Translations under genes and position numbers: made by a program
Part shown: positions 1-39,122 of the stretch, one piece after another
Position numbering within the stretch: position 1 is the stretch's first letter
How the letters are laid out: every line of letters begins with the position of its first letter
Notes under the pieces: generated by a model
Database searches by the model: none
Seen by the model: the letters and a program-made list of their open reading frames with translations, nothing else
Told to the model about the DNA's origin: nothing
From: a virus
Lineage: Duplodnaviria > Heunggongvirae > Uroviricota > Caudoviricetes
Virus record (IMG/VR): IMGVR_UViG_2869924733_000008
Direction: 5' to 3' (one strand)
DNA: 39,122 nucleotides

Positions 1-10347: not shown

Positions 10348-11800
10348 TGAGGTAGCCTGAGTTTAACGGACACTCCTTCCTGAAATAGAATGGCATCAGA
10401 AGGAGCTAATAATGAGCAGAAAAACCCAACGTTACTCTAAAGAGTTCAAAGCCGAAGCTGTCAGAACGGTTCTTGAAAATCAACTTTCGATCAGTGAAGG
10501 CGCTTCCCGATTATCCCTTCCTGAAGGCACTTTAGGACAATGGGTTACCGCCGCCAGAAAAGGGCTCGGTACTCCTGGTTCCCGCACGGTGGCTGAACTG
10601 GAATCTGAAATTCTGCAACTGCGTAAGGCGTTAAATGAAGCTCGCCTTGAGCGAGATATATTAAAAAAAGCAACTGTAGATTCAATTGGTCAACGCAACA
10701 GTTATGTGAAAACATGGGGTTGCGGAGGTTTTTTGAATGAGACGAACATTTACAGCAGAGGAAAAAGCCTCTGTTTTTGAACTATGGAAGAACGGAACAG
10801 GCTTCAGTGAAATAGCGAATATCCTGGGTTCAAAACCCGGAACGATCTTCACTATGTTAAGGGATACTGGCGGCATAAAACCCCATGAGCGTAAGCGGGC
10901 TGTAGCTCACCTGACACTGTCTGAGCGCGAGGAGATACGAGCTGGTTTGTCAGCCAAAATGAGCATTCGTGCGATAGCTACTGCGCTGAATCGCAGTCCT
11001 TCGACGATCTCACGTGAAGTTCAGCGTAATCGGGGCAGACGCTATTACAAAGCTGTTGATGCTAATAACCGAGCCAACAGAATGGCGAAAAGGCCAAAAC
11101 CGTGCTTACTGGATCAAAATTTACCATTGCGAAAGCTTGTTCTGGAAAAGCTGGAGATGAAATGGTCTCCAGAGCAAATATCAGGATGGTTAAGGCGAAC
11201 AAAACCACGTCAAAAAACGCTGCGAATATCACCTGAGACAATTTATAAAACGCTGTACTTTCGTAGCCGTGAAGCGCTACACCACCTGAATATACAGCAT
11301 CTGCGACGGTCGCATAGCCTTCGCCATGGCAGGCGTCATACCCGCAAAGGCGAAAGAGGTACGATTAACATAGTGAACGGAACACCAATTCACGAACGTT
11401 CCCGAAATATCGATAACAGACGCTCTCTGGGGCATTGGGAGGGCGATTTAGTCTCAGGTACAAAAAACTCTCATATAGCCACACTTGTAGACCGAAAATC
11501 ACGTTATACGATCATCCTTAGACTCAGGGGCAAAGATTCTGTCTCAGTAAATCAGGCTCTTACCGACAAATTCCTGAGTTTACCGTCAGAACTCAGAAAA
11601 TCACTGACATGGGACAGAGGAATGGAACTGGCCAGACATCTAGAATTTACTGTCAGCACCGGCGTTAAAGTTTACTTCTGCGATCCTCAGAGTCCTTGGC
11701 AGCGGGGAACAAATGAGAACACAAATGGGCTAATTCGGCAGTACTTTCCTAAAAAGACATGTCTTGCCCAATATACTCAACATGAACTAGGCTGTGTCCC

Positions 11801-12316
11801 TTAATTACGTAAGCGTTGATAAAAGAGTCGGATGCAGCCCAGTTTCACCATCGCCAGGTAATTTCTCGCCGTTTTGTCGTAACGCGTGGCGATGCGGCGA
11901 TATTCTTTCAGCCGCCCAAAGCACCGTTCAACGACATTACGATTGCAGTACGCATCACGATCAAGCTGTGCACGTCCATCCGATGCCATTTTCTCATTTG
12001 ACTTTCGGGGGATTACTGCCTTTATACCGTTATTTTTCAGCTCGTTGCGCAATGCGCGCCCTGAATACGCTTTATCAGCCAGTACCGCATGTCCACGGCG
12101 TTTCATGCTGCCGTTCTGACGCTGAACGCCAATCCCGTCCAGAAGTCGTTGCGCGAACTGGCTTTCATGAGCTTGTCCGGGGCTTAGCACGATATTTAAC
12201 GGGAGGCCACTTCCGTCTGTTGCCAGATGGATTTTGGTGCCAAAACCGCCGCGAGAGCGACCCAGCCCATTATCTCCGTCGATATCGGGATGTTTTTTTG
12301 AGCACCGGCGGCACAT
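11801..12316 (-). CDS. IS5-family transposase orfB (DDE region; probably joined to orfA by frameshifting)
   Basis: Overlaps orfA by about 120 nt in another frame; contains DKAYSG, typical of DDE transposases of this group. Confidence 0.5.
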   Translation of the reverse strand: MCRRCSKKHPDIDGDNGLGRSRGGFGTKIHLATDGSGLPLNIVLSPGQAHESQFAQRLLDGIGVQRQNGSMKRRGHAVLADKAYSGRALRNELKNNGIKAVIPRKSNEKMASDGRAQLDRDAYCNRNVVERCFGRLKEYRRIATRYDKTARNYLAMVKLGCIRLFYQRLRN

Positions 12317-12645
12317 TTCAGCGCCCGGATATTACTGCCATCCAGCGCGGTGGCAGACCAGTCAATAAAGCCGTTTGCATCAAGTAGCGAAAGCAACCTG
12401 TTGAAAATAATATTAATCACGCCTGACTTTGACCATCGGTTAAAGCGGTTATAAACAGTTTTCCATGACCCATATCGTTCGGGTAAATCGCGCCATGGTG
12501 CACCGGAACATAACACCCAGAACATGCCATTGATGATTTTACGGTGCTCAGCCCATGGGCGTCCGGCCCGTGGTGTGGCGGGTTCAGGAGGTAACAGGGG
12601 CTTGATGATGGTCCATGCCTCATCGGGAAGGTCGTAGCGAGCCAT
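12196..12645 (-). CDS. IS5-family transposase orfA (149 aa)
   Basis: Contains ..PWRDLPERYGSWKTVYNRFNRWSKSGV.., a motif typical of the N-terminal part of IS5-family (IS427-group) transposases. Confidence 0.6.
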   Translation of the reverse strand: MARYDLPDEAWTIIKPLLPPEPATPRAGRPWAEHRKIINGMFWVLCSGAPWRDLPERYGSWKTVYNRFNRWSKSGVINIIFNRLLSLLDANGFIDWSATALDGSNIRALKCAAGAQKNIPISTEIMGWVALAAVLAPKSIWQQTEVASR

Positions 12646-12890
12646 AGTTCAATATGTTGTGTAAACAGACAGTTACTATAGCTCAGATGATTAAGGGACA
12701 CAGCCTAGATCTGGTTGCTGCTCAGCTAAACAACAGACCGAGAAAGACACTGAAGTTCAAAACACCGAAAGAGATAATTGAAAGGGGTGTTGCATTGACA
12801 GATTGAATCTACAACAGCGTATTTTGCACAGGAGTCGCTGAAAAATACGCGTTAATCGAACAATGGCGACAACAATTTCCCATTGAAGCG

Positions 12891-13709
12891 ATGTGTCAGG
12901 TATTTGGTGTATCCAGGAGCGGTTATTACAACTGGGTACAGCATGAACCCTCAGACAGAAAACAAAGTGATGAGCGGCTAAAACTGGAGATTAAGGTGGC
13001 ACATATCCGCACTCGCGAAACATATGGAACCCGGCGGCTCCAGACGGAGCTGGCAGAGAATGGCATCATCGTTGGTCGTGACCGACTGGCACGTCTTCGT
13101 AAGGAGCTAAGGCTACGCTGTAAGCAGAAACGCAAGTTCAGAGCGACTACGAACCCGAACCACAATCTGCCAGTTGCGCCAAATCTGCTGAACCAGACGT
13201 TCGCTCCTACAGCACCAAATCAGGTCTGGGTGGCGGACCTGACGTATGTTGCCACACAGGAGGGATGGTTGTACCTCGCTGGCATCAAAGATGTTTATAC
13301 GTGCGAAATTGTCGGCTACGCCATGGGAGAGCGCATGACAAAAGAGCTGACAGGTAAAGCCCTGTTTATGGCGCTCAGGAGCCAGCGCCCACCTGCCGGG
13401 CTAATCCACCACTCTGATCGAGGTTCACAGTACTGCGCATACGATTACCGGGTCATACAGGAGCAGTTTGGTCTGAAAACATCAATGTCGCGTAAAGGTA
13501 ACAGTTACGACAACGCTCCGATGGAAAGCTTCTGGGGAACGCTGAAAAATGAGAGCCTGAGCCACTATCGTTTTAATAACCGGGATGAAGCCATCTCAGT
13601 AATACGGGAATACATTGAGATTTTCTACAATCGTCAGCGTCGTCACTCTCGTCTGGGGAATATCTCCCCGGCAGCCTTCAGGGAAAAATATCATCAGATG
13701 GCTGCTTAA
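12891..13709 (+). CDS. IS600 orfB (transposase catalytic part, 272 aa)
   Basis: [25 protein letters not shown]... with DDE-type motifs (..[11 protein letters not shown].., ..[10 protein letters not shown]..); follows orfA of the same element. Confidence 0.8.
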   Translation: MCQVFGVSRSGYYNWVQHEPSDRKQSDERLKLEIKVAHIRTRETYGTRRLQTELAENGIIVGRDRLARLRKELRLRCKQKRKFRATTNPNHNLPVAPNLLNQTFAPTAPNQVWVADLTYVATQEGWLYLAGIKDVYTCEIVGYAMGERMTKELTGKALFMALRSQRPPAGLIHHSDRGSQYCAYDYRVIQEQFGLKTSMSRKGNSYDNAPMESFWGTLKNESLSHYRFNNRDEAISVIREYIEIFYNRQRRHSRLGNISPAAFREKYHQMAA

Positions 13710-13752
13710 AAAAAGAACAAATGGTAGTGTCCGCTATTGCCAGTACACCTCA

Positions 13753-15064
13753 TTGTTAATCTGTTTCTTCTGCGCCTCCGTCAGTGTCACCCCTTCACGG
13801 ATCCCTCCCCAGCGTTTGTACTGCTGGATAACGTCACTCATTGACGCTGCAACCAGCGCCCGCCCTTCATTGTTGTAGGGGATCGTCTGGTTTGACTTGA
13901 ATAACGCGATCACCGCCCCCTGCAAACTGGCATTCAGCCAGATTTGCCCGCAGAAACTGTCCAGCCATTTAAAATCACCGGTAATAGTGCCATCCGCCCA
14001 GTAATCTTCCACCACACTGTTTTCCGCATATTTTCCGTAGAAATTGTAACCTGCGGCGATCAGCGCATCATAATCGCTGCCACTGGTAACATCAGCGGCC
14101 AGCCCCTCATACTCGCGGAACTTGAATGATACACACCCCTCTGGTCGGACAAAATCAAGGCACGCTGCATACCCCAGTACCGCTGCAGCCCGGTTACCAT
14201 CAGTCGCGAAAACAGGTACAACAGAGCTGTAGTTATTGACAGCAATTATCTGGTAAGCGATGTGTTCAGTACTGCCTTTTACTCTGGCGTTGCCGCTGGT
14301 TGTCCATGCCACATAAAAGTAACGCTTGCCCTGCCCGTTTGCCCATGCAGAAAACGCCAGGTGTTGCTCGTCAGTGACCTCAGATACCGTGGAAAAACCC
14401 GCCCATTGCTGGGAAGCGGCCTTAATGGCTGCCATTGTGTCAGGGACATCAGATACAGGCGCGCCCCGGGATATCACCGCACCGGTGTTACTGGTCATCT
14501 TCAGGAGTTCTGTGCCGATCCACTGCCGAACGTTATCGTGGTACTCCCGGGTTTCGCCCCGGCGACAGTAATGACAAAAGCATTCTGTGTGGTATCGAAT
14601 ACCACTGTAGCCACTGCTGCGGTCAGCGCTGTCTGTAGTGCCGTTGCAGCAGCGGCGAAGCTGGCGACACCGTTAAAATTCACTTCAATGCTGACGCTTT
14701 TCCCGTTAATACTCAGCATCAGCGTGCCGGAAAGTTTTTGTAGCTGTTCAACAGTCGCGCCCTTAAACGAACCGCTACGTAACCAGGCCGCCGATGGGGC
14801 AGGACTGAAACGGGAAAACAACAATTGCCCCGGCGTCCTGGTGGCATTTTTGAAGCCCTGGAAATAAAGCTGAGCGCGTGCGTACTCATCGGATAATGCA
14901 CCAAAATACGCGGCCACATCATCCGGAGAGGAAAACGGAACCACAGTGCCGACCGGAAGTAACGGATTACTGGTCAACAGCAGGCCGTTAAGATCGACGG
15001 CATTACCCGCCACAGCCAGCACACCGGGATTTATCTGTACATCTTTACTGAGTGGAATTGGCAT
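13753..15064 (-). pseudogene. Tail sheath protein gene, frameshifted and 3'-truncated by IS600
   Basis: Two ORFs in different frames (14501-15064 and 13734-14498) switch near 14498-14503. The last five codons and the stop of the downstream ORF lie inside IS600. Sheath assignment is by size, position and N-terminal pattern (recall). Confidence 0.5.
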
Positions 15065-15590
15065 TATCAGCCTCCGTTGTCCGGGTGATCACGTTGTCAA
15101 AAAACATCAGGGAAGTTGTGACCACAGGGTTAATCTGCATCTGAATATCAAGCGTCCAGCGCGGTTCATACTGTTGCTGACCGTTGGGGAATGTGGTGTT
15201 AAAGGGCTCTGAGCAATACAGCGGGGAAATCAGCCCACCGCCCTGCCGGAAAAGCCGTACGGAAAATTCAGACCGGAAAAGCGTTGCCAGCACCTGCGCG
15301 TTATCTGCCGCGTGAGGGCCGTAGAAATCAAGCTGGCAACGCCATTTTGTGGTACGGGTGATATGCTGAGAGCCCTCACCAGCCTGCGCTGGCGCAGAAT
15401 ATGCCACTACCGCAGTGGATAATCCGGTAACATCAATGCCCGTCATGGTGATGAAATTCCCCTGAGGCATCGGGACCTGGTTCTGCTGCGTTCGTTCAAT
15501 CCCGGCATCAGAAAAAAGCCCCCGGAGATAATCACCGAGGGCCTGATAAAGAGCGCTTTCCGTAACGGAGAGGGTCACACCTGAAGGCAT
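15045..15590 (-). CDS. Phage structural-module protein, function unknown (neck/tail completion position)
   Basis: 181-aa ORF, tightly packed with overlapping start/stop in the head-tail joining region. Confidence 0.4.
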
Positions 15591-15940
15591 ACAATAACCC
15601 TCGTCCAGTCAGGCCAGATTTCCGGTACCTCAATCACCAGCCACGTTTCATCGCCAATAACAAATTTATCGCCTCCCTGTTGCCGGGCACGGTTAAGCCC
15701 GCACCAGTTACCATCGGTATACAATGTGGCGAAAACTCCCTGCTGGTTAAGATTATCAAGATGACGTAAATCAGCCTGGGTGACAGCCTGCTTTTGCACC
15801 CTGACAGAAACCGGATCTTCATACTCAGGTACGCGGGAATAATCTGCCTGCTGTGTACTCCCGCGGGAACGATAAACCAGCGCGTCTGTAAAGGGATTTA
15901 CCCGACGTACTGCGCCGGAAACAATACCGTGAAAGTTCAT
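15575..15940 (-). CDS. Phage structural-module protein, function unknown
   Basis: 121-aa ORF with ATGA overlap to the upstream gene. Confidence 0.4.
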   Translation of the reverse strand: MNFHGIVSGAVRRVNPFTDALVYRSRGSTQQADYSRVPEYEDPVSVRVQKQAVTQADLRHLDNLNQQGVFATLYTDGNWCGLNRARQQGGDKFVIGDETWLVIEVPEIWPDWTRVIVCLQV

Positions 15941-16521
15941 TTTTTGCCCCCGTCTACAGAATAATCAACGCTGTCCATCATATGTCCGGTTTCAATAAGC
16001 GGGTTGTTAAAACCCTTTTGCCGGGCAGTGGATGCAGCGTTGGGCGGACTTTCCCAGTCGCGAACAGACATCTGCAACTGCCCTTTGATATGTTCTCCCA
16101 TACACACCAGAGCGGTCGCAGTATCAAAATCATTCGCCCGTAATAAGGTCGCCATTTTTTCGCCCCATTCGGGACTTTTATGTTCGATCATCTTACGGAA
16201 GAACGGACGGGGGGGAATGGTGACCGTGTGCTCAGGAATAACCACATCCTGAACAAAATTCCCTTTACCGGCTTTGACAAAGCGGTGCCCGGTTTCTCCC
16301 GTTTTTTCGTTATAGCGAAAGTGGAGCGTCTGCTCACGGGCGGGTATGACCGCTCTTCCACCAAACTCCTGAACTGCGGCAATATAAGCCACTGACGTAC
16401 CGTCAGGGTAAGTTGCTCCCTCAAGAAAACCCACTTTGAGTTTTTTACCCAATGAAAGGTTCGCGGCAACCTGTTTCAGCTTCTGCCGGAACTGTTTGCC
16501 ACCTGTGACTTTATTTACCAT
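15937..16521 (-). CDS. Head-tail connector protein (HK97 gp10-like, tentative)
   Basis: Probable start is the internal ATG at 16521 ([11 protein letters not shown]...); the longer ORF to 16791 would overlap the upstream gene. Family call is from weak recalled similarity. Confidence 0.4.
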
Positions 16522-16969
16522 CGACGCCCCTCCCGTATCCCCGGTAATAATGCCCCGGATATCGCGAAGGTGACCCCCCGGAATGATACTGCATTGAGCG
16601 GTATGGCGCTGTCGCCTGCCAGTAGTCAGCACCCCAGGGGGTCTGGAGATACCACCACGACGCATCATTACTGCCGCTATTATCCACCGATACCGATACA
16701 GAACCTTCCGACGCACTGGTGATACGCCCCACCAGACCAGCCTGCCCGTCTCTCCCGTTTCCCAGCCCCCGCAATGCGCACAGATGCGCAACCAGCAGGA
16801 ACAGAAGCTGTTCCCGCTCCTTCAGGTCGGTAACCGGACTGTCGTCCGTGTTATCCTGGTACAACGCGGTCGCCTGGTTAAACACCGCCGTCAGTAGCTC
16901 CGGTGTCACCGTGGAAAACTCCGGGTACAGACTGACAAACATCCGACAGTCAAACATCACCGTACCCAT
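16511..16969 (-). CDS. Head completion/connector protein (DUF4054-like)
   Basis: 152-aa ORF in the conserved slot after the capsid gene; N-terminal ..[14 protein letters not shown].. pattern (recall). Confidence 0.4.
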
Positions 16970-16974
16970 AGCGT

Positions 16975-17322
16975 TTACTCCTGAGGTTTACCCATCACTT
17001 CATCATTGCGGTTAACGCCCGGAGCCGGATTTTTCTGCGGCAGCGGTTCAAGGCCGGATTTAACGGCTTTCTGCTCCGTAGCCTGCGAGACTGCACTGTT
17101 CGCCTTATCCTGCGCAAAAATAACGCCATTTTTCACATAAGGTTGCTGTCCGTGCTCCGCCAGCCAGGCGTCAAAAAACACCTTATCGACCTGCGTCAGA
17201 CCATAGCCCCCCACAATTTTAACCGCGTTATTCCGCCAGCCTGTCACCTGAACCCGTTTCTGCCCCACTTCCAGCACCAGACCGTTCGGCAGTTTACAGC
17301 CCACTGTTACCATTTCAGCCAT
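16975..17322 (-). CDS. Small phage head-associated protein, function unknown
   Basis: 115-aa ORF between the capsid and connector genes. Confidence 0.35.
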
Positions 17323-17325
17323 AAC

Positions 17326-18354
17326 TCACACCCCAAGCATTTGTGCATACGCCAGCGGCTGGCGAATAATCGCCCCCCAGGTACCAGCGGATTTTTTCTG
17401 TTTCCAGGAAGACGTATCTACCCCTACCGCATGGGCGCGCATTTTTTCAGTGAAAGCGCAATAGCCTGTATCCTGTTCACCCAGACGCTCCGCGATAAGC
17501 TGTACCAGCTCGCCAGCGTCAGAGGTGTATTCCACCGCCGTTTCAATGGTCATCGCCGGGAAATTTTTCGCCAGCAGATCGGACACGTTAACCCTGTACT
17601 GGTTTGTTTTGGTGAGGTTCACCTCTGCCAGCGGCGACATGCACAGTTTCATTTTGTCGGTACGCTCAATATGACCGTTAGTCTGTTTCACCAGTTGCTT
17701 AAAGAGTTTCACGATATCGTCATACACGCCCTGTCCGTCCTTGTCGTCCCACTTCAGTTTACCGTCAACGGTATCCGGGGTGATTGGTGCAGATAACGAC
17801 GGATCATTCAGCAAACCGTAGTTCGTCAGTCCGGCAATACCGTAGAAATAGGACTTATTCTGGAACTTATTCAGCGTCAGTGCTGACGCCACGTTCAGCT
17901 CTGCCGCCCAGCCAATACGGGCTGCGCCGTACATCTCCAGCTCACGTTCGCCCCATACGGTGAAGGTCTGGAAGTGATAGCTCTGGCGCGGTACCCAGTT
18001 GACGTTTGCGCTTACCACCCCGTTGTTGCTGTAATCCCCGTAGGAACTCACCTCCCCGTCAGATTCTGCAATCGGGAATTGTGCCGACAGTGTCGTCCAG
18101 TCACCTTTTTTGGTTTCGCCCAGAATCTGAGCGGCTTTCATCGGCGTCACCAGCACGCGGATCAGTTCTGGCTCAACGTAATTGGTGAAATACGCAGGGA
18201 TACCGCTGTTAGCCGCTGTGACCAGCGCAGGCTGCGCGTCCATCGCCAGTCCGTAATCGGCGGCGTACTCCTTCGGCAAATAAGCCTGTGCTCCGGGAAG
18301 AATAATCCCGTAGTCGCGACTTGCCGTCGCATAATGCTGTTTAAATTTATTCAT
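17326..18354 (-). CDS. Major capsid protein (putative)
   Basis: 342-aa ORF in the canonical position downstream of the portal/scaffold genes; size and composition fit a major capsid protein. Confidence 0.5.
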
Positions 18355-18836
18355 TATTTGCTCCAGGTACTGATCTTAATGACTTCTTTTGCCGCCGCAG
18401 CGCTGGCAACGGAAAACCAGGTTTCGACAAACCCCGCCATCGAGGTGCCAGCCGCCCCCGTGGCTATCTCCCCGGTGGCCAGTGAGGCAAATACTTTCTG
18501 CCCGATCGTCGCAGTAGTGGTGGTCAGCGCCCAGAAATCCCCCGACACCATCAGGGTGCATTCACGCCCCGGATAAATGGTGTTCGAGTCCCCGGCCAGC
18601 CATTCCACAATGGAAGCCTGCCCGTCACGAGGAACAAAACCCGCCGGTGCGCCGGCCCCCTTATTAGCGGCAACACCTTTGGTTACCCAGGCAAACCGGG
18701 CAATTACCAGCCCGTCAGGGCCGGTAATCAGCCCGCCATCTCCCGCCACATACGAGGCATGAGGGTTAGCACTGGCAAACGCCCCCGGAATACCCGGTGC
18801 CGGGTACTGGTTCATGTGTGTCTGAAAAGTATTCAT
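18354..18836 (-). CDS. Head structural/decoration-type protein (putative)
   Basis: 160 aa, Gly/Ala-rich, directly upstream of the capsid gene with a 1-nt overlap. Confidence 0.35.
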
Positions 18837-18837
18837 A

Positions 18838-20198
18838 TCAGTAACCTCGTTTCAGTTTTGCACCGGGGAAATCTGCCGCAAACGTCGATGCGCTGGCCTG
18901 ATCCATCGCCACACGGGGAGAGGATTTGGCCGTCTGCTTCTGCTCAACGGCAAACTTCACCATGCTGCGGTACGCACCGGGGTGAATACCCTGAATATCG
19001 ATCCCCGTCTGTTCCAGCGCGGTACGGTAAACATCTTCGGCGCAGTCCATCGCCACCACATCGCCACCACATCGCCAATCAGCGGTCGCACTTCAGCTTC
19101 AGCCACACGGACGGCGCGGAAATTTTCAGCAGCCCGTTTCGTTGCCTGGTCAGTTGCCAGCCTGATTGCTGCATCCATCGCAGGTTTATCGACTTTCACA
19201 TCGTCGGGTTTCACATCAGCCTCTTTTGTTTCGGGGGCTTCGTCGGTTGTCGGAGACAGTGCGGATTTAATTTTTTCCAGCACATCATCAGGAACTTTGC
19301 CGGACAGCAACGCCAGTACACTTTCCATCGGGCTGTCGGTATCAAATGCCTTCGACTCGTCAGTTAACCCGGTATCATCATCCCCGACCAGCTCCGGTAC
19401 GGCTTCTGCTGATTCCATCAGTTGCGCCAGCTCCACCGGTTCAATATCCATATCCTGTGCCAGCCGTTCGCTGTAAGCAGTTTTTACCGCGCTGGCGATA
19501 GCTGCCGGACGCTTATACTGCGCCATCAGGCGTAACAAATCCCCGGGAGCCGCATCCTGCGCCAGACGCGGCGCAAGATAGGTTCCCAGCGCGGTAAGCA
19601 CCGCCACTTCTTTTTTACTCAGTTTCATGCGTTTTAGCTCCTGAGGGAGAGAGTCCATAACAAGACAGTCCGACCCTACCCGGCCATCGCCGACCAGGGC
19701 CACATGATTTCCCACGATATTCCGCATAACGCCGTCATACGGCTCACCGTCGGGGGTGGTTCCCGGCGTCATATCTGCCACATAGGCATATGACGATGAG
19801 ATTTCCCGTTGTTCATCCGTTTCTATCCCCGCGATGGCGGAGTTGTCCCAGATGGACATGCCGTTAACCAGATAGGTACCGTCAAACTCGCTGTTGGCAT
19901 GAGTCGTCCCCACCCGGTACTCGCGCGCGGGCGCGCCCGGATAATCGGGTTTGTGTCGGCACAGGACGGGAATATTGTTGAAGGTTGAAACTGCCTTGCG
20001 CAGTTCATCGGGGTCACGGTAAAGCTGATAAAGTTTTTTGGGGTCGAGTCCCAGCGCTTCCGCCCCCGGTATTTCATACCCGAAATAACCGCAGACGTTC
20101 GCCTTGCTGAGATTACTGCGCTCAATCTGGAGGCGACCGACTTTATCGAACTGCCTTACCGATGCCCGGTCAAACGCCAGCATTTCGGTAATAATCAT
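18838..20198 (-). pseudogene. Head scaffold/protease-like gene, frameshifted by an 11-bp tandem duplication
   Basis: Removing one copy of the duplicated 11-mer at 19051-19072 joins ..PLIGDVVAM to [13 protein letters not shown]... (ORF 18838-19059) in frame. Probable start is the ATG at 20198 ([10 protein letters not shown]..). Confidence 0.6.
19051..19072. repeat. Perfect 11-bp tandem duplication (CGCCACCACAT x2 on the plus strand) inside a head gene
   Basis: Read directly from the sequence; causes a frame change in the minus-strand gene. Confidence 0.9.
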
Positions 20199-20966
20199 TT
20201 TTTCTCCAGTCCGGGAATAACGGCCTCCCAGCCACACCGGCAGTTGATTTCTTCGCCCGGCAGTACCCACTTACCATCCAGAAACATCCCCTTTCGCAGG
20301 TCAAACCGTTTACCGTTCGCCTTCACATGCGACGGACGCCATGTTTTACCCGCGCGGGAATGCCTCCAGACACCTTCAGTGATACCCACCGAACGCTGTC
20401 TGGCGGCCTGCATTACCGACGTTGCCTTATTGTTCTGGTCGCGGGCAATCAGCACCGCGCGCCGTCGTGTGATGCCGTAACGTTTTTCCAGTTCATCGGT
20501 CAGCGTTTTCAGGTCACGTCCCCGGCCAACAGACTGCATGACCAGTGTTTCCACCTGGGGGAGATGTTGCTGCGGGATGGAGCGAATGAGGTTCACATTC
20601 TCCGTGATGCTGGCCTGAAGTGCGGTATTCATCTCCGTTGTCATACGGAAAGGAACCGTAAACCCGGCATCACGGAGCGCAGTGTACAGTGACGCATCGC
20701 TGTTTTTCAGGACATCACCGGCAAACCGCCTCGCCAGCCGCAGGGCCATTTCGTCAAAATTTTTCTGCCAGCGCCGGGCAAGTTGCTGCATGGCACCACG
20801 CATCAGGTTAACGGGGGACGCATCCTGCGCGAGGTCTGTTTTACGGTACTCAGCCCGCAGCCAGTAAAGTACACTGTTGTGCATCCCACTGACGGCATTA
20901 TCCAGTTGTCTGCGGTACCAGGCCTCAATCCCCGCGTTGGGTGAAATCCGCCTCAGGGTCTGCATT
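20195..20966 (-). CDS. Head morphogenesis protein (Mu F / SPP1 gp7-like)
   Basis: Sits between the portal and scaffold-like genes; C-terminal ..[10 protein letters not shown].. fits the Mu-F-like family. Start is ambiguous: Met at 21016, 20966 or 20881. Confidence 0.55.
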
Positions 20967-22475
20967 CGGGCCTTGCGGCGGATTTTCTTCGGTGTTGTCA
21001 ATTTCAGTGTCGTCAATTTCGATGTCCCCGCTCAGGTCAATACCGCTGTACGGGCTGTCCTGCGCAGTCGCCAGCCGTTCGCGTACTTCGTTATTGGTCA
21101 CTGCTCCGGTGCTCTCATAAATCTGATCCGTTTCCGCCTCAGTTTTACGGATATTCGCCAGTTGCTCGCGCGTCAGCTCATGCAGGGGTTCAAATTCAAA
21201 CGTGATATCAGGATCGATATCGCCGAACTCAGACAACTGGATAATATCCAGCACCTTTTTCAGCGGTTTCTTCAGAAGACGGGTGGCAAGTGCAGCAATG
21301 GTGTCGTAAAACCCCCGGATTTCACCCTCACTCGACGCATTCAGTCCCGTTGGGCTCAGCCCGGCGAATTTTACGGACGGTATGGCACTGACAAAGAACA
21401 TGTGTTCCTGTACCTGCGCCTGAAGGGTGTCGAGGCCGCTCAGGGGAGTGTTGAACTGGAAAAACTCTTCGTTCGTCTTGTCCAGCATCAGCAGCCCGCG
21501 GTTATCACGGGTACGGTTAAACAACTCCGCGCGTTTTGCGTAATTCGGGTCCCTTTTACCACTTAATACCTGTGTCATATCCGTCTTAATCCCGCTCAGC
21601 GAAAACGAATGCAGCATATCGCCCACGCTGTCGCGTGTTCGCAGCCAGTTATCAACATAAGGCTCAGCAATCTGAACCAGTGACAGGCCGCCAAAGTTGT
21701 AGGCCGGCTTCAGCATGTCCGGAACCGGACGGGAGATCAGATCAATCATGCGGCTGGCGTGAACCGTTTTTCCCATTACGTACCATTCGGACGGACGGTA
21801 AAAATCATCACTCAGCGGATTATCCGCGTTATATATACCCGGATACGTCCAGACGGGTTCAATAACACGAAGCCCCAGCAGGGAACCTTTCGGGATTTTT
21901 TTGTCGGAAATAAACAGTCCGGATCCCAGCTCCGCCGGGTCAGTCCAGGCAGATATACCCGATGGCGAACGCACATCAATATAAATCTGCCCTCGCCCGA
22001 AAAAGCCGTCGTGCTCAATCGCCAGTCTGAAAACGTCCTGTACGTTATAGTGCTCCAGTGCGTCAGTAAGCTGCGCTATGCGTGACGCGTGGCTGTCGTC
22101 CCCTTCTCCGACCGCCTTAACCTTTATCCACTTACGGGTCATCTCCTCGGCAAGCACACTGACCATACGCCGGTACTCCGGTAACTGCGCCTGAAGTGCC
22201 AGATACGGATAGCCCGGGAAACCACCATAAACAAAATCAGGATAATGACTGTTCAGGGTGTCATACGGTGTTGCATCCATTGCCAGCACAGCATCGCGAA
22301 CCGGTGCCGGGATAACGCCCGGTGGTGGCTCATAGCGAACAAACTCCCTCCGTGGTTTCTGCCGGACGGAAGCGATCACCTCATCGTTAATTTCCGGTGG
22401 CTGTGGTTCAGGTTGTTTGTCCGGTACCGCCGGCGCTGACGGTTCTTTTCGTTTAAACGGCCACATCAGATCCAC
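20925..22475 (-). CDS. Portal protein (putative)
   Basis: 516-aa ORF immediately downstream of the terminase large subunit gene, with an acidic C-terminus. Confidence 0.6.
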
Positions 22476-23754
22476 TCCATAAAGTCATCAGAAATTACGA
22501 TGGGCATTTCCATCGGGGCATAAGCAATCATCACAGAATCAGCCAGGTTTGGAGATTTCGTTCCGTCAGGTTGCTTATCCACAAGAATTTTTCCGGTGGC
22601 ATTTTTTGACCAGGTAGGTTGTGACAGCTCCATCAACAGCCGGTCTTTATTTTCCATTGTGCTGCTGATGGAAATAATCTCATCCGGGTCATACTCCATA
22701 CCCTGTAGTGCACGAAATGTATTGCGGAATAATTTGCGAAGATGCCACCACCCCTGGGCTTTGGCATTGACAAAAAAGTCCTTATTCAGACGAGCCGGTT
22801 TACCATTATCACCGGGAACAGCTTCATTTTCAGGATGAAACACGCTCCCGCTGCCCCGGAATGGAGTGGCGGTGATTTGACAGATGCCCTCCGCTTCACG
22901 CAGTTCGTTGATAGCGCGCGCATCACCACGAACGCCAGCACCCAATCCGTCCTCATCAAAGCGAAACTCATCGGCACCAAAGTCATCGCACAGACCAAAA
23001 ACCTTAACCACAGAGTCATAGATGTCACTCCCCTTACCTGACCACTCCTGTACGTCATTCAGCAGGATGCCATAACGGAGCGAACAGGCGTTTTTATCCC
23101 GCCCTTCGTCGGCGACATCCATTGCACCAAGCCGTTGGCCGCCGGGCTGAATGCCCAGTCTGATATGTGCATCAACCGCAGCCTGTACCCATTCTGAGGG
23201 GATCAGGATGCCTTCTGCTGATGCCTGGTAATTAAGATCCAGTTCCTGGGCAACGATGACTGGGTTATCAATTTTCTCGCACTCCTTGTGATACCACTCA
23301 TCGTCTTTACGCGGATCGCTACGCCAGTGAAACGTAAACACCGGGATTTTTCCACTGTGCCGCTTCTGTGCGAAGGGGTTGTTCATGCCGTTAACCGATG
23401 AGAGATCGATACGACGTCGGGTTGTCTGAGAAAGCGCGGCATCAATAAGTAATGGTCGCTGGAGAAAAGCAGCCTCATCCACAAAATAAAGGGTCGTACG
23501 GTCACCACGACCGATATTATCGCCAGCCTCACCTTTGATAACCGCGCCAGTTTCAGGAAACTCAACACGCATATATGGCGCATGCTTCTTCTCGCTCCAC
23601 GAACCGCGAAACTCTACAGGTAGTGTTTCCACGAACTTGCACGCCTTCCAGAACAATGCTTTCGGGTCACCGGTGCTGTCGACGTATTCCTCTTTACGGG
23701 AGCCGAAACCGATAACCATTTCTTTGTTGAAGAGACAAAGCGAGCAGGCCAGAG
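22466..23754 (-). pseudogene. Terminase large subunit gene, 5'-truncated by IS600
   Basis: Walker-B-like [11 protein letters not shown] is present but no Walker A lies upstream; the frame runs straight into the IS600 end at 23755 (the apparent Met at 23770 is IS sequence). Confidence 0.65.
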
Positions 23755-24283
23755 TGAGGTGTACTGGCAATAGCGGACACTACCATTTGTTCTTTTTTTA
23801 AGCAGCCATCTGATGATATTTTTCCCTGAAGGCTGCCGGGGAGATATTCCCCAGACGAGAGTGACGACGCTGACGATTGTAGAAAATCTCAATGTATTCC
23901 CGTATTACTGAGATGGCTTCATCCCGGTTATTAAAACGATAGTGGCTCAGGCTCTCATTTTTCAGCGTTCCCCAGAAGCTTTCCATCGGAGCGTTGTCGT
24001 AACTGTTACCTTTACGCGACATTGATGTTTTCAGACCAAACTGCTCCTGTATGACCCGGTAATCGTATGCGCAGTACTGTGAACCTCGATCAGAGTGGTG
24101 GATTAGCCCGGCAGGTGGGCGCTGGCTCCTGAGCGCCATAAACAGGGCTTTACCTGTCAGCTCTTTTGTCATGCGCTCTCCCATGGCGTAGCTAGACTGG
24201 CCCCCTGAATCTCCAGACAACCAGTATCACTTAAATAAGTGATAGTCTTAATACTAGTTTTTAGACTAGTCATTGGAGTACAG

Positions 24284-24649
24284 ATGATTGATGTCTTAGG
24301 GCCGGAGAAACGCAGACGGCGTACCACACAGGAAAAGATCGCAATTGTTCAGCAGAGCTTTGAACCGGGGATGACGGTCTCCCTCGTTGCCCGGCAACAT
24401 GGTGTAGCAGCCAGCCAGTTATTTCTCTGGCGTAAGCAATACCAGGAAGGAAGTCTTACTGCTGTGGCCGCCGGAGAACAGGTTGTTCCTGCCTCTGAAC
24501 TTGCTGCCGCCATGAAGCAGATTAAAGAACTCCAGCGCCTGCTCGGCAAGAAAACGATGGAAAATGAACTCCTCAAAGAAGCCGTTGAATATGGACGGGC
24601 AAAAAAGTGGATAGCGCACGCGCCCTTATTGCCCGGGGATGGGGAGTAA
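24284..24649 (+). CDS. insC: IS2 InsC (orfA, 121 aa)
   Basis: [47 protein letters not shown]... matches recalled IS2 InsC. Confidence 0.9.
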
Positions 24650-25512
24650 GCTTAGTCAGCCGTTGTCTCCGGGTGTCGCGTGCGCAGTTGCACGTCATTC
24701 TCAGACGAACCGATGACTGGATGGATGGCCGCCGCAGTCGTCACACTGATGATACGGATGTGCTTCTCCGTATACACCATGTTATCGGAGAGCTGCCCAC
24801 GTATGGTTATCGTCGGGTATGGGCGCTGCTTCGCAGACAGGCAGAACTTGATGGTATGCCTGCGATCAATGCCAAACGTGTTTACCGGATCATGCGCCAG
24901 AATGCGCTGTTGCTTGAGCGAAAACCTGCTGTACCGCCATCGAAACGGGCACATACAGGCAGAGTGGCCGTGAAAGAAAGCAATCAGCGATGGTGCTCTG
25001 ACGGGTTCGAGTTCTGCTGTGATAACGGAGAGAGACTGCGTGTCACGTTCGCGCTGGACTGCTGTGATCGTGAGGCACTGCACTGGGCGGTGACTACCGG
25101 CGGCTTCAACAGTGAAACAGTACAGGACGTCATGCTGGGAGCGGTGGAACGCCGCTTCGGCAACGATCTTCCGTCGTCTCCAGTGGAGTGGCTGACGGAT
25201 AATGGTTCATGCTACCGGGCTAATGAAACACGCCAGTTCGCCCGGATGTTGGGACTTGAACCGAAGAACACGGCGGTGCGGAGTCCGGAGAGTAACGGAA
25301 TAGCAGAGAGCTTCGTGAAAACGATAAAGCGTGACTACATCAGTATCATGCCCAAACCAGACGGGTTAACGGCAGCAAAGAACCTTGCAGAGGCGTTCGA
25401 GCATTATAACGAATGGCATCCGCATAGTGCGCTGGGTTATCGCTCGCCACGGGAATATCTGCGGCAGCGGGCTTGTAATGGGTTAAGTGATAACAGATGT
25501 CTGGAAATATAG
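24607..25512 (+). CDS. insD: IS2 InsD (orfB, 301 aa)
   Basis: [41 protein letters not shown]... matches recalled IS2 InsD. Confidence 0.9.
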
Positions 25513-26029
25513 GGGCAAATCCAGTAGCCGACAATTTCGCACGTATAAACATCTTTGATGCCAGCGAAGTACAACCATCCCTCCTGTGTGGCAACATACG
25601 TCAGGTCCGCCACCCAGACCTGATTTGGTGCTGTAGGAGCGAACGTCTGGTTCAGCAGATTTGGCGCAACTGGCAGATTGTGGTTCGGGTTCGTAGTCGC
25701 TCTGAACTTGCGTTTCTGCTTACAGCGTAGCCTTAGCTCCTTACGAAGACGTGCCAGTCGGTCACGACCAACGATGATGCCATTCTCTGCCAGCTCCGTC
25801 TGGAGCCGCCGGGTTCCATATGTTTCGCGAGTGCGGATATGTGCCACCTTAATCTCCAGTTTTAGCCGCTCATCACTTTGTTTTCTGTCTGAGGGTTCAT
25901 GCTGTACCCAGTTGTAATAACCGCTCCTGGATACACCAAATACCTGACACATCGCTTCAATGGGAAATTGTTGTCGCCATTGTTCGATTAACGCGTATTT
26001 TTCAGCGACTCCTGTGCAAAATACGCTGT

Positions 26030-27250
26030 TGTAGATTCAATCTGTCAATGCAACACCCCTTTCAATTATCTCTTTCGGTGTTTTGAACTTCAGTGTCTTT
26101 CTCGGTCTGTTGTTTAGCTGAGCAGCAACCAGATCTAGTTCATGTTGAGTATATTGGGCAAGACATGTCTTTTTAGGAAAGTACTGCCGAATTAGCCCAT
26201 TTGTGTTCTCATTTGTTCCCCGCTGCCAAGGACTCTGAGGATCGCAGAAGTAAACTTTAACGCCGGTGCTGACAGTAAATTCTAGATGTCTGGCCAGTTC
26301 CATTCCTCTGTCCCATGTCAGTGATTTTCTGAGTTCTGACGGTAAACTCAGGAATTTGTCGGTAAGAGCCTGATTTACTGAGACAGAATCTTTGCCCCTG
26401 AGTCTAAGGATGATCGTATAACGTGATTTTCGGTCTACAAGTGTGGCTATATGAGAGTTTTTTGTACCTGAGACTAAATCGCCCTCCCAATGCCCCAGAG
26501 AGCGTCTGTTATCGATATTTCGGGAACGTTCGTGAATTGGTGTTCCGTTCACTATGTTAATCGTACCTCTTTCGCCTTTGCGGGTATGACGCCTGCCATG
26601 GCGAAGGCTATGCGACCGTCGCAGATGCTGTATATTCAGGTGGTGTAGCGCTTCACGGCTACGAAAGTACAGCGTTTTATAAATTGTCTCAGGTGATATT
26701 CGCAGCGTTTTTTGACGTGGTTTTGTTCGCCTTAACCATCCTGATATTTGCTCTGGAGACCATTTCATCTCCAGCTTTTCCAGAACAAGCTTTCGCAATG
26801 GTAAATTTTGATCCAGTAAGCACGGTTTTGGCCTTTTCGCCATTCTGTTGGCTCGGTTATTAGCATCAACAGCTTTGTAATAGCGTCTGCCCCGATTACG
26901 CTGAACTTCACGTGAGATCGTCGAAGGACTGCGATTCAGCGCAGTAGCTATCGCACGAATGCTCATTTTGGCTGACAAACCAGCTCGTATCTCCTCGCGC
27001 TCAGACAGTGTCAGGTGAGCTACAGCCCGCTTACGCTCATGGGGTTTTATGCCGCCAGTATCCCTTAACATAGTGAAGATCGTTCCGGGTTTTGAACCCA
27101 GGATATTCGCTATTTCACTGAAGCCTGTTCCGTTCTTCCATAGTTCAAAAACAGAGGCTTTTTCCTCTGCTGTAAATGTTCGTCTCATTCAAAAAACCTC
27201 CGCAACCCCATGTTTTCACATAACTGTTGCGTTGACCAATTGAATCTACA
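26030..27250 (-). mobile_element. IS30 (1221 bp) inside IS600 copy 2
   Basis: IS30 terminal repeats at both ends; 2-bp duplication (GT on the plus strand) at 26028-29 and 27251-52. Confidence 0.9.
26037..27188 (-). CDS. insI: IS30 transposase (383 aa)
   Basis: [38 protein letters not shown]... full length, identical to the other intact copies. Confidence 0.95.
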   Translation of the reverse strand: MRRTFTAEEKASVFELWKNGTGFSEIANILGSKPGTIFTMLRDTGGIKPHERKRAVAHLTLSEREEIRAGLSAKMSIRAIATALNRSPSTISREVQRNRGRRYYKAVDANNRANRMAKRPKPCLLDQNLPLRKLVLEKLEMKWSPEQISGWLRRTKPRQKTLRISPETIYKTLYFRSREALHHLNIQHLRRSHSLRHGRRHTRKGERGTINIVNGTPIHERSRNIDNRRSLGHWEGDLVSGTKNSHIATLVDRKSRYTIILRLRGKDSVSVNQALTDKFLSLPSELRKSLTWDRGMELARHLEFTVSTGVKVYFCDPQSPWQRGTNENTNGLIRQYFPKKTCLAQYTQHELDLVAAQLNNRPRKTLKFKTPKEIIERGVALTD

Positions 27251-27952
27251 GTTGCTTTTTTTAATATATCTCGCTCAAGGCGAGCTTCATTTAACGCCTT
27301 ACGCAGTTGCAGAATTTCAGATTCCAGTTCAGCCACCGTGCGGGAACCAGGAGTACCGAGCCCTTTTCTGGCGGCGGTAACCCATTGTCCTAAAGTGCCT
27401 TCAGGAAGGGATAATCGGGAAGCGCCTTCACTGATCGAAAATTGATTTTCAAGAACCGTTCTGACAGCTTCGGCTTTGAACTCTTTAGAGTAACGTTGGG
27501 TTTTTCTGCTCATTATTAGCTCCTTCTGATGCCATTCTATTTCAGGAAGGAGTGTCCGTTAAACTCAGGCTACCTCAGGTCTTCCGACGATTCTGTCATT
27601 GTTCATTAAGCAAAAGTTTCCATGCTGTTTGTGCTTATTCTAAGCAACCGGGCAGCATCATACGGGGCAATTATGGCCGCATTACCATACATGCAACTGT
27701 ACATAGCTAATTACCTGGCTGACACCATGCATTTGTCAGCAGAGGAGCACGGCGCGTATTTGTTGCTGATGTTCAATTACTGGCAAACAGGAAAGCCAAT
27801 ACCCAAAAACAGGTTGGCAAAAATTGCCCGTCTGACTAACGAGCGATGGGTTGATGTTGAACCATCCTTGCGGGAGTTTTTTTGTGATAACGGCGACGAA
27901 TGGATGCATCTTCGGATTGAGGAAGATCTGGCATCTGTCAGTGGATTTGCCC

Positions 27953-28858
27953 CTATATTTCCAGACATCTGTTATCACTTAACCCATTACAAGCCCGCTG
28001 CCGCAGATATTCCCGTGGCGAGCGATAACCCAGCGCACTATGCGGATGCCATTCGTTATAATGCTCGAACGCCTCTGCAAGGTTCTTTGCTGCCGTTAAC
28101 CCGTCTGGTTTGGGCATGATACTGATGTAGTCACGCTTTATCGTTTTCACGAAGCTCTCTGCTATTCCGTTACTCTCCGGACTCCGCACCGCCGTGTTCT
28201 TCGGTTCAAGTCCCAACATCCGGGCGAACTGGCGTGTTTCATTAGCCCGGTAGCATGAACCATTATCCGTCAGCCACTCCACTGGAGACGACGGAAGATC
28301 GTTGCCGAAGCGGCGTTCCACCGCTCCCAGCATGACGTCCTGTACTGTTTCACTGTTGAAGCCGCCGGTAGTCACCGCCCAGTGCAGTGCCTCACGATCA
28401 CAGCAGTCCAGCGCGAACGTGACACGCAGTCTCTCTCCGTTATCACAGCAGAACTCGAACCCGTCAGAGCACCATCGCTGATTGCTTTCTTTCACGGCCA
28501 CTCTGCCTGTATGTGCCCGTTTCGATGGCGGTACAGCAGGTTTTCGCTCAAGCAACAGCGCATTCTGGCGCATGATCCGGTAAACACGTTTGGCATTAAT
28601 CGCAGGCATACCATCAAGTTCTGCCTGTCTGCGAAGCAGCGCCCATACCCGACGATAACCATACGTGGGCAGCTCTCCGATAACATGGTGTATACGGAGA
28701 AGCACATCCGTATCATCAGTGTGACGACTGCGGCGGCCATCCATCCAGTCATCGGTTCGTCTGAGAATGACGTGCAACTGCGCACGCGACACCCGGAGAC
28801 AACGGCTGACTAAGCTTACTCCCCATCCCCGGGCAATAAGGGCGCGTGCGCTATCCAC
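27953..28858 (-). CDS. insD: IS2 InsD (orfB, 301 aa)
   Basis: Same protein as 24607-25512, apart from one substitution. Confidence 0.9.
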
Positions 28859-29181
28859 TTTTTTGCCCGTCCATATTCAACGGCTTCTTTGAGGAGTTCA
28901 TTTTCCATCGTTTTCTTGCCGAGCAGGCGCTGGAGTTCTTTAATCTGCTTCATGGCGGCAGTAAGTTCAGAGGCAGGAACAACCTGTTCTCCGGCGGCCA
29001 CAGCAGTAAGACTTCCTTCCTGGTATTGCTTACGCCAGAGAAATAACTGGCTGGCTGCTACACCATGTTGCCGGGCAACGAGGGAGACCGTCATCCCCGG
29101 TTCAAAGCTCTGCTGAACAATTGCGATCTTTTCCTGTGTGGTACGCCGTCTGCGTTTCTCCGGCCCTAAGACATCAATCAT
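28816..29181 (-). CDS. insC: IS2 InsC (orfA, 121 aa), cut off from the IS2 left end by IS630
   Basis: [13 protein letters not shown]...; the longer ORF to 29238 is read-through from the IS630 end. Confidence 0.85.
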
Positions 29182-29198
29182 CTGTACTCCAATGACTA

Positions 29199-30351
29199 AA
29201 TAGCTGCGCTTAATACCGCTACACTTTTGCCAGTCCATGTTTGCCTCCGGGGAATGGGCTGACGGTTTCCATAAAATGGCGAACTTTTTTCAACAGTTGC
29301 CACATTGAGCGGCACTGATGATTACGCGTTATTGTGTCGTGAAGTGCCTGCCATAGCCGTTCAACATGATTCACCCATGGCGAGTAAACCGGCTGATAAA
29401 TGACCCTGAACTTCGGGTTCTCCTTCAGCCAGCTCTGTGTTTCCCGGCTTTTGTGGATAATGTAGTTGTCCACGATCAGCGTGATGGTTTTCGCCCGACG
29501 GTATGTCGCTTTAAGCCGCTTCAGCAGGCTGATGAACAGCGCCGAACTTTTGCTGTTGCCGCCCACATAGCTGACTTTACCTGTCCCGCTGTGCAGCGCT
29601 CCGGCCAGATAATATTTTTCATTCTGTCCCGGCGTGACCACCCGTTTTTGCTGTCCGCGCAGTTGCCAGTCCGCACCGATTTTGGGATAAAGATGGATAT
29701 CCACTTCATCTTCATAAAAGACCGGATGCTCTGCGCTGCATTCGTCCAGTGCTTTATGGATTGCTGCCATCTTTTCATCTTTATGCGGGTCACGGATACG
29801 CAGAGTTGGCGCAGCCCTTCGCCACACAATCCCCGCAGACGGCAACCAGCGGCGAACGGTTCCGGCATTTAACTGGCAACCGGTTATCTCATTGATTTTT
29901 ATTGCCAGCAGTTCTGTACTCCAGCGTGAACGCTGGTAGACAAAGTCGCCGGGAGAATGTTTTACCAGCTCACGTAACAGTGTGCAGATATGCTCAAACG
30001 GCCAGCGACGGGCACGCCCGGCAGGTAATGATTTCAGTCCCTCAACACCCGACTGCGTGAACCAGTTAATCCAGCGTCCAACAGAGGAACGGGCGCAGCA
30101 GAGCGTTCTGGCAACGTCGCTGACACGGTCGCCCCGGTGCAGCATCAGCATGGCAGTCAGTCTGCGGGCATAATTTTTATCGTGTGTTTTATGGATGGCT
30201 TTCTGCATCAGGCGTCGTTCGTCACGGGAAATTGGTGCTATGATCGGCATTGCTCAGTCCGGTTGGTGATTTGTTTTGATTTGGCGATTGATCAGATCGC
30301 ACAATCCGGGCTAAGTTCCCTCAAAGTGATCTACTATTCCGCGCAGCTATT
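29199..30351 (-). mobile_element. IS630 (1153 bp) inserted in the IS2 left-end region
   Basis: Terminal repeats AATAGCTGCGC.../...GCGCAGCTATT; TA duplication inside the IS2 sequence ..AGACTAGTC.. (CTAG target). Confidence 0.85.
29219..30250 (-). CDS. IS630 transposase (Tc1/mariner superfamily, 343 aa)
   Basis: [31 protein letters not shown]... matches recalled IS630 transposase; size is exact. Confidence 0.85.
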
Positions 30352-30536
30352 TAGTCTAAAAACTAGTATTAAGACTATCACTTATTTAAGTGATACTGGT
30401 TGTCTGGAGATTCAGGGGGCCAGTCTAGTCAGAGAAAAATTAACCAAAAAATCAGCCGCAGGAAAAGCATCTGTTCAGGCCAGAAGAAGCAGAAAGGAAG
30501 CAGATGTTCAAACAAAACAAGAGAGAAATTTAACAG

Positions 30537-31289
30537 GTGTTCGAACATGATGCCAACACAAAGGCAACTAATAAAGATACAGATAAAGCTCTAAAAACAG
30601 ATCTAACCCATCCCAAACCCTTCCCTTCCGGAAGGGAGTTTCGGGATTTTGTGGCTGGAGTGCTTGAGGGGAGATTATCTGGCGGTACTGCAGCGGAATT
30701 TTGTAATTCTGCGGTGGTTGCGTTGCAGGCTGCTGGCCTGGATGTCTGTCGTGAGTATCCGGTGCCAGAGCGTGGTGACGGTTGCGGAGGGCGGATTGAT
30801 ATCGTCGTGACTGACAGGAACGGTGTCCGGTGTGGGATCGAGCTTGACCGAAATTCTCCGCGACAGAAATCACTGCTCAAAATCGGTGCTGTTGAAACCG
30901 GGATATGTGTCTTGCGGCGCAGTGATATCGCAAGGCACACCGAGCAGGGAATTCTGGTTATCGGTGGGGCTGTTCGCCAGAAAAAATTTGACCCGTTGTC
31001 AGTTGATCTGCCCGACTGGTTGCCAGAAACACTCTGGCATGAGTGGGTCCAGTTCAGGCAGGCATTGCGAAAACCGATTCGAACGGAGCAGGGCGCTAAC
31101 GGGGCGATACGGGAACTGGAAAAATTCCGTCAGCAGGGTTTTACACCTGAGCAGGTGATTCGACACAGCATCGCCAATGAATACCATGGTCTGTTCGCGC
31201 CGAAAGGTGTTCGGCCTGAGACGTTGCTCCGACAGGTTAACACCGTCTCGTTGCCGGACAGTGCGATCCCGCCAGGCTTCAGGGGGTAA
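30537..31289 (+). CDS. Phage replication protein with DnaT-like C-terminal domain
   Basis: C-terminus ..VNTVSLPDSAIPPGFRG parallels the recalled E. coli DnaT C-terminus (..NTVSEPDSQIPPGFRG). Apparent GTG start overlaps the stop of the upstream DUF1376 ORF; the two may be one frameshifted gene or two genes. Confidence 0.5.
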   Translation: MFEHDANTKATNKDTDKALKTDLTHPKPFPSGREFRDFVAGVLEGRLSGGTAAEFCNSAVVALQAAGLDVCREYPVPERGDGCGGRIDIVVTDRNGVRCGIELDRNSPRQKSLLKIGAVETGICVLRRSDIARHTEQGILVIGGAVRQKKFDPLSVDLPDWLPETLWHEWVQFRQALRKPIRTEQGANGAIRELEKFRQQGFTPEQVIRHSIANEYHGLFAPKGVRPETLLRQVNTVSLPDSAIPPGFRG

Positions 31290-31295
31290 CAGACC

Positions 31296-32042
31296 ATGAA
31301 AAATATTGCGACAGGAGGCGTTCTGGAGCGTATCCGCAGACTGACCCCACCACATGTAACCGCCCCATTCAGAACGGTTGCGGAGTGGCGCGAGTGGCAA
31401 CTTGCTGAAGGCCAGAAACGTTGCGAGGAGATCAACCGCCTGAATCGTCAGTTGCGGGTGGAAAAAATCCTGAACCGCTCCGGCATCCAGCCGTTGCACC
31501 GGAAGTGTTCGTTTGCGAATTACCGGGCGCAGAACGACGGTCAGCGACATGCACTGAGTCAGGCGAAATCCATAGCTGACGAACTGATGACAGGCTGTAC
31601 GAATTTTGTGTTCAGCGGTAAGCCCGGCACCGGAAAAAATCATCTTGCAGCCGCGATTGGCAACCGGCTGATGGCGAAGGGGCGTAGCGTGATTATCGTC
31701 ACCGTGTCCGATGTCATGAGCGTGTTGCATGAGAGCTACGACAACGGCAAATCCGGTGAAAAATTTTTACAGGAGCTTTGTGGTGTTGACCTGCTGGTCC
31801 TGGATGAAATTGGCATGCAGCGGGATACGAAAAACGAGCAGGTGGTACTGAACCAGATTGTTGATCGCCGGACGGCATCGTTACGCGGTGTGGGGATGCT
31901 GACAAATATTAACCATGCAGCGATGAATACACTTCTCGGCGAGCGGGTGATGGATCGCATGGTCATGAACGGCGGGCGCTGGGTGAATTTTAACTGGGAG
32001 AGCTGGCGTCCGAATGTTAGCCATTCGAGGGTTGTTAAGTAG
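31296..32042 (+). CDS. DnaC-like helicase loader (IstB-type AAA+ ATPase)
   Basis: Walker A GKPGTGKNHLAAAIG and Walker B LLVLDEIG; 248 aa; typical replication-module partner of the DnaT/YdaU-like gene. Confidence 0.85.
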   Translation: MKNIATGGVLERIRRLTPPHVTAPFRTVAEWREWQLAEGQKRCEEINRLNRQLRVEKILNRSGIQPLHRKCSFANYRAQNDGQRHALSQAKSIADELMTGCTNFVFSGKPGTGKNHLAAAIGNRLMAKGRSVIIVTVSDVMSVLHESYDNGKSGEKFLQELCGVDLLVLDEIGMQRDTKNEQVVLNQIVDRRTASLRGVGMLTNINHAAMNTLLGERVMDRMVMNGGRWVNFNWESWRPNVSHSRVVK

Positions 32043-32056
32043 TTTCAGGAGGATTT

Positions 32057-32158
32057 ATGGCGAAACCTTTTACTCCCGAACAGCGGGAAGAACTGAAGAC
32101 GCGAATTGTGGAACTCGTGCATCAGGACGGTCGGGTCACGATTCGGCAGTTGTCAGAT
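32057..32158 (+). pseudogene. Small phage gene truncated after 34 codons by the IS911 end
   Basis: MAKPFTPEQREELKTRIVELVHQDGRVTIRQLSD, then a TGA supplied by the first bases of the IS911 inverted repeat. Confidence 0.4.
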
Positions 32159-32166
32159 TGAAGTGG

Positions 32167-34295
<2,129 letters not shown>

Positions 34296-34527
34296 GTAGC
34301 CTTTTTTAATATTTCATTCTCCATTTCAATGCGTTGTAGCTTTTTCCTCAGCTTACGTATTTCGATTTGTTCTGGTGTTATCGGAGAGGCTTTTGGTGTT
34401 TTGCCCTGACGCTCATCACGCAGTTGTTTGACCCATCTTGTCATTGTGGAAAGGCCAACATCCATAGCTTTGGCGGCATCTGCCTGAGGTGTACTGGCAA
34501 TAGCGGACACTACCATTTGTTCTTTTT

Positions 34528-35346
34528 TTAAGCAGCCATCTGATGATATTTTTCCTTGAAGGCTGCCGGGGAGATATTCCCCAGACGAGAGTGACGACGC
34601 TGACGATTGTAGAAAATCTCAATGTATTCCCGTATTACTGAGATGGCTTCATCCCGGTTATTAAAACGATAGTGGCTCAGGCTCTCATTTTTCAGCGTTC
34701 CCCAGAAGCTTTCCATCGGAGCGTTGTCGTAACAGTTACCTTTACGCGACATTGATGTTTTCAGACCAAACTGCTCCTGTATGACCCGGTAATCGTATGC
34801 GCAGTACTGTGAACCTCGATCAGAGTGGTGGATTAGCCCGGCAGGTGGGCGCTGGCTCCTGAGCGCCATAAACAGGGCTTTACCTGTCAGCTCTTTTGTC
34901 ATGCGCTCTCCCATGGCGTAGCCGACAATTTCGCACGTATAAACATCTTTGATGCCAGCGAGGTACAACCATCCCTCCTGTGTGGCAACATACGTCAGGT
35001 CCGCCACCCAGACCTGATTTGGTGCTGTAGGAGCGAACGTCTGGTTCAGCAGATTTGGCGCAACTGGCAGATTGTGGTTCGGGTTCGTAGTCGCTCTGAA
35101 CTTGCGTTTCTGCTTACAGCGTAGCCTTAGCTCCTTACGAAGACGTGCCAGTCGGTCACGACCAACGATGATGCCATTCTCTGCCAGCTCCGTCTGGAGC
35201 CGCCGGGTTCCATATGTTTCGCGAGTGCGGATATGTGCCACCTTAATCTCCAGTTTTAGCCGCTCATCACTTTGTTTTCTGTCTGAGGGTTCATGCTGTA
35301 CCCAGTTGTAATAACCGCCCCTGGATACACCAAATACCTGACACAT
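34528..35346 (-). CDS. IS600 orfB (272 aa)
   Basis: Same protein as 12891-13709 with three substitutions (S10G, S/C, R/K). Confidence 0.8.
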
Positions 35347-35423
35347 CGCTTCAATGGGAAATTGTTGTCGCCATTGTTCGATTAACGCGTATTTTTCAGC
35401 GACTCCTGTGCAAAATACGCTGT

Positions 35424-36644
35424 TGTAGATTCAATTGGTCAACGCAACAGTTATGTGAAAACATGGGGTTGCGGAGGTTTTTTGAATGAGACGAACATTT
35501 ACAGCAGAGGAAAAAGCCTCTGTTTTTGAACTATGGAAGAACGGAACAGGCTTCAGTGAAATAGCGAATATCCTGGGTTCAAAACCCGGAACGATCTTCA
35601 CTATGTTAAGGGATACTGGCGGCATAAAACCCCATGAGCGTAAGCGGGCTGTAGCTCACCTGACACTGTCTGAGCGCGAGGAGATACGAGCTGGTTTGTC
35701 AGCCAAAATGAGCATTCGTGCGATAGCTACTGCGCTGAATCGCAGTCCTTCGACGATCTCACGTGAAGTTCAGCGTAATCGGGGCAGACGCTATTACAAA
35801 GCTGTTGATGCTAATAACCGAGCCAACAGAATGGCGAAAAGGCCAAAACCGTGCTTACTGGATCAAAATTTACCATTGCGAAAGCTTGTTCTGGAAAAGC
35901 TGGAGATGAAATGGTCTCCAGAGCAAATATCAGGATGGTTAAGGCGAACAAAACCACGTCAAAAAACGCTGCGAATATCACCTGAGACAATTTATAAAAC
36001 GCTGTACTTTCGTAGCCGTGAAGCGCTACACCACCTGAATATACAGCATCTGCGACGGTCGCATAGCCTTCGCCATGGCAGGCGTCATACCCGCAAAGGC
36101 GAAAGAGGTACGATTAACATAGTGAACGGAACACCAATTCACGAACGTTCCCGAAATATCGATAACAGACGCTCTCTGGGGCATTGGGAGGGCGATTTAG
36201 TCTCAGGTACAAAAAACTCTCATATAGCCACACTTGTAGACCGAAAATCACGTTATACGATCATCCTTAGACTCAGGGGCAAAGATTCTGTCTCAGTAAA
36301 TCAGGCTCTTACCGACAAATTCCTGAGTTTACCGTCAGAACTCAGAAAATCACTGACATGGGACAGAGGAATGGAACTGGCCAGACATCTAGAATTTACT
36401 GTCAGCACCGGCGTTAAAGTTTACTTCTGCGATCCTCAGAGTCCTTGGCAGCGGGGAACAAATGAGAACACAAATGGGCTAATTCGGCAGTACTTTCCTA
36501 AAAAGACATGTCTTGCCCAATATACTCAACATGAACTAGATCTGGTTGCTGCTCAGCTAAACAACAGACCGAGAAAGACACTGAAGTTCAAAACACCGAA
36601 AGAGATAATTGAAAGGGGTGTTGCATTGACAGATTGAATCTACA
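35424..36644 (+). mobile_element. IS30 (1221 bp) inside IS600 copy 3, opposite orientation to its host element
   Basis: IS30 terminal repeats; 2-bp duplication at 35422-23 and 36645-46. Confidence 0.9.
35486..36637 (+). CDS. insI: IS30 transposase (383 aa)
   Basis: Full-length, identical protein to the other intact copies. Confidence 0.95.
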   Translation: MRRTFTAEEKASVFELWKNGTGFSEIANILGSKPGTIFTMLRDTGGIKPHERKRAVAHLTLSEREEIRAGLSAKMSIRAIATALNRSPSTISREVQRNRGRRYYKAVDANNRANRMAKRPKPCLLDQNLPLRKLVLEKLEMKWSPEQISGWLRRTKPRQKTLRISPETIYKTLYFRSREALHHLNIQHLRRSHSLRHGRRHTRKGERGTINIVNGTPIHERSRNIDNRRSLGHWEGDLVSGTKNSHIATLVDRKSRYTIILRLRGKDSVSVNQALTDKFLSLPSELRKSLTWDRGMELARHLEFTVSTGVKVYFCDPQSPWQRGTNENTNGLIRQYFPKKTCLAQYTQHELDLVAAQLNNRPRKTLKFKTPKEIIERGVALTD

Positions 36645-37169
36645 GTTGCTTTTTTTAATATATCTCGCTCAAGGCGAGCTTCATTTAACGCCTTACGCAG
36701 TTGCAGAATTTCAGATTCCAGTTCAGCCACCGTGCGGGAACCAGGAGTACCGAGCCCTTTTCTGGCGGCGGTAACCCATTGTCCTAAAGTGCCTTCAGGA
36801 AGGGATAATCGGGAAGCGCCTTCACTGATCGAAAATTGATTTTCAAGAACCGTTCTGACAGCTTCGGCTTTGAACTCTTTAGAGTAACGTTGGGTTTTTC
36901 TGCTCATTATTAGCTCCTTCTGATGCCATTCTATTTCAGGAAGGAGTGTCCGTTAAACTCAGGCTACCTCAGCCACCGTGTATTTCTGGTCAACAACCAG
37001 TTGAGCGGATTCGCGTTTAAACTCTGCGCTAAAATTTCTTTTTTTCATTGGAGCACCTGTGTTGTTCTGAGGTGAGCATATCACCTCTGTTCAGGTGGCC
37101 AAATTCAGTGTGCCACTTCATATCTTAAACTACCGGAATGAACTGCTGCATGGAGAAACGCTTTACCTA

Positions 37170-38322
37170 AATAGCTGCGCGGAATAGTAGATCACTTTGA
37201 GGGAACTTAGCCCGGATTGTGCGATCTGATCAATCGCCAAATCAAAACAAATCACCAACCGGACTGAGCAATGCCGATCATAGCACCAATTTCCCGTGAC
37301 GAACGACGCCTGATGCAGAAAGCCATCCATAAAACACACGATAAAAATTATGCCCGCAGACTGACTGCCATGCTGATGCTGCACCGGGGCGACCGTGTCA
37401 GCGACGTTGCCAGAACGCTCTGCTGCGCCCGTTCCTCTGTTGGACGCTGGATTAACTGGTTCACGCAGTCGGGTGTTGAGGGACTGAAATCATTACCTGC
37501 CGGGCGTGCCCGTCGCTGGCCGTTTGAGCATATCTGCACACTGTTACGTGAGCTGGTAAAACATTCTCCCGGCGACTTTGTCTACCAGCGTTCACGCTGG
37601 AGTACAGAACTGCTGGCAATAAAAATCAATGAGATAACCGGTTGCCAGTTAAATGCCGGAACCGTTCGCCGCTGGTTGCCGTCTGCGGGGATTGTGTGGC
37701 GAAGGGCTGCGCCAACTCTGCGTATCCGTGACCCGCATAAAGATGAAAAGATGGCAGCAATCCATAAAGCACTGGACGAATGCAGCGCAGAGCATCCGGT
37801 CTTTTATGAAGATGAAGTGGATATCCATCTTCATCCCAAAATCGGTGCGGACTGGCAACTGCGCGGACAGCAAAAACGGGTGGTCACGCCGGGACAGAAT
37901 GAAAAATATTATCTGGCCGGAGCGCTGCACAGCGGGACAGGTAAAGTCAGCTATGTGGGCGGCAACAGCAAAAGTTCGGCGCTGTTCATCAGCCTGCTGA
38001 AGCGGCTTAAAGCGACATACCGTCGGGCGAAAACCATCACGCTGATCGTGGACAACTACATTATCCACAAAAGCCGGGAAACACAGAGCTGGCTGAAGGA
38101 GAACCCGAAGTTCAGGGTCATTTATCAGCCGGTTTACTCGCCATGGGTGAATCATGTTGAACGGCTATGGCAGGCACTTCACGACACAATAACGCGTAAT
38201 CATCAGTGCCGCTCAATGTGGCAACTGTTGAAAAAAGTTCGCCATTTTATGGAAACCGTCAGCCCATTCCCCGGAGGCAAACATGGACTGGCAAAAGTGT
38301 AGCGGTATTAAGCGCAGCTATT
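37170..38322 (+). mobile_element. IS630 (1153 bp) inserted in the integrase gene
   Basis: Same terminal repeats as the other copy; TA duplication (37168-69 and 38323-24) within ..ACCTAGAT.. (CTAG target). Confidence 0.85.
37271..38302 (+). CDS. IS630 transposase (343 aa)
   Basis: Identical to 29219-30250 except one residue (H/Y). Confidence 0.85.
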   Translation: MPIIAPISRDERRLMQKAIHKTHDKNYARRLTAMLMLHRGDRVSDVARTLCCARSSVGRWINWFTQSGVEGLKSLPAGRARRWPFEHICTLLRELVKHSPGDFVYQRSRWSTELLAIKINEITGCQLNAGTVRRWLPSAGIVWRRAAPTLRIRDPHKDEKMAAIHKALDECSAEHPVFYEDEVDIHLHPKIGADWQLRGQQKRVVTPGQNEKYYLAGALHSGTGKVSYVGGNSKSSALFISLLKRLKATYRRAKTITLIVDNYIIHKSRETQSWLKENPKFRVIYQPVYSPWVNHVERLWQALHDTITRNHQCRSMWQLLKKVRHFMETVSPFPGGKHGLAKV

Positions 38323-39122
38323 TAGATAATCCAAGATCCAACAAAAAAGGAAGAACCGTGCGCACAGTTGATAACTATATCGCCCTGCTCTGTTCGTTGT
38401 TACGTTTTGCGTATCAGTCGGGATTTATATCAACCAAACCATTTGAAGGAGTAAAAAAATTACAGCGAAACAGAATAAAGCCTGACCCGTTATCTAAAAC
38501 AGAATTCAATGCATTAATGGAAAGTGAAAAAGGACAGAGCCAAAACTTGTGGAAATTTGCCGTTTACTCCGGGCTTCGTCACGGGGAACTGGCAGCTCTG
38601 GCGTGGGAGGATGTGGATTTCGAGAAGGGAATTGTGAATGTCAGAAGAAACCTGACGATACTTGATATGTTCGGTCCCCCAAAAACAAATGCCGGGATCC
38701 GGACGGTAACATTACTGCAGCCGGCTCTTGAAGCACTGAAGGAGCAATACAAACTGACCGGGCATCATCGCAAAAGCGAAATCACTTTTTATCATCGGGA
38801 GTACGGCAGAACTGAAAAGCAAAAACTGCATTTTGTTTTCATGCCCAGGGTGTGTAACGAAAAACAGAAACCTTATTACTCGGTAAGCAGTTTGGGTGCA
38901 AGATGGAATGCAGCAGTAAAACGTGCTGGTATTCGCCGCCGTAATCCGTACCATACGCGACATACTTTTGCCTGCTGGCTGTTGACGGCAGGAGCGAACC
39001 CGGCATTTATAGCCAGCCAGATGGGGCATGAAACTGCGCAAATGGTGTATGAAATTTACGGTATGTGGATTGATGACATGAACGACGAACAGATAGCCAT
39101 GTTGAATGCGCGGTTATCGTAG

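Follow-up and report, generated by a model that had tools for sequence, protein, structure and literature searches.

ISSfl7 within IS30 within IS600: a three-deep nest of insertion sequences in an IS-eroded prophage

Nested insertion sequences (IS) are routine in Shigella and EIEC genomes, and an element inserted within another is younger than its host element. Stacks of this kind, such as IS-in-IS arrangements in Shigella and nested LTR retrotransposons in maize, lend themselves to relative dating. For IS30, near-palindromic hot spots are used as targets, with the 2-bp target duplication that is a hallmark of the element (PMC9333248), and a 24-bp symmetric target consensus is credited to Olasz et al. 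1998, as cited in PMC9333248. The closest described arrangement is in E. coli K-12, where IS30A interrupts IS911 in the 5.8–6.1 min region (PMC9333248). The locus analysed here, compared with K-12 by description, likewise has IS30 within an IS3-family element, at the orfA end; it differs in that the host is IS600 and that IS30 in turn carries a third element. All three elements are catalogued and nesting of IS is an established phenomenon, while no publication describing IS30 in IS600 was found in our literature search.

The stretch of DNA analysed, referred to here as the window, is 39,122 nucleotides long. The nest is located in an IS-eroded myovirus-type prophage on NCBI chromosome CP027027.1, probably of the Shigella/EIEC lineage. 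Sequence comparison and in silico excision resolved the 3405 bp from 10348 to 13752 into ISSfl7 inside IS30 inside IS600, with the element names based on RefSeq annotation. The features of the nest and its immediate neighbours are as follows.

9410–10347, − strand: left neighbour, a 938-bp IS66-family end fragment, with tnpC cut by IS600 at 10347/10348
10348–10674, + strand: IS600 5′ segment (nt 1–327), comprising the left inverted repeat, then orfA to codon 87
10663–10669, + strand: programmed −1 frameshift heptamer of IS600, A AAA AAA, with IS30 5 nt downstream
10673–10674: AC, left copy of the IS30 target duplication (right copy 12814–12815)
10675–11789, + strand: IS30 5′ segment (nt 1–1115), comprising the left inverted repeat and transposase codons 1–351
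11788–11789: TA, left copy of the ISSfl7 target duplication (right copy 12706–12707)
11790–12705, − strand: ISSfl7 of the IS5 family, 916 bp long and bounded by perfect 16-bp terminal inverted repeats, GGCTGTGTCCCTTAAT
12706–12813, + strand: IS30 3′ segment, comprising the duplicated TA, nt 1116–1221, the final 32 transposase codons and the right inverted repeat
12814–13752, + strand: IS600 3′ segment, comprising the duplicated AC, nt 328–1264, intact orfB (12891–13709) and the right inverted repeat
13753–14498, − strand: right neighbour, a phage tail-sheath-like gene (DUF3383) cut short by IS600

Excision of 918 bp (ISSfl7 and one TA) restored an IS30 identical at 1221 of 1221 positions to the window copies at 26030–27250, 33075–34295 and 35424–36644. 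When this IS30 and one AC were excised in turn, the remainder was a 1264-bp IS600 that agreed at 1262 of 1264 positions, with no gaps, with an intact copy in E. coli O121 201805972. Since both IS30 and IS600 could be rebuilt to the exact base, chance is ruled out as the cause. The initial annotation, made from this DNA alone, had proposed an IS5-family element in IS30 in IS600, and this reading is upheld by the base-exact excision, by RefSeq annotation and by NCBIfam and Pfam matches of all three transposases; the IS600 termini that it placed at 10348 and 13752 were recovered by the reconstruction. On this comparison of sequences, we consider the three-deep nest very probably genuine.

Regions of near-identical IS copies are where short-read assemblers fail, and the window is such a region, with three copies of IS600, four of IS30 and many of other IS, at 99–100% identity. 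Placement of the IS30::ISSfl7 copy among the four IS30 and three IS600 copies in 39 kb is based on assemblies. Nevertheless, it is extremely unlikely that the nest is an assembly chimera of reads from separate IS600, IS30 and ISSfl7 copies: its inner junctions carry the family-specific duplications (AC and TA) and its excision is base-exact, which is not the case for mis-joins, and the record is a single contig of 5.04 Mb. When the truncated IS30 transposase was looked up as an exact protein, three contigs or assemblies were returned. Across 13 kb, contig L010 matches the window with 100% identity, while a different contig of 5.10 Mb, L011, has the same 3405-bp nest with four SNPs and with other flanks on both sides. 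The presence of the same internal junctions in this second, independent assembly argues against mis-assembly.

The IS30 layer had been placed at 10675–12813 with a 2-bp AC duplication, and both the limits and the duplication were borne out. Its 5′ segment is 100% identical to the three intact copies in the window and contains HTH_38 and rve domains. In the intact copies, a 383-aa ORF matches NF033563 with 276 bits (cut-off 80), and the inverted repeats agree with each other in 23 of their 26 positions. The interrupted ORF of the nested copy (10737–11804) stops four codons inside ISSfl7.

The left side of the target within IS600 carries an A-run and the right side a T-run, with 7 of 12 positions symmetric. 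Three IS600 copies in the window have IS30 at this same site with the AC duplication, one of them with IS30 inverted. The IS911::IS30 of the window (33075–34295) is interrupted at the homologous point, ATATTAAAAAAGGCT[AC] in IS911 and ATATTAAAAAAAGCA[AC] in IS600, just past the frameshift heptamer and again with AC duplicated. Junctions were counted across 5426 complete E. coli genomes. The IS600::IS30 junction in the orientation seen here was present in 1284 and that with IS30 inverted in 854, counts that mix vertical inheritance with new events, while the IS911::IS30 junction was present in 1331. Independent IS30 events are strictly demonstrated in three instances, namely the two orientations in IS600 and the one in IS911. 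The site in IS600 appears to be an insertion hot spot for IS30, a status that comes from recurrence and not from a consensus match. It resembles described IS30 hot-spot targeting in the 2-bp duplication, the nearly palindromic target and the use of both orientations. A match to the lambda LHS hot spot was set aside as evidence, the similarity being a loose one of A-run and T-run. The nest is ordinary because a large proportion of E. coli genomes have IS30 at the same spot in IS600, and taken alone it is of little importance, marking a dead prophage, a dead IS600 and, probably, a dead IS30. The recurrent IS30 site past the IS3-family frameshift signal, on the other hand, offers a quantifiable example of IS-on-IS targeting and is perhaps worth a short note.

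The rebuilt IS600 has TGAGGT...ACCTCA ends, which fit the imperfect TG...CA repeats of the IS3 family, and the intact reference copy is annotated as ‘IS3-like element IS600 family transposase’. A −1 slip at the heptamer of the rebuilt element yields an OrfAB of 385 aa, equal to the joined CDS of 1157 nt in the annotation of the E. coli O121 201805972 IS600, while OrfA alone is 100 aa. In the nest, the 5′ segment is 100% identical to this intact IS600 and matches PF01527 (HTH_Tnp_1), and a Pfam profile search of the 3′ segment identified rve, rve_2, rve_3 and HTH_21. With IS30 positioned between orfA plus the slippery site and orfB, no OrfAB fusion transposase can form, and the orfA ORF (10412–10780) continues from IS600 into IS30, with a predicted read-through product of 122 aa. 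We predict that this IS600 copy is non-autonomous despite its two intact ends. The initial annotation had both the IS600 orfA and the IS30 transposase inactivated; for IS600, the key loss is the uncoupling of orfA from orfB and not simply that of orfA, and the cut IS30 transposase, with 351 of 383 native residues, is probably inactive.

It could be speculated that the preferred target of IS30 coincides with the conserved frameshift window of IS3-family elements such as IS600 and IS911 (ILKKA-coding, A6–7G), that IS30 systematically disables these elements by separating orfA from orfB, and that OrfA-only composites persist as trans-acting OrfA regulators that damp IS3-family transposition. Such OrfA-only composites are found in up to approximately 40% of complete E. 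coli genomes. We consider this scenario unlikely; if true, IS30 in IS3-family elements would represent IS-versus-IS interference instead of random nesting.

A target duplication had been proposed for every layer. This holds for IS30 (AC) and ISSfl7 (TA) and fails for the outer IS600, where a 3-bp duplication was sought at the flanks and not found (CAG on the left versus TTG on the right). Other IS600 copies do have one, GCC for that at 34485–36971 of the same window and GTT for that in E. coli O121 201805972. That the nested copy has none points to its later rearrangement rather than to a different family, and means that it cannot be demonstrated to have come to this exact position by simple transposition. 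The neighbouring sequences are also disrupted. The IS66 fragment on the left matches NF033517 at profile positions 125–386 only and has its true terminus, GTAAGCG..., at 9410. The homologous prophage of EIEC CFSAN029787 continues unbroken past window position 9409, and approximately 4 kb of prophage between 9409 and 13753 is missing by comparison (positions 1175–5206 of that sequence, L001, are absent from the window). The outer IS600 is tied to a deletion or rearrangement and joins the truncated IS66 element to the truncated sheath gene. The IS600 in the sheath gene of E. coli O121 201805972 was considered as a candidate for the same insertion and rejected, as it is an uninterrupted copy 27 bp distant and is flanked by its GTT duplication.

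Alternatively, the nest or the IS600::IS30 composite could move as one unit via the IS600 ends, with OrfAB provided in trans, and could have arrived preassembled. Both IS600 inverted repeats are intact, the 2487-bp IS600::IS30 composite adjoins different genes in different E. coli strains, and the full triple nest has different flanks in two genomes. Nevertheless, we regard movement as a unit as improbable, given that the 3-bp duplication expected of IS600 is missing from both copies of the triple nest (the flanks in L011 are GAC/AAT) and that both genomes have the same IS66-family tnpC as left neighbour, only 147 bp apart, a pattern more in keeping with deletion or recombination than with fresh transposition. 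Furthermore, repeated independent IS30 insertions at the hot spot explain the multi-locus spread equally well, because both orientations exist.

The initial annotation read the nest as a record of three ordered transposition events. The relative order stands: as an insertion is younger than the element that it interrupts, IS600 came before IS30 and IS30 before ISSfl7. The events need not have been local, however, as IS600::IS30 is common and the same stack lies between other flanks in another genome, so the nesting order should not be read as local history. Like other stacks used for relative dating, this one gives an order, but here it is an order and not a location, since recombination between identical IS can shift a stack to new flanks, as in the window versus L011.

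The history that we favour has three steps. IS30 would have entered IS600 at the near-palindromic hot spot ...TTAAAAAAAGCA[AC]AGCGTATTTTG..., 5 nt past the frameshift heptamer, with duplication of AC, to give a composite that is probably old, widespread and not peculiar to this locus. ISSfl7 would then have entered the IS30 transposase gene at an ACTAG site close to the 3′ end of that gene, duplicating TA and replacing the last 32 codons. At a stage that may precede or follow either insertion, the flanks of IS600 would have been reshuffled, with loss of the 3-bp duplication and of approximately 4 kb of prophage tail genes, possibly by IS600–IS600 recombination or by IS-mediated adjacent deletion.

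Among these steps, only the entry of ISSfl7 into IS30 is rare. The IS30::ISSfl7 junction was found in 0 of the 5426 complete E. coli genomes and in three assemblies overall, and an exact-pattern scan of GTDB species-representative genomes gave 0 matches for the junction and 0 for the ISSfl7 end; this junction could be of use as a lineage marker. ISSfl7 might instead have entered another IS30 elsewhere, and the interrupted allele could then have reached this locus through homologous recombination or gene conversion among IS30 or IS600::IS30 copies. Identical repeats of 1.1–1.4 kb flank the ISSfl7 site and would permit such an exchange, and at least one exchange of flanks has clearly taken place at the nest. 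The exact-protein look-up, on the other hand, revealed one IS30::ISSfl7 place per genome, and the window contains no second interrupted IS30. Copying from elsewhere adds a step and explains nothing more, and we judge it very unlikely, preferring entry of ISSfl7 into the IS30 of the composite.

The inner element had been described as 914 bp long (11791–12704), with 15-bp inverted repeats and a 4-bp CTAG duplication. An element of approximately 0.9 kb with perfect inverted repeats is indeed present in IS30, with boundaries one base further out on each side. In eight independent ISSfl7 copies, TA is duplicated in all eight and a 4-bp repeat, CTAG, in three, leading us to reject the CTAG model; a 3-bp CTA model fails in one copy. 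As only TA is common to all eight, the element is 916 bp (11790–12705), with a 16-bp repeat and a TA duplication. The length sum of exactly 3405 bp, already given in the initial annotation, is unaffected, as 916 + 2 equals 914 + 4. At this nest, CTAG is literally present on both sides of ISSfl7. The IS630 in the same window likewise duplicates TA at CTAG.

The two ORFs of ISSfl7, orfA (12645–12196) and orfB (12316–11801), both lie on the − strand, and a −1 frameshift at an A7 run, read as T7 at 12293–12299 of the + strand, connects them. NF033580 matches both, with 132.7 and 175.8 bits (cut-off 110) over profile positions 2–112 and 112–257, and matches to PF13340 and PF01609 were also obtained. 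With its DUF4096 OrfA, DDE_Tnp_1 OrfB and A7 −1 frameshift, the element resembles the two-ORF frameshifted members of the IS5 family that use TA/CTAG-like targets, and it further shares with them GG...CC ends, the TA duplication and the target A-C/T-TA-R; its subgroup within IS5 may be of the IS427 or IS1031 type. RefSeq annotates close copies in other EIEC records, one of them 910/916 identical, as ‘IS5-like element ISSfl7 family transposase’ and assigns them a programmed frameshift. The nested copy is 915/916 identical to those in EIEC CFSAN029787 and FDAARGOS_943, and has one missense change, R to C, beside the Y(2)R(3)E motif.

We read the sequence from 10200 to 13900 directly and cut out the proposed parts by script. 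This confirmed the IS600 ends, the IS30 ends, the AC duplication and the 3405-bp sum reported in the initial annotation, and located an element of approximately 0.9 kb with perfect terminal inverted repeats within the IS30. The parts of the nest are:

10348-13752: IS600 (copy A), starting TGAGGTAGCC... and ending ...ACACCTCA (sequence read)
10675-12813: IS30, from TGTAGATTCAATTGG... to ...GATTGAATCTACA (sequence read)
10673-10674 and 12814-12815: AC on either side of IS30 (sequence read)
11790-12705: ISSfl7, 916 bp, ORFs on the minus strand, 16-bp inverted repeat
11788-11789 and 12706-12707: TA duplication of ISSfl7 (eight-copy comparison)

Reconstitution of IS30 and IS600 was the decisive test. 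Without the inner 918 bp, the IS30 is identical at 1221 of 1221 positions to the window copies at 26030-27250, 33075-34295 and 35424-36644, while removal of IS30 and AC from the IS600 leaves 1264 bp with two differences and no gaps relative to the intact annotated IS600 of E. coli O121 201805972. This cannot be chance. The three-level nest is real and was for the most part described correctly, but it is ordinary; all its parts match catalogued elements and known behaviour. Its frameshifting matches that of IS3-family elements, the hot-spot targeting and 2-bp duplication of the IS30 layer match known IS30, and ISSfl7 matches the TA or CTAG-like targeting of the IS5 family. The nearest documented analogue is IS911::IS30A (IS911 interrupted by IS30A) of K-12.

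The inner element had been proposed as 914 bp with a CTAG duplication. This is one of several parses allowed locally, since the inverted repeat can be lengthened by taking in flanking bases, so we set the ends by comparing the window copy with seven other independent copies. TA lies directly outside GGCTGTG...CACAGCC in all eight, and the 4-bp repeat is confined to three of them. This makes the element 916 bp long with a TA duplication and leaves the total length unchanged. The target is roughly A-C/T-TA-R. Megablast found the element in only 46 of 5426 complete E. coli genomes, including EIEC strains and their pINV plasmids, and the closest copies differ from that in the window at 1 of 916 positions. 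Some copies are annotated as ‘IS5-like element ISSfl7 family transposase’ with a programmed frameshift. Two overlapping minus-strand ORFs score above the cut-off of NF033580 (NCBIfam, IS5 family; profile positions 2-112 and 112-257), with PF13340 in the first and PF01609 in the second, and are joined via a -1 shift at an A7 run (T7 on the plus strand, 12293-12299). The window copy carries a single missense change, R to C, at 11947 (orfB codon 124, in DRDAY[R/C]NRNVVE), which adjoins the Y(2)R(3)E catalytic signature; four other copies, compared as DNA, have R at this codon, and the protein was checked against the ISSfl7 copy in L004.

The initial annotation also held that the nest inactivates the IS600 orfA and the IS30 transposase. 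Reconstructed IS600 encodes a 100-aa OrfA and, by a -1 slip at A AAA AAA (10663-10669), a 385-aa OrfAB that equals the annotated joined CDS. The IS30 insertion lies 5 nt downstream of this heptamer. OrfA does lose its last 13 residues and continues into IS30 as a 122-aa ORF (10412-10780), but the weightier effect is that orfB is placed beyond the reach of frameshifting, so that this copy can make no transposase of its own despite two intact ends. The IS30 transposase is cut by ISSfl7 after residue 351 of 383; it keeps its HTH and rve domains but lacks the C-terminus and the final 13 positions of the NF033563 family core, and is likely to be inactive.

A target duplication of its own had been claimed for each layer. 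This fails for the outer IS600, which is flanked by CAG and TTG, whereas the 3-bp duplication normal for IS600 is seen in other copies (GCC at 34485-36971, GTT in the O121 copy). An IS66-family element contributes its terminal 938 bp on the left (true end GTAAGCG at 9410, tnpC cut at 10347), and a truncated phage sheath-like DUF3383 gene lies on the right. The window is an IS-eroded myovirus-like prophage that shares 97-99.6% with EIEC strains. Compared with the homologous prophage of EIEC CFSAN029787 (L001, 1175-5206), approximately 4 kb of baseplate, tape-measure-like, tube and sheath genes are missing between 9409 and 13751, and the IS66 end fragment and the nest stand in their place. Given this loss and the lack of a duplication, the IS600 flanks have been rearranged. 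IS600-IS600 recombination or an IS-mediated adjacent deletion may have been responsible.

The junction of IS30 with ISSfl7 was present in 0 of 5426 complete E. coli genomes and had no match in GTDB species representatives. A search for exact matches to the truncated IS30 product (355 aa) identified three contigs. CP027027.1 (GCA_002943855.1), either the source of the window or a duplicate of that source, matches window 4737-17804 at 100% identity. In PSSP01000001.1 (GCA_002968135.1) the 3405-bp nest recurs at 5612-9016 with four SNPs, and both flanks differ: on the left it again adjoins an IS66-family tnpC, at a point 147 bp deeper into that gene, and on the right a sensor-kinase-like gene. 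This copy likewise lacks a 3-bp duplication (GAC on one side, AAT on the other). Identical internal junctions in two independent multi-megabase contigs make mis-assembly very unlikely. The nest had been taken to record three ordered transpositions; the nesting stands, but the stack has changed neighbours and its order is no record of events at the window locus.

Self-comparison of the window revealed two further IS600::IS30 composites (copies B and C) and a related insertion:

23755-27577, minus strand: copy B, with the insertion dinucleotide and the relative orientation of IS30 both matching the nest
34485-36971: copy C, with IS30 inverted but inserted at this same dinucleotide, AC again being duplicated
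33075-34295: IS30 in IS911, at the position homologous to the IS600 site, again with AC duplicated

Copy B also holds an IS2 (24193-25523, 5-bp GTAGC duplication) within orfB, is flanked by GAG and GGT without a 3-bp duplication, and cuts off a phage ORF (22466-23770). The target sites are ATATTAAAAAAGGCT[AC]CGCG in IS911 and ATATTAAAAAAAGCA[AC]AGCG in IS600, the latter partly palindromic (A-run left, T-run right, 7 of 12 positions symmetric). IS30 prefers near-palindromic hot spots, makes 2-bp duplications and interrupts IS911 in K-12 (PMC9333248). We searched the 5426 genomes with 100-bp junction queries, counting only matches of at least 80% coverage (cross-match between orientations can reach 76% at most). 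The IS600::IS30 junction was found in 1284 genomes in the orientation of the nest and in 854 with IS30 inverted, and the IS911::IS30 junction in 1331, large counts that mix inheritance with recurrence. The 2487-bp composite adjoins differing genes from strain to strain. At least three independent IS30 insertions are demonstrated, and the layer of IS30 in IS600 arose at a hot spot. The sole mildly new point is quantitative, namely that IS30 very often lies just downstream of the IS600/IS911 frameshift signal across E. coli; within an incomplete coverage of the literature, we found no publication stating this location for IS600.

Other nests in the window match or exceed this one in depth. A minus-strand IS911 (32159-37120), which reconstructs to 1249 bp, holds the IS30 at 33075-34295 (AC) and the IS600 at 34485-36971 (GCC); the latter in turn contains the IS30 at 35424-36644, whose orientation is opposite to that in the other two composites. 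This makes another three-level nest. An IS2 (27942-30428, 5-bp GTCAG duplication) is interrupted by an IS630 (approx. 29199-30351; CTAG target, TA duplication), a second copy of which lies at approximately 37170-38322. An IS110-family transposase gene (4081-5277; NF033542, 239 bits) sits amid prophage tail-fibre and baseplate genes. Between IS2 and IS911, a short non-IS island (30429-32158) encodes a DnaC-like ATPase (31296-32042; NF009043, 507 bits) and an unassigned 250-aa ORF (30537-31289), and is probably left over from phage replication genes.

What the first reader, a model, noticed from the sequence alone, without database searches (positions are those of the whole stretch)
10673..36646. 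IS30 occupies the same dinucleotide in orfA of all three IS600 copies, once in inverted orientation
Junctions at 10673/10675, 27250/27251 and 36644/36645 all read ..ATATTAAAAAAAGCAAC | TGTAGATTCAAT.., each with a 2-bp AC duplication. In copies 1 and 2 IS30 is co-oriented with IS600; in copy 3 it is inverted. The IS600 copies differ by a few substitutions (orfA L/F; orfB S/G, S/C, R/K, L/F). Possible explanations are a strong IS30 hot spot hit independently, spread of an IS600::IS30 composite mobilised in trans, or in-situ inversion. In every case the IS600 copies here lack an intact orfA-orfB unit.
Basis: partly seen in the sequence, partly recalled or inferred. Interest (0 to 1): 0.7.

Follow-up and report, generated by a model that had tools for sequence, protein, structure and literature searches.

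The report
IS30 nested in IS600 hot spot
The insertion sequence IS30 repeatedly lands on one specific dinucleotide inside other insertion sequences (IS600, IS911 and relatives) because that spot matches IS30's known preferred target; the same junctions are in over a thousand E. coli genomes, including K-12, so this is real but ordinary.

Summary
All three IS600 copies carry IS30 at the same AC dinucleotide (IS600 positions 326-327), twice co-oriented and once inverted.

This is sequence-directed hot-spot insertion by IS30.
- **Independent prediction.** A weight matrix trained only on IS30 sites outside IS3-family elements ranks the observed IS600 position first of 1235. No position in 49 kb of background sequence scores as high.
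- **Public samples.** 27 of 34 viral-contig IS30 ends, and at least 85 of 120 metagenome ends, abut the "ILKKA" frameshift window of IS3-family orfA genes, in both orientations.
- **Haplotypes.** IS30-bearing IS600 copies are not monophyletic. They carry the haplotype of the local uninterrupted IS600.
- **E. coli census.** Of 5426 complete genomes, 1276 hold the co-oriented junction and 327 the inverted one. K-12 MG1655 already annotates IS600/IS30D/IS911B.

There are secondary processes. Copies 1 and 2 share a marker (1015A) seen only in IS30-bearing copies, which suggests one composite was copied. Hybrid flanks elsewhere show IS30-IS30 recombination.

In-situ inversion and assembly artefact are rejected. 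This is known biology and of modest interest.

The parts
10348..10674 (+). IS600 copy 1, left part (positions 1-327: left inverted repeat and orfA up to ...ILKKA). It ends with the AC target duplication at 10673-10674.
   Evidence: It is 100% identical to the left part of the RefSeq-annotated IS600 in EIEC strain VL7S7.
10675..11790 (+). IS30 copy A, positions 1-1116, co-oriented with IS600. Its transposase ORF is truncated to 355 aa.
11791..12704 (-). 914-bp IS5-family element nested in IS30 A. It has 15-bp inverted repeats (GCTGTGTCCCTTAAT) and a CTAG target duplication.
   Evidence: NF033580, IS5 family, 1e-51.
12705..12813 (+). IS30 copy A, positions 1113-1221, including the right inverted repeat.
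12814..13752 (+). IS600 copy 1, right part. It starts with the duplicated AC at 12814-12815. There is no 3-bp duplication flanking this copy (CAG on one side, TTG on the other).
23755..24192 (-). IS600 copy 2, distal right part.
24193..25523 (+). IS2 (1331 bp) nested in IS600 copy 2, with a 5-bp duplication GCTAC.
25524..26029 (-). IS600 copy 2, proximal right part. It abuts the right inverted repeat of IS30 B. On the + strand the duplicated AC reads GT at 26028-26029.
26030..27250 (-). IS30 copy B, intact, with a 383-aa transposase ORF; co-oriented with IS600 copy 2.
27251..27577 (-). IS600 copy 2, left part.
32159..33074 (-). IS911, right part (downstream of the hot spot).
   Evidence: It matches the IS911 annotated in K-12.
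33075..34295 (-). IS30 copy C, intact, co-oriented with IS911. It sits at the orfA position homologous to the IS600 site, with an AC duplication.
34296..34484 (-). IS911 orfA segment ending ...[10 protein letters not shown] at the IS30 C junction.
34485..35423 (-). IS600 copy 3, right part. The whole of copy 3 is inserted in IS911 with a 3-bp duplication GGC.
35424..36644 (+). IS30 copy D, intact, inverted relative to IS600 copy 3.
36645..36971 (-). IS600 copy 3, left part.
36972..37120 (-). IS911 left end (its left inverted repeat ends at 37120).

Best explanation
**Proposed mechanism.** IS30 transposase integrates the element at its preferred natural hot-spot sequence, an imperfect palindrome with an A/T-rich arm, a GC core, a 2-bp staggered cut and the mirrored arm. 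My de novo half-site is roughly AAAAAGGCn[NN].

In IS3-family elements, the DNA that encodes the end of the OrfA leucine zipper plus the -1 frameshift slippery run is an excellent match. In IS600 this reads ATATTAAAAAAAGCA[AC]AGCGTATTTT, encoding ...ILKKA. IS30 therefore lands on the same dinucleotide of IS600, of IS911 and of related elements, in either orientation, and makes a 2-bp AC duplication.

**Events needed in this window.** At least three IS30 insertions are needed: co-oriented in IS600, inverted in IS600, and co-oriented in IS911.

**Copies 1 and 2.** These probably descend from one IS600::IS30 composite that was then copied. The likely routes are IS600 transposase supplied in trans acting on the intact IS600 ends, or homologous recombination.

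**Consequences.** Each insertion splits orfA/orfAB four bases after the A7 slippery run, so the host IS600 cannot make its own transposase. Three of the four IS30 copies keep an intact transposase gene.

**Shown versus inferred.** The structures, the target similarity, the recurrence and the haplotypes are shown. The order of events, mobilisation in trans and the actual targeting frequency are inferred.
For: 1. **Junctions and duplications.** The junctions are identical, with 2-bp duplications, in both orientations.

2. **Fourth IS30.** A fourth IS30 sits at the homologous codon of IS911.

3. **Public samples.**
   - In IMG/VR contigs, 27 of 34 IS30 left ends abut IS3-family orfA ILKKA-type sites. 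These come from five element types, in both orientations.
   - In metagenome contigs, at least 85 of 120 do so: IS911 17 co-oriented and 18 inverted, IS600 16 and 9, an IS3-like element 15 and 7, and an IS911-like element 3.

4. **Independent prediction.**
   - A matrix trained on 29 half-sites from non-IS3 targets ranks IS600 position 326-327 first of 1235 (16.6 bits; the next best is 9.8).
   - It picks the exact duplicated dinucleotide in IS911 (15.2 bits), the IS911-like element (16.0) and the IS3-like element (10.8).
   - None of 49,139 background positions reaches 16.6 (maximum 13.6).
   - Only 20 empty sites score 14 bits or more in 0.92 Mb.

5. **Haplotypes.**
   - The three window copies carry 169C and 667C, like the uninterrupted EIEC IS600.
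   - E. coli composites of both orientations carry 169T and 667T, like uninterrupted E. coli copies.
   - A composite on a plasmid next to espP shares 873T with an uninterrupted copy in strain E2865.
   - The FDAARGOS_536 composite has 14 differences in its IS600 right part but an identical IS30.

6. **Census.** Of 5426 complete E. coli genomes, 1276 hold the co-oriented junction, 327 the inverted one, 1071 the right junction and 1639 an uninterrupted site. The junctions lie in unrelated contexts.

7. **Literature.** IS30 inserts into nearly palindromic hot spots with 2-bp duplications (PMC9333248). IS30-family targets have a GC-biased centre and AT-rich distal arms (PMC9927407).

8. **Composite copying.** The marker 1015A is found in copies 1 and 2, in L020 (a different locus, complete composite with TAT duplication) and in L030. 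It is absent from every uninterrupted IS600 examined. The best uninterrupted matches are 99.9%, not 100%.
Against: - No transposition assay was done, so targeting frequency is inferred from where elements survive.
- Genome and contig counts are inflated by vertical inheritance, composite copying and sampling of E. coli-rich material. They are not counts of events.
- Survivorship could add to the enrichment: an IS30 insertion inside another IS is harmless, while one inside a gene is selected against.
- Gene conversion among IS600 copies could mimic the local-haplotype pattern. Position 137T is shared by copies 2 and 3 while 1015A is shared by copies 1 and 2, so some exchange has occurred.
- The composite-copying inference rests on one SNP, and the collections searched hold no Shigella chromosomes.
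- I could not retrieve the published 24-bp consensus (Olasz et al. 1998). The consensus used here is my own.
Confidence: 0.85

Rival explanations
1. A single ancestral IS30 insertion created one IS600::IS30 composite. All later copies arose by mobilisation of that composite by IS600 transposase in trans. No hot spot is needed.
For: - The composite keeps both IS600 ends.
- Complete composites with 3-bp IS600-type duplications exist at different loci: window copy 3 (GGC), Nissle 1917 (AAC), FDAARGOS_536 (GGA) and L020 (TAT).
- The marker 1015A is seen only in IS30-bearing copies.
Against: - It cannot give both orientations.
- It cannot place IS30 at the homologous site of IS911 and at least three other IS3-family orfA genes.
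- IS30-bearing IS600 copies carry different lineage-specific IS600 haplotypes that match local uninterrupted copies.
- The site is the top-scoring IS30 target in IS600 by a matrix trained elsewhere.
Confidence: 0.08
2. Homologous recombination or gene conversion between IS600 copies, using the 327-bp and 937-bp flanking homology, copies the IS30 insertion from one IS600 into others without any new transposition.
For: - SNP patterns conflict: 137T is shared by copies 2 and 3, and 1015A by copies 1 and 2.
- Hybrids with mismatched left and right flanks show that recombination through these repeats is frequent: K-12 IS30D, L021, L025, L030 and L031.
- Copies 1 and 2 lack IS600 duplications and border a 4-kb prophage deletion.
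Against: - It does not explain how the inverted allele or the IS911 and other IS3-family insertions arose.
- It does not explain the match to targets outside IS elements.
- It can only spread an insertion that already exists.
Confidence: 0.25
3. IS30 in copy 3 was inverted in place after a co-oriented insertion.
For: The duplicated AC flanks IS30 on both sides in either orientation, so sequence alone cannot formally exclude this.
Against: - The inverted junction is 100% identical in 327 E. coli genomes at several unrelated loci.
- It is common in metagenomes for IS600, IS911 and the IS3-like element.
- Recombination between the inverted IS30 copies C and D would break the colinearity of IS911 and IS600 that is actually observed.
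- A nearly palindromic target predicts both orientations anyway.
Confidence: 0.02
4. The three copies are an assembly artefact, that is, collapsed or duplicated repeats.
For: The four IS30 copies are 100% identical.
Against: - The three IS600 copies differ at five SNPs.
- They have different flanks and different nested elements: an IS5-family element, IS2, and IS911 as host.
- A related contig (L021) reproduces 10 kb of the window, including junction 1.
- The same junctions occur in more than a thousand finished genomes.
Confidence: 0.01

Closest known systems
E. coli K-12 MG1655 KpLE2 locus: IS911B / IS30D / IS600 fragment / IS911B-1 (4507125-4509801)
   Same: The IS600(1-327)|IS30 left-end junction is the same at base level. 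The 240-bp junction query matches at 100%. IS30 also touches the IS911 ILKKA site there.
   Different: - In K-12 the IS30 is a recombinant hybrid: the IS600 left part lies on one side and the reverse complement of the IS911 left part on the other.
- The IS600 right part is lost in K-12.
- In K-12, IS600 lies in IS911 orfB in the opposite orientation and at another position than window copy 3.
- The window copies are complete, non-hybrid composites.
E. coli K-12 CP4-6 locus: IS911A::IS30A (insN interrupted by insI1, 270206-272190)
   Same: IS30 is co-oriented at the same AC of IS911 orfA as window IS30 C. The two loci are colinear across the whole IS30 (PMC9333248).
   Different: The IS911 flanks are only 92-97% identical to the window's, while the IS30 copies are about 99.5% identical. 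K-12 IS911A is incomplete and carries no IS600.
Natural IS30 hot spots, such as the lambda hot spot LHS near position 33290 (Olasz and co-workers)
   Same: - Nearly palindromic target, 2-bp duplication, used in both orientations (PMC9333248).
- The lambda sequence ...AATAAAAGTGGCGATAGTGAATTT shows the same A-rich arm and GGC core.
- The K-12 ydbA site and several metagenome sites share the half-site.
   Different: The target here lies inside another mobile element and coincides with its programmed-frameshift window. It is therefore multi-copy, and it moves.
Target preference of other IS30-family elements (ISApl1, IS1655)
   Same: A GC-biased centre flanked by AT-rich arms, and a 2-bp duplication (PMC9927407).
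   Different: These are different elements with different consensus details. The papers I could read do not report a link to IS3-family orfA.

Membership tests
IS30 (IS30 family) | About 1221 bp, with terminal inverted repeats beginning TGTAGATTCAAT. | tested here: met
   Four copies. Three are an uninterrupted 1221 bp, and the split copy reassembles to 1221 bp. All are 100% identical to each other and 99.8-99.9% identical to K-12 IS30D.
IS30 (IS30 family) | A single transposase ORF of 383 aa. | tested here: met
   383-aa ORFs lie at 26037-27188, 33082-34233 and 35486-36637. Copy A is truncated to 355 aa by a nested IS. RefSeq labels the matching K-12 gene an IS30 transposase.
IS30 (IS30 family) | A 2-bp target duplication. 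| tested here: met
   The AC duplication is present at all four insertions.
IS600 (IS3 family) | 1264 bp, ends TGAGG...CCTCA, with orfA and orfB joined by a -1 frameshift. | tested here: met
   Each reconstructed copy is 1264 bp. Copy 1 differs at one base from the RefSeq-annotated 'IS3-like element IS600 family transposase, programmed frameshift' of VL7S7.
IS600 (IS3 family) | A 3-bp target duplication. | tested here: inconclusive
   Copy 3 has GGC. Copies 1 and 2 have none (CAG/TTG and ACC/CTC) and border a deletion.
IS30 natural hot-spot (HS) target | An imperfect palindrome with a GC-biased centre and AT-rich arms around the 2-bp cut. | tested here: met
   The IS600 site reads TTAAAAAAAGCA[AC]AGCGTATTTTGC. 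It is the top-scoring position in IS600 under a matrix trained on non-IS3 sites. The description of the target type comes from PMC9333248 and PMC9927407.
IS30 natural hot-spot (HS) target | Recurrent, independent use, in both orientations. | tested here: met
   Both orientations occur in the window, in 1276 and 327 E. coli genomes, and in metagenomes. Multiple IS600 haplotypes and multiple IS3-family hosts are involved.
IS30 natural hot-spot (HS) target | Match to the published 24-bp consensus, and raised insertion frequency in a transposition assay. | not testable with these tools
   The 1998 consensus paper is not in the held library.
Non-autonomous composite mobilised in trans (IS600::IS30 as a unit) | Both IS600 ends intact, with the host-type 3-bp duplication around the whole composite. 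| tested here: met
   Seen in window copy 3 (GGC), L020 (TAT), Nissle 1917 (AAC) and FDAARGOS_536 (GGA). A duplication does not show whether IS30 was already inside when IS600 moved.
Non-autonomous composite mobilised in trans (IS600::IS30 as a unit) | A marker restricted to IS30-bearing copies at several loci. | tested here: inconclusive
   The marker 1015A occurs in copies 1 and 2, L020 and L030, and in no uninterrupted copy sampled. This is a single SNP, and no Shigella chromosomes were searched.
Non-autonomous composite mobilised in trans (IS600::IS30 as a unit) | A source of IS600 OrfAB in the same cell, and demonstrated movement. | not testable with these tools
   The window holds no intact IS600. 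The rest of the genome was not available.

The most novel reading that the evidence does not exclude
IS30 may in practice be a specialist on other insertion sequences. Its preferred target coincides with the conserved ILKKA / A6-7G frameshift window of IS3-family orfA genes, and most surviving IS30 copies sampled sit there (71-79%, across at least five to seven different IS3-family hosts, in both orientations).

On this reading IS30 would disable the host element's transposase while leaving its ends intact, and could then be carried along when that element is mobilised in trans. I found no such general statement in the papers I could search. It may nevertheless exist in the older IS30 literature, which I could not read.
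Probability: 0.2. Interest if true: 0.5.

Novelty: already known. Interest (0 to 1): 0.28.

Why it matters
- **Annotation.** IS600 and IS911 fragments next to IS30 are halves of one nested structure, not separate relics.
- **Genome rearrangement.** Identical IS30 copies embedded in multi-copy IS600 and IS911 add 1.2-kb homology tracts. These have demonstrably recombined: K-12 IS30D and several public contigs are hybrids.
- **IS600 activity.** Every IS30 hit removes one source of IS600 transposase. This bears on IS600 activity in IS-laden Shigella and EIEC genomes.
- **A testable extension.** The possible specialisation of IS30 on IS3-family frameshift windows is small but testable.

Tried and rejected
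- **Published consensus not retrievable.** I looked for the 24-bp IS30 consensus and for any paper describing IS30 in IS600 or IS3-family orfA. I found only general statements (PMC9333248, PMC9927407) and single-case mentions of IS911 interrupted by IS30 (PMC9333248, PMC4924310). I therefore derived the consensus de novo.
- **Genome-representative scan unhelpful.** Scanning genome contigs with the IS30 left end returned one locus only.
- **No orthologous occupied/empty pair found.** I looked for the same IS600 insertion with and without IS30. The EIEC VL7S7 prophage has an uninterrupted IS600 in the same tail-sheath gene, but 27 bp away and with its own GTT duplication, so it is not orthologous.
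- **No simple inversion between copies 1 and 2.** I tested whether these inverted copies had exchanged flanks. The flank triplets do not match crosswise.
- **Orientation of copy 3 not explained by C/D recombination.** Recombination between IS30 C and IS30 D would disrupt the observed colinearity of IS911 and IS600.
- **Rfam.** On an uninterrupted IS600, the only match is a sub-threshold hit to the ALIL frameshift pseudoknot (14.3 bits against a gathering score of 50). I treat it as a hint, not evidence.
- **The exact insertion point in lambda LHS was ambiguous by about one base** from the paper's coordinates. I left it out of the matrix.


Full report
**1. Observation**

The 17-mer ATATTAAAAAAAGCAAC occurs exactly three times in the window, at 10658-10674 (+), 27251-27267 (-) and 36645-36661 (-), against none expected by chance. 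Each occurrence abuts an IS30 terminus.

Self-BLAST shows four IS30 copies, not three. All are 100% identical over 1221 bp:

| Copy | Coordinates | Strand |
|---|---|---|
| A | 10675-11790 plus 12705-12813 | + |
| B | 26030-27250 | - |
| C | 33075-34295 | - |
| D | 35424-36644 | + |

The IS600 copies map as follows:

| Copy | Strand | Layout |
|---|---|---|
| 1 | + | 10348-10674 \| IS30 A \| 12814-13752 |
| 2 | - | 27577-27251 \| IS30 B \| 26029-25524 \| IS2 \| 24192-23755 |
| 3 | - | 36971-36645 \| IS30 D \| 35423-34485 |

Each copy reconstructs to 1264 bp. IS30 is co-oriented with IS600 in copies 1 and 2 and inverted in copy 3. All junctions carry the AC duplication. The three IS600 copies differ at positions 137, 430, 787, 1015 and 1193.

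Three things were missed:
- IS30 C lies in a different IS3-family element, IS911 (32159-37120, -). It sits at the homologous point of orfA...GAAATATTAAAAAAGGCT[AC]|IS30|[AC]CGCGCTC, directly after the codons for [10 protein letters not shown].
- IS30 A is split by a 914-bp IS5-family element.
- IS600 copy 2 is split by IS2.

**2. Setting**

The left 24 kb of the window is a tailed prophage next to sitABCD. It is about 99% identical to a prophage of EIEC strains. Relative to the intact EIEC prophage, about 4 kb of tail genes is missing beside IS600 copy 1. The prophage is also cut off at IS600 copy 2.

The window also holds IS110-, IS66- and IS630-family elements and a second IS2. The source is evidently a Shigella/EIEC-type genome loaded with IS elements.

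An IMG/VR contig (L021) reproduces window 1-3853 plus 5303-11790 at 99.7-99.99%, including junction 1. Together with the distinct flanks, SNPs and nested elements, this excludes an assembly duplication.

**3. The same junctions elsewhere**

I searched 240-bp junction queries against 5426 complete E. coli genomes, requiring at least 80% coverage:

| Query | Genomes |
|---|---|
| IS600 left part \| IS30 left end (co-oriented) | 1276 |
| IS600 left part \| IS30 right end (inverted) | 327 |
| IS30 right end \| IS600 right part | 1071 |
| Uninterrupted IS600 site | 1639 |

K-12 MG1655 carries the co-oriented junction. Its RefSeq record annotates IS911B, IS30D, a 327-bp IS600 fragment and IS911B-1 at 4507125-4509801. 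It also annotates IS911A/IS30A/IS911A-1 at 270206-272190 (also noted in PMC9333248).

The composites lie in unrelated contexts:
- Co-oriented: downstream of sat in Nissle 1917, an island in FDAARGOS_536, next to espP on a 71.7-kb plasmid of strain 2013C-4991, beside traI on an ETEC plasmid, and KpLE2 in K-12.
- Inverted: a porin/hchA locus in O104:H4, an ETEC island, and strain M217.

These counts are not counts of events, because vertical inheritance inflates them. They do show that both alleles are old, widespread and already recorded.

**4. What determines the site**

*Natural IS30 insertion sites.* I collected sites with an exact 34-mer of the IS30 left end.
- In IMG/VR contigs, 27 of 34 left flanks are IS3-family orfA sites that end in ILKKA or a close variant. 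They are IS600, IS911, an IS911-like element, an IS3-like element (...TDERDILKKA) and a degenerate ...EILKQT element, in both orientations.
At least 85 of 120 usable flanks are of this kind: IS911 17 co-oriented and 18 inverted, IS600 16 and 9, the IS3-like element 15 and 7, and the IS911-like element 3. Two further OrfA-like types (...EILKQA and ...EFLKKA) also appear.
- In every IS3-family case the junction falls two bases after the alanine codon.

*Test of the hot-spot idea without circularity.* I trained a 16-position weight matrix on 29 half-sites taken only from targets outside IS3-family elements. These were K-12 ydbA plus viral and metagenome sites. The consensus half-site is about T-A-A-A-A-A-(C/G)-G-C-n-[NN].
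- Scoring both halves at every position of uninterrupted IS600, the observed AC (326-327) ranks first of 1235, at 16.6 bits against 9.8 for the next best.
- The matrix picks the exact duplicated dinucleotide in IS911 (15.2 bits), the IS911-like element (16.0) and the IS3-like element (10.8).
- None of 49,139 background prophage positions reaches 16.6; the maximum is 13.6.
- Only 20 unoccupied sites score 14 bits or more in 0.92 Mb of metagenome loci.

This agrees with the literature. IS30 inserts into nearly palindromic hot spots and makes 2-bp repeats (PMC9333248). IS30-family targets have a GC-biased centre and AT-rich arms (PMC9927407). I could not read the 1998 paper that defines the 24-bp consensus. 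My recollection of it, a symmetric AT-rich / GC-core sequence, is memory only.

*Coincidence with the frameshift window.* The target coincides with the IS600 frameshift window. OrfA reads TTA AAA AAA GCA ACA GCG..., and the orfB frame continues from the A7 run. This is read directly from the sequence, and RefSeq annotates a programmed frameshift for IS600. A sub-threshold Rfam match to the ALIL frameshift pseudoknot starts at IS600 position 328, the first base after the insertion point (14.3 bits against a gathering score of 50, so only a hint).

**5. Independent hits or spread?**

Haplotypes:
- The window copies all carry 169C and 667C, as does the uninterrupted IS600 of EIEC strain VL7S7. 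That copy differs from copy 1 only at position 1015.
- E. coli composites of both orientations carry 169T and 667T, like uninterrupted E. coli copies.
- The composite next to espP on the plasmid of strain 2013C-4991 shares 873T with an uninterrupted copy in the chromosome of strain E2865.
- The FDAARGOS_536 composite has 14 differences in its IS600 right part but an IS30 identical to the window's.

Taken with the two orientations and the several host elements, this means many independent insertions.

There is also evidence for secondary copying. Copies 1 and 2 share 1015A. The same base occurs in a complete co-oriented composite at another locus with its own TAT duplication (L020), and in L030. 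It occurs in no uninterrupted IS600 examined. The best uninterrupted matches are 99.9% rather than 100% in 824 plasmid records and 3967 E. coli records. This is a single SNP, and Shigella chromosomes were not searchable, so I hold it loosely.

Recombination is clearly active too:
- K-12 IS30D has the IS600 left part on one side and the reverse complement of the IS911 left part on the other. This fits a deletion between two direct IS30 copies.
- L021, L025, L030 and L031 are similar hybrids.
- The conflicting SNPs (137T in copies 2 and 3; 1015A in copies 1 and 2) point to some exchange among the window copies.

All four IS30 insertions in the window have matching left and right flanks, so none of them is a hybrid.

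**6. Mechanism and consequences**

The best account is hot-spot integration by IS30, acting on a target that happens to be the conserved ILKKA/slippery-run DNA of IS3-family elements. It requires at least three insertion events in this window. Copies 1 and 2 are probably derived from one composite.

Each insertion cuts orfA/orfAB four bases beyond the A7 run, so none of the three IS600 copies can encode its transposase. IS30 B, C and D keep intact 383-aa ORFs.

The strong enrichment of IS30 inside other IS elements probably combines three factors: sequence preference, the high copy number of the target in such genomes, and survivorship, since insertion into an IS is harmless. My data cannot separate these.

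**7. Comparison with the known, and verdict**

The nearest matches are the two K-12 loci and the classical IS30 hot spots. The window differs from them only in carrying complete, non-hybrid composites, and three of them within 27 kb.

The structure and the principle are already known. What I did not find stated in the searchable literature is the generalisation that IS3-family frameshift windows are the main natural home of IS30. I rate that reading as possible but unproven, and of moderate interest. Overall interest is low to modest.

Noticed in passing
window 11791-12704: A 914-bp IS5-family element is nested inside IS30 copy A. It has 15-bp inverted repeats (GCTGTGTCCCTTAAT) and a CTAG duplication. 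It is absent from the otherwise near-identical IMG/VR contig L021, so it is a recent insertion.
   Followed up: partly
window 3854-5302: An IS110-family element (398-aa ORF at 4081-5277) interrupts the prophage tail-fibre region. It is absent from L021 and from the EIEC CFSAN029787 prophage.
   Followed up: partly
window 9410-13752, compared with L002 11795-15826: About 4 kb of prophage tail genes (baseplate, lytic transglycosylase/tape-measure region, part of the sheath gene) is missing next to IS600 copy 1. It is replaced by an IS66-family transposase fragment (9442-10332). IS600 copies 1 and 2 lack 3-bp duplications, which suggests IS-mediated deletion or recombination.
   Followed up: partly
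window 27942-30427, and 37167-38325: A second IS2 (minus strand) is split by an IS630-family element at about 29199-30351. The 74-bp IS2 left end resumes at about 30354-30427. A second, identical IS630-family copy lies at about 37167-38325, just beyond the IS911 left end.
   Followed up: partly
L001/L007 (E. coli K-12 KpLE2 locus); also L021, L025, L030, L031: Some IS30 copies have left and right flanks from different host elements: IS600 left part with the reverse complement of IS911 left part, IS3-like with IS911, IS911 with IS600, and two inverted IS600 left parts. These are footprints of homologous recombination between IS30 copies sitting in different hot spots.
   Followed up: partly
L026 about 7150-7267, and L038 about 5550-5660: An IS911-like orfA upstream of an IS30 insertion carries an expanded hexanucleotide repeat (GAAATA)n. 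It encodes ...IEIEIEIEIEIEILKQT immediately before the junction.
   Followed up: no
L016 14116-14218 (uninterrupted IS600 of EIEC strain VL7S7): There is a weak Rfam match to the ALIL frameshift pseudoknot (RF01497; 14.3 bits, E = 0.66, gathering score 50). It starts exactly at the base after the IS30 insertion point. IS30 would thus separate the slippery run from any downstream stimulatory structure.
   Followed up: no
L016 13789-15052, compared with window 13753: EIEC strain VL7S7 has an uninterrupted IS600 in the same prophage tail-sheath gene, 27 bp from the window's IS600 copy 1 right end, with its own GTT duplication. These are two separate IS600 hits close together in one gene.
   Followed up: yes
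window 31296-32042 and 38283-39122: A DnaC-like helicase-loader ORF (NF009043, 9e-153) and a tyrosine-recombinase ORF that runs off the window end lie among the IS debris. They are probably remnants of another prophage.
   Followed up: no

Follow-up and report, generated by a model that had tools for sequence, protein, structure and literature searches.

Insertions of IS630 and the IS5-family element ISSfl7 at three CTAG sites of an IS-rich prophage follow known target specificity

IS5 proper is an insertion sequence (IS) of 1195 bp that generates 4-bp duplications of its YTAR targets. Elements of the IS427 group, which belongs to the same family, duplicate 2 bp of their target and carry a pair of frameshifted ORFs (PMC3281130 Table 2). 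The preference of IS630 for the TA in 5'-CTAG-3' goes back to Tenzen 1990 and Tenzen & Ohtsubo 1991, as cited in passages of PMC2170065 and PMC6811581, and the insertion of IS630 in fliC at a CTAG is a published parallel (PMC6811581).

We analysed a stretch of 39,122 nucleotides from a Caudoviricetes record (IMGVR_UViG_2869924733_000008), here called the window, which probably represents a degraded prophage at the Rac site, saturated with IS elements, in a Shigella- or EIEC-like Escherichia genome. The first-pass annotation had placed three insertions in CTAG tetranucleotides, two of them inside other IS elements (IS630 in IS2 and an IS5-family element in IS30), and both statements hold when each insertion is compared with its exact unoccupied site (Table 1). 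The three targets differ from one another, as a check of independence showed.

Table 1. Coordinates of the three insertions, their hosts and the unoccupied reference sites in the window
Feature	Position	Strand	Details and evidence
IS30 copy a, host of ISSfl7	10675..12813	+	IS30 inverted repeats located
Left duplicated TA of ISSfl7	11788..11789		outer C of the target CTAG at 11787
ISSfl7, IS5 family with IS427-group features	11790..12705	-	916 bp; termini GGCTGTGTCCCTTAAT / ATTAAGGGACACAGCC; junctions AAC-TA-[GGCTGTG...CACAGCC]-TA-GATC
ISSfl7 ORFs (two, overlapping)	12645-12196 and 12316-11801	-	ORF list
Right duplicated TA of ISSfl7	12706..12707		outer G of the target CTAG at 12708
Intact IS2 copy A	24193-25523
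Unoccupied reference CTAG in IS2 copy A	24266..24269		GACTAGTC
Intact IS30 copies (b, c, d)	26030-27250, 33075-34295, 35424-36644
Unoccupied reference CTAG in intact IS30 copy b	26135..26138
Equivalent unoccupied CTAGs in IS30 copies c and d	33180-33183 and 36536-36539
IS2 copy B, host of IS630 copy 1	27942..30427	-	own 5-bp duplication GTCAG
Duplicated TA around IS630 copy 1	29197-29198 and 30352-30353		junctions GAC-TA-[29199-30351, 1153 bp]-TA-GTC
IS630 copy 1	29199..30351	-	1153 bp; 343-aa transposase, ORF 30250-29219; junctions and Pfam
intR remnant (Rac-prophage integrase gene), host of IS630 copy 2	37118..39122	+	Pfam Phage_integrase; L001 annotation and alignment
Duplicated TA around IS630 copy 2	37168-37169 and 38323-38324		junctions TTTACC-TA-[37170-38322]-TA-GATAATCC
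IS630 copy 2	37170..38322	+	1153 bp; in-window comparison with copy 1

IS630 copies 1 and 2 share 100% identity, and copy 1 is 99.6% identical to a PGAP-named IS630. Their ends are terminal inverted repeats (AATAGCTGCGC.../...GCGCAGCTATT), and the transposase combines a DDE_3 domain (Pfam, 4.8e-24) with N-terminal helix-turn-helix matches (HTH_23, HTH_32, and HTH_29). The copies resemble IS630 of Shigella sonnei, a member of the IS630/Tc1/mariner superfamily, in length, terminal repeats, size and type of transposase, and CTAG target; there is no substantive difference, and the IS2 leader and intR are further examples of its hosts. At independent sites in IMG/VR contigs, which are prophage-derived and have some flanks shuffled by recombination, 33 of 35 unique upstream flanks of IS630 are CTA and all 17 downstream flanks are TAG.

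IS630 copy 1 lies in the IS2 leader, where it occupies a CTAG (IS2 position 74-77) shortly before the orfA start codon, and the target sequence (GACTAGTC) is preserved intact in the other IS2 copy of the window. The identical IS2 CTAG is occupied by IS630 in E. coli FDAARGOS_943 and by ISEc33, which is 88.6% identical to IS630, in E. coli ZH142. An IS630-free IS2 in CFSAN029787 was considered as an orthologue of copy B and rejected, as its flanks and 5-bp duplication differ. IS630 copy 2 interrupts ACCTAGAT of intR; upstream, an IS911-like element ending at 37117 has cut the intR remnant itself. Five E. coli genomes match the whole length of the reconstructed 496-nt intR site, which has a single CTAG, at 100%, and 1862 genomes match it with a coverage of at least 80%. 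These two occupied/empty pairs from the window analysis verify that both IS630 copies duplicated the TA of a CTAG, as had been proposed from the sequence.

The third insertion is 99.8-99.9% identical to sequences that PGAP names IS5-like element ISSfl7 family transposase. Its ORFs overlap at an A7 slippery run, both score above the cutoff for NCBIfam transpos_IS5_3, and Pfam identifies DUF4096 (1.5e-30) and DDE_Tnp_1 (2e-21). ISSfl7 probably belongs to the IS427 group (e.g., IS1248 and ISPpa2), as judged from its size, its two ORFs with DUF4096 and DDE_Tnp_1, the A7 run, the GG...CC termini, and a 2-bp TA duplication. The length of 800-1000 bp and the transposase split at a frameshift motif by which the group is recognised are both found in ISSfl7, the frameshifting itself being putative; what distinguishes it is a YTAR consensus with over-use of CTAG, derived here from 16 sites. 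With IS5 proper it shares the family, a central TA, a YTAR-type target, and GG termini, yet ISSfl7 is shorter, has a putatively frameshifted two-ORF transposase, and duplicates 2 bp rather than the 4 bp of the IS5 group. In the window it occupies a CTAG of the IS30 transposase gene (IS30 position 1113-1116) and shortens that gene from 383 to 355 aa (ORF 10737-11804); the target reads AACTAGATC in all three intact IS30 copies of the window.

Because CTAG is palindromic, the boundaries of ISSfl7 cannot be fixed from one copy. The first-pass annotation took the element to duplicate the whole CTAG, which would make it 914 bp long (11791-12704). The literal window sequence, CTAG-GCTG...CAGC-CTAG, is compatible with this, as are the 4-bp duplications of IS5 proper. 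Other copies decide against it. The scan of genome contigs returned no match to the left end of ISSfl7, Shigella probably being subsumed under one E. coli representative, and we therefore searched viral contigs instead. In the same partly shuffled IMG/VR contigs, the unique upstream flanks of ISSfl7 end in CTA (10) or TTA (8) and the unique downstream flanks start with TAG (9), TAA (5), or TAC (1). With the 914-bp boundaries, the upstream 4-mer would always end in G (18/18) and the downstream 4-mer always start with C (15/15), while the outer bases vary and the two 4-mers are mostly unequal (Fisher P = 0.004). Four copies have exact 38-nt empty sites, which the shuffling does not affect, and each contains one TA: L014 (CTAA), L026 (TTAG), L046 (CTAG), and L048 (TTAA). 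The CTAA, TTAG, and TTAA sites, which have just one TA and lack a duplicated 4-mer, refute the 4-bp reading, which we consider very improbable. With the window copy, five exact empty/occupied pairs support a 2-bp duplication; ISSfl7 is thus 916 bp long, has GG...CC ends, and duplicates no more than the TA of YTAR, and the apparent CTAG on either side arises because the element contributes its own terminal G and C. The re-examination of boundaries, which had been named as a possible refutation, upholds the TA duplication for both IS630 copies and replaces CTAG by TA for ISSfl7.

Before the insertions, the window had 16 CTAGs among 1599 TA dinucleotides, and CTAG is the tied rarest tetranucleotide. 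Its rarity, stated in the first reading, is borne out: outside IS elements, the density in the window is 0.096 per kb, and E. coli has 885 copies, about 0.19 per kb (PMC5337935). Fourteen of the 16 lie in or at IS2 and IS30 copies: two in each of four IS30 copies, two in each of two IS2 copies, and two at junctions where the terminal TAG of IS2 meets a flanking C. The claim that IS elements supply one another with targets is therefore true of IS2 and IS30, but CTAG is absent from the other seven of the nine IS types of the window, and only two of its seven nested IS-in-IS events involve one. Enrichment in CTAG is significant only for IS2 plus IS30 (P = 0.0016) and not for IS DNA taken together (4 in 9.5 kb, P = 0.11). 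Insertions of both IS630 and ISSfl7 are enriched at CTAG in the wider set of sites; for ISSfl7, CTAG accounts for 5/16 sites versus 7% of available YTAR sites (P = 0.004). One prophage CTAG carries IS630 in L026 and ISSfl7 in L046, and the E. coli set contains no uninterrupted or annotated counterpart of it.

We favour three separate target-site-specific transpositions, with the hits in IS2 and IS30 explained by the supply of CTAG, and put the probability of this reading at roughly 0.93. The junctions and empty sites agree with it, as do the TA duplications, the target statistics, and the recurrence at the IS2 site; nothing that we observed contradicts it. That random insertion at TA struck CTAG three times by luck has nothing in its favour beyond the small sample of three; the chance is P = 0.01 per hit and about 1e-6 for all three, and both elements follow the same CTAG/YTAR rule at independent sites elsewhere; coincidence is excluded. 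Given CTAG specificity, at least two of three hits inside IS are expected (P = 0.96) because 14 of the 16 CTAGs are located there.

This bears on whether IS elements might be preferred landing pads per se, through active targeting or the neutrality of insertions in dead IS copies, with CTAG secondary. IS-in-IS nesting in the window is general and goes beyond the CTAG insertions: IS elements account for 47% of the window, most nested events are at other sites, and IS30 has inserted in both orientations at one position of IS600 and also at the homologous position in an IS911-like element, with both types of IS600::IS30 junction widespread in E. coli. (An inversion between adjacent inverted IS30 copies as the source of the opposite orientation in the third IS600 copy is rejected because undoing it breaks the matching 2-bp duplications of both copies.) However, the CTAG/YTAR rule is equally valid outside IS, in intR and at nearly all IMG/VR sites, and the location of the CTAGs makes an extra preference unnecessary; we regard such a preference as possible but doubtful. 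Selection after insertion may also contribute, as insertions in dead IS copies are neutral, an effect inseparable from target supply. IS2::IS630 and IS30::ISSfl7 could instead have arrived as pre-formed composites by transposition or recombination, as the three IS600::IS30 composites in the window (two of them 100% identical) and the IS2::IS630 at the same site in FDAARGOS_943 might suggest. Yet identity with the window is only 95% for the IS2 host in FDAARGOS_943, against 99.6% for its IS630, and none of 5426 E. coli genomes has the IS30::ISSfl7 junction. We find this origin unlikely, and the original event would be an insertion into CTAG either way.

Under target-specific transposition, IS630, as a Tc1/mariner-type DDE transposon, would cut and join at the central TA of 5'-CTAG-3' and duplicate the TA, having moved once into the IS2 leader and once into intR. 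ISSfl7 would insert at the TA of YTAR with a preference for CTAG, and did so once, in the 3' part of the IS30 transposase gene. The insertion chemistry of both is extrapolated from their families. Added attraction to IS would not be needed where amplified IS2 and IS30 copies hold most of the available CTAGs, and the insertions have presumably inactivated the IS2 and IS30 hosts.

The three insertions in CTAG are real but ordinary and reflect an already known target specificity, documented for IS630 and expected for ISSfl7. Since they follow from known target rules, they are no independent demonstration and show nothing new. A broader proposal, which we hold to be rather improbable, is that CTAG-bearing IS2 and IS30 act as important sinks for the CTAG-seeking IS630 family and ISSfl7, which would systematically silence them, with ISSfl7 re-creating CTAGs and seeding further nesting. 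If so, two unrelated kinds of element would be silencing IS2 and IS30 in Shigella-like genomes; ISSfl7 would re-form CTAG at both of its junctions (C-TA-G.../...C-TA-G), whereas IS630 would destroy the site, and the result would be a small IS ecology of competition for, and creation of, a scarce target. Among about 35 sites, none has IS630 abutting an ISSfl7 end, as use of a regenerated CTAG would produce.

The value of the analysis lies mainly in annotation: exact boundaries and duplications for three nested insertions, with the duplication of ISSfl7 corrected from CTAG to TA. These help to order events in IS-riddled regions and entail no new mechanism. In Shigella-like genomes, CTAG-specific elements would often be found inside IS2 and IS30, which have about 8x the genomic CTAG density and many copies.

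The window carries tail, head, terminase, ydaU/ydaV and intR genes and, judged by megablast against E. coli genomes and by an annotated counterpart in E. coli CFSAN029787 (L001), is a Rac-site prophage that insertion sequences have heavily invaded and in part deleted. The IS elements, mapped from repeats within the window, searches for inverted repeats and scans for known families, account for 47% of it (see table). The IS110-family transposase matches NCBIfam 'IS110 family RNA-guided transposase' (7e-71); this element sits amid phage tail genes and is absent from the CFSAN029787 counterpart. Neither of the first two IS600 copies is flanked by matching 3-bp target duplications (CAG versus TTG at 10348/13752, GAG versus GGT at 23755/27577), and their flanks are unrelated (IS66 fragment versus phage genes), which indicates that IS600 mediated deletions or rearrangements in the prophage.

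IS elements of the window and their nesting
Element	Coordinates	Inserted into	Remarks
IS110-family	3849-5301		398-aa transposase
IS66 fragment	9410-10347
IS600, three copies	10348-13752, 23755-27577, 34485-36971	third copy: IS911-like element (duplication GCC)	1264 bp; each with an IS30; name from PGAP
IS30, four copies	10675-12813, 26030-27250, 33075-34295, 35424-36644	IS600 (two events); IS911-like element (33075-34295)
ISSfl7	11790-12705	IS30	TA duplicated at 11788-11789 and 12706-12707
IS2, two copies	24193-25523, 27942-30427	first copy: IS600 (duplication GTAGC)
IS630-1	29199-30351	IS2	GAC-TA-element-TA-GTC
IS911/ISEc52-like, three pieces	32160-33074, 34298-34484, 36975-37117
IS630-2	37170-38322	intR	TTTACC-TA-element-TA-GATAATCC

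All three insertions that the first-pass annotation had placed at CTAG are confirmed as such, since their junctions match unoccupied sites in IS2, intR and IS30. The intact IS2 copy has GACTAGTC at 24266, and a repeat search independently breaks the IS2-versus-IS2 match exactly at the CTAG of IS630-1. Removal of IS630-2 with one TA restores a 496-nt intR sequence that is 100% identical over its full length in five genomes and is found at a query coverage of at least 80% in 1862; the equivalent CTAG falls within the intR coding sequence of L001. The two IS630 copies are identical, an identity that runs through C-TA...TA-G over 1159 nt. Independent IS630 copies elsewhere follow the same rule, with CTA in 33 of 35 unique upstream flanks and TAG in all 17 downstream flanks, and insertion turns CTAG into CTAA and TTAG, so that the site is destroyed. 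Tenzen and colleagues described this preference in 1990-91, as cited in PMC2170065, and PMC6811581 invokes it to account for an IS630 that entered fliC at 5'-CTAG-3'.

The third element, bounded by CTAG at 11787-11790 and 12705-12708 where three intact IS30 copies have a single AACTAGATC, is 99.8-99.9% identical to PGAP-named ISSfl7. As CTAG is palindromic, one copy fits equally a 914-bp element with a 4-bp duplication and a 916-bp element (GG...CC) that duplicates TA, and we therefore turned to further copies from IMG/VR contigs. Under the boundaries first proposed, the 4-mer is YTAG upstream and CTAR or CTAC downstream; the inner G and C are constant while the outer bases vary (Fisher P = 0.004). 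Decisive for the 2-bp duplication are 38-nt empty sites, exact and with a single TA, that exist at other loci for the copies in L014 (CTAA), L026 (TTAG), L046 (CTAG) and L048 (TTAA). ISSfl7 therefore duplicates TA in a YTAR target, not a whole CTAG as had been claimed. With the element's ends G...C, insertion converts every YTAR target to YTAG and CTAR, and a CTAG target yields CTAG again at each junction, which is why two CTAGs were seen; no IS630 abuts an ISSfl7 end among about 35 sites. The element fits the IS427 group of the IS5 family by its size, its two overlapping ORFs (DUF4096 and DDE_Tnp_1, both matching NCBIfam transpos_IS5_3), an A7 run in their overlap and its 2-bp duplication, which Table 2 of PMC3281130 gives for IS427-group members. 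Its 16 targets comprise five CTAG, eight CTAA/TTAG, two TTAA and one CTAC; CTAG is over-used (P = 0.004), as it makes up merely 7% of the window's YTAR sites.

CTAG was hit more often than chance would give. It is also rare, as the first-pass annotation had it. With the three elements computationally removed, the window has 16 CTAG among 1599 TA dinucleotides (15 CTAG as it stands), so a random TA insertion would hit CTAG with P = 0.01 and three would do so with P = 1e-6. PMC5337935 gives 885 copies for E. coli, attributes this rarity to very-short-patch repair and describes recently acquired DNA as richer in CTAG; the window's non-IS DNA has 2 in 20.9 kb. IS30 and IS2 have two each in about 1.2-1.3 kb and are jointly CTAG-rich (P = 0.0016). 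Their copies hold 14 of the 16 targets, including two junction CTAGs formed by the terminal TAG of IS2 next to a flanking C, so that two of three insertions inside IS elements are expected (P = 0.96 for at least two). In each of the three IS2 copies examined (24192-24195 and 30425-30428 in the window, 32269 in L001), the base flanking the left-terminal TAG is C, which may reflect chance or a target preference of IS2. The proposal that IS elements provide targets for each other thus stands for IS2 and IS30 but not in general: seven of the nine IS types lack CTAG altogether, and IS DNA taken as one class shows no significant enrichment (P = 0.11).

For IS2, the proposal is also backed by recurrent occupation of one CTAG in the leader (IS2 position 74-77). 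In E. coli FDAARGOS_943 (L055, 3059-4211) it holds, in the same orientation, an IS630 that is 99.6% identical, in an IS2 variant only 95% identical to the window's copy; in pig E. coli ZH142 (L056, 3059-4211) a truncated IS2 relative holds another member of the family, ISEc33, 88.6% identical to IS630. These are recurrent independent insertions. FDAARGOS_943 (NZ_CP065615.1), labelled E. coli, has 32 ISSfl7 places, one in csgA, and many IS630 and IS2 copies, an IS load that resembles Shigella or EIEC. One prophage CTAG, ACTGGATGC-TA-GTGAGAGCA, holds IS630 in L026 (minus, 5995-7147) and ISSfl7 in L046 (minus, 3232-4147) in contexts identical over 598 nt; a search of the E. coli set yielded no uninterrupted or annotated counterpart of this site. 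Two unrelated transposase families compete for the same scarce CTAG.

Nesting in the window is much broader than CTAG. The IS911/ISEc52-like element, which truncates intR upstream of IS630-2, is cut in three by an IS30 and an IS30-carrying IS600, giving three nesting levels. Three IS30 copies lie at one exact IS600 position, in both orientations and with equal 2-bp duplications, and the fourth occupies the homologous position of the IS911-like element. The insertion point lies just downstream of the A6G/A7G programmed-frameshift motif that these IS3-family elements carry, between ATTAAAAAAAGCAAC and ACAGCG or ATTAAAAAAGGCTAC and ACCGCG. The two kinds of IS600::IS30 junction are both common among E. 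coli genomes (full-length matches in 1284 and 626), and the IS3-family frameshift window appears to be a hot spot that IS30 hits repeatedly.

The best explanation for the observed junctions, duplications, empty sites, statistics and recurrence is that three transposition events of an ordinary, target-specific kind took place, with targets supplied mostly by the amplified copies of IS2 and IS30 and a transposase chemistry presumed from family knowledge. IS630-1, between leader and orfA ATG, would abolish IS2 expression, and ISSfl7 would remove the C-terminus of the IS30 transposase. The essentials of this account were established before; the sole additions are the corrected boundary and duplication of ISSfl7 and the competition of two unrelated transposase families for one scarce site.

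Follow-up and report, generated by a model that had tools for sequence, protein, structure and literature searches.

An 11-bp tandem duplication in the head-maturation protease gene of a defective Shigella dysenteriae-type prophage

The protease locus and the prophage around it

The DNA considered here, referred to below as the window, is the whole 39,122-nucleotide stretch of the viral record IMGVR_UViG_2869924733_000008 (Caudoviricetes). It contains a row of head genes, encoding a DUF1073/Phage_portal_3 portal, a Mu-F-like protein, a prohead protease, a cement or minor capsid protein and the major capsid protein. The reading frame of the protease gene is broken, and the features involved are as follows:

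18838..20198, minus strand: pseudogene of a DUF2213/PF09979 prohead protease; 1361 nt long in the window, 1350 nt (449 aa) in relatives
18957..20198, minus strand: the frameshifted frame actually encoded; 380 native and 33 aberrant residues, TGA at 18957-18959, 413 aa in total
19650..20162, minus strand: N-terminal DUF2213 domain, residues 13-183, modeled with a T4 gp21/herpesvirus assemblin fold and retained in the truncated product
19048..19077, minus strand: tract of period 11, 30 nt, 2.7 copies (1.7 copies in the ancestral state)
19051..19072, minus strand: duplication of an 11-mer in two perfect copies, CGCCACCACAT on the plus strand and ATGTGGTGGCG on the coding strand; one copy more than in all relatives with an intact module
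18838..19047, minus strand: stranded native C-terminus, residues 381-449 and the stop codon, out of frame
18354..18836, minus strand: next gene downstream, encoding a cement/minor-capsid protein (PF23982/PF22758), with its ATG 1 nt past the protease stop codon when the frame is intact

The gene starts with ATG at 20198 and is expected to end at 18838, and the 1361 nt in between are not divisible by 3. The original prediction, made from the letters of the sequence, held that 11 nt had been inserted after DVVAM and that deletion of one copy restores the frame. A script has borne this out: the additional 11 nt on the minus strand fall after codon 380 (Met380) of the 449-codon gene, and removal of one 11-mer in silico gives 1350 nt encoding 449 aa that end in KLKRGY, a protein present verbatim in the protein collection (P0002). 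The aberrant 33-residue tail ends in TAAW upon translation, and the coding sequence for residues 381-449 (19047-18841) is left out of frame, where it is listed as a 73-aa ORF starting with GTG (18838-19059). Translation of the protease gene now stops about 120 nt before its normal end near the ATG of the cement gene, and this early stop may weaken translational coupling to the latter. A scan for promoters and terminators around the protease gene revealed nothing above the shuffle expectation.

The two copies of CGCCACCACAT occupy 19051-19061 and 19062-19072, perfect and head-to-tail, as found both by reading the sequence and by script, and the plus-strand order is GCAGTCCAT-CGCCACCACAT-CGCCACCACAT-CGCCAATCAGC. 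Tandem Repeats Finder reports the tract at 19048-19077 with a period of 11, 2.7 copies, 100% matches and a score of 60, which is the top-scoring tandem array in the whole window; the coordinates and description of the perfect duplication that had been predicted were thus exact. When the window was shuffled 300 times with dinucleotides preserved, no shuffle reached 19 consecutive matches at a period between 7 and 40; the expectation calculated analytically is ~5e-6.

The intact prophage of EIEC CFSAN029787, which adjoins sitABCD and continues through tail, lysis and lambdoid early genes, serves as the reference for the rest of the window, where the following segments and lesions are found:

1-2887, 3089-3848 and 5302-9409: tail-fibre/baseplate segments collinear with the reference
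3849-5301: IS110-family insertion of 1.45 kb in a tail-fibre/baseplate gene, transposase ORF at 4081-5277
6882..6889, minus strand: frameshift in the baseplate J/gp47 gene, (CTGA)3 in the reference becoming (CTGA)2; ORFs 6060-6842 and 6845-7297
9410-13750: IS-filled replacement with an IS66 fragment, IS30 and an IS3-family/IS600-like element
13315..13752, strand not assigned: IS3-family arm truncating the 3′ end of the sheath gene and marking the left boundary of the 10-kb head/neck block that survives
13751-23752: head/neck block of 10 kb, collinear with the reference and 99.6% identical to it
14511..14513, minus strand: frameshift in the sheath-like DUF3383 gene by a 1-bp deletion, CTGCTGCC becoming CTG-TGCC; ORFs 13734-14498 and 14501-15064
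23755..24192, strand not assigned: inverted IS arm truncating the large-terminase-like gene; the prophage ends here
23753-39122: IS-rich remainder, mostly IS2, three IS30, two IS630-family and IS3-family copies

The IS-filled replacement at 9410-13750 stands where the reference has some 4 kb with genes for a baseplate protein, an SLT/tape-measure protein, the tube and chaperones, and the large-terminase-like gene now encodes 417 aa, the remnant of a protein of 539 aa. The arms at 13315-13752 and 23755-24192 are perfect inverted copies of 438 nt bracketing the 10-kb block, and could permit its inversion. Remnants of DnaC/IstB-like replication genes lie at 30537-32042, and a phage-integrase-family gene at 38283-39122 runs off the end of the window. 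Like the duplication, the contraction of CTGA in the baseplate gene is a frameshift of the slippage type. The 10-kb block differs from the reference by 15 non-synonymous and 10 synonymous substitutions, a weak sign of relaxed constraint.

Copy number among relatives and the order of lesions

At 98-99% identity, the head module is shared by eight complete genomes of E. coli, among them several from enteroinvasive strains. Seven of the eight matches span 1490 nt versus 1501 nt of the query, 11 fewer, and the eighth spans 1505 nt owing to a separate in-frame insertion of 15 nt; an intact 449-aa "DUF2213 domain-containing protein" is annotated in E. coli genomes with the module (RefSeq). The 11-mer is present just once in each of the 13 E. 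coli/Shigella records with an intact head module that were examined. Among the 13 records examined of the lineage with the IS-truncated terminase, 12 carry two copies, one carries three and none carries a single copy. The 12 distinct two-copy records are the complete chromosomes CP027027.1 and CP026824.1, the 712-kb contig UYIS01000021.1, the draft contig JAAOUC010000147.1 and eight Logan assemblies, each from an independent ERR/SRR run. The three-copy record (L030, a Logan SRR2994194 contig in which 4704-4760 matches 19048-19077 of the window) has gained 22 nt and is still out of frame, and its contig is reported in 3 samples. The window is 100% identical over 21,242 nt to CP027027.1, a record on which a literature search found nothing. 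At least 18 contigs encode exactly the 413-aa frameshifted product, which the protein collection lists under VDG89078.1 with the name Shigella dysenteriae. No exact match to the duplicated junction was found in the genome-contig collection, which contains one genome per species and is silent on frequency. The duplication is an inherited allele, and the tract was later expanded once more. As a separate observation, the protease gene of CP026824.1 (L022) carries three further 1-bp deletions in addition to the duplication, and many neighboring genes there are split, which could reflect either further decay or long-read homopolymer errors.

Direct alignment with the single-copy relatives gives the ancestral sequence as CAT-CGCCACCACAT-CGCCA. 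This already contained CATCGCCA-CCA-CATCGCCA, an 8-bp direct repeat with a spacing of 11 bp that predates the duplication. Short direct repeats of such spacing are a classic substrate for replication slippage, by which the intervening unit is duplicated. From this established behavior we infer that the 11 bp were duplicated by slipped-strand mispairing between the CATCGCCA repeats. Perfect copies, a single-copy ancestor with a flanking repeat and a length not divisible by 3 within a conserved frame, all of which are found here, are what such an event leaves behind. Tandem duplication and a slipped-strand origin had both been proposed beforehand; the former agrees with the presence of exactly one copy in close relatives, and the latter gains support from the ancestral repeat and from the third copy in one sub-lineage.

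In what order were the lesions acquired? The 11-mer is already present two or more times on every contig encoding the exact 417-aa terminase remnant, so that neither order is favored for the duplication and the terminase truncation, nor for the duplication and the tape-measure deletion, and it may have been the duplication that first killed the prophage. The sheath deletion is younger than the duplication, since two records (L006 and L008) have the duplication together with an uninterrupted sheath ORF of 443 aa. The portal gene is split in L006 and L029. A nonsense mutation in the protease gene, Q186* (CAG to TAG, a C-to-T change at nucleotide 556 of the gene, position 19643 of the window), is found in L027, L028 and L030, where the gene had already been frameshifted, and the third 11-mer copy in L030 was added after Q186*. 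Because both of these changes follow the duplication, the protease gene kept gathering lesions, as expected of an unconstrained pseudogene. The succession from the duplication to Q186* and then to the third copy, together with the separate sheath and portal frameshifts, offers possible lineage markers for the Shigella dysenteriae-type clade.

The protein family and its conserved C-terminus

Residues 15-183 match PF09979 with 157 bits against a gathering cut-off of 22 (E 5.6e-46; Pfam), a family that appears under two names, DUF2213 and, since a recent renaming, Pa193_gp24. The repaired protein covers the whole "head maturation protease" profile phrog_2229 (E 3e-186; PHROGs), and the stranded 73-aa ORF alone matches its last 69 positions, 359-427 of 428 (E 3e-24). 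In 15 homologues of 61-96% identity the C-terminus is conserved after an invariant motif, as D-[CS]-AE-[DE]-VYRTALEQ ... HPSA[YF] ... KLKRG[YF]. A search among 1.84 billion representatives yielded 8364 family members, and nearly all of the best 150 of these reach position ~435-440 of the 441-position profile. Thus the end-to-end profile match and the 15 homologues confirm that colinearity is restored in the repaired protein, and the alternative that homologues might back the frameshifted C-terminus does not hold, as the shifted tail aligns with none of the 15. That the gene is otherwise conserved, as originally suggested, likewise agrees with phrog_2229, the 15-homologue alignment and the best 150 of the 8364 representatives. 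The converse polarity, with the single-copy state as the derived form, was considered and rejected, because only the single-copy frame fits the C-terminus conserved throughout the family.

A first AF2 model, built on a shallow alignment of sequences of at least 60% identity, had a pLDDT of 59, was unfit for structure search and was replaced by an AlphaFold model built on a diverse alignment of 65 sequences at ~40% identity, with a mean pLDDT of 82.5. This model consists of a beta-rich N-terminal domain, low-confidence acidic linkers and a long helix at 338-374, with further helices predicted past the break at 383-394, 403-421 and 430-439; a break after residue 380 removes all three of the latter and the basic tail. 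H82, S134 and H165, a candidate catalytic triad, are invariant in the 65 sequences, and D381, A383, Y387, A390, L391, A405, A427, D429 and P441 are conserved past the break in the same set. The DUF2213/PF09979 domain is confidently modeled as a protease of the T4 gp21/assemblin fold with an invariant His-Ser-His set, and the intact protein is best described as a putative assemblin-fold prohead protease with a fused scaffold-like helical tail. The original description of a scaffold/protease-like head gene is borne out by this modeled fold and by the position of the gene between the portal/MuF and cement/major-capsid genes. DUF2213/PF09979 is still labeled as "unknown function" or "scaffolding," and the predicted protease fold is a modestly useful by-product of the analysis.

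The truncated product keeps the protease domain and is very probably nonfunctional in head assembly, because the C-terminal module conserved throughout the family is missing. Neither this loss nor weakened coupling to the cement gene is likely to matter, because the element can neither package DNA nor build a tail.

Other variation within the family was also encountered. Among intact alleles, P0013 and L002 (RMDEC465) have an in-frame 15-bp tandem duplication (DVKPD) in the acidic linker and P0010 (S. boydii ATCC 9905) has an in-frame 12-bp deletion (RLMA), both of which look slippage-type. Many distant DUF2213 representatives have N-terminal extensions of 150-350 residues. Two proteins of 655-656 aa (P0105 and P0115, from Cronobacter and a Logan assembly) are fusions of the DUF2213 protease-scaffold with a PF03496 ADP-ribosyltransferase toxin domain, the latter perhaps a capsid-delivered cargo. 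In Burkholderia cenocepacia, the N-terminal DUF2213 domain of BCAM1066 has been called "essential" on the basis of Tn-seq/CRISPRi (PMC8770471), which seems odd given the prophage head-protease domain indicated by fold search.

Origin of the allele and comparison with known systems

The reading that we hold to be highly probable is unselected pseudogenization by replication slippage in a defunct Shigella dysenteriae-type prophage. In a myovirus-type prophage integrated beside sitABCD, slippage between two pre-existing CATCGCCA repeats, 11 bp apart, would have duplicated 11 bp of the head-maturation protease gene. The additional 11 nt shift the frame after Met380, so that 33 nonsense residues and an early stop follow; the product retains the assemblin-fold domain and the acidic/helical middle, and loses the conserved C-terminal 69 residues with the three predicted helices and the KLKRGY tail. 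All sampled members of a lineage of Shigella dysenteriae type inherited the allele, and the prophage is disabled there also by truncation of the terminase by an IS, IS-mediated loss of the tape-measure/baseplate region, an IS110-family insertion in a tail-fibre gene and point lesions, with decay continuing through Q186* and the third 11-mer copy. The event is best read as unselected because the prophage is otherwise disabled and the gene kept decaying. The earlier view of a clean slipped-strand inactivating mutation finds support in the frame, the homologues and the ancestral repeat, with conservation of the C-terminus pointing to inactivation. As the prophage remnant around the gene is disabled in any case by IS elements, deletions and two further frameshifts, the duplication is probably without phenotype.

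How do other readings fare? The window presents the assembled sequence of a single genome, so an artefact of sequencing or assembly, with one 11-mer copy in the true genome, has to be considered. Against this stand the identical two-copy junction in 12 records from different projects and the three-copy form in one more, and 2.7 copies of an 11-mer are well within read length and atypical for a collapse or expansion error. Because independent records carry the two-copy junction, the allele is inherited and no such error; this possible refutation, raised with the original prediction, is excluded at the assembly level by the 13 independent records, and we regard an artefact as next to incredible. 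The gene might instead still be used, through a reversible on/off switch made of the 11-nt repeat or through programmed ribosomal frameshifting, for example with a protease-only isoform and a separate C-terminal peptide started from the GTG or ATG at 19059/19050. Copy numbers of 1, 2 and 3 do occur, four copies (+33 nt) would restore the frame, and an ORF initiated by GTG/ATG does span the native C-terminus. However, copy number tracks lineage: none of the 13 truncated-terminase records has returned to one copy and all 13 intact-module records have a single copy, so that 13 records with one copy, 12 with two and one with three display no reversion, and the three-copy form is out of frame and has Q186* upstream, so the frame is not maintained. 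The junction, read as ATG TGG TGG CGA TGG ACT, contains neither an X XXY YYZ slippery heptamer nor a prfB-like +1 site, the relatives use one continuous frame, and the lineage has added a nonsense mutation. Moreover, the exact 73-aa ORF is absent as a called protein from the protein collection, and a head protease has no evident role in a prophage without a complete terminase and tape measure. A switch of either kind is therefore very improbable. Because the tract went from 1 to 2 to 3 copies, one may also imagine a hypermutable 11-nt mini-repeat that toggles a C-terminal capsid-targeting module, a fourth copy restoring the frame, or else a free protease domain retained by the host for a cellular role in Shigella; we give such ideas very little credence.

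The duplication might also have been fixed by selection, either as the first hit immobilizing an active prophage or as a means of removing a costly or toxic protease-scaffold. It was already present in the ancestor of all sampled members of the degraded lineage, it is older than Q186* and than the lesions in the sheath and portal genes, and it may precede the IS events. Nevertheless, it is indistinguishable from the many other lesions of the element, the 15 non-synonymous versus 10 synonymous substitutions fit relaxed constraint across all genes of the 10-kb block, and no genome was found that has the duplication in an otherwise intact prophage. IS-rich Shigella genomes gather pseudogenes by drift. 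Selected inactivation is thus unlikely, and the preferred reading remains unselected pseudogenization by slippage. This is ordinary gene decay of a known kind with no new mechanism, and it means little beyond annotation: the locus should be annotated as a frameshifted DUF2213 head-maturation protease pseudogene belonging to a defective prophage, with neither the 413-aa nor the 73-aa ORF counted as a gene.

The fold modeled for the DUF2213 domain is common to T4 gp21 and the herpesvirus assemblins (the EBV, HCMV, VZV and KSHV proteases), whereas identity to them is only 13-19%, a helical/acidic C-terminal extension of 260 residues is fused to the DUF2213 domain, and the gene is broken in the window. 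The only solved relative found by sequence is gp24 of the Pseudomonas phage Pa193 (PDB 9B40), which matches the N-terminal domain at E ~4e-4 to 7e-4 and shares architecture, gene position and the Pfam family PF09979, although the relationship is very distant. In the available parts of the report on its structure, Pa193 gp24 is a "putative scaffolding protein" of which residues 286-326 form a helix-turn-helix pentamer under the five-fold vertex of the capsid, and a protease domain is not described there by its authors (PMC11456595). The helix-turn-helix region of gp24 (300-328) aligns weakly to approximately residues 290-314 of the protein studied here, a stretch that lies before the break and survives in the truncated product. 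In the repaired protein, helices are predicted at 290-298/304-314 and within 338-439.

The nearest named phages with a homologue are temperate Klebsiella phages such as ST899-OXA48phi17.1, ST15-VIM1phi2.1 and KP12 (68% identity) and the Aeromonas phage vB_AsaM-56 / 4_D05 (37%), in which the genes are intact; the Aeromonas homologue is annotated as "head maturation protease" (RefSeq). At the nucleotide level, megablast found no match to the gene region in the phage collection. The closest parallel to the event itself is provided by the slipped-strand frameshift pseudogenes of decaying Shigella/EIEC prophages, which likewise have a perfect duplication at a short direct repeat, single-copy relatives and an IS-riddled remnant with other frameshifts around them. 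Nothing essential sets the present case apart from these; what is unusual is the re-expansion of the tract to three copies in one sub-lineage.

Follow-up and report, generated by a model that had tools for sequence, protein, structure and literature searches.

An IS600 scar with nested IS2 and IS30 joins a truncated terminase gene to an inverted replication block in a degenerate ttcA-site prophage of Shigella dysenteriae

The window analyzed here, a whole stretch of 39,122 nucleotides, is a degenerate prophage at the ttcA/Rac attachment site of Shigella dysenteriae (CP027027.1). The second of its IS600 copies is a scar element and probably a hybrid, whose IRL side belongs to an original insertion in ydaT and whose IRR side would have been joined later to codon 112 of terL. 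With a probability of roughly 0.7, we propose that an ancestral order A-B-C-D-E was converted to A, IS600, inverted C, IS911, E by local inversion and deletion in a decaying ttcA prophage. Segment A would comprise the 3' part of terL and everything to its left; B, the 5' end of terL through the 3' part of the DUF977 gene; C, the DUF977 5' part, ydaV, ydaU, and the ydaT 3' end; D, the 5' part of ydaT through the 5' part of intR; and E, the 3' part of intR with ttcA. The features are listed in Table 1.

Table 1. Coordinates of the phage genes and insertion sequences in the window
Feature	Positions	Strand	Extent and content	Remarks
IS600 copy 1	10348-13752	plus	contains IS30, which is interrupted by an ISSfl7-like element (11791-12704)	flanks CAG / TTG, no target duplication
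terL'	22466-23752	minus	3' 1287 bp, residues 112-539 of 539	111 N-terminal codons gone
AG filler	23753-23754	none	2 nt	between terL homology and IS600 IRR tip, matching neither
IS600 copy 2 with IS2 and IS30	23755-27577	minus		self-BLAST and end sequences; IS600/IS2/IS30 annotation in E. coli matches
IS2	24193-25523	plus	1331 bp, in IS600 orfB	GTAGC at 24188-24192 and 25524-25528
IS30	26030-27250	minus	1221 bp, near 3' end of IS600 orfA	GT at 26028-26029 and 27251-27252
ydaT 3' end	27578-27609	plus	last 32 bp, toxin YdaT family	abuts IS600 IRL; matches VL40 L003 12001-12032
ydaU	27622-31289	plus	DUF1376 replication initiator (Pfam; E. coli annotation YdaU)	split by IS2 #2
IS2 #2	27942-30427		in ydaU; contains IS630	GTCAG duplication
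IS630 within IS2 #2	29199-30351			IS ends
ydaV	31296-32042	plus	DnaC/IstB-like ATPase	Pfam IstB_IS21; annotated ydaV / ATP-binding protein
DUF977 gene 5' part	32057-32158	plus	first 102 bp, cut by IS911	right end of inverted block
IS911	32159-37120	minus	~1249 bp own sequence; contains IS30 (33075-34295) and IS600::IS30 copy 3	second scar
IS600::IS30 copy 3	34485-36971		within IS911	clean GCC duplication
intR	37121-39122	plus	first 389 bp absent	native orientation; interrupted by IS630
IS630 in intR	37170-38322			TA duplication at CTAG

The assignment of the window to this locus is supported by several matches. One stretch of CP027027.1 recurs letter for letter in the window, and the 417-aa TerL' is listed under Shigella dysenteriae in the protein collection. 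The intR part at the right end is 100% identical to intR of CFSAN029787 (L014 21455-22301). Both marks of the Rac (ttcA) site were found: intR adjoins ttcA, followed by dbpA, in the sister genomes CP026824.1 and UYIS01000021.1, and the ydaT'-ydaU-ydaV module of the window is 98.4-99.7% identical to that in the ttcA prophages of VL40 and FDAARGOS_944. A literature search for accession CP027027 gave no match.

The best available model for the ancestral order is the single ttcA prophage of CFSAN029787 (EIEC, NZ_CP011416.1, ~4.676-4.720 Mb), whose structural module is 99.6-99.7% identical to that of the window and has the same orientation relative to intR and ttcA. It carries ydaT in the same direction as terL and, unlike the window, retains an intact terL (539 aa), terS, lysis genes, tRNAs, and Q-like genes; where the window has ydaU/ydaV, it has a replication module of the DnaB-helicase type. 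The intact order, with the genes reading towards the tail, would be tail, head, portal, terL, terS, lysis, Q-like, nin, DUF977 gene, replication genes, ydaT, and cro, with the early-left part, cI, recE, xis, intR, and ttcA, in the opposite direction. About 20 kb of this is absent from the window, namely the terL 5' end, terS, lysis, Q-like and nin genes, and the region from cro/cI to xis. No terS, lysis, or late-regulator genes are present in the window; the first-pass annotation had noted their absence between the replication and packaging modules. The prophage is left with neither a packaging ATPase nor a small terminase, and its lysis genes, late regulator, repressor region, and intact integrase are gone as well; it is incapable of excision, replication, lysis, and packaging.

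At the left side of the scar, the open reading frame at 22466-23770 is 99% identical to residues 112-539 of the 539-aa TerL of E. coli VL40, RMDEC465, and CFSAN029787 (residues 110-539 in the alignment to VL40), and matches PHROG 2, terminase large subunit. When the full-length relative was compared with solved domains, it matched the C-terminal, RNase-H-like nuclease domains of terminases (8dkr, E = 1.8e-30; Sf6 gp2, E = 4e-21) over residues 267-528, which are wholly kept in the window copy. The end that would bear the Walker A motif (P-loop) of the N-terminal ATPase domain is absent: residues 1-111 are gone, including KSREMGLS (98-105), a putative deviant Walker A similar to KSARVGYS of lambda gpA. 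The loss of the N-terminus claimed in the first-pass annotation thus holds against intact homologs of 539 aa, relative to which the window copy starts at residue 112. For annotation, the frame is a 5'-truncated pseudogene.

The DNA homology to intact terL ends at 23752, and the two nucleotides that separate it from IS600 had escaped the first-pass annotation. Intact terL reads TC at the position of this AG filler, or CC in an allele of 79% identity. AG as a natural terL allele was ruled out, since even alleles only 79% identical have CC or TC there. An identical AG is found in all assemblies that bear the junction.

IS600 copy 2 extends from its IRR at 23755 (sequence TGAGGTGTACTGG...) to its IRL at 27577, and the interval contains IS sequence only (3823 bp = 1264 + 1331 + 5 + 1221 + 2). 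Its own 1264 bp, with terminal inverted repeats and orfA/orfB, are 99.7-100% identical to other copies. It is bordered by GAG to its left and by GGT to its right, which do not form a 3-bp target duplication, whereas copy 3 is bordered by GCC on both sides. Therefore copy 2 was rearranged after its insertion, which does not affect its identity as IS600, and the earlier description of the composite as a rearrangement scar lacking a target duplication is borne out. Of the target duplication made when IS600 first inserted, one copy survives as the GGT at 27578-27580; the element itself is functionless.

Both nested elements had been described as later insertions into this copy, and the two cases turned out differently. 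The IS2 in orfB (1331 bp, with IS2 ends and a 5-bp duplication) is 100% identical to IS2 of CFSAN029787 and is missing from the same IS600 copy in PSSP01000001.1 and UYIS01000021.1. This confirms it as a later insertion, which arrived after the scar had formed, in an already inactive IS600. For IS30 the claim does not stand: it occupies the same IS600 site in three of the three copies of the window and in every genome seen with the terL' junction. This IS30 (1221 bp, ~26-bp terminal repeats, 2-bp GT duplication) has an open reading frame at 26037-27188 for a 383-aa transposase and lies after IS600 position 327. The IS600::IS30 joint is present in ~1,089 of 5,426 complete E. coli genomes in this orientation and in ~628 of 5,426 in the opposite one; its insertion cannot be dated, because roughly one in five E. 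coli genomes has IS30 at that same site. These nested elements of E. coli, found in hundreds of complete genomes, share the identical orfA position and the GT duplication in either orientation, whereas copy 2 of the window also carries IS2 in orfB. EC488 was considered as a carrier of the same triple composite and was ruled out: the total size is equal, but its IS2 lies inside IS30.

To the right of the scar, the block 27578-32158 holds only 2.1 kb of phage DNA: the last 32 bp of ydaT, ydaU, ydaV, and the first 102 bp of the DUF977 gene. Thus the placement of IS600 next to a truncated terminase in the first-pass annotation stands, but the replication genes on its other side amount to this fragment alone. 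Positions 27578-32162 align to VL40 opposite to the orientation of intR, and positions 13751-23752 and 38323-39122 align plus/plus to CFSAN029787. In intact relatives, CFSAN029787 included, the corresponding genes run in one direction, but in the window terL' lies on the minus strand and ydaT'-ydaU-ydaV lie on the plus strand; the replication block is thus inverted relative to both neighbors. In annotation, ydaU/ydaV should be regarded as an inverted orphan fragment; they do not make up a functional phage's replication module.

The two ends of copy 2 were compared by looking for the reciprocal products expected if it is a hybrid of two independent insertions. A predicted 146-aa fusion of YdaT residues 1-131 (through GGT) with IRR read-through is exactly WP_078167410.1 of Shigella boydii, as found by exact protein look-up. 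The existence of this reciprocal fusion shows that IS600 did insert in ydaT; the reciprocal junction of the ydaT 5' part with IRR is absent from complete E. coli genomes. The terL side, with its 2-nt filler, yielded no partner. The predicted TerL N-terminal fragments of 111/112 aa are absent from the protein collection, and the reciprocal junction of the terL 5' part with IS600 has no match among complete E. coli genomes or viral contigs. It was not found in species-representative genomes either, a set that also lacks the window's own junction and is thus silent on the source genome. An IS600 insertion in terL at the codon-112 site was found nowhere. A search for homologs of the TerL N-terminus returned unrelated truncations only; P0001 in CP026877.1 is cut at another residue.

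The far side of the inverted block is joined by IS911 to the 5'-truncated intR. The flanks of IS911, GAT and TAT, likewise form no target duplication. In contrast, duplications are present at every nested or younger insertion: GTAGC at IS2, GTCAG at IS2 #2, GT at IS30, GCC at IS600 copy 3, and TA at IS630. IS600 copy 1, also without a duplication, links an IS66-family fragment (9410-10347) to a truncated tail-sheath gene, and ~4 kb of tail genes are absent at this junction. An inversion between IS600 copies 1 and 2 was ruled out, as the flanks CAG, TTG, GAG, and GGT do not pair as reverse complements.

The inverted block together with a second scar without a duplication, IS911 at the truncated intR, implies at least two events: at least one inversion and one deletion are needed, and a single deletion would be insufficient. 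At this second scar, too, a segment is missing, from the ydaT 5' part to the intR 5' part. In the first step, two copies of one IS in opposite orientation would have undergone homologous recombination and inverted the DNA between them. These were either two IS600 copies, in terL and ydaT, flipping B and C, or two IS911 copies, one in the DUF977 gene and one in intR, flipping C and D. In the second step, a deletion across the other IS would remove B and D, ~20 kb in total. We infer the order and mechanism of these two events, and also that B and D were lost from the genome and not moved elsewhere. The AG at the terL junction argues against this history, as two such bases would not be expected from homologous recombination after a clean insertion of IS600. 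An intermediate state, that is, the inversion without the deletion or the reverse, was found in no genome. An intact prophage that unites ydaU/ydaV with this structural module was found in none of the sampled genomes; in VL40 the structural and ydaT-ydaU-ydaV modules are in different prophages ~1.07 Mb apart.

Another way to obtain the inversion is one-step intramolecular transposition, in which the IS600 resident in ydaT attacks terL, producing an inversion and a duplicated IS, with a later IS911-associated deletion. Each IS copy would then keep one old and one new flank, which fits copy 2 (IRL with the old GGT of ydaT, IRR with the new terL sequence), and no earlier independent IS600 insertion in terL, of which none was found, would be required. 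However, a flush junction is predicted here as well, leaving the AG filler unaccounted for. IS3-family elements move by copy-out/paste-in through a circle, in line with published work (PMC3219604, PMC7780238). They are not known for replicative intramolecular inversions, and we consider this route unlikely.

Since in VL40 the two modules reside on the same strand in two prophages, a large chromosomal inversion between two IS600 copies, one in the terL gene of an E217-like myovirus prophage, the other in ydaT of a separate Rac-site prophage, would give exactly the divergent junction observed, with the reciprocal junction far away. However, the structural module of the window keeps the side and orientation relative to intR/ttcA that it has in CFSAN029787, and only the 2.1-kb block is flipped; a separate event would be needed to bring the structural module beside ttcA. 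In addition, all contigs seen with the exact YdaT-IRR fusion are shorter than the S. dysenteriae chromosomes: the longest contig with WP_078167410.1 is 4.86 Mb, compared with 4.97-5.10 Mb for three chromosomes that bear the scar. We regard this scenario as quite improbable.

The simple deletion junction proposed in the first-pass annotation, that is, a single IS600-mediated deletion in a colinear phage genome removing the interval from the replication genes to terL codon 112, would explain the absence of terS, lysis, and late-regulator genes and an IS600 without a target duplication, and in CFSAN029787 ydaT and terL do lie in one prophage, ~14 kb apart. Nevertheless, a deletion would keep the relative orientation of its flanks, whereas terL' and ydaT'-ydaU-ydaV diverge from IS600. 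Moreover, it is the ydaT 3' end, not the distal end of the replication module, that abuts IS600, and the other side of the block is the IS911 scar at truncated intR. This reading is thus very unlikely. A repeat-induced misjoin across IS600 during assembly is hardly credible, because, although the region is repeat-dense and the IS30 orientation varies between sister assemblies, the junction of terL', AG, and IRR is identical in four large assemblies (CP027027.1, PSSP01000001.1, CP026824.1, and UYIS01000021.1) and in at least six independent short-read contigs reaching 30-97 nt into IS600, and that of IRL with ydaT' is identical in three chromosomes.

Two further ideas concern details of these elements, and we would not expect either to prove right. 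The AG might be a retained spacer of an IS3-family minicircle; it would then be the footprint of imprecise end cleavage at paste-in, and the junction would be a direct product of transposition, not of recombination. Second, the recurrent IS30 insertion might reflect a specific IS30 hot spot, or a reversible in situ inversion, that systematically inactivates IS3-family elements. IS30 is found at one conserved orfA site of these elements, in three IS600 copies and one IS911 copy; both orientations occur, and sister genomes differ in the direction in which it lies.

The locus agrees with known examples of prophage erosion. The Rac prophage of E. coli K-12 (ttcA site; intR, xisR, recE, racR, ydaS, ydaT, ydaU, ydaV), which is likewise defective, shares the locus and ydaT-ydaU-ydaV; compared with it, the window has an E217-like myovirus module as its late region, as in CFSAN029787, lacks the early-left region (recE, cI/cro), and has the replication block inverted. 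In Shigella, IS600, IS911, IS2, IS1, and IS4 have expanded, and such elements bring about deletions and rearrangements (PMC7373316); large rearrangements in E. coli result from recombination between homologous IS copies (PMC5009759). The same IS families act in the window, and its older copies lack duplications, which is the state that recombination or an adjacent deletion should leave. Erosion is stepwise across the sister genomes, as in known Shigella prophage decay, and nothing differs in kind; particular to this locus are the inverted 2.1-kb remnant, which has a different scar element on each side, and the 2-nt filler at one junction. This is ordinary IS-driven prophage decay and raises no new question in biology; what is chiefly gained is a correct annotation. 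As a compact case of stepwise erosion by IS600, IS911, and IS30 in Shigella, the locus is datable because sister genomes show successive states, and it is a possible lineage marker for the S. dysenteriae clade. Decay of the same kind continues here, as seen at the IS600 copy 1 junction and in UYIS01000021.1, where the entire C block, from the DUF977 5' part to the ydaT 3' end, has been lost through recombination between two IS30 copies.

The IS600::IS2::IS30 composite reported in the first-pass annotation (IS600 copy 2) is confirmed by comparison of the window with itself and by direct reading of the ends, and our data indicate that it marks the scar of an inversion plus a deletion in a Rac-site prophage. 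The IS600 sequence proper totals 1264 bp, and its tips are the end repeats IRR (TGAGGTGTACTGG, at 23755) and IRL (at 27577). A 3-bp duplication is absent here (outer flanks GAG vs GGT), in contrast to IS600 copy 3 with its clean GCC duplication. All elements at the locus are known IS types.

Features of the rearranged prophage (terL', ydaT', truncated genes)
Feature	Position	Size or strand	Remarks
IS110-family transposase gene	4081-5277	398 aa, opposite strand	within tail-fibre gene cluster
IS66-family fragment	9442-10332		truncated transposase gene; whole fragment 9410-10347
IS600 copy 1	10348-13752		further junction; no target duplication (CAG / TTG)
IS30 of IS600 copy 1	10675-12813		split
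ISSfl7-like IS5-family element	11791-12704	914 bp	splits IS30 of IS600 copy 1
Tail-sheath gene (DUF3383 / E217 gp31-like)	13753-15064		internal stop near 14499; ORFs of 187 aa and 254 aa
terL' ORF	22466-23770		PHROG 2, terminase large subunit
IS600 copy 2	23755-27577	minus	window self-comparison, direct reading of ends
IS2 in IS600 copy 2 orfB	24193-25523	1331 bp	GTAGC at 24188-24192 and 25524-25528
IS30 in IS600 copy 2 orfA 3' end	26030-27250	1221 bp	GT on both sides
ydaT, last 32 bp	27578-27609		right of IS600 copy 2
ydaU (DUF1376)	after ydaT'		split by second IS2, itself holding IS630
IS630	29199-30351	1153 bp	within ydaU-splitting IS2
ydaV (DnaC/IstB-like), then first 102 bp of DUF977 gene	after ydaU
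IS911	32159-37120		flanks GAT / TAT, no duplication; contains IS30 and IS600::IS30 copy 3
IS30 of IS911	33075-34295
IS600 copy 3	34485-36971
IS30 of IS600 copy 3	35424-36644
IS630	37170-38322	1153 bp	within intR
intR without first 389 bp	beyond IS911		IS630-interrupted; 100% identity to CFSAN029787

The reported truncation of the terminase is real: the product of terL' shares 99% identity with residues 112-539 of the intact 539-aa TerL of E. coli VL40, RMDEC465, and CFSAN029787. A full-length TerL naturally starting here is excluded. The nuclease domain is kept and matches solved TerL structures, and the missing 111 residues include KSREMGLS (residues 98-105), which we take to be a putative lambda-gpA-like deviant Walker A motif. 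DNA homology to intact terL has its last base at 23752. The following dinucleotide AG (23753-23754), the same in all assemblies, fits neither terL nor IS600; that it is a natural terL allele is ruled out by TC at this position in intact terL and CC in an allele only 79% identical.

The terL'/AG/IRR junction is identical in CP027027.1 (which holds the window exactly), PSSP01000001.1, CP026824.1, and UYIS01000021.1, and it recurs in several independent short-read contigs ending a few dozen bases inside IS600. The opposite junction, of IRL with GGTCTTCC, is the same in three chromosomes, and the truncated TerL is carried in the protein collection under Shigella dysenteriae. An assembly artefact, raised at first pass as a possible objection, is contradicted by this recurrence across assemblies and short-read contigs. 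In the Shigella-type chromosome CP026877.1 (locus L013, 8189-10483), a related terL is cut elsewhere, at about residue 131, and IS600 sits between terS and terL; this arrangement suggests that the terminase region is repeatedly struck by independent IS events.

The window represents a ttcA (Rac-site) prophage, since truncated intR lies at its right end and is followed by ttcA and dbpA in the sister genomes. The single ttcA prophage of EIEC CFSAN029787 has a structural module 99.6-99.7% identical to that of the window and the following order, all reading towards the tail: tail, head, portal, terL, terS, lysis, tRNAs, Q-like genes, nin region, DUF977 gene, replication genes, ydaT, and cro; cI, recE, xisR, and intR are directed towards ttcA. 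The ydaT-ydaU-ydaV module of the window occurs at ttcA in VL40 and FDAARGOS_944 (98.5-99.7% identity), and the structural module of VL40 belongs to a separate prophage about 1.07 Mb off, which has replication, Q, lysis, and terS genes of its own. Both the structural genes and intR of the window align plus/plus to CFSAN029787, and alignment to VL40 places the ydaT'-ydaU-ydaV-DUF977' block opposite in orientation to intR. IS911 links codon 34 of the DUF977 gene to intR, which lacks 389 bp.

The ancestor can be written A-B-C-D-E, where A is the terL 3' part and everything to its left, B extends from the terL 5' end through the DUF977 3' part, C comprises the DUF977 5' part, ydaV, ydaU, and the ydaT 3' end, D extends from the ydaT 5' part through the intR 5' part, and E is the intR 3' part with ttcA. 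In these terms, the window is A, IS600, inverted C, IS911, and E. It lacks segments B and D, which would account for about 20 kb if the ancestor resembled CFSAN029787. A single deletion is ruled out by the inverted C block between the IS600 and IS911 scars, so that of the deletion junction initially proposed only a scar with gene loss stands, and at least one inversion and at least one deletion are needed. Two orders of events are equally compatible with this arrangement: a flip of B and C by IS600 copies in terL and in ydaT, followed by an IS911-associated deletion of B and D; or a flip of C and D by two IS911 copies, one in the DUF977 gene and one in intR, with B and D then lost by an IS600-associated deletion. 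Deletion and rearrangement driven by IS600, IS911, and IS2 are a hallmark of Shigella (PMC7373316), and recombination between IS copies is described in E. coli (PMC5009759); the scar is nothing new in kind, and its source genome is public.

On the ydaT side, copy 2 is a genuine insertion. The reciprocal product predicted from it is a 146-aa fusion in which YdaT residues 1-131, up to and including the GGT duplication, are followed by read-through of the IS600 IRR; it matches WP_078167410.1 of Shigella boydii in the protein collection exactly. This protein is found on four contigs, the longest of which (4.86 Mb) falls short of the three multi-megabase S. dysenteriae chromosomes with the scar; this weakly suggests that segment D is gone from those chromosomes. 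The terL-side reciprocal partner was not found in the protein collection, complete E. coli, species-representative genomes, or viral contigs.

As proposed earlier, IS2 in copy 2 is late: the same copy lacks it in PSSP01000001.1 and UYIS01000021.1. PSSP01000001.1 is also devoid of IS600 copy 3, both IS630 copies (each with a 343-aa transposase, a CTAG site, and a TA duplication), and the ISSfl7-like element. The claim that IS30 is a later insertion is not supported: IS30 is present in every junction-bearing genome seen and, at one same site, in all three IS600 copies of the window, and cannot be placed after the junction. With 100-nt probes spanning the joint and at least 80% covered, the IS600-IS30 joint was counted, among 5,426 complete E. 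coli genomes, in 1,089 in the orientation of copy 2 and in 628 in the opposite one, approximate values because the two IS30 ends have about 26 bp in common.

The four IS30 copies of the window, three of them within IS600 and the fourth within IS911, occupy one homologous position of the IS3-family orfA in both orientations, with the flank GTAGCCTTTTTTAATAT in IS911 vs GTTGCTTTTTTTAATAT in IS600. This recurrence suggests an IS30 hot spot, en-bloc spread of the composite, or a combination of the two. Sister S. dysenteriae chromosomes also disagree in the orientation of IS30 at precisely the same site: the copy 2 IS30 is flipped in CP026824.1 (L018, 8409-9629), and that of IS911 in PSSP01000001.1 (L006 reverse-complemented, 19683-20903). 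These flips could be due to conversion between the two composite forms, hot-spot re-insertion, or assembly error.

Erosion of the locus continues. In UYIS01000021.1 (L024, 7389-10000), the whole inverted ydaT'-ydaU-ydaV block was lost via recombination between the IS30 copies of IS600 copy 2 and IS911, leaving terL', AG, the IS600 3' part, IS30, the IS911 5' part, and intR', with about 2.6 kb from terL' to intR'. Finally, IS600 copy 1 connects the IS66-family fragment to the C-terminally truncated tail-sheath gene, and about 4 kb of tail genes (baseplate, tape measure, tube) are missing there relative to CFSAN029787. The tail-sheath gene is a single 443-aa ORF in PSSP01000001.1.

What the first reader, a model, noticed from the sequence alone, without database searches (positions are those of the whole stretch)
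27942..30427. IS2 in the DUF1376 replication gene, with IS630 inserted between the IS2 left end and insC
IS2 (5-bp duplication GTCAG) interrupts the YdaU-like gene. IS630 then inserted at a TA inside the IS2 sequence ..TTTTTAGACTAGTCATTGG.., between the left terminal repeat and the insC start at 29181. That placement should uncouple insC/insD from the IS2 left-end promoter region. Lengths add exactly (1331 + 1153 + 2 = 2486).
Basis: partly seen in the sequence, partly recalled or inferred. Interest (0 to 1): 0.5.

Follow-up and report, generated by a model that had tools for sequence, protein, structure and literature searches.

The report
IS630 nested inside IS2 in prophage
One common jumping gene (IS2) has landed in a prophage replication gene and a second one (IS630) has landed inside it at its known CTAG target, which is an ordinary, well-understood kind of nested insertion.

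Summary
IS2 occupies 27942-30427 on the minus strand, flanked by a 5-bp GTCAG duplication, inside a YdaU/DUF1376 gene. E. coli VL40 has the uninterrupted gene with a single GTCAG. A 1153-bp IS630 (29199-30351, same orientation) sits at the TA of a CTAG at IS2 positions 74-77, with the TA duplicated. Removing IS630 and one TA gives a 1331-bp IS2 that differs from copy A at 2 bases.

By published IS2 coordinates, the insertion lies downstream of the left repeat, the OrfA operator (39-48) and the weak promoter PIRL (48-56). It lies 16 nt upstream of the insC ATG, so it is in the 5' leader. "Uncoupling" is only partly right. IS630 is co-oriented, I found no terminator, and the insC ribosome-binding site is intact. 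Read-through from IS630 into insC/insD is therefore plausible but untested.

IS2 has only two CTAGs, both in this leader. In other enterobacterial genomes and plasmids, IS630-family elements occupy both CTAGs in both orientations. The nesting follows from the known CTAG specificity of IS630. The window matches CP027027.1 exactly, probably Shigella dysenteriae E670/74. Ordinary, low interest.

The parts
27622..27941 (+). 5' part of the YdaU-like (DUF1376) prophage gene, up to the IS2 insertion point
   Evidence: Pfam DUF1376 at 88.5 bits. 99.7% identical to the E. coli VL40 ydaU region.
27937..27941 (.). Left copy of the 5-bp target duplication GTCAG made by IS2
   Evidence: It is a single copy in the empty site of VL40.
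27942..29198 (-). IS2 positions 75-1331. Contains the right inverted repeat (27942-27982), insD/orfB (27953-28858), the A6G frameshift window (28858-28864), insC/orfA (28816-29181) and its Shine-Dalgarno GGAG (29187-29190).
   Evidence: 99.84% identical to copy A. NCBIfam IS2 TnpA and TnpB both above cut-off. A6G at IS2 position 409.
29197..29198 (.). TA target duplication of IS630, copy on the insC side
29199..30351 (-). IS630, 1153 bp, co-oriented with IS2. The transposase gene is 29219-30250 (343 aa).
   Evidence: 11-bp perfect terminal inverted repeats. NF033545 at 255 bits plus Pfam DDE_3. 99.9% identical to the second copy at 37170-38322. 99.6% identical to an element that PGAP names IS630 in FDAARGOS_943.
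29182..29238 (-). In-frame upstream ATG (29236-29238), preceded by GGAGG-N5, in the IS630 right end. It opens a 140-aa N-terminally extended InsC reading frame (28816-29238).
   Evidence: the ORF listing. Sequence read. Called as a gene in the GenBank assemblies.
30352..30427 (-). IS2 positions 1-76, now detached from orfA. Contains the left inverted repeat (30386-30427), the OrfA operator at positions 39-48 (30380-30389), the PIRL extended -10 at positions 48-56 (30372-30380), the unused CTAG at positions 62-65 (30363-30366), and the second TA copy (30352-30353).
   Evidence: 100% identical to copy A positions 1-76. Positions of the operator and PIRL are taken from PMC3299598. TGAT at positions 48-51 was read directly.
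30428..30432 (.). Right copy of the 5-bp target duplication GTCAG
30433..31289 (+). 3' part of the YdaU-like gene. It carries an additional 23-bp deletion at 30536/30537 that shifts the frame.
   Evidence: Alignment with VL40, which has one continuous 400-aa ORF.
24193..25523 (+). IS2 copy A, an uninterrupted 1331-bp comparator with target duplication GTAGC
37170..38322 (+). Second IS630 copy (comparator), also inserted at the TA of a CTAG

Best explanation
Two successive, ordinary transposition events occurred in a decaying Rac-like prophage. The host is probably Shigella dysenteriae E670/74.

(1) IS2 (IS3 family, copy-out/paste-in) inserted into the ydaU-like putative replication-initiator gene and duplicated GTCAG. 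This step is shown.

(2) IS630 (Tc1/mariner-like, cut-and-paste) inserted into the TA of the CTAG at IS2 positions 74-77 and duplicated TA. The structure is shown. That IS630 arrived after IS2 was already in ydaU is inferred.

The site is explained by the published preference of IS630 for 5'-CTAG-3'. CTAG is about 10-fold under-represented in this DNA. IS2 has only two CTAGs, and both lie in its 5' leader.

Consequences for IS2, all inferred. The left inverted repeat, the OrfA operator, PIRL and the left-repeat part of the minicircle junction promoter Pjunc are now 1155 bp upstream of the insC ribosome-binding site. IS630 is co-oriented, its stop codon is 38 nt from the insC ATG, and no terminator is predicted. 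insC/insD have therefore become distal cistrons of a possible PIRL/IS630-promoter -> IS630 transposase -> insC -> insD transcript. Expression is probably changed and partly freed from OrfA autoregulation, rather than simply abolished.

Both IS2 reading frames, the A6G frameshift site and both IS2 ends are intact. The 2486-bp unit could therefore still move, at least with transposase from other IS2 copies.

The ydaU gene is dead either way, because of the IS insertion plus the 23-bp frameshifting deletion.
For: Boundaries, duplications and excision arithmetic.

Empty site with a single GTCAG and an intact 400-aa ORF in E. coli VL40.

Family assignments above curated cut-offs.

Copy B differs from copy A at 2 nt. 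One changes InsC A74T and one is synonymous in orfB. A6G is retained.

PIRL extended -10 starts with TGAT at positions 48-51 and the OrfA site is at 39-48 (PMC3299598). TGAT is at 48-51 in this sequence.

No terminator-like site on the minus strand anywhere in 27900-30470.

IS2 has CTAG only at positions 62 and 74. The window has 15 CTAG against 152 expected from base composition.

The second IS630 in the window is also in a CTAG.

CTAG preference is on record in the title of Tenzen & Ohtsubo 1991, cited in PMC2170065.

IS630-family elements at these same two CTAGs of IS2-group elements elsewhere:
- Position 75/76, same orientation: E. coli FDAARGOS_943 and ZH142, K. pneumoniae plasmids CP031818 and OP378653, E. 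albertii plasmids.
- Position 75/76, opposite orientation: Serratia plasmid CP068396.
- Position 63/64, same orientation: S. dysenteriae E670/74 plasmid CP027028.1 and Klebsiella OW849273.
- Position 63/64, opposite orientation: 73 E. coli genomes.

Co-transcription of an IS630-family transposase gene (ISFtu1) with downstream genes has been reported (review PMC9330008).
Against: There are no expression data, so read-through, polarity and promoter activity are all inferred.

The consensus scan found no sigma-70-like promoter anywhere in the region. It did not even find the documented weak PIRL, so it says little.

The order of the two insertions is not proven, because the GTCAG duplication would look the same if the 2486-bp composite had inserted as a unit.

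The primary papers on IS630 target choice and on the IS2 left end (PMC208372, PMC213363, PMC321474) could not be read.

The transcription start of PIRL is assumed from the -10 position.
Confidence: 0.9

Rival explanations
1. IS630 entered an IS2 copy elsewhere first. The 2486-bp IS2::IS630 composite then transposed as one unit into ydaU, using the IS2 ends and IS2 transposase made in cis by read-through or supplied in trans by other copies.
For: The GTCAG duplication brackets the whole composite, both IS2 ends are intact and both IS2 reading frames are open. A same-length composite with its own 5-bp duplication sits at a different locus in E. coli FDAARGOS_943. The Klebsiella and E. albertii versions diverge about equally in both parts, 93.1% and 93.5%.
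Against: An exact-match look-up of the junction-specific 140-aa ORF found only this one locus. That look-up would miss copies carrying any substitution. The FDAARGOS_943 composite has an IS2 part about 5% diverged (62 differences) but an IS630 part only 0.4% diverged (5 differences), which fits an independent insertion. ZH142 against the Klebsiella plasmid is discordant the other way: IS2 part 99.4%, IS630-like part 80.5%. Both CTAGs and both orientations occur in other lineages, as expected from repeated independent hits.
Confidence: 0.1
2. One reading: IS630 fully uncouples insC/insD from any promoter, so IS2 copy B is transcriptionally silent and effectively dead.
For: PIRL is weak (PMC3299598) and is now 1155 bp further from the insC ribosome-binding site. 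Long untranslated or foreign stretches can cause polarity. In FDAARGOS_943 the IS2 part of the same kind of composite is annotated with an internal stop, which fits decay after inactivation.
Against: IS630 is co-oriented and its ORF is translated up to 38 nt from the insC ATG, which works against Rho-dependent polarity. No terminator-like hairpin was found on that strand. The Shine-Dalgarno sequence and ATG of insC are intact. Copy B shows only 2 substitutions against copy A and no disabling mutation.
Confidence: 0.25
3. Assembly artefact: repeats collapsed or were mis-joined, giving an apparent nesting.
For: The region is extremely rich in repeated IS copies.
Against: Base-perfect TA and GTCAG duplications. 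The same structure is in two separate complete assemblies. Analogous structures are found in unrelated genomes.
Confidence: 0.01

Closest known systems
IS2 (IS3 family, IS2 group) of E. coli and Shigella
   Same: 1331 bp. Ends are TAGACTGG... and ...CAAATCCA. 5-bp target duplication. orfA (121 aa) and orfB (301 aa) with an A6G frameshift window. TGAT of PIRL at positions 48-51. NCBIfam IS2-specific models are above cut-off.
   Different: This copy carries a 1155-bp insertion in its 5' leader and one InsC substitution (A74T) relative to the neighbouring copy.
IS630 of Shigella sonnei (IS630/Tc1/mariner superfamily)
   Same: 1153 bp, terminal inverted repeats, one 343-aa DDE transposase, TA duplication, insertion into 5'-CTAG-3'.
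   Different: Nothing structural. The only particular feature is that its target is another insertion sequence.
Nested insertion sequences in IS-rich Shigella genomes
   Same: One site-specific IS lands in another. The same window also has IS30 inside an IS600-like element three times, an IS5-family element inside one of those IS30 copies (CTAG duplication), and IS2 copy A inside the IS600-like element.
   Different: Here the inner element is co-oriented and lies exactly between the outer element's promoter/operator and its first gene. This gives an operon-like arrangement of two unrelated transposase systems.
Rac prophage ydaS-ydaT-ydaU-ydaV-ydaW module of E. coli K-12
   Same: ydaT remnant, ydaU (DUF1376), a DnaC-like ATPase (31296-32042) and the start of a DUF977 gene, in the same order as in E. 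coli VL40.
   Different: ydaU is interrupted by IS2::IS630 and frameshifted by a 23-bp deletion. Both flanks of the module are cut by other IS elements.

Membership tests
IS2 (IS3 family) | Element of about 1331 bp with imperfect 41/42-bp terminal inverted repeats (5'-TAG...TTAA on the left, 5'-TGG...TTAA on the right) | tested here: met
   1331 bp after removal of IS630 plus one TA. The ends were read directly. 2 mismatches to copy A. End motifs are as quoted in PMC3299598.
IS2 (IS3 family) | 5-bp direct target duplication | tested here: met
   GTCAG on both sides, single in the empty site of E. coli VL40.
IS2 (IS3 family) | [quoted passage not shown] Products match the IS2 TnpA and TnpB models. 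| tested here: met
   AAAAAAG at IS2 position 409. NF006928 at 274.6 bits (cut-off 229) and NF006918 at 727.6 bits (cut-off 597).
IS2 (IS3 family) | Extended -10 promoter PIRL just inside the left inverted repeat (TGAT at 48-51) and the OrfA operator at 39-48 | tested here: met
   The sequence TTAAATAAGTGATAGTCT is present at positions 39-56 of both copies. Positions are from PMC3299598. Promoter activity was not tested.
IS2 (IS3 family) | Transposition through a minicircle with junction promoter Pjunc | not testable with these tools
   Needs an in vivo circle-junction PCR or a transposition assay.
IS630 (IS630/Tc1/mariner) | Element of about 1.15 kb with short terminal inverted repeats | tested here: met
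   1153 bp. The 11 terminal bases are perfectly inverted, with partial matches beyond that.
IS630 (IS630/Tc1/mariner) | Duplication of a target TA | tested here: met
   TA at 29197-98 and at 30352-53. The uninterrupted IS2 copy A has one TA there.
IS630 (IS630/Tc1/mariner) | Preference for the TA within 5'-CTAG-3' | tested here: met
   The target is GAC-TA-GTC at IS2 positions 72-79. The second copy in the window sits in CC-TA-GA. All related insertions found elsewhere are also in CTAG. The preference itself is known only from the title of Tenzen & Ohtsubo 1991, cited.
IS630 (IS630/Tc1/mariner) | Single DDE transposase with N-terminal helix-turn-helix domains | tested here: met
   343 aa. NF033545 at 255.4 bits (cut-off 100). 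Pfam DDE_3 at 85.3 bits plus HTH_23, HTH_32 and HTH_29.
IS630 (IS630/Tc1/mariner) | Identity to the ISfinder reference IS630 | tested here: inconclusive
   ISfinder is not available here. A copy 99.6% identical in E. coli FDAARGOS_943 is named 'IS630-like element IS630 family transposase' by PGAP.
YdaU / DUF1376 prophage protein | DUF1376 domain | tested here: met
   PF07120 at 88.5 bits (cut-off 30.1), residues 22-104.
YdaU / DUF1376 prophage protein | Rac-type neighbourhood: ydaT upstream, DnaC-like ATPase and DUF977 gene downstream | tested here: met
   Colinear with E. coli VL40 over 27578-27941 and 30428-32158. NF009043 at 506.9 bits for 31296-32042.
YdaU / DUF1376 prophage protein | Replication-initiator function | not testable with these tools
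   The only support is the PGAP product name 'phage replication initiator YdaU family protein'.

The most novel reading that the evidence does not exclude
The 5' leader of IS2-group elements is a conserved landing pad for the whole IS630 clade (IS630, ISEc33-like, ISSpu2-like). In the co-oriented form, the composite acts as a piggy-back unit. IS630 transposase would be transcribed from the IS2 promoters PIRL and Pjunc. IS2 transposase would be made by read-through from IS630, free of OrfA autorepression. The 2486-bp unit would spread using the IS2 ends, so a cut-and-paste element would gain a copy-out/paste-in vehicle.
Probability: 0.1. Interest if true: 0.35.

Novelty: already known. Interest (0 to 1): 0.13.

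Why it matters
It matters little beyond correct annotation.

- The 140-aa 'InsC' and 165-aa 'DUF1376' genes called in the GenBank records are junction artefacts.
- The ydaU-like gene is a pseudogene with two lesions.

The one small general point concerns CTAG. It is very rare in enterobacterial DNA, and the only two CTAGs in IS2 lie between its promoter and its first gene. IS630-family elements therefore repeatedly land there. I found about nine separate lineages across Shigella, E. coli, E. albertii, Klebsiella and Serratia.

This could be a recurrent, predictable way in which one insertion sequence alters the regulation of another. It is also a source of error when IS copies are counted from short reads.

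Tried and rejected
1. Orientation-specific hot spot. The first four related cases all had the IS630-like element at the same TA in the same orientation. That was partly a result of the query design. Searches with in-silico alternative junctions found the opposite orientation at the same TA (Serratia plasmid). They also found both orientations at the other CTAG. Rejected.

2. A single ancient composite that diverged as a unit. The divergence of the IS2 and IS630 parts is discordant in both directions:
- Window against FDAARGOS_943: IS630 part 99.6%, IS2 part 95.1%.
- ZH142 against the Klebsiella plasmid: IS630-like part 80.5%, IS2 part 99.4%.
Rejected as a general explanation. It remains possible for the Klebsiella/E. 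albertii pair.

3. Exact junction (GCGCAGCTATTTAGTCATTGGAG) in species-representative genomes and in JGI metagenome contigs: no hits. The phage collection has no record with the junction.

4. RNA folding of the new IS630-insC junction and of the native IS2 leader: neither is more stable than shuffled controls (z = 0.20 and -0.84). No structural argument can be made from this.

5. The promoter/terminator consensus scan gave no promoter-like site at all and one plus-strand terminator-like site, fewer than in the shuffles. It is uninformative for promoters.

6. Literature: no paper in the library mentions the accessions, and none was found that describes IS630 inside IS2. The primary Tenzen papers and Lewis 2004 are not held.
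Full report
**Observation.** The region was read directly and dissected by script. On the minus strand, 30427 down to 27942 begins TAGACTGGCCCCCTGAATCTCC and ends GGGGCAAATCCA. These are the ends of the uninterrupted IS2 copy A at 24193-25523.

GTCAG is present immediately outside both ends (27937-27941 and 30428-30432). Inside, 29199-30351 is a 1153-bp element bounded by AATAGCTGCGC...GCGCAGCTATT, with TA on either side (29197-98 and 30352-53).

Deleting that element and one TA leaves 1331 bp. This differs from copy A at only two positions, IS2 positions 311 and 675. The arithmetic 1331 + 1153 + 2 = 2486 is exact.

**Identity of the parts.**
- The 121-aa and 301-aa reading frames match the NCBIfam models 'IS2 repressor TnpA' (274.6 bits, cut-off 229) and 'IS2 transposase TnpB' (727.6 bits, cut-off 597).
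- The AAAAAAG frameshift window is present at IS2 position 409 in both copies.
- The two substitutions in copy B give InsC A74T and a synonymous change in orfB. Copy B is not obviously disabled.
- The inner element encodes one 343-aa protein that matches 'IS630 family transposase' (255.4 bits, cut-off 100) and Pfam DDE_3 plus helix-turn-helix domains.
- It is 99.9% identical to a second copy at 37170-38322.
- It is 99.6% identical to an element that PGAP names IS630 in E. coli FDAARGOS_943.

**The interrupted gene.** The N-terminal fragment has a DUF1376 domain (88.5 bits). Joining 27941 to 30433 in silico and searching E. coli genomes found the empty site in strains VL40 and FDAARGOS_944. There the sequence is colinear with 27578-27941 and 30428-32158, has a single GTCAG, and forms one 400-aa open reading frame.

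The neighbours there are ydaT upstream, and a DnaC-like ATPase and a DUF977 gene downstream. This is a Rac-type replication module. 'Replication gene' rests on the PGAP annotation only.

The window's gene also lacks 23 bp at 30536/30537, which shifts the frame. The gene is therefore doubly inactivated.

**Source.** The window is identical (0 mismatches over 20,498 bp) to CP027027.1, assembly GCA_002943855.1. A sister assembly, CP026824.1, has the same nested insertion at the same locus.

The next accession, CP027028.1, is the plasmid of Shigella dysenteriae E670/74. The window is therefore probably that strain's chromosome. This is an inference from adjacent accession numbers.

**Where in IS2 the insertion lies.** The duplicated TA is IS2 positions 75-76, inside GACTAGTC (72-79). 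According to PMC3299598:
- the left inverted repeat is 42 bp;
- the OrfA repressor site is within positions 39-48;
- the weak extended -10 promoter PIRL starts with TGAT at 48-51;
- the minicircle junction promoter Pjunc is assembled from the abutted ends.

In this sequence TGAT is at 48-51, the Shine-Dalgarno GGAG is at 83-86 and the insC ATG is at 92. IS630 therefore sits in the 5' leader, about 19 nt after the -10 element and 16 nt before the ATG. It separates every known IS2 promoter and the operator from the genes by 1155 bp.

**What it probably does (inferred).**
- IS630 has the same orientation as IS2.
- Its stop codon (29219-29221) is 38 nt from the insC ATG.
- The insC Shine-Dalgarno sequence is retained.
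- The scan found no terminator-like hairpin on the minus strand.
- Co-transcription of an IS630-family transposase gene with downstream genes has been reported for ISFtu1 (review PMC9330008).

The likely outcome is therefore re-routing rather than loss. insC/insD become distal cistrons behind the IS630 transposase gene. They would be reached by transcripts from PIRL, or from Pjunc in a minicircle, or from the IS630 promoter. Transcripts from the IS630 promoter would not be under OrfA control. The net level is unknown.

The IS630 right end also carries GGAGG-N5-ATG (ATG at 29236-29238), in frame with insC. This gives the 140-aa ORF that is annotated in the GenBank records. Whether that start is used is unknown. 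RNA folding of the junction gave nothing beyond shuffled controls.

**Why there.** IS630 is on record as preferring the TA in 5'-CTAG-3' (title of Tenzen & Ohtsubo 1991, cited). CTAG occurs 15 times in the window against 152 expected from base composition. IS2 has exactly two CTAGs, at positions 62 and 74, both in the leader. The second IS630 in the window is also in a CTAG.

**Related loci.** Searches of E. coli genomes and plasmids with the real junction and with in-silico alternative junctions found IS630-family elements at both sites in both orientations.

| IS2 site (TA position) | Orientation relative to IS2 | Where found |
|---|---|---|
| 75/76 | same | E. coli FDAARGOS_943 (IS630; IS2 part about 5% diverged; own 5-bp duplication at another locus) |
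| 75/76 | same | E. coli ZH142 (ISEc33-like) |
| 75/76 | same | K. pneumoniae plasmids CP031818 and OP378653 (ISSpu2-like) |
| 75/76 | same | E. albertii plasmids (relic) |
| 75/76 | opposite | Serratia plasmid CP068396 |
| 63/64 | same | Plasmid CP027028.1 of S. dysenteriae E670/74, the probable source strain |
| 63/64 | same | Klebsiella OW849273, whose IS2 leader has lost the second CTAG |
| 63/64 | opposite | 73 E. coli genomes, next to espG/nleE |

Divergence of the IS2 and IS630 parts is discordant between cases, so most of these are independent events. An early impression of a fixed site and orientation did not survive these controls.

The exact junction is absent from species-representative genomes, from JGI metagenome contigs and from the phage collection. 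Any one such nesting is rare even though the class recurs.

**Verdict.** This is a correctly described, ordinary nested insertion of two long-known elements. The known target specificity of the inner one explains it fully. The functional remark should be softened from 'uncoupled' to 'separated from its own promoter and operator and probably dependent on read-through', pending expression data.

The recurrent use of the two CTAGs in the IS2 leader by the IS630 clade is a tidy minor observation. I found no paper describing it, but it follows from what is known. Novelty: already known. Interest: low.

Noticed in passing
window 30536/30537: A 23-bp deletion relative to E. coli VL40 (TGTTCAAACAGATGTTGGAGTGA missing, between near-repeats TGTTCA/GAAC). 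It frameshifts the ydaU-like gene, so there is a second inactivating lesion independent of the IS insertion.
   Followed up: yes
window 10348-13752 (+), 23755-27578 (-), 34485-36972 (-): There are three copies of a 1265-bp IS3-family element, IS600-like by size. Each carries a 1221-bp IS30 at the identical internal site (element positions 326-328). IS30 is co-oriented in two copies and inverted in the third. In the sister genome CP026824.1 the IS30 next to ydaU is flipped relative to this window. This looks like an IS30 hot spot used repeatedly, or in-place inversion.
   Followed up: partly
window 11791-12704: A 914-bp IS5-family element (inverted repeats GCTGTGTCCCTTAAT.../...ATTAAGGGACACAGC, transposase split into 149-aa and 171-aa ORFs) is inserted in one IS30 copy with a 4-bp CTAG duplication. 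This makes a three-level nest: IS600-like, then IS30, then the IS5-family element.
   Followed up: partly
window 24193-25523: IS2 copy A (duplication GTAGC) is itself inserted in the second IS600-like copy, which already contains IS30.
   Followed up: partly
window 37170-38322 and 38283-39122: The second IS630 copy sits in a CTAG inside a tyrosine-recombinase (phage integrase-like) gene. The outward-facing GGAGG-N5-ATG in the IS630 right end opens an ORF that runs in frame into the downstream gene fragment, as it does into insC at 29238. In CP026824.1 the same region is called as a 478-aa transposase-integrase fusion.
   Followed up: partly
whole window: CTAG occurs 15 times against about 152 expected from base composition. 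Most occurrences lie inside or at the edges of IS elements (two per IS30 copy, two per IS2). CTAG-specific elements therefore have few targets other than other ISs.
   Followed up: yes
L013 (E. coli 2013C-3250, NZ_CP027380.1 545486-547041) and 72 other E. coli genomes: Between espG and nleE lies a relic. It consists of an inverted IS2 right-end fragment, IS2 left end positions 5-64, and an IS630-family pseudogene inserted at the other IS2 CTAG in the opposite orientation.
   Followed up: partly
L015 (S. dysenteriae E670/74 plasmid NZ_CP027028.1, about 84368-85584): On the plasmid of the probable source strain, IS630 sits at IS2 position 63/64 (the other CTAG) in a 64-bp IS2 left-end stub next to traT and the entry-exclusion gene. 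The rest of that IS2 is gone, which suggests a deletion or recombination adjacent to IS630.
   Followed up: partly
window 27622-28119 and 28816-29238: The 165-aa 'DUF1376' gene and the 140-aa 'HTH_Tnp_1' gene called in the public assemblies are chimeric ORFs. They run across the ydaU/IS2 junction and the IS630/IS2 junction respectively, so they are annotation artefacts.
   Followed up: yes
L004 against window, about 30419: CP026824.1 differs from the window by an apparent 1-bp indel at about 30419, inside the IS2 left inverted repeat. It may be real or a sequencing error.
   Followed up: no

Follow-up and report, generated by a model that had tools for sequence, protein, structure and literature searches.

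A Rac-type integrase gene remnant, truncated at an IS911 boundary and interrupted by IS630, in an insertion-sequence-rich prophage

Introduction

Rac and Rac-like prophages integrate in ttcA, and their attL and attR match each other imperfectly, so that excision alters four N-terminal residues of TtcA; XisR (YdaQ) acts as their excisionase (Liu et al. 2015, PMC4632033). Prophages that have lost int or xis and are thereby immobilised, referred to as "grounded" or cryptic, have been reviewed (PMC6379469). Among the mobile elements met in this study, members of the IS630 family are stated to duplicate a TA target (PMC2170065), and the TA of CTAG is given as the preferred target of IS630 in the title of a paper cited there (Tenzen & Ohtsubo 1991).

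Here we analyzed a 39,122-nt stretch of Caudoviricetes DNA (IMG/VR record IMGVR_UViG_2869924733_000008), called the window below. What its last 2 kb retain of intR, the integrase gene of Rac-type prophages, is the 3' two-thirds. Compared with intact intR, the remnant is the same in nt 390-1236, in the distance of 51 nt to ttcA and in the position of attL within ttcA, but it differs in lacking the first 130 codons, in carrying IS630 at codon 146 and in the absence of xisR, which makes it a pseudogene. Like the grounded prophages (PMC6379469), the window is without integrase, excisionase and early region while its structural genes are kept; compared with grounded prophages generally, the loss here can be traced to specific IS events that are readable at base resolution. 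We read the locus as the integrase remnant of a Rac-type lambdoid prophage (in ttcA), inactivated by two separate mobile-element events, and put the probability of this reading at about 0.93.

Results

The 3' part of intR is retained without a mismatch

The intact intR of E. coli strains CFSAN029787 and cq9 is 1236 nt long and has 411 codons. Positions 38325-39122 of the window are identical at 798 of 798 nucleotides to genes annotated as intR ("tyrosine-type recombinase/integrase") in five complete E. coli genomes, and 95-99% identical to intR in about 2900 further E. coli genomes. When 37122-37169 and 38325-39122 are joined with one TA kept, the resulting 846 nt match nt 391-1236 of the CFSAN029787 gene exactly, with 0 mismatches, and the T at 37121 corresponds to nt 390, extending the match to nt 390-1236. 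As a comparison of sequences, an exact agreement over 846 nt is far beyond chance. The two retained pieces are:

37121..37169, + strand: nt 390-438 of the 1236 nt of intR, from the third base of codon 130 to the end of codon 146, exact match to CFSAN029787
38325..39122, + strand: intR fragment, nt 439-1236 (codons 147-411 plus the TAG stop), with the whole catalytic domain (Pfam Phage_integrase, E=1.3e-23)

The initial annotation had recognized an integrase gene here, with a frame that is continuous across IS630 once the TA duplication is collapsed and that runs to the last base of the window. The gene is intR, the 846 nt confirm the continuity, and the frame does reach the final base, with the refinement that 39120-39122 are TAG. 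This codon, which occupies the window's final three bases, is where the 411-codon gene naturally stops, and the 3' end of intR is therefore complete rather than cut by the window.

On the 5' side, nt 1-389 of intR are missing from the window; the gene is cut at the IS911 end, and IS630 lies 48 bases further in. On direct reading, the stretch 37121-37169 contains no ATG, GTG or TTG in frame with intR, in agreement with the earlier statement that no start codon follows the IS911 end. An upstream in-frame start might have been overlooked, as that annotation itself cautioned, and the sole one is a GTG at 37110, inside the IS911 end, which opens a 25-codon ORF that stops in IS630. Its other caveat, a naturally short recombinase, does not apply either, as full-length homologues have 411 aa. 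With codons 1-130 absent and the ORF broken at codon 146, a full integrase cannot be encoded, as had been proposed; no uninterrupted ORF with a start combines an arm-DNA-binding domain with a complete core-binding domain.

In the intact loci of CFSAN029787 and cq9, xisR precedes intR, and ttcA follows 51 nt after it, then dbpA, ynaL and zntB. Synteny with these loci is kept on the downstream side of the remnant, where ttcA and attL are present, and is lost upstream, where xisR is absent; identity over the retained part is 100%.

Both hits fall between the arm-binding and catalytic domains

Pfam matches in the intact 411-aa IntR are as follows:

Residues 5-69: Arm-DNA-bind_2, E=3e-26
Residues 82-139: Phage_int_SAM_3, E=3e-4, below the gathering score
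Residues 83-187: Phage_int_SAM_5, E=9e-3, below the gathering score
Residues 205-391: Phage_integrase (PF00589), catalytic, E=3e-23

Codon 130, where the IS911 boundary falls, and codon 146 (Leu146), which IS630 has entered, both lie between the arm-binding and catalytic domains. The position of this stretch and its two SAM-like matches, weak as they are, support its correspondence to the core-binding domain, where the initial annotation had placed IS630. The closest solved structure by sequence is the Tn1549 Int structure 6EMY (E=5e-8), with an alignment from residue 150 onward; a PDB sequence search with IntR residues 60-216 returned chance-level matches only, none of them significant. With codons 1-130 absent, the arm-binding domain and the first part of the core-binding region are lost, and the entire catalytic domain is kept, PF00589 being found in the reconstructed 281-aa remnant.

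IS630 entered a CTAG target in codon 146 and duplicated its TA

The first of the two elements and its target copies are:

37170..38322, + strand: IS630, 1153 bp, with the transposase ORF at 37271-38302, inserted at the TA of CTAG in intR codon Leu146
37168-37169: left copy of the TA target, within the intR fragment 37121..37169
38323..38324: right copy of the TA target; with one TA removed, the intR sequence is exactly restored

Inverted repeats at 37163-37186 and 38306-38329 delimit the element, with TA on either side. With one TA removed, the restored target reads ACC-TA-GAT, CTAG included, and the intR frame continues as ...ILNYRNELLHGETLYL|DNPRSNKKGRTV... (translation ...HGETLYL|DNPRSNKK...). 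The encoded protein matches NCBIfam transpos_IS630 (E=7e-76) and contains Pfam DDE_3 and HTH domains, and E. coli records label the same sequence "IS630-like element IS630 family transposase". A length of about 1.15 kb, terminal inverted repeats, a DDE_3 transposase and a TA duplication at CTAG are thus all present. Compared with IS630 of Shigella sonnei (IS630/Tc1/mariner family), the copy has the same length, repeats, single DDE_3 transposase and TA-in-CTAG target, with no notable difference. A second copy, inverted and 99.9% identical to 37170-38322, lies at about 29198-30350. IS630 would have entered the CTAG of codon 146 by its usual cut-and-paste route, duplicating the TA and parting the core-binding part from the catalytic domain.

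The IS911 boundary marks a rearrangement breakpoint

The element that abuts the 5' end of the remnant is a complete IS911 swollen by nested insertions:

32159..37120, - strand: IS911 (IS3 family), complete, with nested insertions; IRR starts at 32159 and IRL ends at 37120
33075-34295: IS30 nested in IS911
34485-36971: IS600 nested in IS911
35424-36644: IS30 nested inside that IS600
32057..32158, + strand: N-terminal 34 codons of a DUF977 gene, cut by the IS911 IRR (Pfam DUF977, E=3e-9, profile positions 1-32 of 134)

The pieces 32159-33074, 34296-34484 and 36969-37120 are colinear with, and 99.3-100% identical to, an intact annotated 1249-bp IS911; the first of them (916 bp) matches, at 99.9% identity, records that carry the annotation "IS3-like element IS911 family transposase". 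Terminal TGAAGTGG repeats are found at both ends, which read ...GTGTGCCACTTCA at 37120 and TGAAGTGGTCAAC... at 32159. The window copy thus shares terminal repeats and sequence with annotated IS911, but differs by three nested insertions and by the lack of a 3-bp duplication: its flanks are GAT (32156-32158) and TAT (37121-37123), whereas the intact 1249-bp IS911 used for comparison lies in a TCC/TCC duplication. The missing duplication counts against a simple insertion, not against the identity of the element.

The DUF977 flank shares 74% identity with its counterpart in the reference prophage and runs in the opposite direction. Upstream of it lie a 250-codon ORF and a DnaC-like loader gene, all on the + strand and inverted relative to the late genes and to the reference. 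Since the two flanks are unrelated, no target was duplicated and the far flank is an inverted DUF977 fragment, IS911 did not arrive at intR by simple insertion; since the flanks come from two different prophage genes and the duplication is lacking, the element marks a rearrangement breakpoint. The claim that the 5' end of the integrase gene was removed at the IS911 boundary therefore holds, as intR nt 1-389 are missing and IRL ends at 37120, in the refined form of a rearrangement.

When the reference sequence ahead of intR nt 390 (5952 nt) was compared with the window by BLAST, no match was found; the rearrangement thus took the 5' part of intR from the neighbourhood, along with xisR and the early region. 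Absent from the window are intR nt 1-389, xisR and the equivalent of positions 25698-47454 (about 21.8 kb) of the reference prophage.

The attachment site lies in ttcA beyond the window

In GenBank CP027027.1, which is 100% identical to window 28283-39122 (10,840 nt) and probably the source of the window, the window end is followed by a 51-nt spacer and then by ttcA, dbpA, ynaL, zntB, dgcM and smrA. In the reference, an imperfect 43-nt direct repeat (40/43) pairs ttcA codons 3-17 with a site between uspF and sitA, and marks attL and attR. The attL copy in CP027027.1 (positions 10899-10941 of that locus, L003) falls 59-101 nt past the window end, inside the 5' end of the protein-coding ttcA, a position that agrees with the published Rac integration. 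The attachment site is thus beyond the window, as had been expected. It lies in ttcA and not in a tRNA gene; as to any adjacent tRNA, ARAGORN found no tRNA gene in the 10 kb downstream in three loci.

An accidental hybrid ORF starts in the IS630 right end

Traced backwards from its stop at the window end, the frame is open as far as 38283, and before that lies in the element with the 343-codon transposase. This gives one further feature:

38283..39122, + strand: accidental hybrid ORF of 279 codons, 14 from the IS630 right end plus IntR residues 147-411

By direct reading of the sequence, its ATG at 38283 is preceded, 5 nt upstream, by GGAGG at 38273-38277. The ORF is called as a gene, with this exact sequence, in GenBank CP027027.1 and JAAOUC010000165.1. 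Since the start codon and Shine-Dalgarno (SD) sequence belong to every IS630 right end, we consider the fusion with intR accidental. As a separate observation, the IS630 right end (38273-38285) carries an outward-facing GGAGG-N5-ATG that overlaps the end of the transposase gene, and an in-frame, co-oriented IS630 insertion anywhere would yield a translatable fusion with the downstream part of the gene that was hit.

The prophage is colinear with that of CFSAN029787 and loaded with IS elements

Relative to the intact prophage of CFSAN029787 (locus L005), the window has three colinear stretches:

Window 1-9409: reference 3881-11674
Window 13751-23752: reference 15707-25698
Window 37120 to the end: reference 47454-48301

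Between the last two, 23752-37120 (13.4 kb) is almost all IS (IS2, IS30, IS600, IS630 and IS911) and replaces 21.8 kb of the reference, from the 5' end of the terminase gene through lysis, tRNAs, replication, immunity, recE and gam to xisR and intR nt 389. At 9409-13751, an IS cluster replaces about 4 kb of the reference (baseplate and tape-measure region); the two clusters together comprise IS66-family, IS600, IS30, IS2, IS630 and IS911 elements, and IS sequence makes up about 45% of the window. In the tail-fibre region, an IS110-family element at 3848-5302 is additional to the reference and encodes a 398-codon transposase (NCBIfam transpos_IS110, E=7e-71).

Four IS30 copies are present, at 10675-12813, 26030-27250, 33075-34295 and 35424-36644. 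Every one of them sits at a homologous site of an IS3-family element, directly 3' of an A6-7G slippery motif, and each has duplicated 2 bp (AC). The host element is IS600 for three copies (...TTAAAAAAAGCAAC|IS30|ACAGCG...) and IS911 for one (...TTAAAAAAGGCTAC|IS30|ACCGCG...). The shared position points to the frameshift region of IS3-family elements as a hot spot for IS30. The copy at 35424 is oriented, relative to IS600, opposite to the other two IS600-borne copies, and the one at 10675-12813 has in turn received an insert of about 914 bp (11791-12704) with a DUF4096 (IS4/IS5-type) ORF.

Inside the larger IS-rich region, 30537-32158 is a replication module on the + strand, with the 250-codon ORF, which has no family match, the DnaC-like helicase loader gene and the DUF977 N-terminus. 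The module runs against the direction of the late genes and shares only 74% identity with its reference equivalent, which has a DnaB-type helicase instead; either module mosaicism or a segment imported by IS recombination would account for it.

The start of the window corresponds exactly to the end of sitD in the reference, and related genomes (loci L005-L009) carry sitABCD beside attR and uspF at the far end. The grounded prophage probably fixes this iron/manganese uptake operon as cargo.

The junctions are rare among the genomes and metagenomes searched

The IS911-intR junction was seen in one assembly only, CP027027.1, which, as the probable source of the window, does not count as independent. 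A megablast search of 5426 complete E. coli genomes with 37021-37320 turned up no locus that covers both elements and the intR spacer. Exact-pattern scans gave 0 matches to the IS911-intR and IS630-intR junctions among GTDB species representatives, a set that probably holds no Shigella-type genome, and 0 matches to the IS911-intR junction among JGI metagenome contigs. Because the junctions were not found in these genome and metagenome scans, we consider the IS911 and IS630 events lineage-specific.

Discussion

Could the junctions be products of assembly, with IS copies collapsed or mis-joined in a repeat-rich region? Directly upstream of the remnant, 13 kb of nested, near-identical IS copies form the kind of region that is prone to misassembly, and the IS911-intR junction is missing from the species-representative genomes and the JGI metagenomes. 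Such an origin is nevertheless very unlikely, since IS630 is flanked by a textbook duplication of the TA in CTAG, the right junction of IS630 recurs in a second assembly (JAAOUC010000165.1, which starts inside the IS630 right end and runs on with identical sequence into intR and ttcA), IS911 abuts intR at the exact terminal base of the element, as repeat mis-joins do not produce, and CP027027.1 is a finished 5.04-Mb chromosome. Taking the junctions as real, one might still suppose that IS911 had merely split intR, leaving the 5' half on the other side of the element. The right flank, TAT, is nt 390-392 of intR, as expected if IS911 was originally inserted there; we nonetheless give this explanation practically no weight. 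Leftwards from 32158, the far flank is a DUF977 fragment and not intR, GAT and TAT are no duplication, and the upstream reference sequence has no BLAST match; the DUF977 flank, the GAT/TAT mismatch and the missing 5' sequence refute a plain insertion for the window.

A further alternative is that read-through from IS630 expresses the hybrid ORF as a truncated recombinase, catalytic-domain-only or dominant-negative. The ORF is intact, has GGAGG 5 nt before its ATG, lies on the same strand as the IS630 transposase gene and overlaps its end, and holds a complete PF00589 domain, so that, going by its reading frame, a catalytic-domain fragment could be made from it. In lambda Int, weak cleavage and topoisomerase activity persist in the catalytic domain on its own, which counts for this reading. 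Lambda-type integrases need their arm- and core-binding domains for intasome assembly and recombination, however, and the hybrid has no arm-binding domain and retains only about the second half of the core-binding region. Moreover, xisR is absent beside it, the start codon and SD are fixed in every IS630 right end, and the 100% nucleotide identity of the remnant with intact intR shows recency and carries no signal of selection on the fragment. We therefore regard an expressed, functional hybrid as highly improbable. Equally small is the chance that a ribosome-binding site and start supplied by IS630 would yield a catalytic-only fusion that interferes with incoming or resident Rac-type integrases, or that nicks att-like core sites.

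We return to the reading of an intR remnant inactivated by two separate events, an ordinary dead gene in a decaying, IS-riddled prophage. Since the remnant is 100% identical to the intact gene at the nucleotide level, the disruption is recent. For the IS911 side, the most likely route is recombination of two inverted IS911 copies followed by further IS-mediated deletion. IS911 would first have inserted in intR at a TAT target, and a second, inverted IS911 would have entered the DUF977 replication gene at a GAT target; recombination between the two copies may then have inverted the early region, most of which other IS elements would have deleted. We infer both the order and the exact mechanism of these steps. 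The 5' part of intR and xisR may either have been deleted or have been moved elsewhere in the chromosome by the inversion.

Judged by its gene content, the window locus can produce neither a full-length integrase nor the excisionase. Because both are lacking, the prophage remnant would be unable to excise by itself and would be fixed beside ttcA; an integrase provided in trans by another Rac-like prophage could in principle act on its att sites.

All components of this locus (intR, IS630, IS911 and IS-mediated prophage grounding) are well known, and the sequence is public. A disrupted intR is a known kind of event, biologically ordinary, and raises no question that is new to biology. The finding is chiefly of use in annotation: an intR pseudogene, interrupted by IS630 and truncated 5' at IS911, is the proper label here in place of a 279-aa "integrase", and the prophage should be entered as a non-excisable remnant at ttcA. 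As an example resolved to the base, the locus shows cleanly how prophages are grounded, and their cargo fixed, by the expansion of IS elements in Shigella/EIEC-like genomes.
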